Part shown: piece by piece, positions 1-64,000 of the stretch
Layout: every line of letters begins with the position of its first letter
Numbering within the stretch: the stretch's first letter is position 1
Virus record (IMG/VR): IMGVR_UViG_3300036770_005052
Location: 80,423 to 144,422 of that record
From: a virus
DNA: 64,000 nucleotides
Reading direction: 5' to 3' (one strand)
The notes under the pieces: generated by a model
Told to the model about the DNA's origin: nothing
Databases searched by the model: none
What the model saw: only the letters and a program-made list of their open reading frames with translations
Program-made: the position numbers and the translations under genes

Positions 1-25
1 ACTACTTTTTTGAAGGGAAATTAAT

Positions 26-3000
26 ATGGAAAGGGATATTGAAGTATTTGGTAATGAAGTTTATTTCAATGAAAGAGTAACTTTTTATAAAAATAATTTT
101 CAATCTTCAAAATATCAACTTTCTGAAATATGGGAATCTGAAAATGAAATTCTTCCTGAAGGATCTTTAGGTGTAGAATCTGACACAAACTTTTTTAAGT
201 TTGGAGATGGGGCTACTAGATGGAATGATTTGCCATATGCCTCAACAAACAGTATTCAAGGAACTCAAGGACTTCAGGGAGTAGGATATCAAGGATCACA
301 AGGTCTTCAAGGAAATCAAGGTATTTCTGGAGCTTTTGCCGGAAAAGGAGACCAAGGTACTCAAGGTCTACAAGGATCTCAAGGTCTACAAGGATCTCAA
401 GGTCTACAAGGATCTCAAGGATCTCAAGGATTACAAGGATTACAAGGAAACCAAGGAAACCAAGGAAATCAGGGATTACAAGGAAACCAAGGATTCCAGG
501 GTGGTCAAGGTTTACAAGGTTTTGCAAATCAAGGATCACAAGGTAATCAAGGTCTTCAAGGGAATCAAGGAATTCAAGGAGTTCAAGGATTCTTAAGTAA
601 CTTCCAAGGAACGCAAGGTATTCAAGGTTCTCAAGGATTTCAGGGGTTACAAGGTAATCAAGGAACACAAGGTAATCAAGGAATTCAAGGTAGGCAAGGA
701 ACTCAGGGTAATCAAGGTCTTCAAGGGAATCAAGGAATTCAAGGACTTCAAGGACCTTTAAGTAACTTTCAAGGAACCCAAGGTAATCAAGGGACACAAG
801 GACTACAAGGACTACAAGGACGCCAAGGTCTACAAGGGTCAATTGGTTCTCAAGGAACTCAAGGATTCCAGGGAATACAGGGTAATCAAGGTCTTCAAGG
901 ACTTGATGGTGCTTTTGCCGGTCAAGGTGTCCAAGGTCTTCAAGGAATACAAGGTCGTCAAGGTGCTCAAGGATTAGCAAATCAAGGAGTGCAAGGAAGA
1001 ATCGGTTCTCAAGGATTCCAAGGAATTCAGGGTCGTCAAGGTGCTCAGGGTCGTCAAGGAACACAGGGACCTTTAAGTAACTTCCAAGGAACTCAAGGAG
1101 CTCAAAGTTCTCAAGGAACCCAAGGACTTCAGGGTAATCAAGGAACTCAAGGATTCCAGGGAATACAGGGCAATCAAGCTTCACAGGGACGCCAGGGATC
1201 TCAGGGTTTAAGTACTCAAGGTTCTCAAGGTATTCAGGGTCGCCAAAGTGCTCAAGGTTTACAAGGATTACAAGGACGCCAAGGATCTCAAGGATCTCAA
1301 GGATTACAGGGTGATCAAGGTACTCAAGGTAATCAAGGACTGCAAGGTAATCAAGGACTTCAGGGTAATCAAGGTAATCAAGGATTGCAAGGCAATCAAG
1401 GACTTCAGGGTAATCAAGGAAACCAAGGACTCCAGGGTAATCAAGGTGTTCAAGGTAATCAAGGTCTTCAAGGTAGCCAAGGTACTCAAGGTAATCAAGG
1501 ACTCCAAGGTAATCAAGGACTCCAAGGACTGCAAGGCAATCAAGGACTTCAGGGTAATCAAGGAAACCAAGGGCTCCAGGGTAATCAAGGTTTACAAGGT
1601 AACCAAGGTTTACAAGGACTCCAAGGTTTACAAGGACTTCAAGGTCGCCAAGGTGGTCAAGGAGTTCAAGGAAATCAGGGACTGCAAGGAAATCAGGGAT
1701 TGCAAGGAAATCAGGGACTTCAAGCTAATCAGGGTCTTCAAGGTCTTCAGGGACTTCAAGCTAATCAGGGTCTTCAAGGTCTTCAGGGTCTTCAAGGTCT
1801 TCAGGGTCTTCAAGGTCTTCAGGGTCTTCAAGGTTCTCTAAGTAATTTCCAAGGAACTCAAGGACTTCAAGGTAATCAAGGTCTTCAAGGACCTCAAGGA
1901 CTTTCTGGAGAATTTGCTGGACAAGGAACGCAAGGAACGCAAGGACTCCAAGGTTCTCAAGGTTTACAAGGTCTTCAAGGTTTACAAGGTCTTCAAGGAC
2001 CTTTAAGTAATTTCCAAGGAACTCAAGGACTTCAAGGACCTTTAAGTAATTTCCAAGGAACTCAAGGTAATCAAGGTCTTCAGGGGCTTCAGGGGCTTCA
2101 AGGGCTTCAGGGGCTTCAAGGACTTCAGGGTAATCAAGGATTGCAAGGAACTCAAGGTAATCAAGGTCTTCAGGGTCTTCAGGGTCTTCAAGGATCCTTA
2201 AGTAACTTCCAAGGAACACAAGGTAACCAAGGTGCTCAAGCAACTCAGGGTGCTCAAGGAACTCAAGCAAATCAAGGAATGCAAGGTCTTCAAGGACCTT
2301 TAAGTAACTTCCAAGGAACTCAGGGAAATCAAGGTGTTCAAGGTAATCAAGGTCTTCAAGGTAACCAAGGTACTCAAGGTAATCAAGGCTTACAAGGTCT
2401 TCAAGGATCACAAGGTCTTCAGGGAATGCAAGGTAGTCAAGGACTTCAAGGACCTTTAAGTAACTTTCAAGGAACCCAAGGTAATCAAGGGACACAAGGA
2501 CTACAAGGACTACAAGGACGCCAAGGATCTCAAGGATCTCAAGGATTGCAAGGTAATCAAGGAAATCAAGGGCTTCAAGGGCGCCAAGGTTCTCAGGGAA
2601 CACAAGGACTTCAAGGTTCTCAGGGAACACAAGGACTTCAAGGTTCTCAGGGAACACAAGGTTTACAAGGTATTGGAATTCAAGGTCCACAGGGAACTCA
2701 AGGAACTCAAGGACTTCAAGGTCTTCAAGGTATACAAGGATTACAGGGATTGCAAGGAATTCCAGGCTCAGGAATTATTTTTATTCAAGATGAAAACGAT
2801 CTAGATAAAACTTTTTATCCTTCATTTTTAGAACAAACAAGTGGAACAACAAGCACAGAATATGTTTCTTCTGAAAAATTAGTTTTCAATCCTTCTTCTG
2901 GAAGTATTGGTATAGGCACAAGTATTATTACAAATACACTTACTGTTGCAGGAACAGCTACTGCAACCTCATATTTTGGAGAGGGAGTTAATCTTGTCGG

Positions 3001-6000
3001 TATTGTAACCCAGTTAGTTCCTGGAATTGGTATTGACATTACTAGCACACAAAATCCAGGAAAGGGTGTAGTCAAGGTAGATGCATACAGACCTGTTGGT
3101 AAAACAATATACGTATCTCAAAATGGTGATGATAATAATACTGGATTAGCAGAAAATTATCCAAAGAGAACTATAAAAGCTGCAGCTTCTGTTGCCTTAT
3201 TTGGTGATACAATTAAAGTTTTCCCCGGATCATATGTAGAAGATAACCCAATTGTATTATCAAAAACAGTATCAGTTGAAGGCACTGAACTTAGAAACTG
3301 TGTAGTTACTCCAAGAAATTTAAATCAAGATTTATTCCATGTTAATAATGGTTGCCATATTACTGATGCGAGTTTTATTGGCGCTCCCATGACAAATGGA
3401 GCTGCTGCTGTTGCTCTTCAACCATTGTCAGGAGTTGCGACTGATAGATTTTTTGATGCGGCAAGAATGATTCGTTTTAATTTGGATTATATTGCTCAAG
3501 AATCTGTTGGATTCTTGACAAGTGGATTTAGTGGATTTGCAGGTAGTCATAGGGAGCAAGATGCAGCTAAACTTATTGATTCTAACTTAAATTATATTTC
3601 AAGCGAAGCAGTCGGATTCTTAACATCTCCTTCTGGATATAACTTTACTTTAAACAATAGTGATTATACCAACTGTAGAGAGGATATTGTCAGCATTATG
3701 CAGGCAGTTTCTTATGATTTGAAAGCAAATAGTAATCGCAAATCAATCGGAGCAGGTTATTCTTACTTTAATAACTCGGGTGGATTAATTCATATTACTG
3801 GAGTTGGTGTTTCTGAGGCAACTATTGCCACACTCGATTATGCAGCTGGAATTGCAACTTATATTATCAATAATCAAACACCTCCAATTTCTTATCAGGG
3901 AGTGGGTAATAGTATACCACAAGTTAAAAATCTTTCAGTAATTCAAGTAGAAGGTGGGTGTGTAGGTGTAGGTACGACTATTGGACAATTAGTTGGAATT
4001 GTAACTAATATGATTGGTGCAGGAACGACATTAAATGCACCTTCAGTGAGATATGGAGTTACATTAGAAAGTCAAGATTGTGCTGACGATATTAAGAGTA
4101 TATGGAAGTGTATAATTTTTGATATTACTAGAGGAGGAAATTCAAAATCTGTTTCGGCTGGAAGTGCATATTATGATGAGGAATGGAATTTGAAATCTGG
4201 AATCTTAAAAAATCCAGATGAAGTTAAACAAACTATAGCTACTATAGATTATTCTTTTAACGTCGCAAGAGCAATAATTAACAATTGCTCTTGGGGAGGA
4301 TATCCCGTAGGTCTAGGGACAATAGTTGTAAATGCATCATATAATGAAAATACAGGCATTACTACAATAACTGCAATAAATCATGGATTATCAAATAATG
4401 ACCCAGTTAAAATTGTTGGTTTAGGGTTTACTTGTCCATCAGGTCCAGGTACAATAATATATCCTAGCGGAACTTATGGTTATGTCTTCCCTGTAAAAAA
4501 TGTTTTAAATTCTGATACTTTTGAAGTAGTTGTTGGACAATCTACATTACCACACACGTATGTTTCTGGTGGAACTGCTCAAAAGTATACTAGTTTCCAA
4601 ACAAAATTTACGCAAGTTAAAGATCTTGCAATGCAAGTTGATTCTGAAACTGGATTTAATAATGTAATTACTTCTTGTTCGGATGTTGCATCTGCACTTA
4701 AAACATGTATAGGTATAGTAACTTCTATTGTTGGATTTGGTTCAACTGCATTTTCATATGTTGGATTTAATACAACATATCCTGGAAATAGAGGTAAGGG
4801 ATTTGATACTATTGTTGGTGTTACAAGCGCATTGTATGAAGAAACATCTGGAAAGACTACAATTAAAGCTCCTGGACTACCAGTCAAGGTTGGCGATTTA
4901 ATTGAAGTTAGAAATCTCACATTCTCTTGTTCATCTGGGGGACCAACATTAACACAAAAATTCCCATCAGGTTATTATGGATATGAATTTTATATTACTA
5001 AAATTAATCAAGATGAGTCATTTGAAATTTACACTGGAGTAAGTACTATTCCTCATACATATGTTTCTGGTGGTTATGTCATAAATCGTACAATAGGCGT
5101 CACAACTGCTCAATATGATAATATCACAGGAATTACTACAATTACTGCACCTGGTTTAATTGTTAAGACAGGGGATATAATTACGTTAAGAGATTTAGAA
5201 TTCTCATGTTCAAGTGGTGCGGGAACAACTACTTTGTATCCTACAGGAAATAGAGGATATGCTTTTGAAGTTTTATCTACAGTCAATGAAAAAGATACTT
5301 TTACTGTAAATGTAGGATCATCAACTATTCCGCACAATTATGTTTCTGGAGGAGTTGTTATTCCACCTTACTCTAAGGGTGTTGGTCCAATCACACAAGG
5401 TCCATATGTAAGAAATTGCACCAACTTTATAGCAGATAGTATTGGAATGAAAGTTGATGGTTTCTCTGCTGAGCCAGGAGATCAAGATGATATCGGTGTT
5501 ACTGGAACAATGAGTGTTGACTCATACACCCAATATAATCAAGGTGGTATTGGAGTTTCTATCACAAATGGTGCATATACCCAATTAGTTTCTATCTTTA
5601 CAATCTGCGATGACATTGGAATCTTTACAAAGTCTGGTGGACAGTGTGATATTACAAACTCAAATTGTTCTTTTGGTAATTATGGTCTAGTATCAGATGG
5701 TGTTGGCGATTACACTACTAAGTCAATATATAGATTTACTGGAGAAGTTGTTGAGGACACTGAAGAAGAAACAGCAACGGTTGTTATTTCAGGAGTCGGT
5801 ACTTATAGACCTTATGATGGTCAAGCAATATATTTTGGAGAACTATACTATCAGGTAAATACAATTAATGTTACCAATGGTGGAAATGGTTACAATCCAG
5901 ATAATCCACCAGTGGTTACAATTAGTTCTCCTGAAGGACCTAATGGAATTACTGCAGAAGCATCCGCAAATGTTAATGAATTTGGTCGCATATCATCAAT

Positions 6001-6490
6001 TGATATCATCAGTAATGGTAGCCAATATTTAAATCCACCGTCAATTACTATAGATGGTAATGGAGGAGCCACTGCAGAAGCTGTTATGTATCCACTATAC
6101 TACAGCATTGAATCCGCTTCACTCCCTTCAGCAGGAATTTCAACGGTGGTTCTGACACAAAATCTAAATAGTATTATTGGAGCAGGAACTACTGTTTATT
6201 TTTCCAGATTAAGTCTCCAAATTGCCACCTCAATATCACTTGAATGGGTTGGTTCTGGTACAAATATCAACACAGCAAAACCAGCATTAGGTGGAGTTAC
6301 GATTCAAGCAAATGAAGTCGATAAGAGAAATGGTGGTCAAGTTGTTTATACAAGCACAAACCAAGCAGGTAACTTCCAAATTGGTGAAGGTATTGTTATC
6401 AACCAGCTTACTGGAACTATTAGTGGAAGATCCTTTAGTCAAAGTTTGTTAAATACAGTAACACCATTGATTATTGCTTTAGGTAGATAA
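26..6490 (+). CDS. Giant collagen-like tail fibre/structural protein (Mtd_N-like N-terminus, ~840-aa Gly-X-Gln tract, beta-rich C-terminal region)
   Basis: 2154 aa. N-terminal 'EGSLGVESDTNFFKFGDGATRWNDLPY' resembles the Mtd N-terminal/hyaluronidase-type motif. (G-X-Q)n tract spans ~nt 254-2773. 'IYVSQNGDDNNTG..PKRTIKAA' is a beta-helix entry motif. Three 'Y...TG.TTI.A...ST.PH.YVSGG' repeats occur at ~4320-5360. Confidence 0.8.
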   Translation: MERDIEVFGNEVYFNERVTFYKNNFQSSKYQLSEIWESENEILPEGSLGVESDTNFFKFGDGATRWNDLPYASTNSIQGTQGLQGVGYQGSQGLQGNQGISGAFAGKGDQGTQGLQGSQGLQGSQGLQGSQGSQGLQGLQGNQGNQGNQGLQGNQGFQGGQGLQGFANQGSQGNQGLQGNQGIQGVQGFLSNFQGTQGIQGSQGFQGLQGNQGTQGNQGIQGRQGTQGNQGLQGNQGIQGLQGPLSNFQGTQGNQGTQGLQGLQGRQGLQGSIGSQGTQGFQGIQGNQGLQGLDGAFAGQGVQGLQGIQGRQGAQGLANQGVQGRIGSQGFQGIQGRQGAQGRQGTQGPLSNFQGTQGAQSSQGTQGLQGNQGTQGFQGIQGNQASQGRQGSQGLSTQGSQGIQGRQSAQGLQGLQGRQGSQGSQGLQGDQGTQGNQGLQGNQGLQGNQGNQGLQGNQGLQGNQGNQGLQGNQGVQGNQGLQGSQGTQGNQGLQGNQGLQGLQGNQGLQGNQGNQGLQGNQGLQGNQGLQGLQGLQGLQGRQGGQGVQGNQGLQGNQGLQGNQGLQANQGLQGLQGLQANQGLQGLQGLQGLQGLQGLQGLQGSLSNFQGTQGLQGNQGLQGPQGLSGEFAGQGTQGTQGLQGSQGLQGLQGLQGLQGPLSNFQGTQGLQGPLSNFQGTQGNQGLQGLQGLQGLQGLQGLQGNQGLQGTQGNQGLQGLQGLQGSLSNFQGTQGNQGAQATQGAQGTQANQGMQGLQGPLSNFQGTQGNQGVQGNQGLQGNQGTQGNQGLQGLQGSQGLQGMQGSQGLQGPLSNFQGTQGNQGTQGLQGLQGRQGSQGSQGLQGNQGNQGLQGRQGSQGTQGLQGSQGTQGLQGSQGTQGLQGIGIQGPQGTQGTQGLQGLQGIQGLQGLQGIPGSGIIFIQDENDLDKTFYPSFLEQTSGTTSTEYVSSEKLVFNPSSGSIGIGTSIITNTLTVAGTATATSYFGEGVNLVGIVTQLVPGIGIDITSTQNPGKGVVKVDAYRPVGKTIYVSQNGDDNNTGLAENYPKRTIKAAASVALFGDTIKVFPGSYVEDNPIVLSKTVSVEGTELRNCVVTPRNLNQDLFHVNNGCHITDASFIGAPMTNGAAAVALQPLSGVATDRFFDAARMIRFNLDYIAQESVGFLTSGFSGFAGSHREQDAAKLIDSNLNYISSEAVGFLTSPSGYNFTLNNSDYTNCREDIVSIMQAVSYDLKANSNRKSIGAGYSYFNNSGGLIHITGVGVSEATIATLDYAAGIATYIINNQTPPISYQGVGNSIPQVKNLSVIQVEGGCVGVGTTIGQLVGIVTNMIGAGTTLNAPSVRYGVTLESQDCADDIKSIWKCIIFDITRGGNSKSVSAGSAYYDEEWNLKSGILKNPDEVKQTIATIDYSFNVARAIINNCSWGGYPVGLGTIVVNASYNENTGITTITAINHGLSNNDPVKIVGLGFTCPSGPGTIIYPSGTYGYVFPVKNVLNSDTFEVVVGQSTLPHTYVSGGTAQKYTSFQTKFTQVKDLAMQVDSETGFNNVITSCSDVASALKTCIGIVTSIVGFGSTAFSYVGFNTTYPGNRGKGFDTIVGVTSALYEETSGKTTIKAPGLPVKVGDLIEVRNLTFSCSSGGPTLTQKFPSGYYGYEFYITKINQDESFEIYTGVSTIPHTYVSGGYVINRTIGVTTAQYDNITGITTITAPGLIVKTGDIITLRDLEFSCSSGAGTTTLYPTGNRGYAFEVLSTVNEKDTFTVNVGSSTIPHNYVSGGVVIPPYSKGVGPITQGPYVRNCTNFIADSIGMKVDGFSAEPGDQDDIGVTGTMSVDSYTQYNQGGIGVSITNGAYTQLVSIFTICDDIGIFTKSGGQCDITNSNCSFGNYGLVSDGVGDYTTKSIYRFTGEVVEDTEEETATVVISGVGTYRPYDGQAIYFGELYYQVNTINVTNGGNGYNPDNPPVVTISSPEGPNGITAEASANVNEFGRISSIDIISNGSQYLNPPSITIDGNGGATAEAVMYPLYYSIESASLPSAGISTVVLTQNLNSIIGAGTTVYFSRLSLQIATSISLEWVGSGTNINTAKPALGGVTIQANEVDKRNGGQVVYTSTNQAGNFQIGEGIVINQLTGTISGRSFSQSLLNTVTPLIIALGR
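254..2773 (+). repeat. 9-nt-period coding tandem repeat (Gly-X-Gln collagen-like tract 1)
   Basis: caaggN-NNN periodicity is visible directly; about nine xLSNFQG interruptions. Confidence 0.95.
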
Positions 6491-6491
6491 A

Positions 6492-6854
6492 ATGGCAGCA
6501 GTAGCACTTAATAAATTCAGAACAATTAGAGTTGGTATAACCACCAATAATGTAGGAATATACACTTGTCCAATTGGTGTTGCTTCCATTGTTATTTTGT
6601 CTCAAGTTACAAATATTTCAACTGGAGCCGCAACAAGTACATACACTGTTACTGCTTATCATTCTCGCTCAAAGGAAGCTCCAAATACAGATTATAAATT
6701 TGCAAATGCGGTCCCAATTCCACCAAATGATAGTTATACTTTAGTTTCTGATGGAAGATTGGCATTAGAAACTAATGATGTAATTAAAGTTCAGAGCAAT
6801 GCAAATGGAGCATTAACTTTGCTTTTAAGTGTTTTAGAAACTGCAAAACAATAA
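6492..6854 (+). CDS. Small virion-associated protein (conserved hypothetical, tail-fibre module)
   Basis: 120-aa beta-rich ORF coupled between two fibre genes. Confidence 0.6.
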   Translation: MAAVALNKFRTIRVGITTNNVGIYTCPIGVASIVILSQVTNISTGAATSTYTVTAYHSRSKEAPNTDYKFANAVPIPPNDSYTLVSDGRLALETNDVIKVQSNANGALTLLLSVLETAKQ

Positions 6855-6863
6855 TTAAGATTT

Positions 6864-9800
6864 ATGGTAAGATATAATTCTGGAAGAGTAAGAAAATTTG
6901 ATCAAACAGGTATAACCTCAGATCGATATCAATTTTTGGGTTTAGAGCAAGCAGAACCAGATTTAGGTGATCCTATAGTTGGAGTATCTTCTGTCATCGC
7001 AAATCCAGCTCCTCCAGGAGATCAATATGTATTAGCGGCAGTTGATGGGCAAGTTGGAAAAAGATATTGGTTAAAAAGTACCAATCTTGTAGGAATTGGA
7101 TCCACAGGAACTCAAGGAACTGCTGGTCCTCCTGGATCACAAGGAGTTCAAGGCTCACTCAGTAATTTTCAAGGAACTCAAGGTAGGCAAGGAACTCAAG
7201 GTAATCAAGGTCTTCAAGGGAATCAAGGAATTCAAGGAGTTCAAGGATTCTTAAGTAACTTCCAAGGAACGCAAGGCAATCAAGGTTCTCAAGGAACTCA
7301 AGGTAATCAAGGTCTTCAAGGAACACAAGGTAATCAAGGTCTTCAAGGAACTTCTGGAAATCAAGGTTCTCAAGGTCTACAAGGAAATCAAGGAGTTCAA
7401 GGTGTTCAGGGATTTTTAAGTAATTTCCAAGGAACACAAGGAAATCAAGGTTCTCAAGGTCTACAAGGAAATCAAGGTACTCAAGGTCTACAAGGGTCAA
7501 TTGGTTCTCAAGGAACTCAAGGATTCCAGGGAATACAGGGTAATCAAGGTACTCAAGGTCTACAAGGGTCAATTGGTTCTCAAGGAACTCAAGGATTCCA
7601 GGGAATACAAGGAAATCAAGGTCTCCAAGGTAATTTTGGTAATCAAGGAGTACAAGGAGCACAAGGATCTCAAGGAGTTCAAGGACCTAATGGATCTTTT
7701 GGTGCGAAAGGTGATCAAGGAGTGCAAGGTCTCCAAGGGTTACAAGGAACATCAGTTCAAGGGTCTCAGGGTGCTCAGGGAGTTTTAAGCAATTTCCAAG
7801 GAACTCAGGGTAATCAAGGTATTCAAGGTTCTCAAGGAATGCAAGGAGCTCAGGGAGTTCAAGGATTCTTGAGCAATTTCCAAGGAACTCAGGGTAATCA
7901 AGGTCTTCAAGGGAATCAAGGAATTCAAGGAGTTCAAGGATTCTTAAGTAACTTCCAAGGAACGCAAGGTATTCAAGGTTCTCAAGGTTCTCAAGCAACT
8001 CAAGGTGTTCAAGGAGCACAAGGTTCAATTGGTCCTCAAGGATTTCAAGGACTTCAAAGTTCTCAAGGAATGCAAGGTAATATTGGTAATCAAGGTGGAC
8101 AAGGACTTCAAGGTTTACAGGGAACCCAAGGATTTAGTGGATCCACAGGTTCTAAAGGAGATCAAGGTGCTCAAGGTCTTCAAGGATTACAGGGATCACA
8201 GGGTAATCAAGGATTATCAAATCAAGGACCTCAAGGTCCTCAAGGTTCTCAAGGTTCTCAAGGATTACAAGGTTCTCAAGGAACACAAGGGTTTACTGGA
8301 GGTGAAGGAAGACAAGGAGCTCAAGGACCCCAAGGTGTTCAAGGATTAAGTGGAGGTGAAGGAAGACAAGGAGCTCAGGGACCCCAAGGTGTTCAAGGTG
8401 TTCAAGGTCTTCAAGGTTTTAGTGGTAATGTCGGATCAAAGGGTGATCAGGGCGCTCAAGGTGTTGGAGCACAGGGTACTCAAGGTCTTCAAGGTTTCAG
8501 TGGTAGTATTGGTGGAAAAGGTGACCAAGGAGCACAAGGGATTCAAGGTGTTCAAGGTCTTACTGGAATTTCACCATTAACATCAGCAAGTCTTGCTGTC
8601 ATTGATGCCGCAGTTTCTTCTACAATCAATTTGGGATCTGGAGCAAGACTATCAACGGTTGCTAGTGTCAGTGCAATGGCAACCAGAACTGAAGTTCCTG
8701 GTTCAACTTCAATTGTAGTGTTTGATGGAAATGGAAATAGATCTGCAACAACTGCAGGAAAATATTATTTGTCTGCTGTTTCCAAATTGTTCTATTGGGT
8801 AAATCGTGGTGGTGGTGGATGGGGAGATGACCCAGCTGGTACTACAGTTGAATTGCAGTTTTCTTATGATGGTTCTACAGGATGGACAGCTTTAGATCAA
8901 GTTACAACTTCAATAGTATCTTCCAATAATACTTGGATTCAAAGAGAAATTATATTGTCTAATTTTTCAGGATCTCAATATTATAATGGTGTTTATCTAA
9001 GATTTGTTCAATCTCCATTATCAAGATCTAGTAATGTTGATACTTGGGCATTTACTTCCGTAATTTATCAAGCAGGATCTGCAGGTGGTGGTGGTTCTAC
9101 ATCCACAGGATCTAATTCTTTGGCAGTCATGGATGTTTCATCAACATCTACAATTTCTCTTCCATCATACCCAAGCACATCAGGTGTAAGACTAACCACA
9201 GTTAGTGGCGTTACTGGAATGACATCCAGAACTGAAGTTCCTGGTTCAACTCCAATTGTAGTATTTGATGGAAATGGAATTGCAAATTCCACAAGAACAG
9301 TAACATTACCAAATAGGGTTTATTTGTCAACTGTTAATAAACTTTATTATTGGGTTATTAAAGGTGGTGGTGGATGGGGTGATGAACCTTTTGATACTTT
9401 GTCATTACAATATTCTTATGATGGTACTAATTGGTTAGGTACTATTGATTCTACAGCTTATCAAGATATTTTATCTACAAATACATGGACTCAAAAGTCT
9501 GTAACAGTTCCTGCAGCCGCCAAATATTATAATGGTGTTTACTTAAGATTTTCGCAACCTGGTTATAATACATCTAGTACTTATAGAAGTTGGGCTATAA
9601 CTTCTATTATACCTGATTTTGGTGCTGCTGGTGGGGGAAGTTCTGGTGGATCAACTTCTCTTGCTTTAGTTGATTTATCATCTTCAAATAATTTTGATTT
9701 TCCAACCCCTCAGCCTGGAGCTAGATTAACAACAGTTTCCGCTGTTACTGGAATGGCAACCAGAACTGAAGTTCCTGGTTCAACTCCAATTGTAGTATTT

Positions 9801-11738
9801 GATGGCAATGGTTTTTATGGTTCAACTAGAACAGCTACAATTAAAAATAAAGTATTTCTTGCTAACGTTGATAAAGTTTATTATTGGGTTATTAAAGGCG
9901 GTGGTGGATGGGGCGATGAACCTTTTGATACTTTATCATTACAATATTCGATTGATGGAACTGCTTGGTCAGCTACTATTGACTCTACAAATTATTCAGA
10001 TATTTTATCTACAAATAGTTGGACTCTAAAGTCTGTAACAGTTCCTGCAGGTGCCAAATATTATAATGGTGTTTACTTAAGATTTTCACAACCTGGTTAT
10101 AATACATCTAGTGTTTATAGAAGTTGGGCATTTACTTCAGTTTTATTTGATTTAAACAGTATATCTTCATCAGGATCTGGAAAATCTACATCATTTGCTT
10201 TGATGGATTTATCATCTTCATCTAATATTATTTTCCCAACTCCTCAACCTGGAACTAGATTAACGACAGTTGGTAGTGTTACTGGAATGGCAACCAGAAC
10301 TGAAGTGCCATCTTCAACACCAATTGTGGTATTTGACGGTAATGGTTTTTATGGTTCAACTAGATGGGTTTCAATACCAAATAAAGTCTTTTTAGGTGGT
10401 ATGTCCAGACTATATTATTGGGTAAATCGTGGTGGTGGTGGATGGGGAGATACCCCCTATGACACTTTATCATTACAGTATTCAATTGATGGAACTACTT
10501 GGTCAGCCACTATTGATTCAATTTCACAAACAACTAGTTATGATGGTACAAGTGAAATTTCAAGTAATCAATGGACTTTAAGAGAAGTTGATATTCCACA
10601 AGGAGCCAAATATTATAATGGTGTTTACTTAAGATTTTCACAATCTACTTATAATACATCAAATGTATATTATACTTGGGCAGTAACTTCAATAGTTGCA
10701 ACTATTAACGAATATGATCAATCTTATACACCAAGTACACTTAGTTTAATTGATCTCTTAAATCAAGATACTTTTAATCTGACAAAACCACGTACAGCTG
10801 CAAGAATAACTACAGTTAGTGGTGTTGCTGGAATGGCAACCAGAACTGAAGTGCCATCTTCAACACCAATTGTGGTATTTGGTGAGGCTGACTTATATCC
10901 TGGATTTTATGGTTCATCAAGAACATTAACAAATAGATCGAAAATTTTCCTCTCTAATGTTAATCAAGTTCAATTTTATGTTAATAAAGGTGGATCTAAT
11001 GGGGCTCAAACATGGGGTGATGAACCATTTTCATCATTATTTTTACAATATTCCGCCGATGGAATTACTTGGTCTACACTTTATGAAGTAGTAAGGACTA
11101 CAGTATCACCAAATACATGGACTCTTCAAACTGTCACAGTTCCAGCGGGAGCAAAATACTACAATGGAGTTTTCTTAAGATTCTCCCAACAATCTTATAA
11201 TGCATCTTCTTCATATTACACATGGGCAGCTACATCAGTAGTGGCACTTCCATCATCTGGAACTTCTGGAACTATTAGTTATTCTGACGATACAACAACA
11301 AACAGTACATATTATCCATCCGTAATTTCCGCAACTAGTGGTGGTTCTTTAAGAATTTCTTCCACAAAACTAACATACAACCCTTCAACTGGAAGACTTT
11401 CTTCAAGTAGTGTTTCTGACTCTAAAGGAGACTTAAGAACAATTCCAGTTAATGTGAAAAGTACTGGATATACACTAGTGCTTTCTGATGCTGGTAAGAT
11501 TATATCAACATCTTCTGGAATAACAATTCCTACTAATGTCTTTAGTAGTGGAGATGCTATTAGTGTATTTAATAATTCAGCATCAACACAAACAATAACT
11601 GCAAGTTCCGTTACGATGTATTTTCCTGGTTATTCTTCAGCTTTTGGATCTATAACATTGGATGCGAGAGGTGTATGCACAATTCTTTGTGTATCATCTA
11701 ATGTTTTTGTAATTTCTGGTGCAGGATTGATACCATGA
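6864..11738 (+). CDS. Collagen-like tail fibre with five tandem Reelin-subrepeat-like (Asp-box jelly-roll) domains
   Basis: 1624 aa. G-X-Q tract at ~7097-8567. Five ~180-aa repeats: 'RTEVP.ST.IVVF.G....WG D.P...L.LQYS.DG..W....W....V.VP..AKYYNGVYLRFSQ....WA.TS'. Confidence 0.8.
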   Translation: MVRYNSGRVRKFDQTGITSDRYQFLGLEQAEPDLGDPIVGVSSVIANPAPPGDQYVLAAVDGQVGKRYWLKSTNLVGIGSTGTQGTAGPPGSQGVQGSLSNFQGTQGRQGTQGNQGLQGNQGIQGVQGFLSNFQGTQGNQGSQGTQGNQGLQGTQGNQGLQGTSGNQGSQGLQGNQGVQGVQGFLSNFQGTQGNQGSQGLQGNQGTQGLQGSIGSQGTQGFQGIQGNQGTQGLQGSIGSQGTQGFQGIQGNQGLQGNFGNQGVQGAQGSQGVQGPNGSFGAKGDQGVQGLQGLQGTSVQGSQGAQGVLSNFQGTQGNQGIQGSQGMQGAQGVQGFLSNFQGTQGNQGLQGNQGIQGVQGFLSNFQGTQGIQGSQGSQATQGVQGAQGSIGPQGFQGLQSSQGMQGNIGNQGGQGLQGLQGTQGFSGSTGSKGDQGAQGLQGLQGSQGNQGLSNQGPQGPQGSQGSQGLQGSQGTQGFTGGEGRQGAQGPQGVQGLSGGEGRQGAQGPQGVQGVQGLQGFSGNVGSKGDQGAQGVGAQGTQGLQGFSGSIGGKGDQGAQGIQGVQGLTGISPLTSASLAVIDAAVSSTINLGSGARLSTVASVSAMATRTEVPGSTSIVVFDGNGNRSATTAGKYYLSAVSKLFYWVNRGGGGWGDDPAGTTVELQFSYDGSTGWTALDQVTTSIVSSNNTWIQREIILSNFSGSQYYNGVYLRFVQSPLSRSSNVDTWAFTSVIYQAGSAGGGGSTSTGSNSLAVMDVSSTSTISLPSYPSTSGVRLTTVSGVTGMTSRTEVPGSTPIVVFDGNGIANSTRTVTLPNRVYLSTVNKLYYWVIKGGGGWGDEPFDTLSLQYSYDGTNWLGTIDSTAYQDILSTNTWTQKSVTVPAAAKYYNGVYLRFSQPGYNTSSTYRSWAITSIIPDFGAAGGGSSGGSTSLALVDLSSSNNFDFPTPQPGARLTTVSAVTGMATRTEVPGSTPIVVFDGNGFYGSTRTATIKNKVFLANVDKVYYWVIKGGGGWGDEPFDTLSLQYSIDGTAWSATIDSTNYSDILSTNSWTLKSVTVPAGAKYYNGVYLRFSQPGYNTSSVYRSWAFTSVLFDLNSISSSGSGKSTSFALMDLSSSSNIIFPTPQPGTRLTTVGSVTGMATRTEVPSSTPIVVFDGNGFYGSTRWVSIPNKVFLGGMSRLYYWVNRGGGGWGDTPYDTLSLQYSIDGTTWSATIDSISQTTSYDGTSEISSNQWTLREVDIPQGAKYYNGVYLRFSQSTYNTSNVYYTWAVTSIVATINEYDQSYTPSTLSLIDLLNQDTFNLTKPRTAARITTVSGVAGMATRTEVPSSTPIVVFGEADLYPGFYGSSRTLTNRSKIFLSNVNQVQFYVNKGGSNGAQTWGDEPFSSLFLQYSADGITWSTLYEVVRTTVSPNTWTLQTVTVPAGAKYYNGVFLRFSQQSYNASSSYYTWAATSVVALPSSGTSGTISYSDDTTTNSTYYPSVISATSGGSLRISSTKLTYNPSTGRLSSSSVSDSKGDLRTIPVNVKSTGYTLVLSDAGKIISTSSGITIPTNVFSSGDAISVFNNSASTQTITASSVTMYFPGYSSAFGSITLDARGVCTILCVSSNVFVISGAGLIP
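7097..8567 (+). repeat. Gly-X-Gln collagen-like tract 2
   Basis: 9-nt periodic repeat; about six xLSNFQG interruptions; shares identical DNA blocks with tract 1. Confidence 0.95.
8580..11250 (+). repeat. Five ~540-nt coding repeats (Reelin-like domains)
   Basis: 'ccagaactgaagt' anchor recurs at about 8683, 9226, 9760, 10294 and 10840. Confidence 0.9.
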
Positions 11739-12394
11739 GTATTCAGCAACTATTTTTTTCAGGTGGATTTAGTTTACAATTACCTGATTTTATTTCTTCT
11801 GGATCAAAATTACCTGTTTATGGAACAAGTGGTGGTTCCTACCCTCCTCCTGGATGGGTTGGTGTTCAAAATGCTTCTGTTGATGATGGTTGGTTATCTA
11901 TTTTTCTTCCATTTACATTTTATATTGCTGGAAATGGATACACTACAACCTATATAAGTTCAAATACCTATCTTACATTTGGTTCTGGATCTGCCAGTTT
12001 TAGCGGATTATCTGCCTCAAATCCAGCTCTTCCAAAATTTATGTTTGGTGCTTTCGATAACTCTTTTCAAAGAGTTTCTAGATTCACTAGTGGAACCGAT
12101 TATCAAAGAATTCGTTATGAAGGAACTGCCTCTACTATTGGTACTGTAGGTTCTCCAAATATTGTTCTTGAAATTACGTTATTTAATCCAGAAAATTATG
12201 GTGGATTAAATGTTCTCGAATTATTAACAGGGGATCATAACAGAACAGGAGGAGTAAGTCTTGTGGCAAATTCATCTACAGCATACGCTACATATACTCA
12301 ATCTCCTTTTAGAAGTTATGTATTTGTAGGAAATAGCAATGGAACATCATGGAAAATTTATACAGATTATTATGTAAATAACACTGATTATTAA
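11735..12394 (+). CDS. Nidogen/NIDO-like small structural or receptor-binding protein
   Basis: 'DDGWLSIFLPFTFYIAGNGYTTTYISSNTYLTFG' matches the DDG..I.L.F.F...G..Y....ISSN..L.F pattern of NIDO-like domains; overlaps the upstream stop (ATGA). Confidence 0.55.
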   Translation: MSIQQLFFSGGFSLQLPDFISSGSKLPVYGTSGGSYPPPGWVGVQNASVDDGWLSIFLPFTFYIAGNGYTTTYISSNTYLTFGSGSASFSGLSASNPALPKFMFGAFDNSFQRVSRFTSGTDYQRIRYEGTASTIGTVGSPNIVLEITLFNPENYGGLNVLELLTGDHNRTGGVSLVANSSTAYATYTQSPFRSYVFVGNSNGTSWKIYTDYYVNNTDY

Positions 12395-12409
12395 GCTAAC
12401 TAGCACCTC

Positions 12410-12438
12410 TTGACAACCCTTCACAGATGCTATATAAT
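12410..12438 (+). promoter_or_regulatory. Sigma70-type promoter
   Basis: TTGACA (12410-15), 17 nt, TATAAT (12433-38). Confidence 0.85.
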
Positions 12439-12463
12439 ACTCAGGTAATCAATCAAAGACCAA

Positions 12464-12649
12464 ATGAAAACCGAAGAGTTCTTGAGTCGTTGCGTTGTCG
12501 ATACTCTTGCACGTAAATTTTACCTATATTCTAGTGAAGGTTCAGAACGAATCGTAGAATGCGAGAATGTTGACCAGTTTATGAACGTACTGGAAGTTGT
12601 GCGCACTCAGGTAAGTGAAGATTGTCTTGCATACACCGATCCTCTTTAA
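12464..12649 (+). CDS. Conserved cyanophage-type hypothetical protein
   Basis: 61-aa ORF directly after a consensus promoter. Confidence 0.7.
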   Translation: MKTEEFLSRCVVDTLARKFYLYSSEGSERIVECENVDQFMNVLEVVRTQVSEDCLAYTDPL

Positions 12650-12652
12650 GAA

Positions 12653-12826
12653 ATGGAAGTTTTCACTGTAGATGAATTTCAAGAACATTTTGATAAACTC
12701 ATGGAAAGAGTCGAAAATGGTGAACATCTAGGTATAATCAACGAAAACGGCCAGGCGACAGTGATGATGCCATACGATGATGACCTTATACGAATACACA
12801 CTGAATTAAACAACGAAGCATCTTGA
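12653..12826 (+). CDS. Phd/YefM-like antitoxin-domain protein (not in ORF track)
   Basis: MEVFTVDEFQEHFDKLMERVENGEHLGIINENGQATVMMPYDDD...(57 aa) fits the Phd N-terminal pattern T..EF...F..L..RV..GE...I....G...V..P. Confidence 0.65.
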   Translation: MEVFTVDEFQEHFDKLMERVENGEHLGIINENGQATVMMPYDDDLIRIHTELNNEAS

Positions 12827-12851
12827 CAAAGAGTTCCAGATCCTCTATAAT
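12823..12851 (+). promoter_or_regulatory. Sigma70-type promoter for tRNA locus
   Basis: TTGACA (12823-28), 17 nt, TATAAT (12846-51). Confidence 0.85.
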
Positions 12852-12863
12852 TGATCTGTTCAA

Positions 12864-12951
12864 GCGAGTGAGACTTGGTAGTCAGAGGAGTCTTATAAAC
12901 TCTTTCCGCCAGATTAGCGGCTTTGACCTGGTTCGAATCCAGGCACTCGTA
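12864..12951 (+). tRNA. Non-canonical tRNA, anticodon UAU (nominally Ile), long variable region
   Basis: Acceptor GCGAGTG/CACTCGT+A; T-arm CCTGG-TTCGAAT-CCAGG; anticodon arm GGAGT-CTTATAA-ACTCT (TAT at 12894-96); small D hairpin GACT-TGGT-AGTC; extra arm CCGC-CAGATTA-GCGG. Confidence 0.75.
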
Positions 12952-12953
12952 TC

Positions 12954-13005
12954 TGCTTACCCATTTTGTAGTGGGTTTTAGAGGGTAAGCAACAGTAAAC
13001 CTACT
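12954..13005 (+). ncRNA. Putative H-type pseudoknot between the two tRNAs
   Basis: S1 TGCTTACCC(12954-62)/GGGTAAGCA(12983-91); S2 AGTGGGTTT(12970-78)/AAACCTACT(12997-13005). Confidence 0.4.
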
Positions 13006-13008
13006 TGA

Positions 13009-13093
13009 AAAGCGGTGACGTAACTGGTAGCCGTATCAGACTTAAAATCTGCTGGGAGTATTCCCGTGGGGGTTCGATTCCCCCCTCGCCCTA
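13009..13093 (+). tRNA. tRNA-Leu(UAA), acceptor stem defective (possible pseudo-tRNA)
   Basis: D arm ACG/CGT; anticodon loop CT-TAA-AA (13043-45); variable arm GGGA/TCCC; T arm GGGGG-TTCGATT-CCCCC. The 5' strand AAAGCGG pairs poorly with the 3' (C)TCGCCC(T). Confidence 0.7.
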
Positions 13094-13097
13094 TAAA

Positions 13098-13104
13098 ATA
13101 AATA
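13098..13104 (+). promoter_or_regulatory. T4-type late promoter
   Basis: ATAAATA 19 nt upstream of ORF 13124. Confidence 0.6.
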
Positions 13105-13123
13105 TAAGATATGGGAAATCCCA

Positions 13124-13429
13124 ATGTCTTATCGTATTGATCACGCATACTGCTGGTACAACAATGGCAGTATGATTGTGAAGATGTATTTTATCAATCA
13201 TATACCTTTTACATTTGATGAACTTCCAGATGGTCATTTGTACGATCAAGATCTTTGTAGATTAGCAGATCAACAATGCACATTTGAACCGGAAGATTTG
13301 TATAAAAATTCATTCTATTTAATAGATGAAGAAGTACATCCATGTTTTTTTCCAGTTGAGTTAGAAAATCCTGAAGATCTTCCAGATAACCTTGAATATG
13401 ATTATGGTGAAGAAGACTTGACTAACTAA
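13124..13429 (+). CDS. Conserved cyanophage-type hypothetical protein
   Basis: 101-aa acidic ORF after a late-promoter motif. Confidence 0.7.
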   Translation: MSYRIDHAYCWYNNGSMIVKMYFINHIPFTFDELPDGHLYDQDLCRLADQQCTFEPEDLYKNSFYLIDEEVHPCFFPVELENPEDLPDNLEYDYGEEDLTN

Positions 13430-13464
13430 ATAAAACATAGAATTACTACAGCTAATATAATACA

Positions 13465-16400
13465 ATGCCTCTTAATAAGTTAGAGAATTTTATTAAGAAT
13501 ACAGAAGGTCGTATTCTTTATGTAAATCCAAATGATCTTGATTCAACTGATTCGATTACTAATCAAGGAAATTCACTTGCTCAACCGTTTAAGACTGTAC
13601 AAAGAGCTCTTTTAGAATCAGCAAGATTTTCTTATTTGAGAGGTTATAATAATGATCTTACTGAAAAAACTACAATTTTACTTTTTCCAGGTGAACATTT
13701 AATTGACAATAGACCTGGTTATGCAATTTATGATAATGATCCCCTTGGTGCATATGCGGTTCCCCCAACTGGTGGTGTTGGAGTTCCTGCACCACAAACT
13801 TTATCATTAGAACTAGATTCAGTATTTGATCTGACTGATCCAGACAATATTCTTTACAAATTTAATAGTGTATATGGTGGTGTTATTGTTCCTCGTGGCA
13901 CTTCAATTGTCGGTCTTGATTTAAGAAAGACTAAGATTCGTCCAAAATATGTCCCAAATCCAACCGACCCAAGTGCAACTAATTCTGCAATTTTTAGAAT
14001 TACTGGTGCTTGCTATTTTTGGCAATTATCAATCTTTGATGGTGATGAAAGTGGATTAGTTTATACAAATCCAACATATTCTACCAGTATATATCAATCT
14101 ACTCCTACGTTTTCTCACCACAAACTAACTTGTTTTGAATATGCGGATGGTGTAAATCCTGTTGGTTCTTATGAATTAACAGATCTTGATATGTATTATA
14201 GTAAGCTCTCGAATGCTTACAATACTTATAGAAATATTGATGCAAAATATCCTTCTGAACCATTAGGATTTTCGAAAAAAGCCCCAGAATGGGAAATTGT
14301 TGGTGCATTCGCATCTGATCCTATTGATATTACTGGATTATTTTCGGGCAATGGTACAACTGCCGGAGCTAGAGTTACTGTAACTACCGCGTTTGAACAT
14401 AATTTAAATTCCGGAACTCCAATTAAAATTCGTGATGTTTCGGAAGGAACTTATAATGTTTCAACAAAAGTACAAGAAGTTTTAAGTCCAACTCAATTTA
14501 CATATCTCTTAACCTCATTTCCAATCAATTTAGATGCAAATCCAAGTGTATCTGGTGCAACAGTTACTGTCGAAACGGATACTGTCTCTGGTGCTTCTCC
14601 ATACATTTTTAACTGCTCTTTAAGATCAGTATGGGGTATGAACGGAATGCACGCTGATGGGTCAAAGGCATCAGGCTTCCGTTCCATGGTTGTTGCACAG
14701 TTCACCGCAGTATCACTACAAAAAGATGACCGTGCATTTGTAAAATATAATAATGTAGCAAGAGCATATGAAGGTGTTACCATTTCTCCAGTATCAGGAG
14801 CAGCTTTATCATCTGGCTCTTCTCAAACTGATGCAGAATTGGTTTATCACTTAGATCAAAACGCAATATATCGAAATGGATGGGAAACTAGCCATATTAA
14901 AATTTCCAATGATTCCTTTATTCAAATCGTATCTGTTTTTGCAATTGGTTTTAATAAGCATTTTGATGTTCAAAGTGGTAGTGATGCATCTATTACAAAC
15001 TCCAACTCTAATTTTGGTCAAATTTCATTAAATGCTGAAGGTTTTAAAAATGCTGCCTTTGGCAAAGATAATAAAGCATTTATTACATCAATTATACCTC
15101 CCAGAAATATTGATGAATTTGATGAAGACATTATTGAATGGCTTTCTTTAGATGTTGGCATTACAACTGCATATGGTAATGATACTACTGATACCTCTAG
15201 ACTTTACCTTTATGGTTTTACTGCCAAAGATAGTCTTCCAGTTAGCTTAACACAAGGATATCGTGTCGGTGCTCGTAAAAATGATATCTTATATCTTTCA
15301 TATAATGGGGTAGAATATAATGCTAAAATATACATGGAGGATCCTAGTGGTGTTGGATTAATTAGTGCTGAAAAATCATATTCAGTAATAGGATCTCCAT
15401 CAAATAATATTTTTACTTTAAATACTCCTTTAAATTTATTAACAACTGGAGAAAAAGTTGTTATTAATAGTGAAGATGGAGATCTGCCCGAAAATATAAC
15501 AGAGCATATTCCATATTATGTCATTAAAATTAATTCAACTCAAATCAAATTAGCAACATCATATACTAATGCAATTTTAGACAACCCAATTACTGTTTAT
15601 GGTGGAACAAATCTAATCATCAAAAGTAGGGTGTCTGATAAAAATGCTGGTGAATATGGTTCTCCTCTTCAATATGATGATACCTATCAAAATTGGTATA
15701 TAAAAGTTGCAGAAGATAATCAAATATATAATCTTCTCAATACAATTGGTGTTCAAACACTTACAGAAACTACAGATTTAAGTTATATAAAAAGAGTTTC
15801 TGATGGAAGAGCTCTTGATGAAAAATTATATAAAGTTAGGGTAGTTATTCCAAAAGAATTTGCAAATGCAAAAAATCCAGAATCTGGATTTGTTTTGCAA
15901 GAATCAAGTTCAACTGGTGCTAGAAATTCTGCAGATTTTAGTCGTACTACAATATCAACAAGTGATTATGACTATAAGAAAAACCCAAGATTTATTGAAA
16001 AATGTACATTACAAGATAATACAGTAACAGTCACTACAGAACTTCCTCATAATTTAAAAGTTGGGGATATTGTAATTATTAAATATGTAACTGACACTAT
16101 TAATACTACTGGAGATCAAACTTTAGGATACAATGGTTATTTTAAAGTTACGACTATCCCAAATATAATGAGTTTTCAATATGATATTGTAGATATAAAA
16201 GGAAAGTCACACTCTCCTGGAGTTTTTACTAATGATGTAACAAATAGAACAACAACATTACCAAGATATGAAAGAAATGATTTAAAATCAAATATATTCA
16301 TTTATAGAAATCAAGTAATTTCTCCATATATTGAAAACAGCCAAGATGGAATCTACCATCTTTATCTACTGAATGCAAGCAATACAGTCTCAACAGAGTT

Positions 16401-19400
16401 TACAAATTTACAATACAGTCAAAATAGTGTTGATTTATACCCCCAATTAGATAGAGATAATTTCGATTCTAACCCAGAATCTTCTATTACATTTGCCAAG
16501 AGAAATCCAATTGGTGATATTGTAACAAATGATCTTAAAAGAAGTGTTACTAGAGAAACTGTTGATAAATTACTAAAAGATTTTGGAAAAGGATTGAGAA
16601 TTTCTAATGTTTCTAGTACATCATCTTCCGCAACGATTACAATTGATCGTGATCATTTGTTAGGCGGAATAGTTGGATATTCTGCTTTAACTGGTGGAAG
16701 TGGTCATACTCCAGGAACTTATTATAATGTAAAATTATATAATGATCTTGCCTTATCTGAATGGAATGGTGCAACAGCAAAAGTTACAGTTTCAGGTTCT
16801 GGATCTGTTACAAATGCTGAGATAATTGCAAACGGTTCTGCATATACAAATAATTCAACTTTATATTTTGACAGTTTAAAAATTGGTGGATCTGCAAGTG
16901 CAAGAATTACAGTTTCAACTTCTGGAATTTCTACAAGTATAGGTGATGTTGTACAAATTGCTGGAGCTGGCACTACAACTTCAAATCAATATTATAGGAT
17001 TACTTCATTACCAGCAACAAATCAAATAGCAGTTGCAAGAACATCTGGTGATGCTTCTATTGCTTCTGGTCAATATGCATTAGTTATTGGCCCATCAGTA
17101 AAAATTAGTAGCACATCATACACATCAAATACAGGTCTTTTAACAGTTAATTCATCATCTGCACACGGATTATTGGCTGGAAATAGATTTAGAATTATTG
17201 ATTCATCAAATAATAATCTTGGTGACTATGTTGTAAATGAAAGAATTAGCTTAACTTCATTTACAGCTTTTACATATAAATCTATTTCTGCATCAAATGG
17301 ATTTATTTTAAAACATGGCTTATCAGCTAATAATGGAGTTTCTGATACTAGAGGTGAAAACTTAGGTGTAAGAGGAATTCCATTATATGCAAATGAGTCA
17401 TTAAAACTTCAAAATTCAATTACAACAGATACTGTAATTGATGTATTACCATCTACGGTTGGAATAACAACAATTGCAGGAAGATTCCCATTAGGATCTT
17501 ATATTCAAATTGATAATGAAATTATGAGAATCACTACTTCTGGTAGTGAAACTACATTTGGTGTTATCAGAGGTTCTTTGGGAACACGTCAAGAAGATCA
17601 TGATGCAAATTCTATAATTCGTAAAATTGAACCAATAGCAGTAGAATTTAGAAGACCTTCAATTTTACGTGCATCTGGTCACACATTTGAATATATGGGA
17701 TTTGGACCTGGCAACTATTCAACGGGTCTTCCGCAAGTTCAAATACGTGCTCTTACAGATAGAGAGGAATTTCTTTCACAAGCACAAGAAAGATCTTGTG
17801 GTGCTGTAATTTACACTGGAATGAATAATAAAGGTGATGTTTACAGTGGTAATACAAAAACTATTGCATCTAGTGGTGAGATTATTTCTTATGACATTCC
17901 AAAACCAACAGTAACTGGACAAGATCCTACAAAATTAAGTGTTGTATTTGACGAAGTTACTGTTAAAGAAAGATTATTGGTTGAAGGTGGTGCATCTGCA
18001 ACTGTTCTTTCCCAATTTAACGGACCTCTTACACTTAATGGGCAACTTAGAGTTAAGGCAAAAGCAACATTTAGTAGACAAGTAAAAATTTCAAATACTA
18101 CACCATCAACCAACAAATTTACTGGTGCTTTGATCATCAATGGTGGTGTAGGAATTCTTGAAAATATAAATGTTGGTGGAATTGGTTCATTCTCAAATTC
18201 TCAAGATTCAACTACTATTGCCAACGGATCTATAGTTACAAATGGTGGAGTTGGAATTGAAAAAAGACTTAATGTTGGCGGCGCAGTTGGATTTACAAGT
18301 ACTACAGACTCGACAAGTGGATCAACTGGAGCATTTGTGATAACTGGTGGTGTTGGAATTGGCAAAAACTTAAATGTTAGTGGAATTACAAATGCTGAAA
18401 ACAGCACCGATTCCACATTAATTTCAAATGGATCTTTAACCGTTCAAGGTGGAGTTGGAATTAGAAAAAGACTTAATGTTGGTGGTGCTGTTGGATTTAC
18501 AAGTACTACAGATTCCACATCCACAACTTCTGGCGCATTAATTGTAACTGGTGGTGTTGGAATTGGTAAAACAGTATTCATTGGTGGTAGTTTAAATGTT
18601 GCATTAACTAGATCTACAACTCTTGGTGGAACATTGAGTGTTGTTGGAAATACAAATTTGAGTGGAACATTGGGTGTTGCAGCTGGTCAAGCAACTGATC
18701 TTGGCGGAACATTAAATGTTGATGGTGCCACAACATTGCAAAGCACATTAGATGTTACTGGAAGTTCAACATTTAATAGTAATACCACAATTAATGGAAT
18801 ATTAGATGTAAACTCTGGTGCCACTATTGATAATATCAGAATTGGAATTGCAAATGACAATACAATTGACACAAGCACTGGTGGATTAACATTAGATTCT
18901 TCGAGTGGTACAACTACAATCAGCGATAATACTACTATAACAGGAACTCTTGATGTTTCTGCAAATATAACTGGAAGTAGTGCTATCAGTGCTACTGGTA
19001 ATATTAGTGCTGGTAATAGATTAATTGGACAACTTCAAAGATCAGTCAGAATTGTGGGGTCTGGGGTCGATTCTACATTTAACAATAGCAGTGATGTTAC
19101 AGTTACCCTACCAGACAAAACTAAAATAACAGTTTCTGGAAGCACAGATCCTGGTATTTCAAATGGATTTAGGGAAAATATGACTGCAACCAGACAGGGT
19201 GATGCAGATACTTTGATGTTTAGGGGAATCAATGGTGGAACTTCAGTAGGAAGTGGTGGACTCACATGTGCTGGTGATATTATTGCATTTGCTTCTGATG
19301 AAAGATTAAAAACTAATATTGAGCCAATCGAAAATGCGGTTGATAAGGTACTCAAACTCCGTGGATTTACATATAACTTTAATGAAATTGGAGAAGAACT

Positions 19401-19593
19401 TGGATTTGATGCATCACTAAGACATGCAGGTGTATCCGCACAAGAAGTTCAAGAAGTTCTTCCAGAAGCAGTTTGCCCTGCTCCTGCAAGCGATGAGTAT
19501 CTGACAGTTAAATATGAAAAACTTGTACCACTTCTTATTGAAGCAATTAAAGAATTAAGAGCAGAAATAAATGAGCTGAGGAGATCTAAATAG
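13465..19593 (+). CDS. Long tail fibre protein with C-terminal intramolecular chaperone (peptidase S74)
   Basis: 2042 aa. 'GAL...GGVGI.K.L.VGG' fibre repeats; C-terminal 'SDERLKTNIEPIENAVDKV..LRG..Y....GVSAQEV..VLPEAV...V.YEKLVPLLIEAIKEL'; CTAAATA late-promoter variant at 13426. Confidence 0.9.
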   Translation: MPLNKLENFIKNTEGRILYVNPNDLDSTDSITNQGNSLAQPFKTVQRALLESARFSYLRGYNNDLTEKTTILLFPGEHLIDNRPGYAIYDNDPLGAYAVPPTGGVGVPAPQTLSLELDSVFDLTDPDNILYKFNSVYGGVIVPRGTSIVGLDLRKTKIRPKYVPNPTDPSATNSAIFRITGACYFWQLSIFDGDESGLVYTNPTYSTSIYQSTPTFSHHKLTCFEYADGVNPVGSYELTDLDMYYSKLSNAYNTYRNIDAKYPSEPLGFSKKAPEWEIVGAFASDPIDITGLFSGNGTTAGARVTVTTAFEHNLNSGTPIKIRDVSEGTYNVSTKVQEVLSPTQFTYLLTSFPINLDANPSVSGATVTVETDTVSGASPYIFNCSLRSVWGMNGMHADGSKASGFRSMVVAQFTAVSLQKDDRAFVKYNNVARAYEGVTISPVSGAALSSGSSQTDAELVYHLDQNAIYRNGWETSHIKISNDSFIQIVSVFAIGFNKHFDVQSGSDASITNSNSNFGQISLNAEGFKNAAFGKDNKAFITSIIPPRNIDEFDEDIIEWLSLDVGITTAYGNDTTDTSRLYLYGFTAKDSLPVSLTQGYRVGARKNDILYLSYNGVEYNAKIYMEDPSGVGLISAEKSYSVIGSPSNNIFTLNTPLNLLTTGEKVVINSEDGDLPENITEHIPYYVIKINSTQIKLATSYTNAILDNPITVYGGTNLIIKSRVSDKNAGEYGSPLQYDDTYQNWYIKVAEDNQIYNLLNTIGVQTLTETTDLSYIKRVSDGRALDEKLYKVRVVIPKEFANAKNPESGFVLQESSSTGARNSADFSRTTISTSDYDYKKNPRFIEKCTLQDNTVTVTTELPHNLKVGDIVIIKYVTDTINTTGDQTLGYNGYFKVTTIPNIMSFQYDIVDIKGKSHSPGVFTNDVTNRTTTLPRYERNDLKSNIFIYRNQVISPYIENSQDGIYHLYLLNASNTVSTEFTNLQYSQNSVDLYPQLDRDNFDSNPESSITFAKRNPIGDIVTNDLKRSVTRETVDKLLKDFGKGLRISNVSSTSSSATITIDRDHLLGGIVGYSALTGGSGHTPGTYYNVKLYNDLALSEWNGATAKVTVSGSGSVTNAEIIANGSAYTNNSTLYFDSLKIGGSASARITVSTSGISTSIGDVVQIAGAGTTTSNQYYRITSLPATNQIAVARTSGDASIASGQYALVIGPSVKISSTSYTSNTGLLTVNSSSAHGLLAGNRFRIIDSSNNNLGDYVVNERISLTSFTAFTYKSISASNGFILKHGLSANNGVSDTRGENLGVRGIPLYANESLKLQNSITTDTVIDVLPSTVGITTIAGRFPLGSYIQIDNEIMRITTSGSETTFGVIRGSLGTRQEDHDANSIIRKIEPIAVEFRRPSILRASGHTFEYMGFGPGNYSTGLPQVQIRALTDREEFLSQAQERSCGAVIYTGMNNKGDVYSGNTKTIASSGEIISYDIPKPTVTGQDPTKLSVVFDEVTVKERLLVEGGASATVLSQFNGPLTLNGQLRVKAKATFSRQVKISNTTPSTNKFTGALIINGGVGILENINVGGIGSFSNSQDSTTIANGSIVTNGGVGIEKRLNVGGAVGFTSTTDSTSGSTGAFVITGGVGIGKNLNVSGITNAENSTDSTLISNGSLTVQGGVGIRKRLNVGGAVGFTSTTDSTSTTSGALIVTGGVGIGKTVFIGGSLNVALTRSTTLGGTLSVVGNTNLSGTLGVAAGQATDLGGTLNVDGATTLQSTLDVTGSSTFNSNTTINGILDVNSGATIDNIRIGIANDNTIDTSTGGLTLDSSSGTTTISDNTTITGTLDVSANITGSSAISATGNISAGNRLIGQLQRSVRIVGSGVDSTFNNSSDVTVTLPDKTKITVSGSTDPGISNGFRENMTATRQGDADTLMFRGINGGTSVGSGGLTCAGDIIAFASDERLKTNIEPIENAVDKVLKLRGFTYNFNEIGEELGFDASLRHAGVSAQEVQEVLPEAVCPAPASDEYLTVKYEKLVPLLIEAIKELRAEINELRRSK

Positions 19594-19615
19594 TTTTATT
19601 ATTTGATTTTATATC

Positions 19616-20314
19616 ATGTTAAAATATAATACTGCTCAGATTTTTCCAACAACAATTTATGTTGGAGATATGGAAAATCACGAAAAATATAAAGAAGAAT
19701 TTTATAAATTATATCATAAATTTGATTACGAAGTTACGTCAGAAAATAATACTGTTAGTGAGGAATGTGGTAATCCATTAATTCATTTAGAAGAAAGTTT
19801 AGAACCACTTTTTTCTGAGGTAACTTCTCATGTAAAAAATTATATTCATAACGTTTTAAATTTAAGGGATTTATTTGATGTAACAATAACTAAAACATGG
19901 CTATCAAGAGCTAGAGAAATTAAAGATGAAATACCTTGGCATATACATTCAACAAGTCATATTTCTTTTACATATTACTTAAATACCCCTACAAATTCAC
20001 ATACAATAACTTTTTCTAATCAACATGAGCCAAATAGCTTATTTTTGGGTATGTCAAAATTTAATGAGGAAAAAGAAAAAAGATTTGTAGATTTTTATAA
20101 TGAAAATAATGCAACGACATTTTTTATTACCCCCGAAGAAGGAAAGATTGTTTTATTTCCAAGTAAACTAGTACATTCAACAAAATCCAAATCCGAAGAA
20201 TTTAGTGGAGAAAGATTAGCAATAGTTGGAGATATTTCATTAATACTGAGAGAAGAGTATCTTTCATTTTCTATGGGGTATGTAAATGAAAAATATTGGA
20301 AAAAATTCAAATGA
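19616..20314 (+). CDS. Putative 2OG-Fe(II) oxygenase (TIGR02466-like)
   Basis: 'WHIHSTSHISFTYYL...PEEGKIVLFPSKLVHS...ERLAI' motifs. Confidence 0.75.
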   Translation: MLKYNTAQIFPTTIYVGDMENHEKYKEEFYKLYHKFDYEVTSENNTVSEECGNPLIHLEESLEPLFSEVTSHVKNYIHNVLNLRDLFDVTITKTWLSRAREIKDEIPWHIHSTSHISFTYYLNTPTNSHTITFSNQHEPNSLFLGMSKFNEEKEKRFVDFYNENNATTFFITPEEGKIVLFPSKLVHSTKSKSEEFSGERLAIVGDISLILREEYLSFSMGYVNEKYWKKFK

Positions 20315-20317
20315 AAA

Positions 20318-20324
20318 ATAAATA
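20318..20324 (+). promoter_or_regulatory. T4-type late promoter
   Basis: ATAAATA upstream of 20347. Confidence 0.55.
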
Positions 20325-20346
20325 ATAAAAAACTCATAATAAACCA

Positions 20347-21345
20347 ATGGCATTACAATCTACTGGACAAATTTCTTTCAGTGATATAAGTAAAGAATTT
20401 GGAACACCTACTAGAAGAAACCTTGGTGCTTATAGAGTTAGTGAAAATTATGGGTCTCTAACAAATCTTCCTCTTGCAGAAGGAATACCTCAAAGTGGTG
20501 AAATAAAATTTAGTGATTTTTATAACAAAAGACTTAACATTGTTATCGTATTTGGAGGAGGGAGTCGCCTTACTGCAAGAACATATTATAATGCAAATGC
20601 TGTTAATGTTGTTGGAAAATTTAGAACAAGACCATCAAGCAGTTCTGGCTGTAGAATTTTAATAAATTTGGCATCCGGAACTTATTCATCAATTAATTGG
20701 AGTAGAAATTATTGTGCATTTAAGACAGGTGGATGGGATACTGATACAACGTTAAGATTAATCATTGCTTCGGGAGCTGGTGTCTATGGTTCTGGTGGTG
20801 ATGGGGGTAGAGGACAGTTTAGTGTATCCGATGGTGGGGATGGTTCTAGTGCATTGGGAATAGAGTATCCAACTACAATAATTAATGATGGATATGTTCA
20901 ATGTGGCTATGGTGGTGGAGGAGGAGGTGGATTTGGAACTTCCGACCCAGATAAAAATACAAGAGACTTTGGGGCACCGGGTGGTGGTGGAGGAGGAGGT
21001 GCAGGAATTCCTGCTGGGCGAGGTGGCTCGGCAGGTGGTGGTGGATATAATACTAATGGGGCAAGCAGAGGAAATAGTGCAACACAAACTATTGGTGGAT
21101 CAGGTGGTGGGGGAGGAAGCGGAGGCGGAGCAAGTGGAGGTCGTGGTGGTGATGGTGGAGGGACAAATAATGGAGGAGGTCAAGGAGGTAATCGTGGAGA
21201 TGGAAATATAACTGGAGGTGAAGGAAGAGCTGGTCAAGCAGGAGCAAATGGATATGGAATTATTATTGGACCTAGTGGTTCTATAGTTTCTTTAACTGGC
21301 GCCGGAACAGTTTTAGGTGGTCAAACTAACGGCACAGTTCTATAA
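20347..21345 (+). CDS. Glycine-rich fibre-tip/adhesin protein (gp38-like polyglycine motifs)
   Basis: N-terminal 'MALQSTGQISFSDI..EFG'; multiple GGGGGG runs separated by short loops; follows the S74-chaperone fibre. Confidence 0.65.
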   Translation: MALQSTGQISFSDISKEFGTPTRRNLGAYRVSENYGSLTNLPLAEGIPQSGEIKFSDFYNKRLNIVIVFGGGSRLTARTYYNANAVNVVGKFRTRPSSSSGCRILINLASGTYSSINWSRNYCAFKTGGWDTDTTLRLIIASGAGVYGSGGDGGRGQFSVSDGGDGSSALGIEYPTTIINDGYVQCGYGGGGGGGFGTSDPDKNTRDFGAPGGGGGGGAGIPAGRGGSAGGGGYNTNGASRGNSATQTIGGSGGGGGSGGGASGGRGGDGGGTNNGGGQGGNRGDGNITGGEGRAGQAGANGYGIIIGPSGSIVSLTGAGTVLGGQTNGTVL

Positions 21346-21351
21346 TAAATA
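21345..21351 (+). promoter_or_regulatory. T4-type late promoter
   Basis: ATAAATA immediately upstream of the oxygenase gene. Confidence 0.55.
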
Positions 21352-21360
21352 TTTTTTTTA

Positions 21361-21942
21361 TTGATCAATATGAGAAATCATGATAATTTTTTAGGAATAT
21401 ATGAAAACTGCTTTGATAGTGAATACTGCAAAAAATTTATAGAGCATATAGATTTGCTAGAAGAACGTAGTATTGTTTTACCGACGCCAGAATTAAATCA
21501 TAGAGTTGATGACCATGGTGTATTTTTTTCTCATGATTATAATTTAAAATCATGGAGTTGGTTGGGTGAATCATTTTTACCAAAAATTCAACATCATGTT
21601 CAAAATTATATGGAAAAATATTCAATTTTGATGAAAAGTCGCTTTTTAATGCACGATATAAAAGCAAAAAAAATAGATTGTGGTGGAGGATTTCATGAAT
21701 GGCATTATGAAAACAGTTGTTTTGCCGCATTAAATCGAATTTTAGTTGTACAATTATATCTTAATACAATTGAAGAGGGTGGAGAAACAGAATTTTTATA
21801 TTTAAATAAAAGAGTAAATGCCGAAGAAGGAAAAATATTGATATTTCCTGCAGGGTTTACGCACACTCATAGAGGCAATCCACCAATAAATCAAACTAAA
21901 TACATAGTTACGACATGGGTACTGTTGCAGGAGGATAAATGA
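21361..21942 (+). CDS. 2OG-Fe(II) oxygenase, prolyl-4-hydroxylase-like
   Basis: 'GGGFHEWHYE...YLNTIEEGGETEF...IFPAGFTHTHRGNPP...KYIVTTW'; the true start may be the ATG at 21370. Confidence 0.85.
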   Translation: MINMRNHDNFLGIYENCFDSEYCKKFIEHIDLLEERSIVLPTPELNHRVDDHGVFFSHDYNLKSWSWLGESFLPKIQHHVQNYMEKYSILMKSRFLMHDIKAKKIDCGGGFHEWHYENSCFAALNRILVVQLYLNTIEEGGETEFLYLNKRVNAEEGKILIFPAGFTHTHRGNPPINQTKYIVTTWVLLQEDK

Positions 21943-22286
21943 ATTTAATTTTTAAAATTGTAGAATATCTTGAAGAAACAGATCAAATTATTATTAAATT
22001 TAGCAGACAAAATTCACCAAAGCCAATAGATGAATATCCTCCAGTAGCAATTGATTGTTGTAATATTGATCAAAGTGATTATCACCAATTTGTATGTTCA
22101 ATTATGAGATATGGTATTGATATTGTTTTGAAACAAGAAGAAGAAGAACCCACTCTTCTAGAAAATGTCCCATCCGAACTTTTAGAATCTACAAATGCTA
22201 AAGATCATGTTAATCGTATTATTTCGTTAAGTGCAATGGAATTGGTGGCATCTTCATATAGAATGAATAAAATTAAATTAGATTAA
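21939..22286 (+). CDS. Hypothetical protein
   Basis: 115-aa ORF coupled to the oxygenase. Confidence 0.6.
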   Translation: MNLIFKIVEYLEETDQIIIKFSRQNSPKPIDEYPPVAIDCCNIDQSDYHQFVCSIMRYGIDIVLKQEEEEPTLLENVPSELLESTNAKDHVNRIISLSAMELVASSYRMNKIKLD

Positions 22287-22298
22287 AATAAAAAAATT

Positions 22299-22910
22299 TT
22301 GAATGTGATAAAAAAATTTTCTGGTAAAGATACGAATATTATTGTTACCAGGTATGACGAAGGTTTATCTTGGATTAAACCTTATCTTGAGTATTCGATT
22401 ATTTACAATAAGGGTAAAGATGATCTCAAATATCCATCATTTAAATTGCCTAATATTGGTTTAGAGCATCATAGTTGGGTTTATCATATTGTAAATCATT
22501 ATGATAATTTACCGAATTATCTAATTTTTTTGCAAGGAAGTCCACATTATCATTTTATAGGTAATGTGGAAAGATTTTTGGATAGATTTTTAGATTTGGA
22601 TAGAAGAAAAAATATTCAAACAGAAGACTTTGAATATATACCTCTCACAGACTGGTACACAACAGAACCCATAAATTACACAGAGGTAGTTGAAACTTAT
22701 CAAGAACTTTTTGGCACAATTCCCCACTTTAAACATATTGAGTATGCAACTTGTGGACAGTTTTGCATATCTTCGAATAGAATTAAACATTATCCAAAAA
22801 GTTTTTATGAAAAATACTTAGCCATCTTTGAAAGAAAAAATAATATTGATTACGCATATACTGCGGAGAGAATGTGGTCTTTATTTTACTCTCAAAAATA
22901 TCTTAAATAA
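22299..22910 (+). CDS. DUF3431-like protein (possible glycosyltransferase-related fold)
   Basis: 'IVTRYDEGLSW...IYNKG...LPNIGLEHHSW..HI..HYDNLP...IFLQG.P...GQF.IS...I...P..FY....ERMW' pattern. Confidence 0.7.
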   Translation: MNVIKKFSGKDTNIIVTRYDEGLSWIKPYLEYSIIYNKGKDDLKYPSFKLPNIGLEHHSWVYHIVNHYDNLPNYLIFLQGSPHYHFIGNVERFLDRFLDLDRRKNIQTEDFEYIPLTDWYTTEPINYTEVVETYQELFGTIPHFKHIEYATCGQFCISSNRIKHYPKSFYEKYLAIFERKNNIDYAYTAERMWSLFYSQKYLK

Positions 22911-22913
22911 ATA
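22907..22913 (+). promoter_or_regulatory. T4-type late promoter
   Basis: ATAAATA 19 nt upstream of ORF 22933. Confidence 0.6.
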
Positions 22914-22932
22914 GTTCTAAAACCAATATAAA

Positions 22933-25191
22933 ATGGCAAATTATACAAAGTCATTTAATTTTAGAAATGGTGTTCAGGTTGATGACACCAACTTTATAGT
23001 AAATGCCAATGGATTGGTTGGAATTGGAACCAGCATTCCAAGAGAAATTTTAGATGTTCATGGAAATACTAAGATCGTTGGTCTACTTTCTGCGACTCGT
23101 ATTTACACTGAAGATATTAACGTATTAAGAAGTGGTTCTAATAGTTTAACCGTAGGTATTGTATCAATTTCTTCTGGAATTATAACAGCAACTTCTGGAA
23201 TAATTACATATTATGGTGATGGTGGAAATTTAATTAACTTACCAACGTCACAATGGATAGATGTTGATAGTGGATTTGGTTATACTAGCATATATGCATC
23301 AGGAAATGTTGGTATAGCAACAACATTTCCAAATTATACCTTGCAAATTGGAGGAAATCCTTCAATTCATAATGGTATCGGAATTAATTCAAGAGGATCA
23401 ATAGTAGCAACTGGTATTGTAACTGCAAATAAATTTGTTGGAATAGGATCAGATTTAACTTTATTAGATGCATCCAACATTTCTTCTGGAACTTTAAGCA
23501 ACTCCAGATTGCCATCAATTATCAGTGTAGGTGGTAGTATAAGTGCAGGAACTGGAATATATGGCGACACATTAAATATTGCTGGTAATATTACTGCAAA
23601 TGATATTAGTGCAGATGGTAATTTACTTACAAATTTAAACGCTACTAGTATTTCTTCTGGAACTCTAAACAACTCCAGATTGCCATCAGATATTACTGTT
23701 TCTGGCACAATTACTGCAGCATCTCTTAGTGGATCTGGAACTAATATAACAGCAATTAATGCGAGTAATATTTCATCTGGAACTTTAAATAATTCAAGAT
23801 TACCATCTAATATTAATATTTCGGGAATTATTACTGCAACTAGAATTAATGGAAGTACATTAACATTATCACAAAATATTAATGCACCTAGTGGTATTGT
23901 AACTGCAAATAAATTTATTGGAATAGGATCAGAATTAACTTTATTAGATGCATCCAACATTTCTTCTGGAACTCTAAACAACTCCAGATTGCCATCAGAT
24001 ATTAGTGTTTCTGGGACTATAACAGCATCTAATGGATTTGCTGGAAATATTGCTGGAAATGTAACCGGAAACGTTATTGGTGATTTAACTGGAACGGCAT
24101 CTTTAGCTAATAATCTTACTGGTTCTCCAGCTATTGTAGTAAGTAATATTAATAGCAATTTTTCTAATTTGGGTGTTTCTACATTAACAAGTGCTTATGT
24201 TCAAAATAGTATTGGAGTTGGTACACTTTCTCCAAATGCAACTGTTCATATTAGAAAAACATCAAGTCCAACATCACTTCAAATAACTAGTGATGCCGAT
24301 GAATCCTACATTACAATAGGAAGTTCAGAATCTAGATTGGGAAGTAATGGTGAAATTAAATATGGAAACATAAGTGGAATATATCCATATAGTTCTTCAA
24401 AAACCTTAGATATTATAAACTATTCTTTAGGAAATATCAATCAATATTTACATTTAGGAACACTACCAGGAATTGGAACTGGAAACTTTAATTGGATTTA
24501 TGGTCAAACCAACAATATTTTGTTGACACTGACCTATGAAGGTAAAATGGGAATTGGTGTCACAGATCCAATCAATACATTTGAAGTTGTTGGCACTTCA
24601 ACAGTGACTAATAACTCATACGTTGGAAATGATTTTTCAGTAAGTGGAAATGCAACAATTGGTGGAAATTTAACAATCAATGGTTCTTTATCTTCTCAAG
24701 GAGCTATAAATTCGGATGTTGCAGGAACCCTTACTGGAAATGTTAATTCCACTAGTGGAATTTCTACATTTAATGATGTAAATACAATTTCTTTAAATGT
24801 AACTAATTATGTTGGAATAGGAACTACTACCGATGGTGGAACACCTTTAAAAATAAACAAAGGTGTTAATGCAAGATCATTTATAGTATCTACAGATGGT
24901 TCAATAGGAATACAAACAAGTGAAATTCAAGACAATACAATTTTAACTGCAATTAGTGGTTCTTCTGTATTTTTATCAGTTGGTGTTGGTACAACTGCTT
25001 TACGTTCATCTGCAGATTTTGCAAATGCTGGTGGACCTGCGGGTATTAATTATAATTTTATGATTCTTCCAAAAGTTACTACAACTGAAAGAGATAATTT
25101 CACAGGTGTAACTAATGGATCAATAATTTATAATACCACGACCAATAAATTCCAAGGATATGCTGCTGGTTCTTGGATTGATCTTCATTAG
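22933..25191 (+). CDS. Tail fibre/baseplate-associated structural protein
   Basis: 'VGIGT..P' repeats, four '(D/N)A..ISSGTL.NSRLPS' repeats, C-terminal 'G.IIYNTTTNKFQGY....W..L' motif. Confidence 0.75.
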   Translation: MANYTKSFNFRNGVQVDDTNFIVNANGLVGIGTSIPREILDVHGNTKIVGLLSATRIYTEDINVLRSGSNSLTVGIVSISSGIITATSGIITYYGDGGNLINLPTSQWIDVDSGFGYTSIYASGNVGIATTFPNYTLQIGGNPSIHNGIGINSRGSIVATGIVTANKFVGIGSDLTLLDASNISSGTLSNSRLPSIISVGGSISAGTGIYGDTLNIAGNITANDISADGNLLTNLNATSISSGTLNNSRLPSDITVSGTITAASLSGSGTNITAINASNISSGTLNNSRLPSNINISGIITATRINGSTLTLSQNINAPSGIVTANKFIGIGSELTLLDASNISSGTLNNSRLPSDISVSGTITASNGFAGNIAGNVTGNVIGDLTGTASLANNLTGSPAIVVSNINSNFSNLGVSTLTSAYVQNSIGVGTLSPNATVHIRKTSSPTSLQITSDADESYITIGSSESRLGSNGEIKYGNISGIYPYSSSKTLDIINYSLGNINQYLHLGTLPGIGTGNFNWIYGQTNNILLTLTYEGKMGIGVTDPINTFEVVGTSTVTNNSYVGNDFSVSGNATIGGNLTINGSLSSQGAINSDVAGTLTGNVNSTSGISTFNDVNTISLNVTNYVGIGTTTDGGTPLKINKGVNARSFIVSTDGSIGIQTSEIQDNTILTAISGSSVFLSVGVGTTALRSSADFANAGGPAGINYNFMILPKVTTTERDNFTGVTNGSIIYNTTTNKFQGYAAGSWIDLH

Positions 25192-25194
25192 TAC

Positions 25195-25223
25195 TTGACA
25201 TAAGATTAAAAACCATATAGACT
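25195..25223 (+). promoter_or_regulatory. Sigma70-type promoter
   Basis: TTGACA (25195-200), 17 nt, TAGACT (25218-23). Confidence 0.6.
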
Positions 25224-25263
25224 ACCTTTGTCCTGGTTGAAGATAAGACTTAGCTTTCTTTAA

Positions 25264-25320
25264 GACACTTTAGAAACCGTCCACTACAACCCCGTCAAGG
25301 GGATTTTTTATTGCTATAAT
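25264..25320 (+). repeat. Palindrome-hairpin-(-10) intergenic element, copy 1
   Basis: GACACTT-TAGA-AACCGTCCAC...CCCC-GTCAA-GGGG...TGCTATAAT. Confidence 0.75.
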
Positions 25321-25343
25321 ATCAAGACAGTCAACCAAACATC

Positions 25344-26576
25344 ATGTTTCAACTTCGTCCCCACCAACAACGTGGTCTTGATGCCATGATCAAACATCTT
25401 AAAGGTCAATTGGTCATGCCCACGGGTTCTGGTAAGACTCCTACGATGATCTTTGATGCTAAAAATCAATTTGACAATCATTACGGAGAAACTCTGATCG
25501 TTGTAGTTGCTCCGCGTATTCTACTTTCTGAACAACTTTCTAGTGAGTTTCTTGAGTTTATCGATAATGCTTCCGTGATGCATGTTCACACTGGTGAAAC
25601 CCATCATTATAGTAGTACTAGTCCAAGTGCAATTCGTTCCTGGGTAGATAACACCAGGGGACATAAGATTATTTTTACAACTTATAATTCTCTTTGCCGT
25701 ATTCAAAAGGCAGACATTCATGTGAATACGATTTACTTTGATGAAGCACATAATAGTGTTAAGAAGTCATTCTTTGAGTCAACTGAATATTTTTCAGGGA
25801 ATGCAGATCGTTGTTATTTCTTCACTGCTACACCAAAACACAGTGCAACGATTTCTAAACCTGGAATGAATGATTCTAGGGTTTATGGGCAGGTGATCTG
25901 TAATGTTTCTGCACCAGAGTTGGTTGATGCTGGATTTATTCTTCCAGCTAAAGTTTCAGTTCAAAAAATTGATCTGGTGCGTGATAAAGATTATGGTGCT
26001 GAGCGTGACTGTATGACTCTTCTTGACACGATTATCAATGAAGATCATATGGATAAAGTTTTGGTTGCGGCGCCGAATACTAAGGTTTTGATGCGTATGC
26101 TTGCGGAAACTGAATTCATGACCGAAATTCAGTCTTATGGCTATGATGTGATGTGGATTACTGCAAAGTACGGTGCATTCATCAATAACAAAAAGGTTTC
26201 GCGTGAGGTATTCTTCGATACCTTGACTGCATGGGGTAAAGATTCTGATAAAAAATTCATAATTCTTCACTACAGCATTCTGTCAGAAGGGATCAACTGC
26301 CCTGGGTTGACATCCTGCATCATGATGCGTAATATGGATGTGATCCAGATGTGTCAGACCATTGGTAGAGTGATTCGCCTGCATCCAAACGATTCCAAGC
26401 GCATTCAAGCTGGAGAGATCGCCTCAGGGGATCTTCAGAGCTACTCCAAGGCATTTGGAATGATTCATGTACCAGTTTATGCTAATACTGGTATTGCCAC
26501 CGCTAAGCGCCTTCAGAGCGTCGTTGACACTGTTTTTACACAGGGTCAACCTGCAATTTCTACAATCAAACTCTAA
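25344..26576 (+). CDS. SF2 DEAH-box helicase (ResIII-like)
   Basis: Q motif LRPHQ, Walker A PTGSGKT, DEAH, TAT, LSEGIN, QTIGRVIR. Confidence 0.9.
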   Translation: MFQLRPHQQRGLDAMIKHLKGQLVMPTGSGKTPTMIFDAKNQFDNHYGETLIVVVAPRILLSEQLSSEFLEFIDNASVMHVHTGETHHYSSTSPSAIRSWVDNTRGHKIIFTTYNSLCRIQKADIHVNTIYFDEAHNSVKKSFFESTEYFSGNADRCYFFTATPKHSATISKPGMNDSRVYGQVICNVSAPELVDAGFILPAKVSVQKIDLVRDKDYGAERDCMTLLDTIINEDHMDKVLVAAPNTKVLMRMLAETEFMTEIQSYGYDVMWITAKYGAFINNKKVSREVFFDTLTAWGKDSDKKFIILHYSILSEGINCPGLTSCIMMRNMDVIQMCQTIGRVIRLHPNDSKRIQAGEIASGDLQSYSKAFGMIHVPVYANTGIATAKRLQSVVDTVFTQGQPAISTIKL

Positions 26577-26597
26577 TTTTTAACAGGAGATCTTATT

Positions 26598-26741
26598 ATG
26601 TTTTGTGAAGTTAAGCTTTACGTTGCTGGTAAAATTTTTTACGAAACTGTGATTGCTCGCGACTATGCGGAAGCCAGGCTTGTTGCAAAAACACGCAATC
26701 CAAATGCTACAATTATGGGTGTAACTGCTGTGGTTCGATGA
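26598..26741 (+). CDS. Small conserved cyanophage-type protein (not in ORF track)
   Basis: MFCEVKLYVAGKIFYETVIARDYAEARLVAKTRNPNATIMGVTAVVR; AGGAG RBS; ATGA overlap with the next ORF. Confidence 0.7.
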   Translation: MFCEVKLYVAGKIFYETVIARDYAEARLVAKTRNPNATIMGVTAVVR

Positions 26742-28240
26742 ACATTCAAAATGAAGGTATTTTAGATCCTGTTCCTGGTGAACCTAATGGGTTTGTCTCA
26801 AAAAATGGAGAATGGGCGGCAATTCCTTGGGGAAAGAAGTTCATTATTGTTTATAAGGGGCAACAAGTTCACACTGCAAAAAACTACAATTCTGCTAAAT
26901 CTTACATTCAAAAGTCCACAAAAGGTTCATCGGTTTCAACTTTGGATCAATTTTTGTCCGAGTAAATACACATAATGCTTTAATTCAATGACACCTTCCT
27001 ACTACTTTTGGTTTTTTGCCTTTGCTGTAATTGCTTACTTTATTGTGACCGATAATAGTGTTGCAATTGCAGTGAATCTTATTTCTAAATTAGTAGGAAT
27101 TTGGTTTGAAAAGAAAAAATGGTGGTTGCTTCACAATCCTCGTAATCCTGTGATAAAATATCTAATGTGGCGTCATGCTCTGAAACTTGCCAAAGAAATT
27201 GAAAAGGAATTTAAACAATGAAACCTAACTTTCGCAAAGTATTGGAGATGGCACTTGAAGAAGGTGTCCGTTATGGTTATTCTCGTGCTCATAAACACGT
27301 AGAAAATCCAACAGAAGGTGCTATTATTGATAATATTGTGGAGCAAGTTATGAATTCTTTGTATGAGTGGTTTGATTTTGAGGATAATAATGAACCTAAT
27401 TAATTTTAAACATCGTAAAACATTAATTAAATATAATCATCGTGAAGATTTTGGACACGATTGGTACGTTCAAATTTTAAATATCAAACGATGGAGTTTA
27501 CTCCAAGTATCTGTAAGTTGGAATGATTATCCATCTTGGCCTTATCTGCAGATCAAATCTGGAACTGGTGATGTTCTAGATTTTTTGTTCTGGGTTTATA
27601 AGTTTGGAATTGATGTGACTCTGATTGGTAGAACTTGGAGTTGGGACTATTTGGATGAAATAGATGAAGAAGGAGAAGATAATGAAGGAATTTCCCGATA
27701 AACTTAATTTGGATATAATGTGGACGGTGGCAACATCGTCCAGTATTGAAACTGGCACAAGACCCCAATACGGGTTTGCCAAACTGCTGTATGATTACCT
27801 CACAGACAACGATCCCTATGGACTCTGTAATGACTTTAAAAGAAAAGAAAGCACTCCTGAAGAAACTTGAAACTGCCTACAACACGTGTTTTGATTGTGG
27901 GAAGAAGTATGGAGTATATTCTGTAGGATGCTCCTCTGTTTATGAGTCAAAGTGTGGTGTGTGCGATGAAATCAAACCCATTACTGAAACTAGGGATTTT
28001 GCTTACTTTATTACTGGTATTCGCAAACTGAAACTTGAGATCCAAAATGAGAAAAGTAACCGTAAAACCGAAAAGCAAAAAGGCGAAGAACAGACTCTGC
28101 AATGTGATGGGTAATAATCCCATTTGCATTGTAGAGCAAGACAAAGGAGATGGTATGTTGTTTCTCGCATCAGAGAATCAAAAATACTTTTTCTGGGTAA
28201 ACATCAACGACTTTTGGGAATGTGATTGGGAGGTTATTTA

Positions 28241-28525
28241 ATGAGTTTTTCTAAAACTGTTTCTGTTTTTGCTGCTCTTGCAAGTATCTTTGCTGCTGGT
28301 GCTACTGGTTGGAAACTTGCAGATTCACAAAAAGAAGTTCCTTTGAGTCCATTAGACCAAAAGGTTATGGAGTTGGAAAAGAAACTTGACCAAGCACAAC
28401 AACCCCAAGTTGTTCCAGAACCTGTAATTCTTCCTACCCCCCAACCTCAACTGCCTCAAACATCTCAAACCCCTCCTCCTCAACTGCCTCCTCCTGCTCC
28501 TGCTCCAGAAAATGTCACTCCTTGA
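28241..28525 (+). CDS. Membrane-anchored Pro/Gln-rich protein
   Basis: N-terminal hydrophobic helix, short coiled coil, PQ/PP-rich tail; likely start is the ATG at 28241. Confidence 0.6.
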   Translation: MSFSKTVSVFAALASIFAAGATGWKLADSQKEVPLSPLDQKVMELEKKLDQAQQPQVVPEPVILPTPQPQLPQTSQTPPPQLPPPAPAPENVTP

Positions 28526-29128
28526 TACTCTCAATTACCTTATACAAGACCAAGAAGGAGACCTTCAATGTTATGAATGGGATATTAGGGAAGAACTCAA
28601 TCACGAAGTTAATGATGTTGATTGGTATACTGAACAATACGACCTCACAAAACAAAGAATAGAAGACCTCAAACAAATCAAAATCATTATTGAAAATCAA
28701 TGAAAACCTACAATCTCACCATCACTGAAAAGCAGGCACGAGCACTTGTAGATGCTACTGATTTGCTTCAAAGAGTTCAATTGGGTCAGTGGAGGGAAAT
28801 TCAAGATAATCTTCCTCTTCAAAAACCAATTGATTATACAGAATTTCACCAGGATATGAAAATTATTGGAGCAATTCTATCCAAACATATGATTGATGGT
28901 ATTGATGGTGGTGCTTCCTCACTTGGAGTAGGACATCAAGACCTTCCAGAAAGTAATGGTATTCTTTATGACCTTCATCGGGTCATTCGCAGGAAACTTT
29001 CTGTGGAACGAGCAGTAGAGCAGGGTATTATTGAGAATGAAAATGTTTCCAGAAATGAAATGCCTATCACAGTGGATTTTGATTTACCTATGAAGTGGGG
29101 AACCGAACCACTTGCTAAACTGGAAAGG

Positions 29129-29184
29129 GTCAGTTGAGAAACTGGCACAGGGTATCTCCACAGGTGCCCTTTTTGCCGTATAAT
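29129..29184 (+). repeat. Intergenic element copy 2
   Basis: GTCAGTT-GAGA-AACTGGCACA-GGGTATCT-CCAC-AGGTGCCC-TTTTTGCCG-TATAAT. Confidence 0.9.
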
Positions 29185-30062
29185 AATTTCAGTTCAAACA
29201 AACCAATGGACGACCAACACACTCTCAACGTGCAGATCGCTGACACGCTTGAGAAGATCCAACACATCAATCCTGTGTTGTATGGTTTCTGGTATAGTAA
29301 GTTGTATCCTCCTCATGGCGACACCAAACACTGGACTACTGAAACTCTTGTCCATTTAAACAATCTTTTAAAATGATTAGAGCAATCCTTAATCAAGTTC
29401 CAGTTAAATATGGATCTTATACTGCTGAAGGTAACAAGATCCGCCGAACATTCTCCAACGGTTTCAGTTACATCGTAGAAGAATGTAACTCACCAGAGGA
29501 AGCACAACGCATCGTCAGTGATCTCAACTATCTTACAAGCAAATGACTGAAACCAAAACCTATCCCTACCTCAAATACATTCCTCATTTTGTTGCAATTC
29601 GGTTGATTGTGCTTGGTCCCTTTGCGATTGCACAAGCAACGGCAGAGTTCATCTCCAACTCTCTGGATAAATTTACATACAAACTTGATAAACTTCTTCC
29701 ATCACCTTATATTGAAAAGCAAGTAGAATGGGATCAGTTGCCCAAACAAAATCAAGAAGCGATTGAGTATCTTGCAAAAAAGCGTGATACTACCAAAGAA
29801 CGAATTCTTATTCAAACTGTGAAACCATGACTAAACAACTACCACAAAAAACACACGCAGAGACACTAATTAAGGTCACAGAAGAATACACTCTACGACC
29901 CAAAACAGGTGATCGTGCTCGTGTATGTATTGCTACTCTTCAATATCTACTGGACAACTTTGCTTACAATGTTGAGTATGATGCTGATGGTTGGGGTGGT
30001 TCTGTTAAATGTGTAGAAACTGAAGACATTGAACATCTTATTTACCAACTGCAAAAACTGAA

Positions 30063-30239
30063 ATGAACTACCTCTGCCTACTTGATGGTGTTGTAGAATA
30101 CGCCAGCACAGATCTCTACCAATTCAATCATTATCGTATGATGTATTACGAAGACCACAAAGATGCTGATGTAGAGTATCTTGTGCTAACTGATGAAGAG
30201 TATAATGCTATGTTCCCTGTAGAGGAGGATGAAGAATGA
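30063..30239 (+). CDS. Hypothetical protein, paralog of ORF ending at 31278 (not in ORF track)
   Basis: MNYLCLLDGVVEYASTDLYQFNHYRMMY..DH.DADVEYLVLTDE.YN.MFP.. Confidence 0.75.
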   Translation: MNYLCLLDGVVEYASTDLYQFNHYRMMYYEDHKDADVEYLVLTDEEYNAMFPVEEDEE

Positions 30240-30511
30240 GCGGCGGACACTTCAACGATTGCGGATACGAATACTATAATGTCTCACAGTTTGCTGATGA
30301 ACTTGAAGCAGAAGTTCGTAACAACTTTGAGAAGGATGAGTATGGTTATGCCTATGAGTATCCCCCAGAAGTTTGTGAGTATCTTTTAGAACAGGTGCCC
30401 AAAATGCGTAAGATGGCAGAGATTATGAGGGCGGTGGATTACTTATACAGCGGCGACCACGGTAGCGATAGTTTTATGGAAAGGGTGAAAGAAGTAGAAG
30501 AGAAATATAAG

Positions 30512-30567
30512 GACACTTGAAGAACTGGCACAGGGCATCTCCACAGGTGCCCTTTTTGCCTTATAAT
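30512..30567 (+). repeat. Intergenic element copy 3
   Basis: GACACTT-GAAG-AACTGGCACA-GGGCATCT-CCAC-AGGTGCCC-TTTTTG..TATAAT. Confidence 0.9.
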
Positions 30568-30589
30568 ACTCTTATAAGCAATCAAACCG

Positions 30590-30856
30590 ATGGACTACGA
30601 AACTGAAATCATAGATGGACGCAAAGCAGTTGTCCGTCATTTCTTCAAATCACACGAAATTCAAGTTGGTTCTCGTTGGGCACGGGCAGATGGTTCTAAA
30701 GGTTTTGTGACCGTTGAAGGTCTCAATTCTTATGGGAGCACAGACCCTTGGTATGAAGTAGTTTATTCTTGGGAAGAAAATGGTGTGAAGAAAATCTGGC
30801 AAAAAGAAACTTTTGCCTTTCAATGTCGTTATTGTTTGATTATTGAGGACACTTGA
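30590..30856 (+). CDS. Hypothetical protein, single-gene cassette between element copies 3 and 4
   Basis: 88 aa; its stop codon (EDT*) lies within element copy 4. Confidence 0.75.
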   Translation: MDYETEIIDGRKAVVRHFFKSHEIQVGSRWARADGSKGFVTVEGLNSYGSTDPWYEVVYSWEENGVKKIWQKETFAFQCRYCLIIEDT

Positions 30857-30903
30857 AGAACTGGCACAGGGCATCTCCACAGGTGCTCTTTTTGGTTTAT
30901 AAT
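30848..30903 (+). repeat. Intergenic element copy 4
   Basis: 40 nt identical to copy 3 (30847-30886 = 30511-30550). Confidence 0.9.
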
Positions 30904-31098
30904 ACTCTCATACACACAGACACCTGATGACTTTTCTATCTGGACTTGAAACTTACTTTCTGTTTTTTATTGGAGTTTATGCGGTAAATCAGGTTTGGAA
31001 TTTCTTTACAAAAGAACGAACCCAAATTCAAATCTTCACCGAAGCACTTCTTTGGGCAGGAGTTTGGATTGTTTTTGATAAAATCGTTGGTATTTGAA

Positions 31099-31278
31099 AT
31101 GTCTCTCAATTATTTGTGCCTTGTTGATGGTGTCGTAGAATACGGCAGTACAGACCTCAACCAATTCAATCATTATCGTATGTTGTATGCCGAAGACCAC
31201 CAAGATGCTGATGTAGAGTATCTTGTGCTGACTGATGAAGCATACAACGAAATGTTCCCTTGTGAGGATGAAGAATGA
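31099..31278 (+). CDS. Hypothetical protein, paralog of 30063-30239
   Basis: MSLNYLCLVDGVVEYGSTDLNQFNHYRMLYAEDHQDADVEYLVLTDEAYNEMFP. Confidence 0.75.
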   Translation: MSLNYLCLVDGVVEYGSTDLNQFNHYRMLYAEDHQDADVEYLVLTDEAYNEMFPCEDEE

Positions 31279-33173
31279 CTAACGAAGAACTCCCAGTATC
31301 AAACGAATTCATCACATTTGTGAGAATTCGACTTGACCACGAACAAAAACAACAATTCCGTCGTTATCTAAATCTCCATTATCTTGGTGATGTGAATTGT
31401 AATGAGTATGATGAGAATATGAAAATTGTTCCCAAATACCCAGAGAAAGAAACACAAGAGTTCAAAGATGCTATGTGGAGAGCAGATATGTCAGTAGATT
31501 ATCAAGTCAAAGTAGTTTATGATGTAAATGGTCAATGTAAATTGGAGTTGCTATGATTGACCTCAAAAGATATAAAATCACTATTACTGTCACCACAAGA
31601 GATAGTGCTTTTGATACAAAAATTGGAGACCCTATTTGGCATCTCCTTGATATTGAAAATGGAGAACGACTTGATAGTGTTTCTTTACCTGTTGAATTAC
31701 CTTTGATTAATTATGAATAAACTCTTTCAATACGATAAAAAAGTTTGGGAAAATGATGAAACTGACCGCACTTGGCAGTTCGGTGTCATCAACAATCGTT
31801 CATTACTTTGGGTGAATTATGAAAATCCCAGTAGTTTAGTTCATAGTAATGGTGGATTTCACATCATGCTCTCATTTCTTACTTCTTCTTCTCTTTTTGG
31901 AGTAGATTTTCAAGTTGGTAAGATTGGTTTGAGTTTTAACTTTTTCACAGAATACTTTGATGGGTGGGATGACTAATGTTTAACTTCAAAGAGGACTGGG
32001 AAGAACCAACTCGTAAGGCAATTCAAAAAATGCTGACTTATAAGGGATACATTCCATCCAAAGACCTCAACGAGTATCAGTATCAAACCTATCTTCAAGT
32101 AGCATCACCATACGAACTTGAAAAGGACATTATCACCGAAAAAACGATGCTTAAAGTAAATGATGAAGAATTATGATTAAAATCTATTGTGTGGTTGATA
32201 ATGTTGATTTGGGTTATCACGTTCTGTGTGCTTCCACTTCCAAGGATAAAGCACAAGTAGCATTAGATATAAAGATTAAACAAAAATATGATTATGCTAT
32301 TAAACAACAAGTGCTTCGTGGATTTGATTACGAGAAAGCAAAAGAAAAAGTAGATGAATGCTTCTGGACTCCTTATGAAATTATTGAGATTGAGGTGGAA
32401 GAATGAATAAGGACGCATACTACGACTGGATTGATGAAAACGACACATATCCAGAACATTCTCATAAGTGGATAGTGGGACTTTATAACAAATATGAAGG
32501 TGTAGAGGGACTTCATAGATACTTTGGAGTTTTTGAAACCAAAGAAGAAGCAAAAGTATTCGCAGCAGATTATAAAGACAAATATACAAAACCAGGATTT
32601 ATTTCAAGTATAAGAGTGTTCCCTTTGTGTGAGGTATTATGACCAACCCTGATTACCGAATTGAAGAATGCTTTGATTTTGATTGTATGACTACTTACTA
32701 TGTTATTCAAAGATATAATGTTGTTCAAGCAGAGTATGTTCTTCACTCAACAAAAAGATTTGGACAACTTATGCAAGCAAAAGAGGCAATTAGGATGTTA
32801 AGGAGATACAAAGAACCAATTTATCATTATATGGAGTGAGAAATGACAAAACTCTACAATCGTCCTATGAATTTCTTTGAGAAACTTTCTGCTGGGTATT
32901 ATTGGTTTGGTGAATGTTGGAGTGAGTGGTGCTATACTATGAGAAGTGAAGACGGAGAGTTCTTTAACTATCTTCAAAGTGATTATGTCCGTTATGAACA
33001 GGATATGTATTATGACTGATTGGTTGTCTGGTTTTAGAGAAGAAATCAAACAAATTAGAGAAGACAACAAACAAATTAGAAAGGAAGTTGAAAGATTGCG
33101 AAAAGAAAATGAAGCACTTCGTTCCATTACTCCTAAAAAATTATTAGAGATTGTGGAAAAATCTGTAAAGGAG

Positions 33174-33229
33174 GACACTTTCTAAACTGGCACAAGACCT
33201 CACCACAGACCCTGTGGATGCCCTATAAT
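33174..33229 (+). repeat. Intergenic element copy 5
   Basis: GACACTT-TCTA-AACTGGCACA...CCACAG-ACC-CTGTGG..TATAAT-ACTCTCATACACAAAGGAAC. Confidence 0.9.
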
Positions 33230-33536
33230 ACTCTCATACACAAAGGAACTCCAAATGCTTGATGCTTTTACTGATTATCCTATTCCATCTTATGGTGATG
33301 TTGCGGGAGAAAAAGCACCTATTCGTAGAGCAAAAATCTTGACCTACGATAGAAATAAGTATTGTGATGTGCTTGTCTATCAAGTAGATAAAGATGGAGA
33401 TTTGAGAGGAACTGTTGTTAATTTTAAGCAGTTTTATCTTTATAAAAATGAAGCACGACTTGATGATGGCATTCCATTCACTGATGAAGAACTGAAAACT
33501 CTTCCTTGGACTAAAATAAGTTCTCCTCATTCCATT

Positions 33537-33566
33537 TGATATAATGACCTCATACACAAAGGACTG
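33537..33566 (+). promoter_or_regulatory. Truncated element (extended -10 + leader only)
   Basis: TGATATAAT-GACCTCATACACAAAGGACTG-ATG; the TGA is the upstream stop. Confidence 0.7.
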
Positions 33567-34187
33567 ATGACTAACACCGCATACCAAATCTGGGAAACAT
33601 TCAAAGCAGAACTTACACAACCAGCAACAGATGATATGAAAGAAGCATTAGCATCTTCTATTCGTGTGATTTCTTCTCTCATTTATAGAGATGGAGTGCT
33701 TGCAGATGAACCTTGGCATTTTTATATTGCTCAAGAACTAAATGAATATGCTGATGAGGTGGAGGCACTATGACTGAAAGAGCACAACAGATTATGGATG
33801 TTTTCTATAAGGACGAAGATTTGGATGGTGATTTTATTCCAGATAAAATTGTTGTTGCGAATGTTCTTCGTAAATTGAATAGTATTTTTGCTGAAGAAGG
33901 ATATGGTGGTGATGAATTTTCTTGGCGTGTTTTTAGTGAAATTATTGATATAATTGATGAATTGGAGGCACTCTAATGATTTTAGATGAAGAAATCCGTG
34001 AACTTGCTAACACCTATGGGTTTGATAGACACATATGTAAAACAACACACGACATTTACTGGGAATGTGATGAAAAAGACTTCTTGAAGTTTGCCCGAGA
34101 ACTTTATGATGAGGGTTATACTAAAGGTTTTAAAGTAGGGCACGATGCTGGTTGGGAATTAAATGAAGAAGTATCACGCAGAGGATT

Positions 34188-34358
34188 ATGACTGAAAGAG
34201 CAAAAAAGATTATGAAAGCATACGAAGCAGAGGATACATACAACTTTCCAAATGATGGAGTTGCTGCTGCTCTCCGTAAGGTTGTAGAAGAACTCAAGTA
34301 TATCGGTATTACTGAAAAGAACATCCTTGAACTTGCTGATGAATTGGAGGCACTATGA
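34188..34358 (+). CDS. Hypothetical protein of the '...ADELEAL' family (not in ORF track)
   Basis: MTERAKKIMKAYEAED...AALRKVVEEL...ILELADELEAL; paralogs at 33567, 33770 and 50324. Confidence 0.7.
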   Translation: MTERAKKIMKAYEAEDTYNFPNDGVAAALRKVVEELKYIGITEKNILELADELEAL

Positions 34359-35601
34359 TTACTCTTGATACACTAAAAGATAGTGTTTATTCTCTTCATC
34401 TCACAATAGAGCAGGATGAACAAGTTATGGATATTATAGAAACTGCTTATCGTCTTGGATGTGAAAATGGGTATGATGAAGCAGGAAGAATATATGCTCC
34501 AATTATTGATAAACTTATGACTTCTGTGGAAGAACTGAAATGAAAAACTTTGATGAACTTGATTGGATAGTTTTGTCTGTATTCTTTATTATAATCGTTG
34601 CTGCTACTTCTATCACTTATAGTGAGCAACAACAACGAGCACTCTTTCAACAAACATACAATAAGAACTTGGAGTGTCGTCAAGCACTCAAAAATAATAC
34701 AAAAAGTTTTGTTAATGAGATTTGTGGTCCTATTCCTGTGATTGGAGATTTTGTGAAATGAACGATGAAAGTGTGATTGGAACAGTTTGTCTTGGTATTC
34801 TCGCAACTATTGGTGTTGCATTTCTTTTAGGCACTCGGTTTGGTTTTGATGATGGTGTTGTAGAAGGGAAGAATGAAGGTATTGTGTATTGTGTAGAGAA
34901 ACCCAAAGAGTGTAAGATTGCTTATGATTACCTGAAACTTCAAGAGAAACAGAAATGAACCAAATACTACAAGGTTGGAAAATGGTTCTCAAAGATTATC
35001 GGCACTGGAAAATGATACTCAAATATCCTTATGATGCTTTTGATTGTGCTGTTTTCTTTGGTAATCTTGCTCAACCACCAAACTCACTTGATGATTATAT
35101 CAAAGAATTGAAAGAACTTGACCCAGATTGGGAAAAAAATTATTATGATAATCTCTGGGTTCTTTATGATGATATTGGGGAACGAATGAACGAAACAGAT
35201 AAGTTGCTTGAAGAAGTTGATGAGGTATTGAAAAAATGACTAAATGCACCTGTTCTTACATCCAAATAGGATACAAAACCTCCAACACCAAAAACCTCAA
35301 TCCAGATTGCCCTCTTCACGGAACTGATAGTGTGTGGTATAATAGTCCAGAACAAGTCAAAAAAAGAGATGAAAGGTCTCAACGACTTCGGGAACTTTAT
35401 GATGCTGCTCGCAAAGCAAGGGAGAATATGAAAAATGACTAAATCCTACATTTCGTGCTACAATATGCCCTATAAAGACCTTCAAAACTTTGAGGTGCCC
35501 GATGCAGTTTATATCTACATTCGTCAGTTGGAAAACGAAATCATCAATCGTAATGGTGCCGTTCAACGACTTTATGATTTTAGGTTTGGTGAGAAACAGA
35601 A

Positions 35602-35805
35602 ATGATTGAAAACCTCTACGAACTACAAAGTAATGTAGAATGCTGGTGCCAAAAGTGTTGTGAGGAACAGACAGGGCATCAACATATGTTTAGAATGGTT
35701 CTGTGCCCTACTTGTGGTAATAAACGATGCCCCAAAGCAACCGATCATAGGTTAGAATGTAGTGGTAGTAATGAACCAGGACAGAAAGGGAGTGTGTATC
35801 AATGA
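35602..35805 (+). CDS. Small Cys-rich putative zinc-binding protein
   Basis: CWCQKC...CPTCGNKRCPKATDH..EC. Confidence 0.6.
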   Translation: MIENLYELQSNVECWCQKCCEEQTGHQHMFRMVLCPTCGNKRCPKATDHRLECSGSNEPGQKGSVYQ

Positions 35806-35977
35806 TTGAAATGAGAATTGTAGAACACGAACTGGGAATGAAACCAGATATTCAGTATCGTTTTGTGCTTTCTACTGCTGATGCTTCTGTTCCTTTTATG
35901 AATACATCTATGAACTTGATTATGCAAAATAGTTTTGTTTGGAGTGAATGGAAAACTGCCGAATGGGTAAAAGCAGA

Positions 35978-36033
35978 GACACTTGAAGAACTGGCACAGT
36001 AGGCATCCAGAGTGGTCTGTGATGCCTTATAAT
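35978..36033 (+). repeat. Intergenic element copy 6
   Basis: GACACTT-GAAG-AACTGGCACA-GT-AGGCATC...GATGCCT-TATAAT. Confidence 0.9.
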
Positions 36034-37439
36034 AATAGGACAAACAAAGGAACTCCAATGATTACTGATGAACAAATCCTTAAAATTGCCCGAGAACATC
36101 TTTATATTCTTACTTCTGTGAATGAATGGTGTGGTGAGGAGGGAGACCTCTTAAACTTTGCCCGAGCAATCTACGAAATCGGTAATGACAATGGTTGGCA
36201 AAGTCGTGAAGAAGCAGAATACTTCAACTCATCTTATCCAACTGGACTTGTAGGAGACCCACAATGAAACTTGTAGCAATTTTTCATCATCACTCTAACA
36301 ATCTTCCTATTGTGATGGAAGTATCTTCAACTGAAAAGTTTCGGGATTGTTGTGACACACTTCCAACTGACTGGGCACACCTGATGAATAAGGAAACTGG
36401 AGAAATTACATACACTTATAGAAACAACACTCGTACTGTTTCTCAACCAACTTTTACAATCTCACAAGAACAATCTATCAACCGAGTAGAACGATGATTA
36501 CTGACGAACAAATCCTCAAGCTTGCTAAAACCTGTGGATTTGATGATTTCTCACCCGAAGATAGAGTGTGTTGGGAATGTTGGGAAGAACAACTGATTGA
36601 GTTTGCCCAACAAATTCGTAAAGAAACAATCAACGAAATTCTTTCTGCCCTCAAAAATGTTCCTAATCCAGAAGCAAACCGAACAGCAATCAATCGTATT
36701 GAAATGGAGTTAAATTGATGATTGAAGTAAAGAAATCTTATGTTTTGGAATTGACTGAAACACAGGCAAGGGAACTCTACAAACTTCTACTATCCGCAAA
36801 ACATACTGAACACATAACTCACGATAATGAACTGGTGCTTGTCTATCACGAACTCAAAAAACTCTTTGATACGGGGATACGATGAATAAGTATCGTATCA
36901 AAAAAGAAACTTATGGTGATACTACAAGGTATTATCCACAAGAGAAATTTTTGTGGTGGTGGTATAATGTCTTTGCTTTTGATGTTTATTTTGATGGTGG
37001 ATATGATACTCTGGAAAAAGCACAGAAAAACTTGTGTATCTACTGTAGGGGAACTATGGTAGAATATATTAACTTTAACCCTAATGAGGATTGTAAATGA
37101 CTGCTGATTACAAACAACTTGCTCAAGAACTTTACAGGGTACTCAACAGATTTAGATGTTGGTCCCCAGAAATAGATGATGTTATCTCAAAATACGAATA
37201 CGCAACAACCAGAGGAACTGGACGAACCACTGCTCTCTATATGAAAGCAATCACAGAAGCACTTGAAAATCCTGGTAAGAGTGTGGAGTTTATTGACCAT
37301 TATCCTCATACTTTTCTTAGTGCTAAAAGTCACGGAAGCAATCTGGCAAATATTATTATTAAACTGGGATATGATATTGCGGTTACTGTTCCTTCTGGAG
37401 ATGGAAGAGTGTTTCTTTACAATAAGTTTGGACAATAAG

Positions 37440-37496
37440 GACACTTACTAAATTGGCACAAGGGCACTTGAAATCAGGTGCCTTTTGTCGCATAAT
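37440..37496 (+). repeat. Intergenic element copy 7 (TTGAAA-loop subtype)
   Basis: GACACTT-ACTA-AATTGGCACA-AGGGCAC-TTGAAATCAG-GTGCCTTTT..CATAAT. Confidence 0.9.
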
Positions 37497-37519
37497 ACTT
37501 CTATACACACAGAAGACTG

Positions 37520-37813
37520 ATGACTGCTGAACGCATTACAATCAAAGAAAGCAAAGATTTTTGTTACTATGGTGAGTTTTATGGTTCAATAGACAAAATC
37601 ATTTCCACACTCCAAAGGTGCAAAGAACAGGGTTGGGAAGGTATTGATTATGATTATGATTATGGGAATGGAGGAAAAGACTACTATGTCTACAAAACCC
37701 GACTTGAAAATGATGAAGAGTATGAAAAGAGAGTGAAACAAGAAGAGCAACAAAAAGAAAATCGTCGTAAACAATATGAACAACTCAAAAAGGAGTTTGG
37801 TAAGGACACTTGA
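37520..37813 (+). CDS. Hypothetical protein, single-gene cassette between copies 7 and 8
   Basis: 97 aa; ends KDT* inside copy 8. Confidence 0.75.
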   Translation: MTAERITIKESKDFCYYGEFYGSIDKIISTLQRCKEQGWEGIDYDYDYGNGGKDYYVYKTRLENDEEYEKRVKQEEQQKENRRKQYEQLKKEFGKDT

Positions 37814-37861
37814 AGAACCGTCACAAGGGCACTTGAAATCAGGTGCCTTTTGTTGTATAAT
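37805..37861 (+). repeat. Intergenic element copy 8 (TTGAAA-loop subtype)
   Basis: GACACTT-GAAG-AACCGTCACA; TTGAAA (37833-38), 17 nt, TATAAT (37856-61). Confidence 0.9.
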
Positions 37862-40800
37862 GACTTCATACGCACAGAAACCTAATGAAAGTATTTTCTT
37901 TATACTACAACGATGAGTTCGTAGCATCTTTTCCCACAAAAGAAAGTGCTATTTTCTATGGTAAGCAATTCTATGAGGATGGATGGTCTTGTAATATTGT
38001 AGAAGAGTATTTGAGTAAATCTCCACTACTTTATAGCACTCCTTATACTCCTCTCACAAATCCAAATCCTATTCCTTATACAATTCCTCCTATAGTTTCA
38101 AAACCACCTGCGAAGTATCCTGACACTTATCCTCATATCTATTGTGATGGAACCAAATGAAATGTAAATACTGGGATTGTGGGTTCTGTTATGCACCAGT
38201 AGATGTAGAAACCAACGCAACTCAAGGTGGATGTTTTGAACCAGAATATTGCCCTTATAAGAAATCACAAATGACTAATCAACAACTCCCTGATATTATT
38301 GAAATCGGTGGTGTAAAATACCAACGAGTAGAAGAACCAAAACCACAGACACTCTTTGAGATTATCCGTGAGTGGTGTGATGATGATAATCAACCAACTT
38401 GCGAAGAACTTGTGAGTAGGATTGAGACGGGATGGTTGCCTAATGAAGGTTGCCACGAACTAAACAGTAATGATTATTGTGAGGGTTGGAATGATTGCAT
38501 AGAACATCTAAAAGAGAACCTCAAATGACTGAAATACCAGAACCAAAAAAGTGGAGTGAGACTTACGATAAAGAACTCACACTTGAAGAACTATTTCAAC
38601 TGATTGGTGATGTTGAGTGGAACTTAAAGGATTATATTTGGGAACTTAAACAAGAAGTTGAAGAACTAAAAAAATTAGCACACTTTCACGACGATATGTA
38701 TACTGAAAAAGGTGAATTGATTAGAAAATGACTGACGAACAAGGAAACTTGGAATGGGAAGAACTACGACTTCAAATAGAACAAAAAGCAAAAGAAATTG
38801 GAGACATTGTGAACATTCTTGAACGAAGGAGACAAAAACTTAAAGAAATCAACGACACAAACAAAGCAGTAGAGAACAAACGGAAAGAAAATCTTATTAG
38901 TGACCTACAATCCAAAAACTGGTATGTGAATATGAGGGAATTTATGTATCCAAAGGTGGAAGTGGTTGATGATGAAATTGTTACGATTAATGGTGTAAAG
39001 TATCAACGAGTAGAAGAACCAAAACCACAGACACTTTTTCAGCATTTGAATTCTTTTGGTATTGTTGGTGCTGAAGGCATCTGTAATATTGTAAGAGGTT
39101 GGTTGATTGACAACACAGTAATTGAAACTGAAGATGCTGAAAAGGTTACATTTACTATTCATAAAGAACAATTACAAACACCAAAATGACTAACTTACTC
39201 AAATACATCAAATCTCTAAAAACAATTTATGTTCCTTCACTTTGGTTTGGTGTTCTGTTAGTTGCTTTGTTATTTCCACAGTATGTTTTGTGGTTTATGT
39301 TTGGAACTGCTTGGGGAGTTTCGTGGATGTTTGCTTACAATTGGTTTCACGACAAATGATTGACTACACCACAATAGAACTGGAACTTATCTTTGAGGAA
39401 GTCGCAAAACTTCCAAAAACCACAGACACTTCCTATGTGGTTCCAGATGTGTTAGAATTGGTGAGACAACGGATTTTTGATTATGAACTTCAATGATTTG
39501 CCCAATAATTCTTGGGAAAAAGTAATGGTTCATCTTGTGGAACATATTGGTGGGGATGGTGGGTCTCTTGTAAAATGGAGTGGAGAAATCCCAGACCCAG
39601 TAGAAACAGCAACTGCAATTTTGGGAATGGTTCAATATTATGACCCAGATTATCGGGACTTACCAGAAGGTGCTCTTGCTAAAGGTTTTAGAGCATTTTA
39701 TAGATTGGGAGAATATGAAGAATGACTTACGAAGATTTTTTGAATATTCCAGGTGGTGTTCTCAAAGATTTGCAAACTATTCTTATCTTGAAAGACAAGT
39801 ATCATATGGATATTACCACTGAAGAAAGAAAAATCTGCGAACATATAAACAGGTTTGCTGACGAACGAAGAAAATCTGCCGAACTCTGGAAACAAAAAGA
39901 ACAACTTGAAAACCTTTTTAGAAAATGAAATCCTTCAACATCAACTATACCGTCAAAGTAAAACTCACAAAGTTCGGTAAAGAACTTCATAAGAAACTCT
40001 GGGAAGATTTTTGGAACTCTCACGGTAAATTGGATAAGTTTCCTTATACTCCACCAAAGGAAGATGAAAATGGATACTGTGAGTTTGTAATGTGGGACTT
40101 GATGAATAAGTTTGGTTCTTATTGTGTATTGGGATGCGAACAACCTTTTGATACTATTATTCTGATTGATGAGGAGTATTTGAAAGATGATTGAGTTTCT
40201 TATGATTGTTATGCTTGTTTATATGGGAGGTTCTATGTTTTTGGGACTACTTGAATACCTTATGGATAGAAAGAAATGACTGAACCAAAAATAAAGAATA
40301 TTCTTATACCCTACAAAAATAAAACGGTTTATGCTCCTTGTATTAAAACAGAATATGGTTGGTGTATTAATATGACTGATGAGGTTATGAAAATTTTGGA
40401 AACAAATGAAATAAGAATTGACGGTGTTATTACTGTGGAGGATTTGAGAGATGACTAAACTTGAACTTATTCAAAGATTACAGAACTCCCCTTTTACTAG
40501 ATGGTGGTGGAAAATGTGGATACATAACACAACCAGAAGAATTATAATGGTTCCTTTCTATAAAAATCCAGGAAAACAATATGAACTTTGTAAATTTAGA
40601 GAATAATGACTGAAAAAAAGATTGTACATTTTGGGAAAGAATACATAATTCCACAAAATGTTATTGATGATTTGATGAAGTATCACGGTCTTGATGCCGT
40701 AGAAGCAGTGGAACAAATAGTAGAATTGAATGATGAGGTAAAAAATGACTGACAGATTAAATCACAAACTTGATGTAAGTAAAATTCAAACTCTTGAAGA

Positions 40801-42131
40801 TGTGCGAAATGTTTTTGAGTGTATGAACTTGGTTGCTAATTCGAGTGAAACTAACGAACAGTATGAACTTCTCAAAGAGTATTTTACTATTCCTTATGTT
40901 CCAGAACCTTTGAAGTTTGATAAGGCAGATTTTGACTATCAAAATTATATTGAGGATTATAAATGACTGAAAAAATAGGATACAAACTCAATCCAAAGAA
41001 ACTCAAAAAAGCACCTCAATACATTACTCCTTATTTGTTTCTTGGTGCTTTTTATTACACCGAAGATTATGAGTATTTTGATGTAATCAAACCTTATCTT
41101 GATATTCCAGAACCACCCAAGTCATTAGAAGAAATCTCACAAGAATGTGAAGAGAAGTTTGATAAACATATTGAGAGTATCAAGCATAAGTTTGCTGAAC
41201 TCAAATGTCATCAAGAGTATCTGTACAATCAAAAGTTCAATAGGATTATTGAGAACTTTGAATACGCTAAGGAACACGGACAATTCCCAGTCAGATTTAC
41301 AGTAGGTAATTTAGATTGTTCTAACCTTATTGCGAATAATACTGTATCTTGGAGCACAGAGTTTAGAATTGGTACAGATGAAGTAGGATACTGGGACATC
41401 AAACCAAACATCAAAGTGTATCTGAAAAAGAAACCAAACCGTATTGTGAGATACTTTACCAAACTGCTTCTTGATTTTACTTGGAAAGACAAATGAAACT
41501 AACTGCTGCTGATATGATGGTGATTGTGGATACTCTCAATCATAGTTTGCGAATTGGAAATTATGGTGGAGGATTTACTACAGAAACCCGAGAACAAACT
41601 ATGAATGCTGTGATTGATATTATGGCAAATATGGGTGCAGAAGTTGTCTGTGGTGATGTAGAACCTATTGTAGTGAGTGGAGATGTTGAAGAATGACTAA
41701 TCCTCTTATAGACAAATATAATGAAATCTACGGAAAGAAAGAGATTAAAAGTCCAATAACTTTATCAGACCCAAATATTTCACTTACAACAATACCATCA
41801 GTAGCAACATCAACCACAGGTATTACAAAGGCATCAAATTTTCTAACTCACGATATTCACGATACGGAGAAAACTTTTCTACAAGTCGCAGATAAAATCA
41901 AACAAGGAAAAGCAAAGGTAGGAAGTGTGAGTATAGAACACGATGTTATGCTTATGGGTGGAACAAAAGTATTTTTTGAGGTTTATGTTAACAATTGAAG
42001 AACTCCAAAAATACTTGGATGATAATAAAATCACCCTTGAAGAGTATATGAGAGCAAATATGATTACTGATGAAGACAGGAAATATTTTGATAAGATATG
42101 GATGGATGCGATTTATAAGAACTTGGGTGAG

Positions 42132-42187
42132 GACACTTTCTAAACTGGCACAGGGGATGCTCTGGGTGCCTCTGTGGGTGGTATGAT
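42132..42187 (+). repeat. Intergenic element copy 9
   Basis: GACACTT-TCTA-AACTGGCACA...TGG-TATGAT-ACTCTCATACACACAAAGGAC. Confidence 0.85.
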
Positions 42188-42396
42188 ACTCTCATACACA
42201 CAAAGGACTGATGACTTCAAAAACCATATCAATTGGTGATTGGAAAATTAAAACTTTGACTGAAACAGAAGTCAAAGATATTATTGCTATGCTTCGTCAG
42301 GCACAACAAGACAATCTTGATGATGAGCATTCTTATGAGTACTTCAAAAAATTAGCATCAAAAATTCACCGAATGGGACTTGCTTTTCAATCTCTT

Positions 42397-42426
42397 TGAT
42401 ATAATACTCTCATAAGAAACAAACCG
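42397..42426 (+). promoter_or_regulatory. Truncated element (extended -10 + leader only)
   Basis: TGATATAAT-ACTCTCATAAGAAACAAACCG-ATG; the TGA is the upstream stop. Confidence 0.7.
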
Positions 42427-42980
42427 ATGAATTACGAAACTGACATCATCATTCATCAGTATTCATCTGATGGAGATTTTTATTACAAACTCAAAGTCAC
42501 AGATGTAATGAATATGGATTATCTGTATATGGGTAATGCTCCAACACTTGAAGGTGTTATGGAATGTATCCAACTTCACCTCAAACAACACCAGAACTGA
42601 AATGACTGACCAAGAAAAACTTTACAAACTCTGTATTCTTGAGTTGCTGATTGCGATTGATGAGGATGTAGTGGATTGGAGGAACTATCCTAAACTCTGG
42701 GAAGCAGTTAAACTTGCCGACAGAACTCTTGACATTTGGGCAGGAGACAATCTCAAACAAATGAAAGCAGAACTTGAAGAGGTGTAAAAACTAAATGAAA
42801 TACAACATCAAAAAACAACAAATCATTCAAAATGAAGAAGAAGGTTGGAGTTTTCAATTTTGGGAAGAGGTAGATTTTGTAAAGATTGTTTATTTTGAAC
42901 AACTACTTTCAAAAACAACAGAATTTCGTATTCCTAAAGATTGTGTAGAATATTTTATTGATGCTTTGGAGAACCTGAAT

Positions 42981-43036
42981 GACACTTGAAGAACTGGCAC
43001 AGGGGGTCTCCACAAGACCCCTTTTTGCCTTATAAT
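42981..43036 (+). repeat. Intergenic element copy 10
   Basis: GACACTT-GAAG-AACTGGCACA-GGGGGTCT-CCACA-AGACCCC-TTTTTG..TATAAT. Confidence 0.9.
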
Positions 43037-43997
43037 ACTCTCATAGACAAAGGAACTCCAAATGGCAATTGACACCAGCACCTGCATCAACATTCTTCCC
43101 GATGAGGAATGGTATTACACAGTTGAAGACTCAAATATTGTCACCAGTATGGATGGTTGCACCATTTCCTATTGGCAAGATGGAAAACGGCATACTCACA
43201 TTACGATGGAAAAAGAAGAAGCACTCGCAGTAGCAGACGCAATTTACAAACTCTTTAAGAACTGAAATGATTGACCTTTCACAACTGACCAAAGAACAAC
43301 TCAACGAACTTGAACTTCAAATCCAAAAGCATAAGGAACAACAGAAGGTAAAGGATGCTTTGGAAAATCTAAAAGGTTATAAAGTAACTTTTTATATGAG
43401 GTTTGACCCTGAAAAGCATAAAGATAATGATATGCTTACAGATGATGGAGAACTTGACCCAAACATTTTTGCTGATTATCTGTGTGATAATCTTGTTACA
43501 GACCTGATTAGAAATTTTGAATTGTATGGTTATGAAGATGTGAGTTATCCTATTGTGGAGATAGCAACAGAAGAAGAAATTAAACACCAATTTTGAGGAA
43601 ACTGAAATGAAACCCTTTGATTACTATTCCAAATCACAAACTGCTTATCCCAACAAAAAGGATTACATCAAGTATTATGTTTATGATAAGGGTGAAGTTC
43701 TTTGGTCTGGGCATGACTATGAAAAAACTAAACCTGAATTAGAAAAAGAGTATCCTGATGCTGTGATTCAGGTAGTTCTTGATAAAGAAGGATACAAAGC
43801 ACACCAACTTCAATATGCAGATGAAAAGCATAAACTTCACGAGGAGTTTGTGAATGACCTTTTTGAGAACTTTAATGTGACTGATAATCCTAAAAGGCAA
43901 AAGGCATTTGACCTTGCTTGGGAAAAGGGACACTCTAATGGTCTTGAAGAAGTTTATAATGAGTTTTATGACCTTGTAGAACTTATTAAAGATTGAG

Positions 43998-44053
43998 GAC
44001 ACTTCTCAAACTGGCACAGTGGGTGCTTCACGGCATCCCAGATGCCTTATAAT
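43998..44053 (+). repeat. Intergenic element copy 11
   Basis: GACACTT-CTCA-AACTGGCACA...GGCATC-CCA-GATGCC-T-TATAAT-ACTCTCATACACACAGAGGAC. Confidence 0.9.
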
Positions 44054-47000
44054 ACTCTCATACACACAGAGGACTAATGAAACGCAACAACTTTGATCTT
44101 ATGGATGCTTGGATTGTTTTGGTTGCTGGTGGTGCTGTTTTGGTTATTACTGTTGCTCCCATCATAGGAGTTATGAAAGTCATTACAACTCAACAAGCAC
44201 TCAACGAACAGTGTGGGACTCACTACAACTTCTTCCAAGTTACTACTGCGGGTGATAATCTTTCCCGTCTTTGCCAAATCAAAAATCAAACGGTGACTAT
44301 CAAATGACTTATCAAATCACAAAAGAAATTCGTATTCTTCACGAACAAGATGATTGGGATTATGTTTTTACAACTGATGAGTATGGAACTGTGAGTGTTA
44401 TTAGTTCCGAAGGTTTAGAGGCAATGACTGGTAAAACTACAACCATTTACATTCCCAAAGATTGTATTCAACACTTTATTGATGCTCTGGAGCAACTGAA
44501 ATGACTGAACAAGAAGAACTTCTCAAAGAATATCAAAAAGAAGTTGAGAAATGTTGGGAACTTGCTCAAAAACTTGATACTCTAAATCCTGAACTTGTTG
44601 GTGCCTTTACTGGAACACCAAGTCAAAGGATTGAACGACAACTTTATGCTCTTGGTGTTTTGGAATGACTGACCTCGCAAAATCCGTAAAGATTAACCCT
44701 TATACTGGAAAGATTTCAATTATGTGTGATGACCGAGTTGCCTTTACTATTAGTATTCTTGACGGTCATACTATTGAGGTTCGTGGTGGTGATGTAGTAA
44801 TGGATAAAGGAGTTGCTTATGATGAAAAACTTCAAATCACTCCTTGTTATTCTAATGTGGTTCAAGTAAGCAAAATGAGGTATGAGTGAAATGACTGCCT
44901 TTAATTACAAAGGATACGGACGCATCTACACTAATCCAGAGAACATTCAAGATGTAGAAAACATTATTCAAGAACTTGATGAGTTTGAGTGGGGTTATTA
45001 TACAGGAGGACTTGTAGCATCTTGGGATATGTATCCAAATGTTGAGTATGTTGGTAAGTTTGAACTGAATGAAGAAAAGTTCAAACAAATCTGTAAGGAA
45101 CGAAACATTCCTGTTTTTGTCTTTAATGCTTATGATAATGATTATCCTCGTGGTTATGTCAAAACCTTGACTGTAGAAGAAATCAAAACACTTTCTTATG
45201 GAGAACTGAAATGGAAATAACTATTCAAGCAACTGAACTTCTTCAACTCTTCACCAAAGCAGAAAAACTTGACTTAAGTGTTAAGGTTCATGAGGACAAA
45301 GATGGGGATTATGTAATTCGCATCTATGAAATGTTCCGTCCAGAAAAGTTTGAAGAAAAAGTAGTCATCGATCAGAATGGTGGAAGCAGTTGGAACAAAG
45401 GTTCGTATAGTTTTGATGCTATGATGGATGTTCTTGATGGGATGTTGGAAGAAAAACTATTGGAGGAAATCAAAGCACGAAAACGACAAGAACTGATTGC
45501 TCGTTTGACTGATGAAGAAAAAGAACTTCTGGGGGTAAAATGAAACTCAACACTATTGTTTTACTGAATGCTTATCAAACAATCATTCTTTGTTGGGGAA
45601 TAGCATATATTCTTGGTATTTTGGAATGAAACTCTTAATCAAATTTCTATTTCAAATACCACTACTTTACTTTTTAGTCTTTGGAGTAAATTCAATTGTC
45701 GGTGATAACTTTTGGATTTCTTCTCTGGTTATAACTGCTGTCTTATTCCTTTATACTACTGGTGATTACCTTGATGGAGAAAAAGATGACTGAACAACCT
45801 AAACTGTGTAAAGATTGTCTCCACTATAAGAAAAGTTGGTTAGGTCATCTTTTTGGGAGCAGCTCACTTGATAGATGCTACAATCCAATCATAACTAATG
45901 ATTTAATTACTGGAGATATAAAGAGTAAATCTTGTGAAAATGCCAGAGATTTTGAGATGTATTGTGGTAAAGATGGCAAGCATTTTGAGCAACTATGGGA
46001 GGATAGGAAATGACTGAACTTGAACTTGGGCAAATGTTGTTTGGAAATCCCACAGAGAAATATAGTGTTCCTCGTGAGAAATGGATGGGTGGTCCATTCC
46101 AAATCCTGATTGATGCGATTACAGAAAAGACAGGAGAAAAAGATTATGGATACACTCCACATTTCTCCAATGACTTCTTTATCATCCGTCCTTATTATTG
46201 GGGTGATGAAGAGGATGAAATGAATAAACCTAACTTTGAAATCCCAAGTGAAAACTTCCGTTTGACTTGGTATAAGTATCCTTTTAGGAGTTCTTATGCG
46301 AGTGAGAAACTTACTCCAAAGAGGTGGAATGACCTGATTCAAAAATGTATTAAGAGTTTGGAAGAATGACTGACGAACAAATCCTAAAACTTGCTAAAAC
46401 CTGTGGGTTTGATGAATTTCCAGATAATATTACATCAACCAAAAAACAACTCTTGAAATTTTCTGCATTAATCTACACAGAAGGTTTCAAAGTAGGATAC
46501 GATGAAGGTTGGGAAAGTAGTAATGTAAGCACCAAAATGAATACTTGGAGTTCTGATGATGACTAACAAACTAAAATTTACACAAGTATCACGAGTAATC
46601 TGCCCGAAGACTGGTGTTCATTATCTTGATGCGATTGATGAGAATGGAATACACTGGGTTGCTCAACAAGAAATTGGTGTGGAACGGTGGATTACATACA
46701 AAGAAGTTTGGAAGAAAGACCCACAACAACCATTAGACCTATGAAACATCCAGCAAACGATTGGGACTTTGATGATACAATTGAAGAAGCATTTCAGGAA
46801 TGGTTTAATGACCTTAATGGTGGTTTTGCACTTCGTAGTGAATATTTTTTCGGTGATGCGGAAATCGGGGATGTGAATACTCGTAAGGATTTGATGTATA
46901 AGTGGTTGCACTCTGCGTTCGTTATGGGGTATAATATGGGAAAAATGGAAGGACTTGAAGTAGGACTGACAAACAATGATTGAAATTGACCCCTCTCTTA

Positions 47001-47570
47001 TTCTCAAAGACAAAGATTGTATCTACTTTCACGGAGAAAAGTATCAAAAAGTAGTAGAACCTAAAAGTTTTTATGATAAACTTTGGGAAGAACTTGGGAA
47101 GAAAGTTGGATATGGTATTGATTGTGATCAACTGACTGATGGGGTTATGGATTTGATTAAAGATAATATTCCAGAACCTTTGGAAAATAAGTATCACTCT
47201 GATATTATTGCAGGATACAATAACGCACTCAACGATTTAAGAGAGAAGTTCTGATGACTGAATTTCAACCAAAGAAGCAAAATCCAGAAGAAGTTGCCGA
47301 TGGATTGCGTAATGCTTTTAGACAAGCAATCAAAGATGGTGTGATGGATGCTACTCCTTACTTGAAACAAATGACTAAATATCAACCAAATCCACAAACA
47401 TTAGAACAAAAATTTGAAGAAATTCCTGAACTTTTAGACCAAGTTGATGCTCTTATGGAGTTTTATCCACTTCCCACTGCTGTATGGAGGGATATAAAGA
47501 AATTGATGATTTTGTCTTATGATAAAGGTTATAGTAGGGGTGGATATGATACTCATATGAAATATGCTGG

Positions 47571-47617
47571 AACTGACTAAAAGGGCACTTGAAATCAGGT
47601 GACTTTTGCTGTATAAT
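47571..47617 (+). repeat. Intergenic element copy 12 (left arm degenerate)
   Basis: AACTGACTAA-AAGGGCAC-TTGAAA-TCAGGTGAC..; TTGAAA, 17 nt, TATAAT. Confidence 0.75.
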
Positions 47618-48799
47618 GACTTCATAGACAAAAACTCAAATGACTTTTAACACCGATATTCAAAAAACTGAAAAAGAAATTGCCGTCTTACAAAAAAAAC
47701 TTGAACTCCTCAAAGAGATTGAGACACATAAATCTCAACCAAGAATGGAGTTTGGATGTGGTGGTAAATTTGAGATTGTTTCTTATAATTCTGTGGATTA
47801 TTGTCGTTATGAATGGAACGATGGAAGTCATAAATGGTATAAAAGAAAGTATGCTGATGAGGGTGTGTTGATGATTGCTATTACTGATGGTGAAACTCAT
47901 CGTCTGCTTGAAGGTGTGTGGTTTAATGATGTGAAGAAAGGAAAGTATGATGAATCATATTGTCCTGATGAACCAGAACATTATGATGAAGTAGAGTGGG
48001 ATGAGAAAGATAATCCTGCTTCATACATTACCGATGAGGTTGTGAATAGGTTGGTAAAAAAATACGAAGCACAAAAACTTTTTAATAGATTGGTAGATGA
48101 ACTTGGTTATGATTTTGATGCTTGTAATGATGTTGTAGATTTGGTAGAAGATTGGTTGCCGAAAGAACAATCAGCAGAAGGAAGTCAGAATGTAAATACT
48201 GAATTGCTTGTAGATGGATTTAATGATTGTTTGCGTAAAATCAAGGAAATGTTGCGATGAGATACAATCCAGCAGATTGGAATACATATACTCAAAAACA
48301 AAGAAAAGAGTGGCATTACAAACCATATGAAGAACAAAGAGAGATTATAAATCAATCATATCTCTCTTTGATTGCTGATGAGAATGGAAATCTGGATGCT
48401 TTGAAAATACTTGAAGTTATTATGGATTTACAAGACCGAGTAGAAGACCTTGAAACAGAATGTGTGAGGAAGGAGTACTTCCAATGACTGAAGACATTCA
48501 ACAACCCAATGGAGACTTTCTAAAGAATTATCCAGATGTAACTCGTGTTGAAGTCATTACTGGTGAAGGAAGAGAGTTTGTTCGGTATGAATGCTCTAAT
48601 GTTCAGGTAAGTCTTCAGGACGACGGACAAACACTTAAAGTATTTCTTTTTACGACTTATGACTGAAGAATACGGGCATCTTCCTGATGCTTTCTTTCTT
48701 TCTGAAAAGGAGATTGAAGACTTGCGAAATGCTAAAAAAGAATTAACGACTTATGGTAGAGAGAAACTGAAAGAACTTCTTGAGAAGCAGAAGAAAGAG

Positions 48800-48856
48800 A
48801 ACACCTGAACAACTGGCACACGGGCACTTGAAAACGGGTGCCCTTTGCTGTATAAT
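48800..48856 (+). repeat. Intergenic element copy 13
   Basis: AACACCT-GAAC-AACTGGCACA-CGGGCAC-TTGAAAACGG-GTGCCC-TTTG..TATAAT. Confidence 0.85.
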
Positions 48857-49724
48857 ATGAGAAATCAAAGGAACTCTTATGGACTGCGAACCTTATCCTG
48901 ATGAAATGTTTGACGAGGCAGAACGTCGTGAGGCAGCAAACAGAGAACTTGCAAAAGAAGAATGGGAACGCAAAGAACGTAGTGATACTGTCCTGCGACG
49001 ATATAATGCTTTTTATAATGATGAAGTTTCTGGACTTCCTCACGGCACACCTGTAACAATGGAGCAACTTCAAGCAATCACACTGGATTGTGCTGTTGAT
49101 GCTCTTATGTGCGAAAACCTAAATGTGGAGTATAATGTGATTGCGATTGATGACATCAAGGATTTAATTGCCCGATTGTATCAACAAGGTAATGAGTATC
49201 TTGAAAGAGTTAGAAAACTTAAAGGAGAGGAATGACTGAACTTACACAAGAACAACGACAAACAATTGAAGACGCACTTAATTCACTTCCAGAAGTAGTA
49301 AAAAAAGGAATGTTTTCTACTATGGAAGGTATTGAAGAACAACTTGCTCGTGGAGATAAGATTATCTTTTATATGAGACCACACGAAGTTCCTGGTGGTT
49401 TTTATATTGATAAAATGAAGGTTGGGGAAGATGACTGATAAACCATTTTATCGGTTCTTTGCAATTGATTATTGTGCAACTGGTGAAGGTCGCTCTATTT
49501 GGTTAATGATCTGTCGTTATGACTTTGATGGAGAAAGAGATTATGAGTATGAAAGATTTGCAAACTTTGTTAATTATGATTATTATCTACGCGGATTTGA
49601 TGAATTTACAGAGCGAGAGTTTCTGGATAAGTATACGCGATTTATTCCTCACCTGATTGCCAATATGCTTCGGGATAGAACTATTGGCACTTGGCAAACT
49701 CATTTCCATTTTAATCTTAGTTAA

Positions 49725-49780
49725 TACACTTACCAAACTGGCACAGGAGTGCTCCACAGACCCACAAAATACCCTATAAT
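49725..49780 (+). repeat. Intergenic element copy 14
   Basis: TACACTT-ACCA-AACTGGCACA...CTCCACA...TATAAT; hairpin decayed. Confidence 0.8.
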
Positions 49781-51131
49781 ACACCCATAAACACCCAATT
49801 ACAATGACTCACAACTTCTACAACAACATTATTGGAACTGATATTCTACATAGTATCACTGATGTTTATGAACTTTGTGATGAAGTGGAACGAATGACTT
49901 ATCGTGTAGAACTCCAAGCAGATAATGGTGGAGTTTATATTAAATCGGGTGAAAAGGGACACGAAGAAGGTTCTAAAAACATCACCGAAGATATGTCTAT
50001 TGGGAACAAACAACTTGCGATTGTTGTTGCAAAAAGGATTCTTGAACTTTACGGAGAACTAAAATGAAAATTCAATTCAAAGCTCATCAAACAACTGACC
50101 GAGAAGTAGAAATCACTCAAAAAGAACTCTTTCAAATCTTTGAGATGATGCGGGAACAGTTTGAGAATCACATTACCTATGCAAGATTCAATCATTCCTA
50201 TCCAGATCGTCTTGAGAAAACCATTGTAGATTTTTGCAATTCTCATTCAGTTGATGTAGAATACGACAAAGATCGTGTTGCGTTTTTTAGTGCAATTCTA
50301 GACAACCTCAAGAATCCTTATCAATGAACACAAGAGCACAAACAATCTGGAACGCATTTTGTGGAGAACTAATTGTAGAACCCACAGATGATATGAGAGA
50401 AGCACTTGCGACTGCTGTTCGTAAGATTGTGAATGAGTTTCAATACTATCACTTTGGTAATGGTGAGGATATGGTAGTTGATGCTAGAATGCTTTATGAA
50501 CTTGCTGACGAACTTGAAAAATGAACGATGAAAAGAACCCTGATGAGATTGTCGTCAGGGACATTGATATGATACACTTTGAGATGATGGATGATGGGTT
50601 CCTCTGGTGTGGAATCTATCATAAGAATGGTCAAGTGGATCATTTCAACATCACCGCAAAGAAAAACAAACTCTCTACACTCTGGATGCCTAATTGTGGA
50701 TAAAAAAGAACTTTTTGAGATCGTAACCAAAATTATTGCATCTCCTCATACTGCCATCACAGAGCACGACAAACGCCGTGCTATTCAGGTATTTCTGGCA
50801 TTTGATGACTATCTGATTGATGTTGATGTTGCCGCAGGACGATGTGATGTTGGTGATGAGTATGACTTTTGTTCTTATGCTTCTGAACAACTTGACATCT
50901 TGGAGGGTAAAAAATGACACATGATGAATACTGGGGTATGAGTAAGTGGGAATGGTTCCGTGAGGGATTTTTCCATATTAGGTATATCCTAGATTGTTAT
51001 GAGACCGTTGAGCACTTTCCTGATGACTTTTGGGAGGCACTCTCTTGGGGTTGGTGTTGTGAATACATTTATCCTTATGATGATCCATATAATCCTTATC
51101 TTTCACCTGAACGCAAGTTGAGGTTGGGAAG

Positions 51132-51473
51132 ATGGTCATAAACAAGTGGATAATCGGATTTAAACCGATTAAATATACTCCGCTATGGTGGTGGTATCGC
51201 CTTATGAGTCATCAAGGCTTTCGCTTTGATGATTATCATGTATGGGGAGAGTTTTGGAGTTCTCTGAATGGCGGATGGTTGGATATGAACTATCAGTGGG
51301 AGTTTGAGAAGTTTTGGGGTAAGGGTGCAAAACCTGAACGCATTGTGTTGCCCGCAAAAGATTATGATGCCCTTGTAGAACGCTTGAATGAACCACCAGA
51401 TCCTAAAGTGGTTGAAAGACTTAAGCAGATAATGACAAAACCAGCACCTTGGGATGATGACAGAAAAATCTAA
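51132..51473 (+). CDS. Trp-rich hypothetical protein with DUF1778/TacA-like C-terminal segment
   Basis: C-terminal 'RIVLPAKDYDALVERLNEPPDP...RLKQIM...APW'. Confidence 0.45.
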   Translation: MVINKWIIGFKPIKYTPLWWWYRLMSHQGFRFDDYHVWGEFWSSLNGGWLDMNYQWEFEKFWGKGAKPERIVLPAKDYDALVERLNEPPDPKVVERLKQIMTKPAPWDDDRKI

Positions 51474-52546
51474 AATCTTCTATGACATCTGGAAGTGTGC
51501 ATACCAAAGAAGAGCACTATATAAAGGAACTGCAAGAGAACACAGAGAGCACGAAACTGTGTGTATGTGTCTCAATATGAAAGATGTGAATTTCTATCAA
51601 TTTGATACGGAGAAACCGCGTTATGTTTAGCACATTAGTAAGAGGAACAGCGCCCAAAAAGAATAGAACCACCTTAAATTGGTGGGAATACTGGATTGGT
51701 CATTGTTGGATGACAGGATGGCAGAGTATTCGTGGAGCATTTCGTATCTGGACTGATCTGATGACATCTAACTATGAGAATTATGCTTTACTCAAAACAG
51801 TAGAAGATCCAGAACAAGAATGTTTAGAATGGTTTTGGGTGACACTTGGGGAAGATGAATGTTATCCAAAAGAGTTTCTTGAATATCTACTGCAAATGGT
51901 TGATGATATTGAAACTGGGAAAGAAAAACTCATTCCACTTGATGAAGATTTCTTCGACAGAATAAAAGAACTTACTGATGGAGTTGAAATTGATCTTAGT
52001 GAGGAATTAAAGAATGATGACAAAGTATGATCGATTTTATGATGAACAACATTATGGCTGGGTTGTAGATAAACGCTACGACTGGATCAATATGCTTTCA
52101 AAAATGAGAGACAATAATCCTCAACGTTTTGAGGAATTTCAGTATTCAAACTCTACAATTTATTATCATTTGGAAAGAGTACAACAAGAGCAAAACATTT
52201 ACGACTAATGAATTTTACACCAGAACAATATAAACTTATCTTTACTGCTGTACGGCGTTATCAGTTTGAAAAAACAGTATTAAACAGCAAAGAATATTGG
52301 CAGTGTAACGAAGTACTTGACGAACTGTTTGATTCCGTGTATACTCAACGAGTAGAGCAACCAACATGATTAAACCAGTTAAAGAAGAGTTTCCGCATTT
52401 TGGATTTCCCGTCAAAATTGTTCATAAAGACGGTAAAGATCTAAAAGATAAAAAAACTTGTTACTTCCAGTGTGAAGAACATGCTAAAAAATACCTAGAG
52501 CGTTCTAAACTGAAGAAAAAAGATTACACTATTTCATATAAAGGAG

Positions 52547-53575
52547 ATGAAAGTGACGAATAAAGTTTTAATCACTGGTGGAGCTGGATTTATTGCCCAT
52601 CACTTAATTGGCAAAATTTTACAAACAACCGACTGGGAAATTGTTACACTTGATCGTCTTGATTATAGTGGAAACCTTAATCGTCTTCATGATTTAATGC
52701 TTTCTTTTGATACTGAAATACGTAAGAGAGTTAAGGTTGTCCATCACGATCTTAAGGCAGAACTTAATCCACTTGTTCGATCTGAAATTGGAAAAGTTGA
52801 TTATATTTTCCATCTTGCTGCAGGGTCTCATGTTGATCGTAGTATTGAATATCCAATGGAGTTTGTACTTGACAATGTGGTAGGAACTTGTAATATTCTT
52901 GAGTTTGCTAGATCGCATAATAATCTAAAAAGGTTTATTTACTTTAGTACCGATGAAGTATTTGGTCCTGCTCCTGATGGAATCAAATATAAGGAGAATG
53001 ATCGCTACAATTCAACCAATCCTTATAGTGCAACAAAAGCAGGTGGTGAAGAACTTGCCGTGGCATATGAGAATACGTATGGTTTGCCAGTCTATATTAC
53101 CCATACAATGAATGTTTTTGGTGAACGACAACATCCAGAGAAATACATTCCTATGTGTATTCGTAAAATTCGTGATGGTGAAACTGTAACTATTCATAGC
53201 GATTCTACACGAACTATTCCTGGTTCTCGGCATTATATTCATGCAGAAGATGTTGCAGATGCTATTCTATTTCTTGCAGACAAAAAGTACATTGAATCGA
53301 ACTATGGTGGTGCAAAGTGCCCCAAATTTAACATTGTAGGATCTGAAGAACTGAATAATCTTGAATTGGCACAAATTATCGCAGAAGCACAAGGAAAGGA
53401 ACTTAATTATGAATTAGTTGATTTTCACTCATCACGTCCTGGTCATGACTTGCGTTATGCACTGGATGGTAGTAAAATGAAAGAACTGGGATGGGAACCT
53501 GCCAAATCTGTACGGGAACGCATCGCAGAGGTAGTTAAATGGACTCTTGAAAACGAAAGGTGGATTACTTTATGA
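52547..53575 (+). CDS. rmlB: dTDP-glucose 4,6-dehydratase (NAD-dependent epimerase/dehydratase)
   Basis: GGAGFIA, HLAAGSHVDRSI, STDEVFG, YSATK, RPGHDLRYA motifs. Confidence 0.9.
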   Translation: MKVTNKVLITGGAGFIAHHLIGKILQTTDWEIVTLDRLDYSGNLNRLHDLMLSFDTEIRKRVKVVHHDLKAELNPLVRSEIGKVDYIFHLAAGSHVDRSIEYPMEFVLDNVVGTCNILEFARSHNNLKRFIYFSTDEVFGPAPDGIKYKENDRYNSTNPYSATKAGGEELAVAYENTYGLPVYITHTMNVFGERQHPEKYIPMCIRKIRDGETVTIHSDSTRTIPGSRHYIHAEDVADAILFLADKKYIESNYGGAKCPKFNIVGSEELNNLELAQIIAEAQGKELNYELVDFHSSRPGHDLRYALDGSKMKELGWEPAKSVRERIAEVVKWTLENERWITL

Positions 53576-53680
53576 CAACACGCACATTTGTTGATAAGAA
53601 TGAGAACTCTTGGGAATGGGAAGAAACTCCAGAAACCATTGAGGCGCTCAAGCAACTTCACGAAACTGTAAAGAAAGTGA

Positions 53681-54046
53681 ATGAAAATCGTGCAAAGAAC
53701 TGAAAGACCGTGGGGTTGGTTTGATCTTCATGAAGAGAGTGAAACTAATCCGTATAAGATTAAAACCATCTATATTGAACCTAATCTTCAATTTTCACTT
53801 CAAAGGCATGTCAATAGACAAGAATTTTGGGTAATTGTTGAGGGAGATGGTATTGTCACTACTTCAACATATCAGTGTGATGTGAGGAGGGGTGATTTTA
53901 TCCATGTTCGTAAGAATGAACTTCATAGACTAACTGCTGGTGAGTTTGGAGTTAGATTTGTTGAGGTTCAAGTTGGATCTATTTGTGATGAGGATGACAT
54001 TGTAAGATTTGAGGATGATTATGGAAGAAAAACGAATTTTAGTTGA
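53681..54046 (+). CDS. Cupin, mannose-6-phosphate isomerase type II C-terminal-like
   Basis: ERPWG, SLQRH..R.EFW..V.G, HRL, EVQ.G....EDDIVRFEDDYGR. Confidence 0.85.
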   Translation: MKIVQRTERPWGWFDLHEESETNPYKIKTIYIEPNLQFSLQRHVNRQEFWVIVEGDGIVTTSTYQCDVRRGDFIHVRKNELHRLTAGEFGVRFVEVQVGSICDEDDIVRFEDDYGRKTNFS

Positions 54047-55190
54047 TGACTGCTTTTATGTTACTCAAAAGAAATATGGACTCTGGGACTCAACGGATCT
54101 TGAAGGAAATGGGTTGGTCACATCTCTCACTGAAGAGCAGTGTATATCAGCAACACGTTTTTATCTTAAAGGACGGCAGGAAGGTTTCCCTGAACCCGAA
54201 AAAGTTCATGAAGGTGTGGTAGGTGGAAAACTCTGATTATCCATATCATGTGTTAGATCCTACAACTCCTTGGTATGAATGGTTATGTTATTGTGAAATT
54301 TGCCATCAATTAAATATTCGCGGACAACCAAACTGGAATCGTTTTATGAGATATAGAAATTATCTTAAAGAAGTTGGAGTTTTGCAATGAGAAAAATAAG
54401 GATATTGTTGTGGCAAATAGTTTCTGAACTTGAGCAAAAATTGTATCCTTATGAAAGGGAGGACAATAATGATTACTATTATACTGTCAAAAATGATGAA
54501 ACTGGTGAGTCCTACATGATCATCGAATGGATCAAATCATTTGATGAAAGAATACAAAGACTTCAAGATGAAATGATGTGGGTTATGAGTGAAATTGGGA
54601 GAATAAAAAATGATCAACAAGATTATTGATTGGTTTTTTTCTCCATCTAAAAAACCAATAGTAGAAGATCATATCGATCTTTACACCAAACTTATAGAAT
54701 TGGAAAATCGTATCGAATCTATTGAGCAAGAAAATATTGAAACGACAAATTCAATATATGAAATTGCTAATAGTTTAGAAGCACGTATTGACATTCTTGC
54801 TTCAGAACCTTATAATCTTAATAAATTCTCTCTTGATAAGTAATGTACGAAACTCTAACTGAATTTGAAAGAGCACTTGCTCGCTTTGGTGATAAGGTTG
54901 CTCTAATTGCTGGTCTTGAAATTAGTGATAAAATTTCACCAGAGGAAGCATATCAACAGATTAAAGATCTTTATAAAGAACTTAAAACTCTTCGTAAAGT
55001 TGAAAAGAAATCTTGGGAATCTGATATTCATGTTGATATGTGATGGAAGATACACTTAAAATATCAAAAAACGAAGACGGTTCATTTACAATGGACTGGG
55101 ACCCACAAGACCCAAGTTGGAAATGGCTTAATGAGTTGACAAGCAAAGAGATCCAGGTTATTATGGAACAAGCAATCAAGGACTTTACCA

Positions 55191-55859
55191 ATGGACTTTG
55201 ACTACAAAAAGTATTCACTTGAAAAACTTGAAACTTGGGTAGAAGATACTTTAAATTCTACAGAAGCATCCCCACAAGAAATTTATGACTGCATTCGTAA
55301 AGTAGTCGAAGACAATTATTACTGCTACAAAAATAGTACTTCTCGTTGTTATGAACTCCTTGCATTATTAAATGGTAATGGTAAGGGTCATATTCCAGCA
55401 TATGATGAATATCTTGAGAAGAAAGAAAATCTTGTATGTGATAAAGATAGTCCATCAGAAGAATGCCAAAAGTCTTGGACTTCCTTCTGGGAAGAGCATT
55501 ATTACCCAGAAGAAGTAAAGGATGATGGTATGCGTCCTTGGGGTCATAGTGATTTAGAGTATGGTATTGCTAATCAAAAGAAGGATAAAGTAAAAAAGTG
55601 GATTCTTCCTGTAGAAGTGGATGGTCCAAGTGGTGAATACTTTATTACTTTCCCCGATGATTTGTTGGAAGCATCAGACCTTAAAGAGGGTGATCAAGTT
55701 AAGTGGATTGATCAAAGTGATGGTTCTTATTTGTTGAAAAAAGTACAAGATGCATCTTGGGTGAGGGGTAATGAACTTGCAAAAGTTAAAACCTATCAGG
55801 AAATGATTGATGATGGTTGGGTTATTACTGATGATGGTTTTTGGATTAAGGAGAATTGA
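55191..55859 (+). CDS. Fusion protein containing an AbrB/MazE/SpoVT-like DNA-binding domain
   Basis: Internal 'WILPVEVDGPSGEYFITFPDDLLEASDLKEGDQVKWIDQSDGSYLLKKV'. Confidence 0.65.
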   Translation: MDFDYKKYSLEKLETWVEDTLNSTEASPQEIYDCIRKVVEDNYYCYKNSTSRCYELLALLNGNGKGHIPAYDEYLEKKENLVCDKDSPSEECQKSWTSFWEEHYYPEEVKDDGMRPWGHSDLEYGIANQKKDKVKKWILPVEVDGPSGEYFITFPDDLLEASDLKEGDQVKWIDQSDGSYLLKKVQDASWVRGNELAKVKTYQEMIDDGWVITDDGFWIKEN

Positions 55860-56446
55860 AATGGCATTATCACAATCTGTTGAAGAATCACTTAAAGAAT
55901 CGGAAGCATCGTTGCGCAATGCTCTAGCATATGCTGCCCGTCAAGAGCGTCCTATGGTTTGTAGCGTGATTGCGGATCTTATTCATCGCATTGAAACCCT
56001 ACAAACCACCGATAGTCTTTTAGATAAACTTGAGAATCGTAAATCAGGAGATTCTGGATTCTTTGGTACGATGTTTGGAGAATGATGACTGAACCTAATG
56101 AATTTGGCAAAGCACTTCAAGAATGGTGGGATTCTGATGCTTGCAAACAACTCCAGAAAGAAACTGAAGAAGCAAAGCAACGTGCAGTAGGAAAGTACTT
56201 TATGCTTTCCGAAGAAGACAAACTTGATATTGTGCAGGCAATCTGCTACATTATGTGTAAGGCAGAAAGTGAAGGTTGTTCTCATCGTGCTCTTATGGAT
56301 GCACTGGGAATCTATCCTACAGGTTTCTGGATTGATAATCTTATGGACGTTCATAATGCTCTCTGGTCTTATTATAATGATAGAAAGCAAGATCAAGAAC
56401 TTAAAGATGATCTTGAGTCTTTAGAAAAATTTTTAGAAGATAAAAA

Positions 56447-56453
56447 ATAAATA
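56447..56453 (+). promoter_or_regulatory. T4-type late promoter
   Basis: ATAAATA overlapping the upstream stop, ahead of an AT-rich two-gene unit. Confidence 0.5.
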
Positions 56454-56521
56454 TGACTTTTCTAGCACCAAAATCTAAGTCAACTATTTGATACTTTAAT
56501 TTTCACTTAAATTTTTTTTAT

Positions 56522-57034
56522 ATGAATGATCCAAAGTGTAAAAGATTTTATAGAAAATGTGATGACTTTAGTTTGTGTGTAAACATAGGAGAAAAAGGAT
56601 ACGTTTTAGCAGAGCATCCTAATGAAAGATTCACAATTTTTTATTACGGATTATATGGATCTGGAATTTTTAGTAGAGTTTTTGATAAAGAAGACCCTAT
56701 TATATTGGATGCAAATAAAAATTTAGTCGTTGATGTTCAAAATTATATTCATGATAAAGTTTTATTTGAAGCAACTGAAGATTTTTATATTGTTGGATTC
56801 AATACTTTAGATAAAAAAATAAAGTGGGAAGCTCAAATATTAGACTCTAAAACAACTGAAATTAGAGGAGATTACGATAAATCGTATGCTTTGTGCATGA
56901 ATGGAAGTCCGTACATAAATGGGAAAAAATTCAAGAGATATGATTACTCCACATTACTTAAAAACAAAATCTACAATGTAACTATAAAAAATGATGATAT
57001 AATTATTATTTTTAATCAAGTTGGAGAATGGTAA
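56522..57034 (+). CDS. Hypothetical protein (possible cupin-like beta fold)
   Basis: 170-aa AT-rich ORF; no clear motif. Confidence 0.55.
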   Translation: MNDPKCKRFYRKCDDFSLCVNIGEKGYVLAEHPNERFTIFYYGLYGSGIFSRVFDKEDPIILDANKNLVVDVQNYIHDKVLFEATEDFYIVGFNTLDKKIKWEAQILDSKTTEIRGDYDKSYALCMNGSPYINGKKFKRYDYSTLLKNKIYNVTIKNDDIIIIFNQVGEW

Positions 57035-57516
57035 TGATAACCCAAAATGATTTGCAAACTTTATATGAGTGGGCAAAGATAACTAATTTTCCAACCAAAA
57101 AAGCGCCAACTTCAAATGGATATGCAAATAAAGACATTTATATATCTTGGCTAAAGGGAGTAGGTAAATCAATCACTATTCGTAAAAAACTAATGAGTGA
57201 CAAAATATATCAAATATTTGAAAATGATAATATTTTGTATGCAACCTACTCCTTGTTTGAATCTGGGACTATATTAAAACCCCATCGTGATCCTAATGTT
57301 TATCGTGAACCCTACAAAAGAATTCAAATCCCATTAAAAATTCCAGATAGAGAAAAATGTTACATGACCTGGCAAGGGAAAAAAATTTATTGGGATGAAG
57401 GCATTCCTCAAGTTTTTCCCGTTATGGACTATATTCATGATGGAGGAAATCTATCAGATTCTTCAATGGAATTTTTAATGCTTGATGTTAAAAAAAATAC
57501 TGTGATTAAATTATAA
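57028..57516 (+). CDS. Aspartyl/asparaginyl beta-hydroxylase-like 2OG oxygenase
   Basis: 'SLFESGTILKPHRD...RIQIPLKIP...C.....W.EG...VF.....H.G.N' pattern. Confidence 0.75.
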   Translation: MVMITQNDLQTLYEWAKITNFPTKKAPTSNGYANKDIYISWLKGVGKSITIRKKLMSDKIYQIFENDNILYATYSLFESGTILKPHRDPNVYREPYKRIQIPLKIPDREKCYMTWQGKKIYWDEGIPQVFPVMDYIHDGGNLSDSSMEFLMLDVKKNTVIKL

Positions 57517-57610
57517 TGTAAATGATTGTAACACGATCCCAAAGAAAACATTAAGTTTCTAGATAGTAGTGTATTGAAATGCTAACATTGGGTAACATCG
57601 CAAAAACTCT

Positions 57611-57817
57611 ATGACTTTACCAAAAACCAGCAACGAAATCCTTACAACTGAAGAATGGGACGAACTTGTAGCTCTTAAAGACGCAATTACTTATTATCCG
57701 TCGTCTGTTTCTGCCGAAAAAATGGAGAAGTTTGCTGAATTAATGGTAAGAACACTTGAAGGAAAATGTGATCCTCCCCCTCCAAAAAATTGGAGGGGTT
57801 CATCTTTGAGTGAATAA
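57611..57817 (+). CDS. Conserved cyanophage-type hypothetical protein
   Basis: 68-aa ORF. Confidence 0.6.
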   Translation: MTLPKTSNEILTTEEWDELVALKDAITYYPSSVSAEKMEKFAELMVRTLEGKCDPPPPKNWRGSSLSE

Positions 57818-57828
57818 TCATCAAGCCC

Positions 57829-57859
57829 TTGACAAATTCAGTGGGCACAATGCTATAAT
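57829..57859 (+). promoter_or_regulatory. Sigma70-type promoter (extended -10)
   Basis: TTGACA (57829-34), TGcTATAAT (57851-59); the 19-nt spacer is long, so it may act as an extended -10 promoter. Confidence 0.6.
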
Positions 57860-57914
57860 ACCGGCATGGGTCATAATTCCCATGGTCTAAATTCTAAACA
57901 TTTCTAAGATAAAA

Positions 57915-58082
57915 ATGGAAAAACACATCCATAATAGTGCTTTTGATGCTCCATTAGAAGCACCAGATCCTCAAGATCCTAAAATTTCAAACAGAGCTAA
58001 TCGTCATCATCCTGGTACTCCTTTTGAAGAATATTGTTCAACACATCCAGATGCTGACGAATGTAAAGTTTATGATGATTGA
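57915..58082 (+). CDS. cp12: CP12-family protein (short, C-terminal Cys-pair type; not in ORF track)
   Basis: 55 aa ending TPFEEYCSTHPDADECKVYDD, the CP12 C-terminal C-x8-C 'YC...P.A.EC.VY(D/E)D' signature. Confidence 0.85.
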   Translation: MEKHIHNSAFDAPLEAPDPQDPKISNRANRHHPGTPFEEYCSTHPDADECKVYDD

Positions 58083-58109
58083 TCCCTTAATTTTTTAATT
58101 TACTTTTTT

Positions 58110-58679
58110 ATGAAAAATTTTGTTATTGAGTCGAATGTTTACGGTGAGCCTAGTGTTTTTACCGTAACTAAGTATGATGAAAATGATATTCAAGACTTTA
58201 AAGAATATTTTGATTGCTGGCAAAATCTTAAAACTTCATCTTTAAAAATCGATGGAGGACCTGCAAATTTCCATGCAGCTTTTACTGAAGGTTTATTTTG
58301 TCTTTGGTCTGGTTGTGTAAGGTACAAAGATTCGAAATCAAAAAAACTTAAAAGTTCTTCTTTTGATGCGTATGATATTGTTACTGAAAAAACAAAGCAA
58401 GTTAAATCTACAATGATGGATATTGATTTGACTTCCTTTGGTCCCAAAACAAAATGGGATGACTTATATTTCCTGGATTTTTACAATGATGGTTCTGTAG
58501 ATGGTTCTTTCGACGTATATTACATTGAAAATGAAATTATTTACAATTCGCTTGTCAACAAATCCGAAACCTTAAAAGAGCAACAAGAAGCAAAGCGTCG
58601 CCCTCGTACTTCCGTTAAGAAAAACGTAATTGAAGTTTTTAATATTCAACCTGTAGAAAAAAAAGTAAAAATTTGGTGA
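58110..58679 (+). CDS. Type II restriction endonuclease, Bsp6I family (GCNGC predicted)
   Basis: 'FDAYD.....QVKST...DLTSFGPKT.WD.LYFLDF...NK.ETL.EQQ...RRPR' matches the Bsp6I family; adjacent to a C5-MTase. Confidence 0.75.
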   Translation: MKNFVIESNVYGEPSVFTVTKYDENDIQDFKEYFDCWQNLKTSSLKIDGGPANFHAAFTEGLFCLWSGCVRYKDSKSKKLKSSSFDAYDIVTEKTKQVKSTMMDIDLTSFGPKTKWDDLYFLDFYNDGSVDGSFDVYYIENEIIYNSLVNKSETLKEQQEAKRRPRTSVKKNVIEVFNIQPVEKKVKIW

Positions 58680-58680
58680 G

Positions 58681-59622
58681 ATGATGAAGACTCTAGATTT
58701 ATTTGCCGGAATTGGTGGAATTCGCCTTGGATTTGAAAATGCTGGATTTAAAACAGTTTTTTCAAATGATTTTGAACCACTTTGCAAAACAACTTTCGAT
58801 TTAAATTTCGGAGAGCCACATCTTCATGTTGAAGATATTCGACAAATACCTCCTAGCAGTCTTCCAAACTTTAACATTCTTTTAGGTGGATTTCCTTGCC
58901 AGGCATTTTCAATAGCTGGATATCGACAGGGATTTGCAGACGAAAAGGATAGAGGTAATCTGTTCTTTTCAATAGCAAATATCTTACAAGAAAAAAATCC
59001 AGATGCATTTTTGCTTGAAAATGTAAAAAATTTAAAAGGACATGATAATGGAAATACTTTTAAAGTGATTCAAGATACATTATCATCTTTGGGGTATTGT
59101 GTAAATTTTAAAGTTATGAATACCATGGAATATGGTAATATTCCTCAAAATCGCGAAAGAATTTACATTGTCGGATTCAAAGATAGAGAGCATCATTGCA
59201 ATTTTAAATTTCCAGATCCGATTGATTTAACTGTGAAGGTTACAGATCTTCTTGATCAAAATATACCATCAAAGTATTACTATAATGGTAAACCTCTTTA
59301 TGATCGAATTAAAGATGATGTAATCGATCAAACAAAAGTATATCAATGGCGTAGGCAATATGTGAGAGAAAATAAAAAAGATGTTTGCCCTACTCTTACT
59401 GCCAATATGGGTACTGGTGGTCATAACGTTCCAATTATTAAGGATTCCAATGGTATTCGTAAATTGACTCCAAGAGAATGTTTAAGACTTCAAGGATTTC
59501 CAGATTCTTATATTCTTCCTGATATTTCTGATGCTACCCTGTACAAGCAAGTTGGAAATTCTGTGAGTGTACCTGTGATTCAAGCTATTGCAACACAAAT
59601 TTCCAAGGCAATGTGCCAATGA
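58681..59622 (+). CDS. C5 cytosine DNA methyltransferase (M.Bsp6I-like)
   Basis: Motifs DLFAGIGG, GGFPCQ, ENVKNL, QNRERI, LTPREC, YKQVGNSV; TRD 'YQWRRQYVRENK..CPTLTANMGTGGHNVP'. Confidence 0.95.
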   Translation: MMKTLDLFAGIGGIRLGFENAGFKTVFSNDFEPLCKTTFDLNFGEPHLHVEDIRQIPPSSLPNFNILLGGFPCQAFSIAGYRQGFADEKDRGNLFFSIANILQEKNPDAFLLENVKNLKGHDNGNTFKVIQDTLSSLGYCVNFKVMNTMEYGNIPQNRERIYIVGFKDREHHCNFKFPDPIDLTVKVTDLLDQNIPSKYYYNGKPLYDRIKDDVIDQTKVYQWRRQYVRENKKDVCPTLTANMGTGGHNVPIIKDSNGIRKLTPRECLRLQGFPDSYILPDISDATLYKQVGNSVSVPVIQAIATQISKAMCQ

Positions 59623-59671
59623 AAAAACTGTCACATTAGAGATTTTGTCTGACCTTGGTTGACCTTATAAT
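59615..59671 (+). repeat. Intergenic element copy 15
   Basis: (ATGT)GCCAATG-AAAA-AACTGTCACAT...TATAAT at the same spacing as other copies; contains the MTase stop. Confidence 0.75.
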
Positions 59672-60152
59672 ATGGATGTACACAATCAATCAGTTAATGA
59701 CTACCACCTTCGCTGATTACGCCGCCACTGCAGAGGCACGAAAGAACATCGCAGAGGCAGTTCTGGGGCATACCTATGCCCTCTGTGAGGCACTGCGCCA
59801 GAACTACATTGATTACAGCATCAAGTCTCATCAACATGCCATTAAGAATAATGGTATCGTCGATGAGAGTTATGTTCCTTATCATCAGGAACAGATTGAG
59901 AAACTCAAGCAAGGTATTTGTGATTATGAGTTCTATCCTGAAACAGGACGGAAGTATCACAAAATCATTATGAATGCGAATGGTTCTCGCTCTGTTCATG
60001 CTTTTGTGGATCGTAAGACTGGTGAAGTTTACAAATCTGCTTCTTGGAAAGCACCTGCCAAGGGTGTTCGCTATGATCTTCGTCTGATTAAAGATCGTGA
60101 ATGGTTGCTTGAGAATGCTGACTGGTCGGGTGGTTACTTGTACGCAAAATGA
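59655..60152 (+). CDS. Conserved phage hypothetical protein
   Basis: 'GRKYHKII...SVHAFVD.KTGEVYK.ASWKAPAK.VRY'; the true start is probably the ATG at 59697, downstream of element 15. Confidence 0.7.
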   Translation: MVDLIIWMYTINQLMTTTFADYAATAEARKNIAEAVLGHTYALCEALRQNYIDYSIKSHQHAIKNNGIVDESYVPYHQEQIEKLKQGICDYEFYPETGRKYHKIIMNANGSRSVHAFVDRKTGEVYKSASWKAPAKGVRYDLRLIKDREWLLENADWSGGYLYAK

Positions 60153-60274
60153 AAACTTTCTTTTTATGTTGGCTTATTGCATCAGTTGTTGCTGGATTTA
60201 TTAATTACGCACTCATGCAGTTTACTGATTATGATGACGACAACTGACAAGCTCATCTTCATTTCTTCGTTCAT

Positions 60275-60766
60275 TTGGTTTTTGCACTGGGGGCAATGTC
60301 TTACGTCACGCATTCTGGATACGGTTATTCTAAACGCCTCTGTGAGGACGTTACCACTTGGTTTCTGAATAAGTTCTTTCCACGCCACAAGATTGATCTG
60401 GATATTGTGCATCGTGGTCTGAAACGTGAATGTGTTTATGGTTATTGTGATTATGTGGGCAAATCTTATCGTCCCCGTGAGTTCCTGATTGAACTTGACA
60501 CCCATATGTCTGAAGAGTTGTATATAAAAACTCTTTTACATGAATTGGTTCATCTGCGCCAGTGGGTAATTGGTTCTCTGAGGTCCAAGCGTGGAAAAAT
60601 GTATTATGGTAAAGTTGCAGTTGAACTTTACGACTATTGGCACCAACCACATGAAATGGAGGCAAGAGAGCAAGAAGAAACATTATATGTTGAGTATTTG
60701 GTTGAGAAACGAGGTGAGCAAATTCCAAAAGTGGCAAGATGCTTTCCTAATCGACTTTGCCAGTAA
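60275..60766 (+). CDS. SprT-like/zincin metallopeptidase
   Basis: TLLHELVHLRQW (HEXXH) and downstream 'P.E.EA'; the true start is probably the ATG at 60296. Confidence 0.7.
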   Translation: MVFALGAMSYVTHSGYGYSKRLCEDVTTWFLNKFFPRHKIDLDIVHRGLKRECVYGYCDYVGKSYRPREFLIELDTHMSEELYIKTLLHELVHLRQWVIGSLRSKRGKMYYGKVAVELYDYWHQPHEMEAREQEETLYVEYLVEKRGEQIPKVARCFPNRLCQ

Positions 60767-61012
60767 CCACAAAATTCATCACATTAAACAAACTTACACA
60801 AATTCAAAATGAATGACAAAGACATCAAACAATTTATTACTGCGTTCAAAGATTTTATGAAACATGCACAATCTCAAGAATTTAATATGAATTCTAAAAA
60901 AGAATATGATCGGTATCAAGAAGAAAGTAAAATGATGATTGAAAGTGAAATTGAAAAAAAAGCTGCCGAAATGGAAGTAACCGTCGATTATTATATTGCA
61001 GAATTTATGTAA

Positions 61013-61041
61013 TTGACAAATTTAAAATAGTCACCTAAAAT
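61013..61041 (+). promoter_or_regulatory. Sigma70-type promoter
   Basis: TTGACA (61013-18), 17 nt, TAAAAT (61036-41). Confidence 0.65.
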
Positions 61042-61300
61042 TATTGAGCAATTTAACAAAAGAAATGAAGTATCTTTACATCGTTGACTACTGGATTCCA
61101 TTTCCTTCTTCGGAATATGGTGGGGTAGTTGATGTTATAGCAGAGTCTGATCAAGAGTGTTTTGATTTATTGAAAGATTGGAGAGATGAATATAACTCCA
61201 ATTATGATAATTTGATCATGCAAAAAATTAAAACAGCTATCAAACTTAAATTGGATACATATAATGAAGAACCATCAAGGATTGCATCCGCTTTTACGAC

Positions 61301-61600
61301 ATGACTGAAGAGCAAAACGTAAATGATTCTGAATCTACAGTAGTTGTAGATCTAGAGGTAGAAATTGAAAGAATAGAAGAAAATCATCAAAAAAATATTG
61401 ATACTCTTTTGAACAGTTACGAAAAAACATTTCGGGATCAAGAACAAAAAATATTAGATTTGTATGAAGAAATAGAAAAAGTAAAAGAGTCCTGTGCAAA
61501 TAAAAATAACGAAAGAATTGATTTACTTTTAAATGAAAATTCGAAGTTAAATGAGGAGTTAACAAAATTCAAACAATTGTATGGGGAACTCCCTGCATGA
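61301..61600 (+). CDS. Coiled-coil hypothetical protein
   Basis: E/K-rich heptad pattern. Confidence 0.55.
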   Translation: MTEEQNVNDSESTVVVDLEVEIERIEENHQKNIDTLLNSYEKTFRDQEQKILDLYEEIEKVKESCANKNNERIDLLLNENSKLNEELTKFKQLYGELPA

Positions 61601-62125
61601 GTAAGGATTCTTTTTATGAAGGATTGGAAGTAAAATATAAAGGATTTATTGGACACATCAAATTTATTTGTGATGAGTATTTGACAATGTGCATACACAC
61701 AAATTCAGATCCATTAAAAGATGTTTGTGTTTTAATTTTTAATGAACAATTAAAGGACATTGAACTTATGACGGGAAATAGAATGAATGAAAAATAAAAA
61801 TGTATGGAGATGGTGGGCAAAAGCGTTAGGAGAGAAAGCATCTAAGTGTGATCGTGAGTCTGATACAATTGCGATTATTAGGTCTTTTATTTTTGCAACC
61901 TATTTGATTACAAATGCCTTTATTGTTGCTGGTGTAATCAGGCACTGGAATGATAAACAATCAATTGAAATTTACATTGAAAATCCTTATGAAGTACCAA
62001 GTAATCTACAACAAAAACAAGAAGAAAAAGATCTCCAAACAAATCGCAACTTTTTATAAAATTGAAGATGCTTGCATGTGGGAAAAGCATGTTAAAGATC
62101 AAGGATGCTTTGATGTTGAGGTTGT

Positions 62126-62180
62126 GCCAGTTTTTTAACTGTCACACCATCTCCCACTCCTGGACAAAATCTTGTAGACT
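62126..62180 (+). repeat. Intergenic element copy 16 (most symmetric palindrome)
   Basis: (TGT)GCCAGTT-TTTT-AACTGTCACA...TAGACT. Confidence 0.75.
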
Positions 62181-62483
62181 GTATTGGTATTGAAAAAAGA
62201 CTCAATCTTGAAAATCAATGATTTCTTTGCCAAATTGTAATTCTTCCATCATGACTGAACTGACTCAAGAAAACTATTGTGACCAACAACCTGTCACAAT
62301 GGAATTTACATTTGAAGAGCATGATTTTCTGAATGACATCTTGTGCCATGCATCAGATGGGATATTCGTTGCATATCCAAATTTTCATGAACTTCCAGAA
62401 GATTCTGAAATTTGCCAACGTTTTAAAATGCTTGAACAAATGAGGTACAAATCTAATCAACTTTGGAAAAACCGTTTCGGTAA

Positions 62484-63023
62484 TTGATTATGACACAACA
62501 ATTTAATATTGGTGATATTGTCACCAAAAAACATGGTAAAAAACCTGCTGAAATTGTCAGTAAAGGTTGGTATACGTCAGATTCTTGGACTTGTCGGTAT
62601 CTTCACTCCAAACAATCTTTTACTGAATATGCATCTGATCTAAAACTTTACGATGAGGAAACTGAAATGACTGCTGATACTAAAACTCTCTATTCTTTCA
62701 CCGTTGATGGTGTTGTTGCCTATGGTACTCACATCGGCACCAACAGTAGCAACCAATATCTGATTGAAGAAAAAGGCACTGGTAAGATTCACGTCTTTGA
62801 TAAGAAAGACCTGGAAGAAGTTGTACCTTATACTTTCAGTGCTTCTATTAGTGGCAAAGAAACTCATTATGTCGGCACTCCTGGTGCTCTGAAGAAAAAT
62901 GATGTGCTACTCTACACTGGTTCCAGCACTCCTCAGGTTGCTGTAGTGACTGGTGTGGATACCAAGAACAAAAGCGCCCGATCCAAGTTCAAGGGTGCTA
63001 AACTGGTGACTGAAGCAATCTGA
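62484..63023 (+). CDS. Hypothetical protein
   Basis: 179-aa beta-rich ORF. Confidence 0.6.
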   Translation: MIMTQQFNIGDIVTKKHGKKPAEIVSKGWYTSDSWTCRYLHSKQSFTEYASDLKLYDEETEMTADTKTLYSFTVDGVVAYGTHIGTNSSNQYLIEEKGTGKIHVFDKKDLEEVVPYTFSASISGKETHYVGTPGALKKNDVLLYTGSSTPQVAVVTGVDTKNKSARSKFKGAKLVTEAI

Positions 63024-63026
63024 TTT

Positions 63027-63215
63027 ATGAAAACTTCTACTGCTCTTGGTGTTGTATTTGGTGTAATTGTCCTTGCAACTGCTGGACTTCTTTTTGAGGC
63101 ATGGTTGCTTGGACTGATTCTGTCTTGGTTTGGTGTATCATTGACCTTCTGGCAGAATTTTGCTATTATCTTTCTCGCTAATCTTATTTTCAAATCTAAC
63201 GTATCTTCTAAATGA
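63027..63215 (+). CDS. Small integral membrane protein
   Basis: Almost entirely hydrophobic, two predicted helices. Confidence 0.7.
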   Translation: MKTSTALGVVFGVIVLATAGLLFEAWLLGLILSWFGVSLTFWQNFAIIFLANLIFKSNVSSK

Positions 63216-63529
63216 AACCTCTTCTTGCTATTGTCGGTGGTGTCGTTGGTTTTGGTGCTTTCGTTTGGGGAGTTGCCTATCACGAACTCATCTTCACTTC
63301 ATTCTTTGCTCCTAAGTTTGAGAATGTTCGCAGGAATACTTTTGAGCAATCAAAGTCCTTCCGAACTGGTGCTGTTCAAGAACTGCAAAATATGCAGTTT
63401 GAATACATTAAAGCATCGCCTGAACATAAGAAAGCACTTGCAGATATTATTCGGCATCGTGCTGTAGAAGTTCCTGCTGATGCTATGCCTTCTGATCTTC
63501 AATCCTTTATCTCTAATCTTCCTCAATGA
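63212..63529 (+). CDS. Membrane-anchored protein
   Basis: N-terminal TM helix, 'VRRNTFEQSKSF..G..QEL' helical domain. Confidence 0.7.
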   Translation: MKPLLAIVGGVVGFGAFVWGVAYHELIFTSFFAPKFENVRRNTFEQSKSFRTGAVQELQNMQFEYIKASPEHKKALADIIRHRAVEVPADAMPSDLQSFISNLPQ

Positions 63530-64000
63530 AAACTATCATTTCTGTTGCTGCAATCGCTGCTCTCGGGATTACTTTGACTGGTTGTATTGAAGAAAACTCG
63601 GATGATGCTCAACGTTCTCAACAAGAACGTATCCTGAGGGAAGGAACTGCTCAAACTGGTATGCCTGCCATCAAGAACTTCCGTGAACGCAAACTCTTGA
63701 AGCAGATTATTGAAATGCGTGATCAGGATGGTCTGGTGACTTATACTTATACTGTTCCTGAAACTACTGGTCGTCCTGTGTTTCTGTGCAACTCTATTGG
63801 TTATGGTCTCCCTGCTGCTACACAATACACCAATCCAGAAAAATATGAAATGAGTGGAACAACTCTTCCTCAGGCAGATCCTAATGGTTTGTTCTCTCCT
63901 TCCAGTGCAGAAGGTACTTGGGTGATGTGTTCTGATCCTTCTGGCAGTGGCAAAACCCGCCCTGTTTATGTTGAACCTCGTATTATTGTTTCTCCATTCA
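63526..64000 (+). CDS. Lipoprotein (runs off window end; not in ORF track)
   Basis: MKTIISVAAIAALGITLTGC lipobox; '...IGYGLP...QYTNP...LPQADPNGLFSP.SAEGTWVMC...VYVEP'. Confidence 0.75.
   Translation, partial: MKTIISVAAIAALGITLTGCIEENSDDAQRSQQERILREGTAQTGMPAIKNFRERKLLKQIIEMRDQDGLVTYTYTVPETTGRPVFLCNSIGYGLPAATQYTNPEKYEMSGTTLPQADPNGLFSPSSAEGTWVMCSDPSGSGKTRPVYVEPRIIVSPF

Follow-up and report, generated by a model that had tools for sequence, protein, structure and literature searches.

The UAU tRNA locus

Record IMGVR_UViG_3300036770_005052 (144 kb, 35% GC, CheckV completeness of 62%) belongs to a T4-like cyanomyovirus whose nearest isolate is Synechococcus phage S-SRM01. In the 64-kb stretch of this record analyzed here, which we refer to as the window, ARAGORN identified two tRNA genes, a tRNA-Ile(tat) (hereafter, the UAU tRNA) and a tRNA-Leu(taa), while the other 21 tRNAs of the phage genome reside in an array ~80 kb away that includes a normal tRNA-Ile(GAU) and a tRNA(CAU). 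The features of the locus are listed in Table 1. The UAU tRNA is preceded by a sigma-70-type promoter that fully agrees with the consensus, as the original prediction had stated. Among 60 distinct upstream flanks of sister genes, 22 carried a promoter match of at least 10/12, most of them 12–16 nt upstream.

Table 1. Features of the UAU tRNA locus (positions in the window)
Feature	Positions	Strand	Basis or remark
Sigma-70-type promoter, TTGACA-17 nt-TATAAT	12823–12851	+	12/12 consensus match; 12 nt separate it from the start of the tRNA
Complete 88-nt tRNA gene with UAU anticodon; CCA not encoded	12864–12951	+	ARAGORN; five-arm fold; RNAalifold; covariation
Acceptor stem, 5′ strand GCGAGTG	12864–12870	+	Pairs with 12944–12950 (CACTCGT); 7 bp, G1·U72
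A8 connector and compact D hairpin, GACT-UGGU-AGUC	12871–12883	+	4 bp, 4-nt loop; hairpin itself at 12872–12883
Purine tract AGAG, nt 21–24	12884–12887	+	Pairs with UUU 12903–12905 or CUUU 12921–12924
Anticodon arm	12887–12903	+	5-bp stem, extendable to 7 bp (12885–12905); loop CU-UAU-AA
Anticodon loop, CT-TAT-AA	12892–12898	+	Anticodon UAU at 12894–12896
Second hairpin, CCGC-CAGAUUA-GCGG	12906–12920	+	GAU at 12912–12914, in anticodon-equivalent loop positions
Six-nt linker CUUUGA, second hairpin to T stem	12921–12926	+	Candidate strand of a long-range helix
T arm, CCUGG-UUCGAAU-CCAGG	12927–12943	+	4/5 pairs covary; 100% of cells paired
Discriminator base A73	12951	+	
tRNA-Leu(UAA)-like gene	13009–13093	+	ARAGORN; below Rfam cut-off; alignment with Syn9 and S-SM2 tRNA-Leu

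The tRNA-Leu(UAA)-like neighbor is probably co-transcribed with the UAU tRNA. Its anticodon, long, and T arms align with those of the Syn9 and S-SM2 tRNA-Leu genes (alignment A2), and its 5′ acceptor strand is unpaired with the 3′ strand CTCGCCC; in the RNAfold structure of the region, positions 13088–13092 pair instead with 12982–12986. The neighbor may be degenerate or unusually built. Inspection of alignment A2 showed that Syn9 tRNA-Leu, like the UAU tRNA, has a G1·U72 pair.

The spacer between the two tRNAs (12952–13008) contains a strong hairpin (ACCCAUU/AGUGGGU). In about 40 of 57 compact (type-A) sister loci, a tRNA(CAU) gene directly follows the UAU tRNA (e.g., at 687–761 in L122 and 2046–2119 in L001), an adjacency that may bear on AUG/AUA discrimination. 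The window has no tRNA(CAU) at this point, where the 57-nt spacer lies, and S-SRM01 has an HNH endonuclease gene inserted between the UAU tRNA and tRNA(CAU).

Architecture of the UAU tRNA

The UAU tRNA has several features of canonical elongator tRNAs (RF00005), namely a 7-bp acceptor stem, a 5-bp T stem, a T loop of the form UUCRANY, and a discriminator base. However, two elements of the RF00005 core are absent: U8 with its 2-nt connector, and a D stem carrying a 7–11-nt D loop. A8 is the sole connector between the acceptor stem and the D hairpin. The anticodon loop contains U33, A37, and A38. The original prediction had described A73, intact acceptor and T arms, the lack of U8, a D hairpin of 4 bp with a 4-nt loop, and a CCGC/GCGG stem within a long extra arm, and all of these are present in the sequence.

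The minimum-free-energy structure computed by RNAfold (z = −2.6) is a cloverleaf of five arms in which the anticodon stem is 7 bp long. No Rfam match reached the gathering score anywhere in the 64-kb window. The best clan match for the UAU tRNA was tRNA-Sec (RF01852), which scored 29.7 bits (cut-off, 47); the shared 4-nt D loop and long extra arm evidently account for this match.

Conservation and covariation

An unannotated copy of the UAU tRNA, identical at 88/88 positions, is found in S-SRM01, where the upstream flank is unrelated to that of the window, and the identical 88-mer also occurs, in differing flanks, on at least about a dozen contigs of IMG/VR. In addition, S-SKS1 carries a diverged copy in which this architecture is kept, and a further member of the family is present in S-CRM01. 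To assess the structure, we used an alignment (A1) of 48 distinct compact-type sequences taken among the matches listed in IMG/VR. The five-arm cloverleaf accounted for this alignment well, with 98.1% of cells paired and 24 of 27 pairs changed on both sides; none of 500 shuffles reached this level of covariation, and slid registers remained at ≤48%. RNAalifold independently predicted the five-arm structure.

Specifically, all 7 acceptor pairs covary with 100% of cells paired, and the first pair (1–72; A1 pair 1–91) is G·U in 42 of the 48 distinct compact members. The D hairpin is likewise paired in 100% of cells and changed on both sides at 4/4 pairs, with compensatory variants that include GACU/AGUC, GUGU/ACAC, GGCC/GGCC, GCAC/GUGC, and CUGU/ACAG, and the GG of its 4-nt loop is invariant. 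The layout with A8 alone and a 4-bp D stem closing a 4-nt loop is kept in 48/48 members. Covariation in the anticodon stem was found at A1 pairs 25–28/36–39. The fully paired T arm, with 4/5 pairs covarying, establishes a 7/5 acceptor/T branch, in which 12/12 pairs are kept and 11/12 covary. An allo-tRNA-like 8/4 branch was considered and rejected, since the first T-stem pair (68–84 in A1) covaries (GC, 18; CG, 15; UA, 11; and AU, 4) and A8 is left without a partner.

Sampling by an 18-mer of the D region alone yielded, among the matches listed, 58 distinct genes, all of which have the anticodon UAU (58/58) and the second loop CAGAUUA (58/58). Their T loops are of three kinds, and their stems occur in many variants. 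The UAU tRNA gene is real and under strong selection rather than decaying.

Anticodon-stem extension and long-range helix

According to the original prediction, TCAGAG (12882–12887) can alternatively pair with CTTTGA (12921–12926) to form a three-way junction carrying both the anticodon and the extra hairpin. The two segments lie at these positions and are complementary with one G·U pair. The six-pair form was nevertheless rejected as written because it would break the fully paired and covarying D hairpin; in 21 of the 48 sequences in A1, its pair 19–67 does not form. The core of the proposal, AGAG/CUUU, is compatible with the D hairpin and stands as a possible helix.

In alignment A1, the long-range helix (pairs 20–24 with 62–66) is paired in 87.9% of cells and has 32 double-sided cells, compared with ≤56% and ≤12, respectively, in slid registers. 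The anticodon-stem extension (pairs 22–24 with 40–42) is paired in 96.5% of cells, and, with purines opposite a U run, one slid register still gives 84.7%. A perfect Watson-Crick long-range helix forms in two independent compact lineages, L299 (AGCA/UGCU) and L207 (ACAA/UUGU), in both of which the extension is impossible. Conversely, L006, L231, and L401 lack the long-range helix, and their anticodon stem is 6 bp long and covaries from C-G to G-C.

In the lineage of the window gene, AGAG can pair with either UUU or CUUU. AGAG, UUU, and CUUUGA are invariant in 38/38 distinct 88-nt members sampled among the matches listed, and because all three segments are constant, sequence comparison does not separate the 7-bp stem from the long-range helix here. 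A mutual-information scan of the linker nucleotides gave a signal that tracks lineage (i.e., D-hairpin type), with no single Watson-Crick partner standing out. Between the anticodon and the GG loop, either fold would keep a stack of ~11–13 bp, which we infer to be near the canonical length.

A second hairpin displaying GAU defines a large tRNA family

The long extra arm of the UAU tRNA ends in a 7-nt loop with GAU at the positions that an anticodon would occupy. To determine how widespread this is, we examined 180 distinct long-arm UAU genes among the matches listed, with the arm left unconstrained, and counted as a GAU hairpin any stem of three or more base pairs that closes a 7-nt loop in which GAU occupies positions 3–5. 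Such a hairpin was present in 160 of the 180 genes, while the next commonest loop triplet occurred 22 times. Sampling in the reverse direction, from CAGATTA plus the T loop, showed a UAU anticodon loop upstream in ~114 of 121 distinct matches listed. The UAU+GAU family is very large among viruses, with at least hundreds of phage sequences sharing the design.

In A1, the stem of the second hairpin covaries and the GAU of its loop is invariant. The loop consensus is Y-A-G-A-U-N-N across the family and Y-A-G-A-U-N-A in a tally of 216 genes, and 4–7 unpaired nucleotides (mostly 5, and 6 in the window gene) separate the hairpin from the T stem. The window gene has the defining features of the family: a Y-U-UAU-A-N loop closed by 4 bp or more, a YAGAUNN hairpin, a 4–7-nt linker, and A73. 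Among the 216 genes tallied from the matches listed, the pair equivalent to 29–41 is C-G in 170 of the second arms but in only 44 of the UAU arms, and the second loop has A at position 7 in 166, A at position 2 in 206, and mostly U at position 6. The bacterial Ile identity set comprises A73, C4-G69, U12-A23, G16/U20/U21, C29-G41, G34, A35, U36, A37, and A38 (PMC9976931). The second arm thus copies most Ile determinants of the anticodon branch, having G34, A35, U36, A38, and a C29-G41-like pair, but its loop, which lacks U33 and A37, reproduces an Ile anticodon loop incompletely.

Members with a normal D arm (e.g., L042, L017, and the Pyrinomonadaceae genes) contain the same two hairpins, followed by a class I-like 5-nt loop. 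The topology of the family is a junction bearing two anticodon-type hairpins. We also detected the design in genomes of Acidobacteriota (Pyrinomonadaceae) by a bacterial-genome scan with a single pattern requiring the loop CTTATAA, which restricts the scan to UAU genes; the same scan revealed no compact type-A copy. Loci from bacterial metagenome-assembled genomes (such as L444, L430, L513, L442, and L477) have Ser/Leu-like class II bodies with a CTTATAA loop and no GAU hairpin, and these long-armed UAU tRNAs differ in kind from the UAU+GAU family.

Two possible contacts of the second loop were also considered. Pairing of its GAUU with AAUC of the T loop was rejected, as CAGAUUA co-occurs with UUCGAAU, UUCGAUU/C, and UUCAAAU, and inspection of the two 7-nt loops for kissing found no usable complementarity between them.

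AUA usage and decoding

The ORFs of the phage use ATA at 16.2 per 1,000 codons, compared with 16.1 for ATG, and ATA makes up 23% of Ile codons, while TTA makes up 36% of Leu codons. Since both of these A-ending codons are heavily used by this AT-rich phage, the promoter-driven unit appears to supply decoders for AUA and UUA. These data, together with conservation, the promoter, and the canonical anticodon loop, support the earlier suggestion of an unusual AUA decoder.

We then asked which amino acid best fits the positions encoded by ATA. In 15 ORFs matching Syn9, 63 ATA positions could be aligned, and the log-likelihoods were −162.8 for Ile, −168.7 for Val, and −174.9 for Leu, i.e., Ile was favored over Leu by 12 log-likelihood units, in a profile that also reflects the host's own AUA tRNA. 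No UAU tRNA was found in the 150 kb of Syn9 examined. Small as the sample is, the ATA profile speaks against a general decoding of AUA as Leu or Ser. The idea that the tRNA is mischarged with Leu, also part of the original prediction, thus finds no support in these 63 codons, whose columns appear to fit an Ile profile best.

Proposed role of the GAU hairpin and alternative explanations

We consider it somewhat likelier than even, judging from sequence comparison, that the gene encodes a working phage tRNA for AUA codons, with Ile as the most probable amino acid, and that the GAU hairpin secures charging by IleRS without TilS. In this scheme, the phage would supply an AUA decoder independent of lysidine modification by TilS. 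An ordinary bacterial IleRS would be expected to act poorly on a UAU anticodon, as E. coli IleRS charges tRNA-Ile(UAU) inefficiently (PMC3575796). The second hairpin would present the enzyme with features of tRNA-Ile(GAU), namely G34, A35, U36, A38, and the C29-G41-like pair, and recognition of this hairpin could secure Ile charging by an unadapted host IleRS, while the invariant GG of the tiny D loop would contact the T loop and preserve the L shape. On a normal tRNA, the variable arm points away from the anticodon-binding domain of IleRS, and in E. coli, t6A37 contributes strongly to recognition by IleRS. Given this arm geometry, charging through the GAU hairpin would need another docking mode or a rearranged junction.

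A more specific version, which we regard as possible but tentative, is a two-faced tRNA in which the GAU arm is stacked for charging by IleRS and the UAU arm for reading AUA. Either hairpin could stack as the anticodon arm on the three-way junction, whose closing helix would be the D stem in members with a normal D arm and AGAG/CUUU otherwise. If so, identity and decoding would lie on two anticodon loops of one molecule, and the AUA decoder would be portable to any host without TilS or an adapted IleRS.

Rather doubtful, in our estimation, is the alternative of an ordinary AUA-decoding tRNA-Ile in which IleRS reads the UAU loop itself together with A73 and the GAU hairpin serves another partner or purpose. 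It might be bound by a phage protein or by a U34-modifying enzyme that guards against AUG misreading, act as a processing signal, or brace the reduced core. The UAU loop with U33, A37, and A38 in a gene with A73 is consistent with this, and the A at position 2 in 206/216 second loops together with the lack of A37 would suit a loop read as a motif of its own, AGAU; the tRNA(CAU) directly after the gene in about 40/57 loci hints at AUG/AUA discrimination. However, such a tRNA would have to overcome the poor handling of UAU by E. coli IleRS (PMC3575796), and an unrelated partner would need neither a triplet that is exactly the Ile anticodon nor the C-G at the 29–41-like pair. Moreover, no candidate partner gene for the GAU hairpin was found next to the UAU tRNA among the neighboring ORFs of the window. 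A role outside translation, as a tRNA-like decoy or regulator (e.g., bait for an anticodon nuclease, or an RNA resembling the untranslatable allo-tRNA-UAU), appears unlikely. The unusual core, the scores below the Rfam tRNA cut-offs, and the Phd/YefM-like small ORF just upstream would accord with it, as would the reported failure in E. coli of allo-tRNA-UAU species with possible five-stem junctions, two of which were toxic (PMC5389517). Yet the anticodon loop, 7/5 branch, T loop, D-loop GG, and A73 are conserved as they are in functional tRNAs, the codon that the anticodon matches is used at 16 per 1,000, and sister phages have the gene among other tRNA genes. We know of no nuclease that targets tRNA-Ile.

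Charging of a class II-like tRNA by LeuRS (or by SerRS or TyrRS), so that AUA would be read partly as another amino acid, seems quite improbable. A long extra arm with A73 is what LeuRS, which ignores the anticodon, might accept, and nev-tRNA-Ile(UAU), charged only with Leu, provides a precedent (PMC3333845). On the other hand, the conserved 7-nt loop and the 4–7-nt 3′ linker are unlike the arms of Leu, Ser, or Tyr tRNAs, the D region read by bacterial LeuRS is replaced with a hairpin of 4-nt loop, and there is neither G73 for SerRS nor G34/U35 for TyrRS; the preference of the ATA columns for Ile and the class I-like 5-nt loop that follows the arm in normal-D-arm members also count against it. 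The initial assignment of the extra arm to the Leu/Ser/Tyr/Sec type therefore does not hold for an arm with an invariant GAU-bearing 7-nt loop followed by 4–7 free nucleotides, in a tRNA with a 7/5 branch and A73. The probability of a decaying pseudogene of a class II tRNA, which the original prediction had named as a potential outcome, is practically negligible: although the gene is unannotated in S-SRM01, scores below the Rfam cut-off, and lies beside a tRNA-Leu with a poor acceptor stem, it is 100% identical across genomes with different flanks, shows compensatory changes in every helix, and has loops that are invariant in the 58 distinct genes sampled.

Comparison with known tRNAs

A search of the literature turned up work on nev-tRNA and allo-tRNA and reviews, and no paper clearly describing the UAU+GAU design was found in it. 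The tRNA-Ile(UAU) of Mycoplasma mobile reads AUA through UAU without lysidine, as the phage tRNA would, and faces the same problems of IleRS recognition and AUG misreading, but it is a normal class I cloverleaf whose IleRS has co-evolved (Arg865) to accept UAU (Taniguchi et al. 2013, PMC3575796). In contrast, the phage UAU tRNA must use a foreign host enzyme and has an extra GAU hairpin and a reduced D arm.

The nearest publication (Mukai et al. 2017, PMC5389517; reviewed in PMC7609411) describes allo-tRNA-UAU with five-stem junctions. Like the UAU+GAU family, allo-tRNAs are described there as abundant in metagenomes, with allo-tRNA-UAU coming from Acidobacteria and soil metagenomes. Once their anticodon had been replaced by CUA, such allo-tRNA-UAU species were inactive in E. 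coli, and the authors suggested that they may have no part in translation (PMC5389517). The defining features of allo-tRNAs are Ser identity, conferred by G73 together with a long arm, and a 12-bp acceptor/T branch split 8/4 or 9/3 (PMC5389517), so the phage UAU tRNA, with its 7/5 branch and A73, is by definition not an allo-tRNA. The text of that paper makes no mention of a GAU loop. Since the design is found in Acidobacteriota genomes, part of the published allo-tRNA-UAU set may belong to the UAU+GAU family.

The nematode nev-tRNA-Ile(UAU) likewise combines a UAU anticodon with a long-arm body and A73, but it is eukaryotic and tRNA-Leu derived, has an arm and D region of the Leu type, and is charged with Leu (Hamashima et al. 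2012, PMC3333845). In the phage UAU tRNA, by comparison, the arm is a hairpin that displays GAU, and AUA occurs at Ile-like positions. Bacterial tRNA-Sec (RF01852) shares the 4-nt D loop, a lengthened anticodon stem, and the long extra arm, but has a 13-bp acceptor branch (8/5), the anticodon UCA, and a 6-bp D stem, compared with 7/5, UAU, A73, and a 4-bp D stem in the phage tRNA. In class II tRNAs (Leu, Ser, and Tyr), an additional helix likewise lies between the anticodon arm and the T arm; its loop, however, is short and non-conserved, and the arm abuts the T stem, whereas the phage arm has a 7-nt loop with a fixed AGAU followed by 6 free nucleotides. Furthermore, class II isotype determinants are absent from the phage tRNA, which has no G73 (Ser), no G34/U35 (Tyr), and, in place of the D-loop and tertiary set of Leu, a D loop of only UGGU.

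Implications

The known solutions to the AUA/AUG problem comprise lysidine and agmatidine as well as, in M. mobile, a co-evolved IleRS. If IleRS reads the second hairpin, the UAU tRNA would be a natural tRNA whose amino-acid element is physically separate from its codon-reading element, and it would represent a new solution to this problem as well as a ready-made part for genetic-code engineering. Selection of a compact tRNA with a 4-nt D loop and a single connector in many cyanophages suggests that, outside mitochondria, the tRNA core tolerates more rewiring than assumed. Current annotation misses or mislabels UAU+GAU genes, as seen from the unannotated S-SRM01 copy and the Rfam scores below threshold, so phage tRNA inventories and codon-adaptation studies are likely to undercount AUA decoders.

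Other features near the tRNA genes

Within 12410–12826, a second perfect sigma-70 promoter (12410–12438) drives a 61-aa DUF7294 ORF and a 57-aa Phd/YefM-like ORF. The latter matches PF02604 with 28.9 bits, just below the cut-off of 29.8, and no toxin gene was found beside it; the same Phd-like ORF precedes the tRNAs in Syn9 and S-SKS1 too. Two giant ORFs flank the locus. Collagen repeats and reelin subrepeat-B domains occur in the 1,624-aa protein encoded at 6864–11738, and the ORF at 13465–19593 encodes a 2,042-aa fiber protein with a C-terminal Peptidase_S74 chaperone domain. In S-CRM01 (L123), an intact UAU+GAU tRNA (504–592) is followed by a fragment (~601–628) that is 96% identical to the second arm of the window gene and represents the remnant of another tRNA copy, located beside an HNH endonuclease gene.

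Follow-up and report, generated by a model that had tools for sequence, protein, structure and literature searches.

A repeated unit of symmetric site, hairpin and -10 box precedes small early-type genes of an uncultured T4-like cyanobacterial virus

The window analysed here is a stretch of 64,000 nucleotides (positions 80,423 to 144,422 of the IMG/VR record IMGVR_UViG_3300036770_005052) and represents the part of a T4-like cyanomyovirus genome where the small genes lie, with S-PM2 and S-SRM01 as relatives. In this uncultured virus, small early-type genes are preceded by a compact control unit present in about 17 copies. The unit starts with a 24-bp site with two-fold symmetry, continues with a hairpin and a -10 box, and ends with a short leader. 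The dyad pattern GACACTT-N4-AACTGGCACA, with at most three mismatches, was scanned against the window and against 100 dinucleotide shuffles of it. Fifteen matches were detected in the window versus 0.16 +/- 0.44 (2 at the most) in the shuffles, and the repeated family proposed by a previous sequence-only reading is thus real. A nhmmer profile built from 12 copies was then run over the whole 144-kb contig. It detected 12 strong full copies (E-values from 1e-14 to 4e-26), all on the plus strand between positions 29126 and 49817 of the window, plus about seven weaker or partial copies (Table 1). The 12 strong copies are all contained in a 21-kb stretch where the mean gene size is about 290 bp; they have the same direction as the genes and are restricted to the small-gene region. 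The weak copies were matched by nhmmer at positions 47581, 27748, 25262 and 59623, and the minimal copies lie at 33539 and 42400. The sequence-only reading had missed these two minimal copies and the one at 27739. The copies at 47571, 59615 and 62126 are present and all three are partial, although only the first had been described as such. Outside the window, nhmmer detected a palindrome-only copy on the minus strand at contig position 6761.

Some of the weaker copies can be followed in other genomes. The degenerate copy 25261..25343 precedes a SF2 helicase gene (25344-26576), and the orthologous helicase genes of the relatives L040, L096 and L127 display a perfect dyad in the equivalent position. 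The dyad of the copy 62123..62217 is likewise kept at the same place in L062. A DUF7717 gene is found downstream of the copy 59612..59696.

Table 1. Copies of the control unit detected in the window.
Type	Position	Strand	Characteristics
Degenerate	25261..25343	+	right arm AACCGTCCAC; hairpin, T-run, TATAAT; E 0.022
Full	27736..27817	+	dyad TCGTCCAGTATTGAAACTGGCACA; TATGAT at standard distance; E 4.7e-6
Full	29126..29205	+	terminator-like hairpin, T5, MFE -18.3, z -5.2; upstream ORF tail VS*
Full	30509..30589	+	terminator-like hairpin; KDT* tail; first 40 nt identical to copy at 30848
Full	30845..30926	+	terminator-like hairpin; EDT* tail
Full	33171..33254	+	hairpin without T-run; EDTF* tail
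Minimal	33539..33566	+	TATAAT and leader only, right behind upstream TGA
Full	35975..36057	+	hairpin without T-run; RDT* tail
Full	37437..37519	+	TTGAAA in hairpin loop, 17 nt from CATAAT; T-run
Full	37802..37884	+	TTGAAA in loop, 17 nt from TATAAT; best terminator-like match of the region
Full	42129..42210	+	TATGAT; EDTF* tail
Minimal	42400..42426	+	TATAAT and leader, behind gene 42211-42399
Full	42978..43061	+	terminator-like hairpin, T5; NDT* tail
Full	43995..44076	+	hairpin without T-run; upstream stop ends just 5' of dyad
Partial	47571..47639	+	left arm lost; TTGAAA-loop hairpin, TATAAT and leader intact; E 1.4e-6
Full	48797..48878	+	terminator-like hairpin, TTGAAA in loop; ENT* tail
Full	49722..49803	+	weak hairpin
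Partial	59612..59696	+	dyad TGTGCCAATGAAAAAACTGTCACA; TATAAT at standard distance; no hairpin; E 0.039
Palindrome-only	62123..62217	+	near-perfect dyad TGTGCCAGTTTTTTAACTGTCACA; weak -10 TAGACT

The full dyad comprises 24 bp (10-N4-10) and its ideal form is TGTGCCAGTT-N4-AACTGGCACA, which confirms the inverted repeat described previously and corrects its extent. The half-site is G(A/C)CA(C/G)TT, flanked by GTG. Both variants of the half-site are found in either arm among 212 copies, and the right arm is nearly invariant in sequence. At the two variable positions, symmetry is observed in 23% and 12% of these 212 copies. Since the two arms do not co-vary, the dyad is probably bound by a protein rather than folded into a hairpin. 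The stop codon of the upstream gene is located in or at the left arm, resulting in the protein tails KDT*, EDT*, NDT*, RDT* and EDTF*, most of which had already been noticed. Over the copies of the window and of IMG/VR, 84 long upstream ORFs were considered, and the stop of 57 of them falls between -3 and +11 relative to the dyad start.

The distances between the parts are nearly constant. TATAAT starts 29-30 nt past the dyad end (position 51-52 counted from the dyad start), the -10 hexamer ends 55-58 nt from the left-arm start and the ATG is found 77-81 nt from this same point, i.e. 21-25 nt from the -10 box. The leader preceding the ATG is conserved (ACTCTCATA-type). The near-fixed spacing and the conserved leader claimed before are therefore upheld, with ranges slightly different from the 55-57 nt and 22-26 nt initially given. 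This geometry is not universal, since in the copies at contig positions 4867 and 14089 the dyad is 5-6 bp nearer the -10 box and a consensus -35 box is present. With a transcription start predicted 7 nt past the -10 box, the dyad would span about -66 to -43, with its centre near -54.

Among 154 unique exact-dyad copies from IMG/VR, 128 contain a -10-like hexamer at offset 49-52 (random expectation 12.8%), which is exactly TATAAT in 87 of them. The -35 slot displays on average 2.0 matches out of 6 to TTGACA; 44% of the copies reach 4/6 at a spacing of 16-18 nt, and four copies of the window have TTGAAA at 17 nt from the -10 box. This slot is occupied by the hairpin, which is terminator-like in about half of the copies. 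Folding of the spacers of 128 copies (window and relatives) gave a mean MFE of -11.7 kcal/mol and a median z of -2.5 versus shuffles, with the hairpin centre over the -35 slot, 31.7 +/- 2.2 nt downstream of where the dyad starts. The hairpins are conserved as structure and not as sequence, in agreement with the sequence-only reading. Their column-wise covariation is only modest because their register shifts by a few nucleotides from copy to copy. The top terminator-like matches of the region are located within the elements: a GC-rich stem followed by a T-run is present in the copies 29129, 30512, 30848, 37440, 37805, 42981 and 48800, and in a weaker form in 25264 and 47571. The stem plus T-run of an intrinsic terminator was not found in the copies 33174, 35978, 42132, 43998 and 49725. 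As a run of at least four T is observed in only about 36% of the well-folded spacers, many hairpins may not terminate transcription. These matches and the TATAAT at a fixed distance agree with the anatomy proposed earlier (terminator, protein site, promoter and leader).

A search of relatives, advocated with the first description, has recovered the dyad-plus-(-10) layout in more than 120 IMG/VR contigs. The dyad is enriched over a control pattern in the cultured cyanophages Syn9 (18 versus 7), S-CRM01 (25 versus 7) and S-PM2 (22 versus 8). In Syn9, the layout is found upstream of small genes in the 43-49 kb region, and a dyad with a -10 box precedes gp55, gp63, gp68 and gp75. In the S-CRM01 record, one copy precedes RNaseH, and its hairpin was annotated by the authors as a Rho-independent terminator. 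The system is therefore not new, the layout being already present in these three phages. The dyad is also common to phages without detectable proteins in common, and one unrelated freshwater phage fragment contains more than 30 dyads in arrays of 57-58 bp.

From these sequence features, we consider that the unit is probably a compact terminator/early-promoter junction of the promoter-early stem-loop (PeSL) type, devoid of a -35 box and needing a protein at about -54. It would be the junction between two early transcription units read by the host RNA polymerase. The upstream gene ends inside the left arm of the symmetric site, the hairpin would end or stabilise the upstream transcript, and transcription of the following gene would start about 7 nt past the -10 box. 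The -35 slot, presumably in the hairpin loop, is mostly non-consensus, which suggests that the promoter depends on a dimeric protein bound to the dyad. Centred near -54, this protein could act as a class-I-like activator; a site at -54 is however off the classic CRP class-I helical face, which counts against such a mode of action. Since the genes are early-type, the protein would most likely be supplied by the host or carried by the virion. Cyanomyoviruses are devoid of alt, modA, modB, motA and asiA (PMC2984593). As a repeated unit of about 90 bp, it would also be, as described for PeSLs, a substrate for ordinary homologous recombination; this would be a side effect of the repetition rather than the work of a dedicated cassette system.

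More tentatively, the dyad could be bound by a single regulator of the cyanobacterial host, used on one hand by the T4-like cyanophages and on the other hand by the freshwater phages bearing arrays; we judge this possible but rather doubtful. A PlmA-type GntR protein is a reasonable guess for this regulator, because picocyanobacteria have a small regulator repertoire. If true, T4-like cyanophages would switch on their early genes according to the nitrogen and light state of the host, and the tandem arrays of the unrelated freshwater phages would be multi-promoters or decoys soaking up the factor.

An alternative is that the dyad is the operator of a phage-made repressor shutting off the early genes later, the promoter needing no activator. 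A -10 box alone is enough for many cyanobacterial promoters, which function in the absence of a -35 box, the dyad is still present in the two copies that have a consensus -35 box (4867 and 14089), and the arrays of the freshwater fragment look operator-like. However, a site from -66 to -43 is clear of the core promoter and badly placed for simple occlusion. Moreover, the 123 small ORFs present in the window yielded no recognisable HTH or other DNA-binding family, the lone hint being a weak PrlF/AbrB-like match (E 6e-4), and the dyad is shared by phages without detectable shared proteins. We regard a repressor as unlikely. A role at the RNA level, in which the upstream mRNA would carry the dyad and hairpin at its 3' end as a signal for processing or stability, agrees with their location at the end of this transcript and with the selection of the hairpins for folding. 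It is nevertheless improbable: no covariation links the arms, which usually pair poorly, it is the sequence itself that is conserved, up to the nearly invariant right arm, and the distance of the dyad is fixed to the downstream -10 box and not to the upstream stop codon.

The elements had also been proposed as recombinase sites and as special breakpoints of synteny. Some observations evoke a dedicated, integron-like system of site-specific recombination and gene cassettes: an 88-aa gene is bracketed by identical 40-nt repeats at 30511 and 30847, the same element-plus-gene unit recurs in different surroundings in L049 and L009, and hairpin versions are shared by unrelated gene pairs (61 of the 81 pairs with near-identical hairpin spacers share neither flanking gene). 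Yet no tyrosine or serine recombinase (PF00589, PF00239) was detected in the contig (62% complete) nor in the complete genomes of the dyad-enriched cultured phages Syn9, S-CRM01 and S-PM2. Synteny is broken at 95% of the element junctions versus 88% of the other gene junctions (p = 0.09); gene shuffling is rampant in the region but not significantly concentrated at the elements, and neither claim is supported. In L066, the gene 30590-30856 has no element on either side. Paralogous genes with 82% identity, and not elements, are found on both sides of a 1.2-kb indel. In the homologous region of S-PM2, the ends of the experimentally documented deletion S-PM2d (coordinates 5,799-15,339; PMC4503421) show neither element nor homology. 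An integron-like system therefore appears highly improbable. What remains of the cassette behaviour is most simply explained by ordinary homologous recombination taking place in two conserved blocks, the dyad and the -10/leader, and only this part of the shuffling proposed earlier is kept. The indel of the gene 42211-42399 ends in a duplicated -10/leader block, and in the relative L025 a full element is joined directly to the gene downstream of the minimal copy 42400..42426. The identical hairpin versions between unrelated genes are consistent with the same process. Finally, a selfish miniature mobile element (MITE/REP-like) without regulatory role would account for many dispersed, sometimes nearly identical copies, but it is hardly credible for repeats that are all co-directional with the genes and exactly between stop and start codons, with TATAAT at constant spacing, neither terminal inverted repeats nor target duplications, and conservation at orthologous positions across distant cyanophages.

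An early-gene regulatory element of T4-like cyanophages (Syn9, P-TIM40) was reportedly described by Doron and colleagues in 2016. From its reported description and our own look at Syn9, we assume the unit of the window to be this same element. That element is reportedly also located upstream of small early-region genes and is abundant and conserved across T4-like cyanophages; the lake-type lineage differs by the addition of a terminator-like spacer hairpin and a very uniform leader.

As in the MotA-dependent middle promoters of T4, an activator site would stand in for the -35 box, at constant spacing from a good -10 box. However, the MotA box is single, asymmetric and located at -30, whereas the site of the window is a dyad at -54, and the MotA and AsiA proteins required there are absent from cyanomyoviruses (PMC2984593). 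CGRE1 is the site of the PlmA-type GntR regulator PMM1637 in the yfr2 promoters of marine picocyanobacteria, and this type of regulator is found in all cyanobacteria and nowhere else (Lambrecht 2018, PMC6191309). CGRE1 is also a palindrome (21-22 bp) upstream of a promoter and shares the words GTG/CAC and GTT/AAC. According to the text of that paper, however, its outer words are GTTG...CAAC and its central part is GTG(N)CAC, whereas in the phage dyad GTG is outermost and GTT...AAC is the inner part. The start of CGRE1 is located at -55 to -57 and its centre at about -46, whereas the phage dyad, by its predicted start site, begins at about -66 with its centre at about -54.

The PeSLs are known from the T4-like myoviruses phi1/RB49, PST/T4 and nt-1/KVP40 (Arbiol 2010, PMC2839356; Comeau 2014, PMC4122927), and the analogy drawn with them by the sequence-only reading is apt. 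The units of the window differ from PeSLs by a stem-loop in the -35 slot instead of upstream of the -35 box, by the lack of a recognisable -35 box in most copies, by a 24-bp GC-containing dyad in place of the AT-rich upstream region and by an upstream stop codon built into this dyad. Indels ending at units, as in PeSLs, have examples in the window, but junction breaks are not significantly more frequent at elements than elsewhere (p = 0.09, as above). Like PeSLs, the units are composites of a stem-loop, a host-type early promoter, a leader and a start codon; they recur between the small ORFs of a hyperplastic region, and their copies are similar enough for recombination, some indels ending inside them.

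The repeat family is real and well defined. With up to three mismatches, the pattern GACACTT-N4-AACTGGCACA matches 15 times in the window against 0.16 expected. A profile trained on 12 copies and scanned against the whole contig recovered 12 strong full copies. All lie on the + strand, at 29.1-49.8 kb of the window, and they confirm the family proposed by the sequence-only reading. The same scan detected several degenerate copies (Table). Those previously listed at 47571 and 59615 are present as partial copies only, and the one at 62126 is reduced to its dyad. The full symmetric site (dyad) is 24 bp long, with the ideal form TGTGCCAGTT-N4-AACTGGCACA. The -10 hexamer, almost always TATAAT, begins 29-30 nt past the end of the dyad; from the start of the left arm, the distance is 55-58 nt to the end of this hexamer and 77-81 nt to the ATG. 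The geometry is rigid, as had been described, the earlier range of 55-57 nt being slightly too narrow. Where it is coding, the left arm translates as (E/K/N)-D-T-stop, hence the protein tails common to unrelated ORFs. The upstream gene does usually end inside the dyad with such a tail: among 84 long upstream ORFs from the window and its relatives, 57 have their stop codon within -3 to +11 relative to the first base of the dyad. Two further dyads of the contig, at positions 4867 and 14089 beyond the window, adjoin a consensus TTGACA-N17-(-10) promoter, the gap to the -35 box being only 1 nt; being 5-6 bp nearer to the -10 box than the main family, they represent a second geometry class.

Positions of degenerate element copies, S-PM2 dyads and array-bearing phage fragments
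Feature	Sequence	Position	Strand	Detection
Partial copy	window	25262		profile scan
Partial copy	window	27748		profile scan
Partial copy	window	47581		profile scan
Partial copy	window	59623		profile scan
Copy reduced to -10 box and leader	window	33539		profile scan
Copy reduced to -10 box and leader	window	42400		profile scan
Dyad-only copy	window	62123		profile scan
Dyad-only copy	contig	6761	-	profile scan
Dyad within the 'ORFanage'	S-PM2	8576
Dyad within the 'ORFanage'	S-PM2	9856
Dyad within the 'ORFanage'	S-PM2	11350
Array-bearing freshwater phage fragment	L419 (IMGVR_UViG_3300008113_001711)	1-10000
Array-bearing freshwater phage fragment	L060
Array-bearing freshwater phage fragment	L113

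A set of 212 dyads was gathered with a degenerate pattern and a correctly placed -10 box. The right arm sequence is nearly invariant, GACAC-type and GCCAG-type half-sites are both found in either arm, and symmetry at the two variable positions is observed in only 23% and 12% of the dyads. From this pattern, the dyad reads as a protein site and not as a hairpin. With the start site predicted 7 nt past the -10 box, it would extend from about -66 to -43, with its centre near -54, and it most likely binds an activator.

The spacer between the dyad and the -10 box folds far more strongly than shuffled sequences (mean MFE -11.7 kcal/mol, median z -2.5), and the centre of the stem-loop is located 31.7 +/- 2.2 nt from the dyad start. 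At least four T are carried by 35 of 97 well-folded spacers, and the top terminator-like matches of the whole 39-kb region are within elements. As the stem register drifts, column-wise covariation is only modest and hairpins were folded sequence by sequence; counting covariation on one consensus hairpin was abandoned for the same reason. The hexamer 17 nt 5' of the -10 box falls in the hairpin loop (CTCCAC in five window copies, TTGAAA in four), and the hexamers in this -35 slot match TTGACA at a mean of 2.0 positions out of 6 (128 copies). A short TGCC immediately 5' of the -10 box and a leader of ACTCTCATA type are conserved. The predicted anatomy is that of a PeSL-type (promoter-early stem-loop) element, in which a terminator and an early promoter form one compact junction, with a cyanophage-specific dyad added upstream. 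The terminator, promoter and leader proposed by analogy with PeSLs fit this anatomy; the recombinase and cassette part of that proposal is not supported. An ordinary PeSL-like junction devoid of dyad is found at 57777-57860 of the window, where a strong hairpin (CCCCTCC...GGAGGGG) precedes TTGACA-N17-TATAAT.

The window forms the end of a 144-kb contig (estimated completeness 62%) that also encodes psbA, and its megablast matches are patchy (82%) and restricted to the S-PM2 'ORFanage' and the freshwater phage S-SRM01. Large structural-type ORFs fill the first 25 kb. From there onward, about 134 genes with a mean size of about 290 bp lie on the + strand, and only nine Pfam families, including CP12, cupin and several DUFs, were recognised among 123 small genes. 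This region is the small-gene, early-type part of a T4-like cyanomyovirus. The segment 58110-59622 encodes a Bsp6I-like restriction endonuclease (PF09504, E 1.5e-16) and, directly after it, a C-5 cytosine DNA methyltransferase (PF00145, E 1e-88), which together resemble a complete type II restriction-modification pair carried by a cyanophage; a dyad at 59612 comes after these genes.

The exact pattern was detected in at least 120 IMG/VR contigs, from which 154 unique copies were drawn; a -10-like hexamer is present at the same offset in 128 of them, compared with 12.8% of random positions. The degenerate dyad is also enriched over a control pattern in Syn9 (18 vs 7), S-CRM01 (25 vs 7) and S-PM2 (22 vs 8). 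In Syn9 the degenerate dyad was needed for this test, and AACTGGCACA alone was rejected as a probe, most of its matches being repeats that code for Thr-Gly-Thr within structural genes. Matching dyad and -10 layouts are found upstream of Syn9 gp55, gp63, gp68 and gp75. One S-CRM01 copy lies upstream of RNaseH, and its hairpin is annotated by the depositors as a Rho-independent terminator. S-PM2 (AJ630128) contains about 10 dyads in its first 24 kb (2188-23198). For the S-PM2 ORFanage, Puxty et al. (2015) described no more than a single early promoter and two stem-loops; this region, reported as poor in PeSLs, does carry these dyads (Table). The published stem-loop at 11369-11391 comes directly after the dyad at 11350.

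Concerning gene shuffling, there is sequence-level evidence that the units do recombine. Near-identical hairpin spacers occur in 81 pairs of copies, of which 61 have no flanking gene in common on either side. The gene 42211-42399 has a full element on one side and another -10/leader copy on the other, and in a related locus (L025) the element is joined directly to the next gene, this gene being absent. Shared spacers and this indel are as expected from homologous recombination in the conserved dyad and -10/leader blocks, the mechanism proposed for repeated PeSL units (PMC2839356, PMC4122927). There is also evidence that genes are shuffled here independently of the elements, which tempers the cassette idea. 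A 1.2-kb insertion (about 30240-31275) containing two elements and three genes is flanked by paralogous 58/59-aa genes (30063-30239 and 31099-31278, 82% nucleotide identity), and the related locus L030 has a single copy of the flanking gene without the segment, as would be expected for insertion/deletion by homologous recombination between gene copies. The gene 30590-30856 lies between two elements in the window and in locus L049, and has no element on either side in locus L066. Comparison with 90 related loci indicated that synteny is broken nearly everywhere, at element junctions in 95% of comparisons and at all other gene junctions in 88% (Mann-Whitney p = 0.09), so that breakpoints show no significant concentration at the elements in this comparison. 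In the homologous region, experiments have documented a single deletion, that of S-PM2d (coordinates 5,799-15,339; PMC4503421); it has no dyad near its ends, which share at most 9 nt. The reading of the dyad as a recombinase site serving gene cassettes is unsupported, since no tyrosine or serine recombinase was detected in this contig, Syn9, S-CRM01 or S-PM2.

Two freshwater phage fragments display 34 and 24 forward-strand matches to AACTGGCACA (at most one mismatch) in about 10 kb, many of them in tandem units of 57-58 bp composed of the dyad, 7 nt and TTGACA. Such arrays may provide multiple promoters or act as decoys for the factor that binds the dyad. Only RNR beta-like and Rho_N-like proteins were recognised on the array-bearing contigs, and an Rfam search of the window and the array loci gave no match. 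No protein common to the array-bearing fragments and this contig was detectable, which favours a factor that is host-encoded, or at least widely shared.

The host GntR-type regulator PlmA, whose site CGRE1 is found upstream of yfr2 sRNA genes, is a reasonable candidate by elimination for the dyad-binding protein, given the very small regulator set of Prochlorococcus (PMC6778093). In its published description, CGRE1 begins at -55 to -57 and has an outer pair GTTG...CAAC and a centre GTG(N)CAC (PMC6191309). The phage dyad uses the same words in reverse nesting and is located, relative to the predicted start site, about 9 bp further upstream. Matches to the perfect 22-bp dyad across 185,579 prokaryote genomes numbered 15, about as many as chance would give and none of them cyanobacterial; this count says little, since perfect dyads are rare even in the phages. 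The contig has no match to Rfam Cyano-1 (yfr2), a CGRE1-skeleton scan of metagenomes recovered unrelated palindromes only, and guessed CGRE1 forms in viral contigs were random or absent. During this search, seven metagenome contigs (L200, L202, L220, L258, L264, L268 and L290) were found to contain a perfect palindrome of 21 bp, GTTGCATGTG(T/A)CACATGCAAC, with several GTTGCAT-type repeats around it; the arrangement resembles an iteron or operator cluster belonging to some replicon.

Alt, Mod, MotA and AsiA, which act in T4, play no part in the early transcription of T4-like cyanophages. The window provides an exceptionally clean and large set of the promoter type probably involved in it, with a rigid geometry, a half-site that comes in two variants and a predicted terminator occupying the -35 slot, features that make pull-down, EMSA and reporter designs easy. 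A novel element controlling early genes in Syn9 and P-TIM40, and conserved among T4-like cyanophages, was reportedly described by Doron et al. in 2016, and the element reported here is likely the same. This kind of element is already known, and this phage adds another case.
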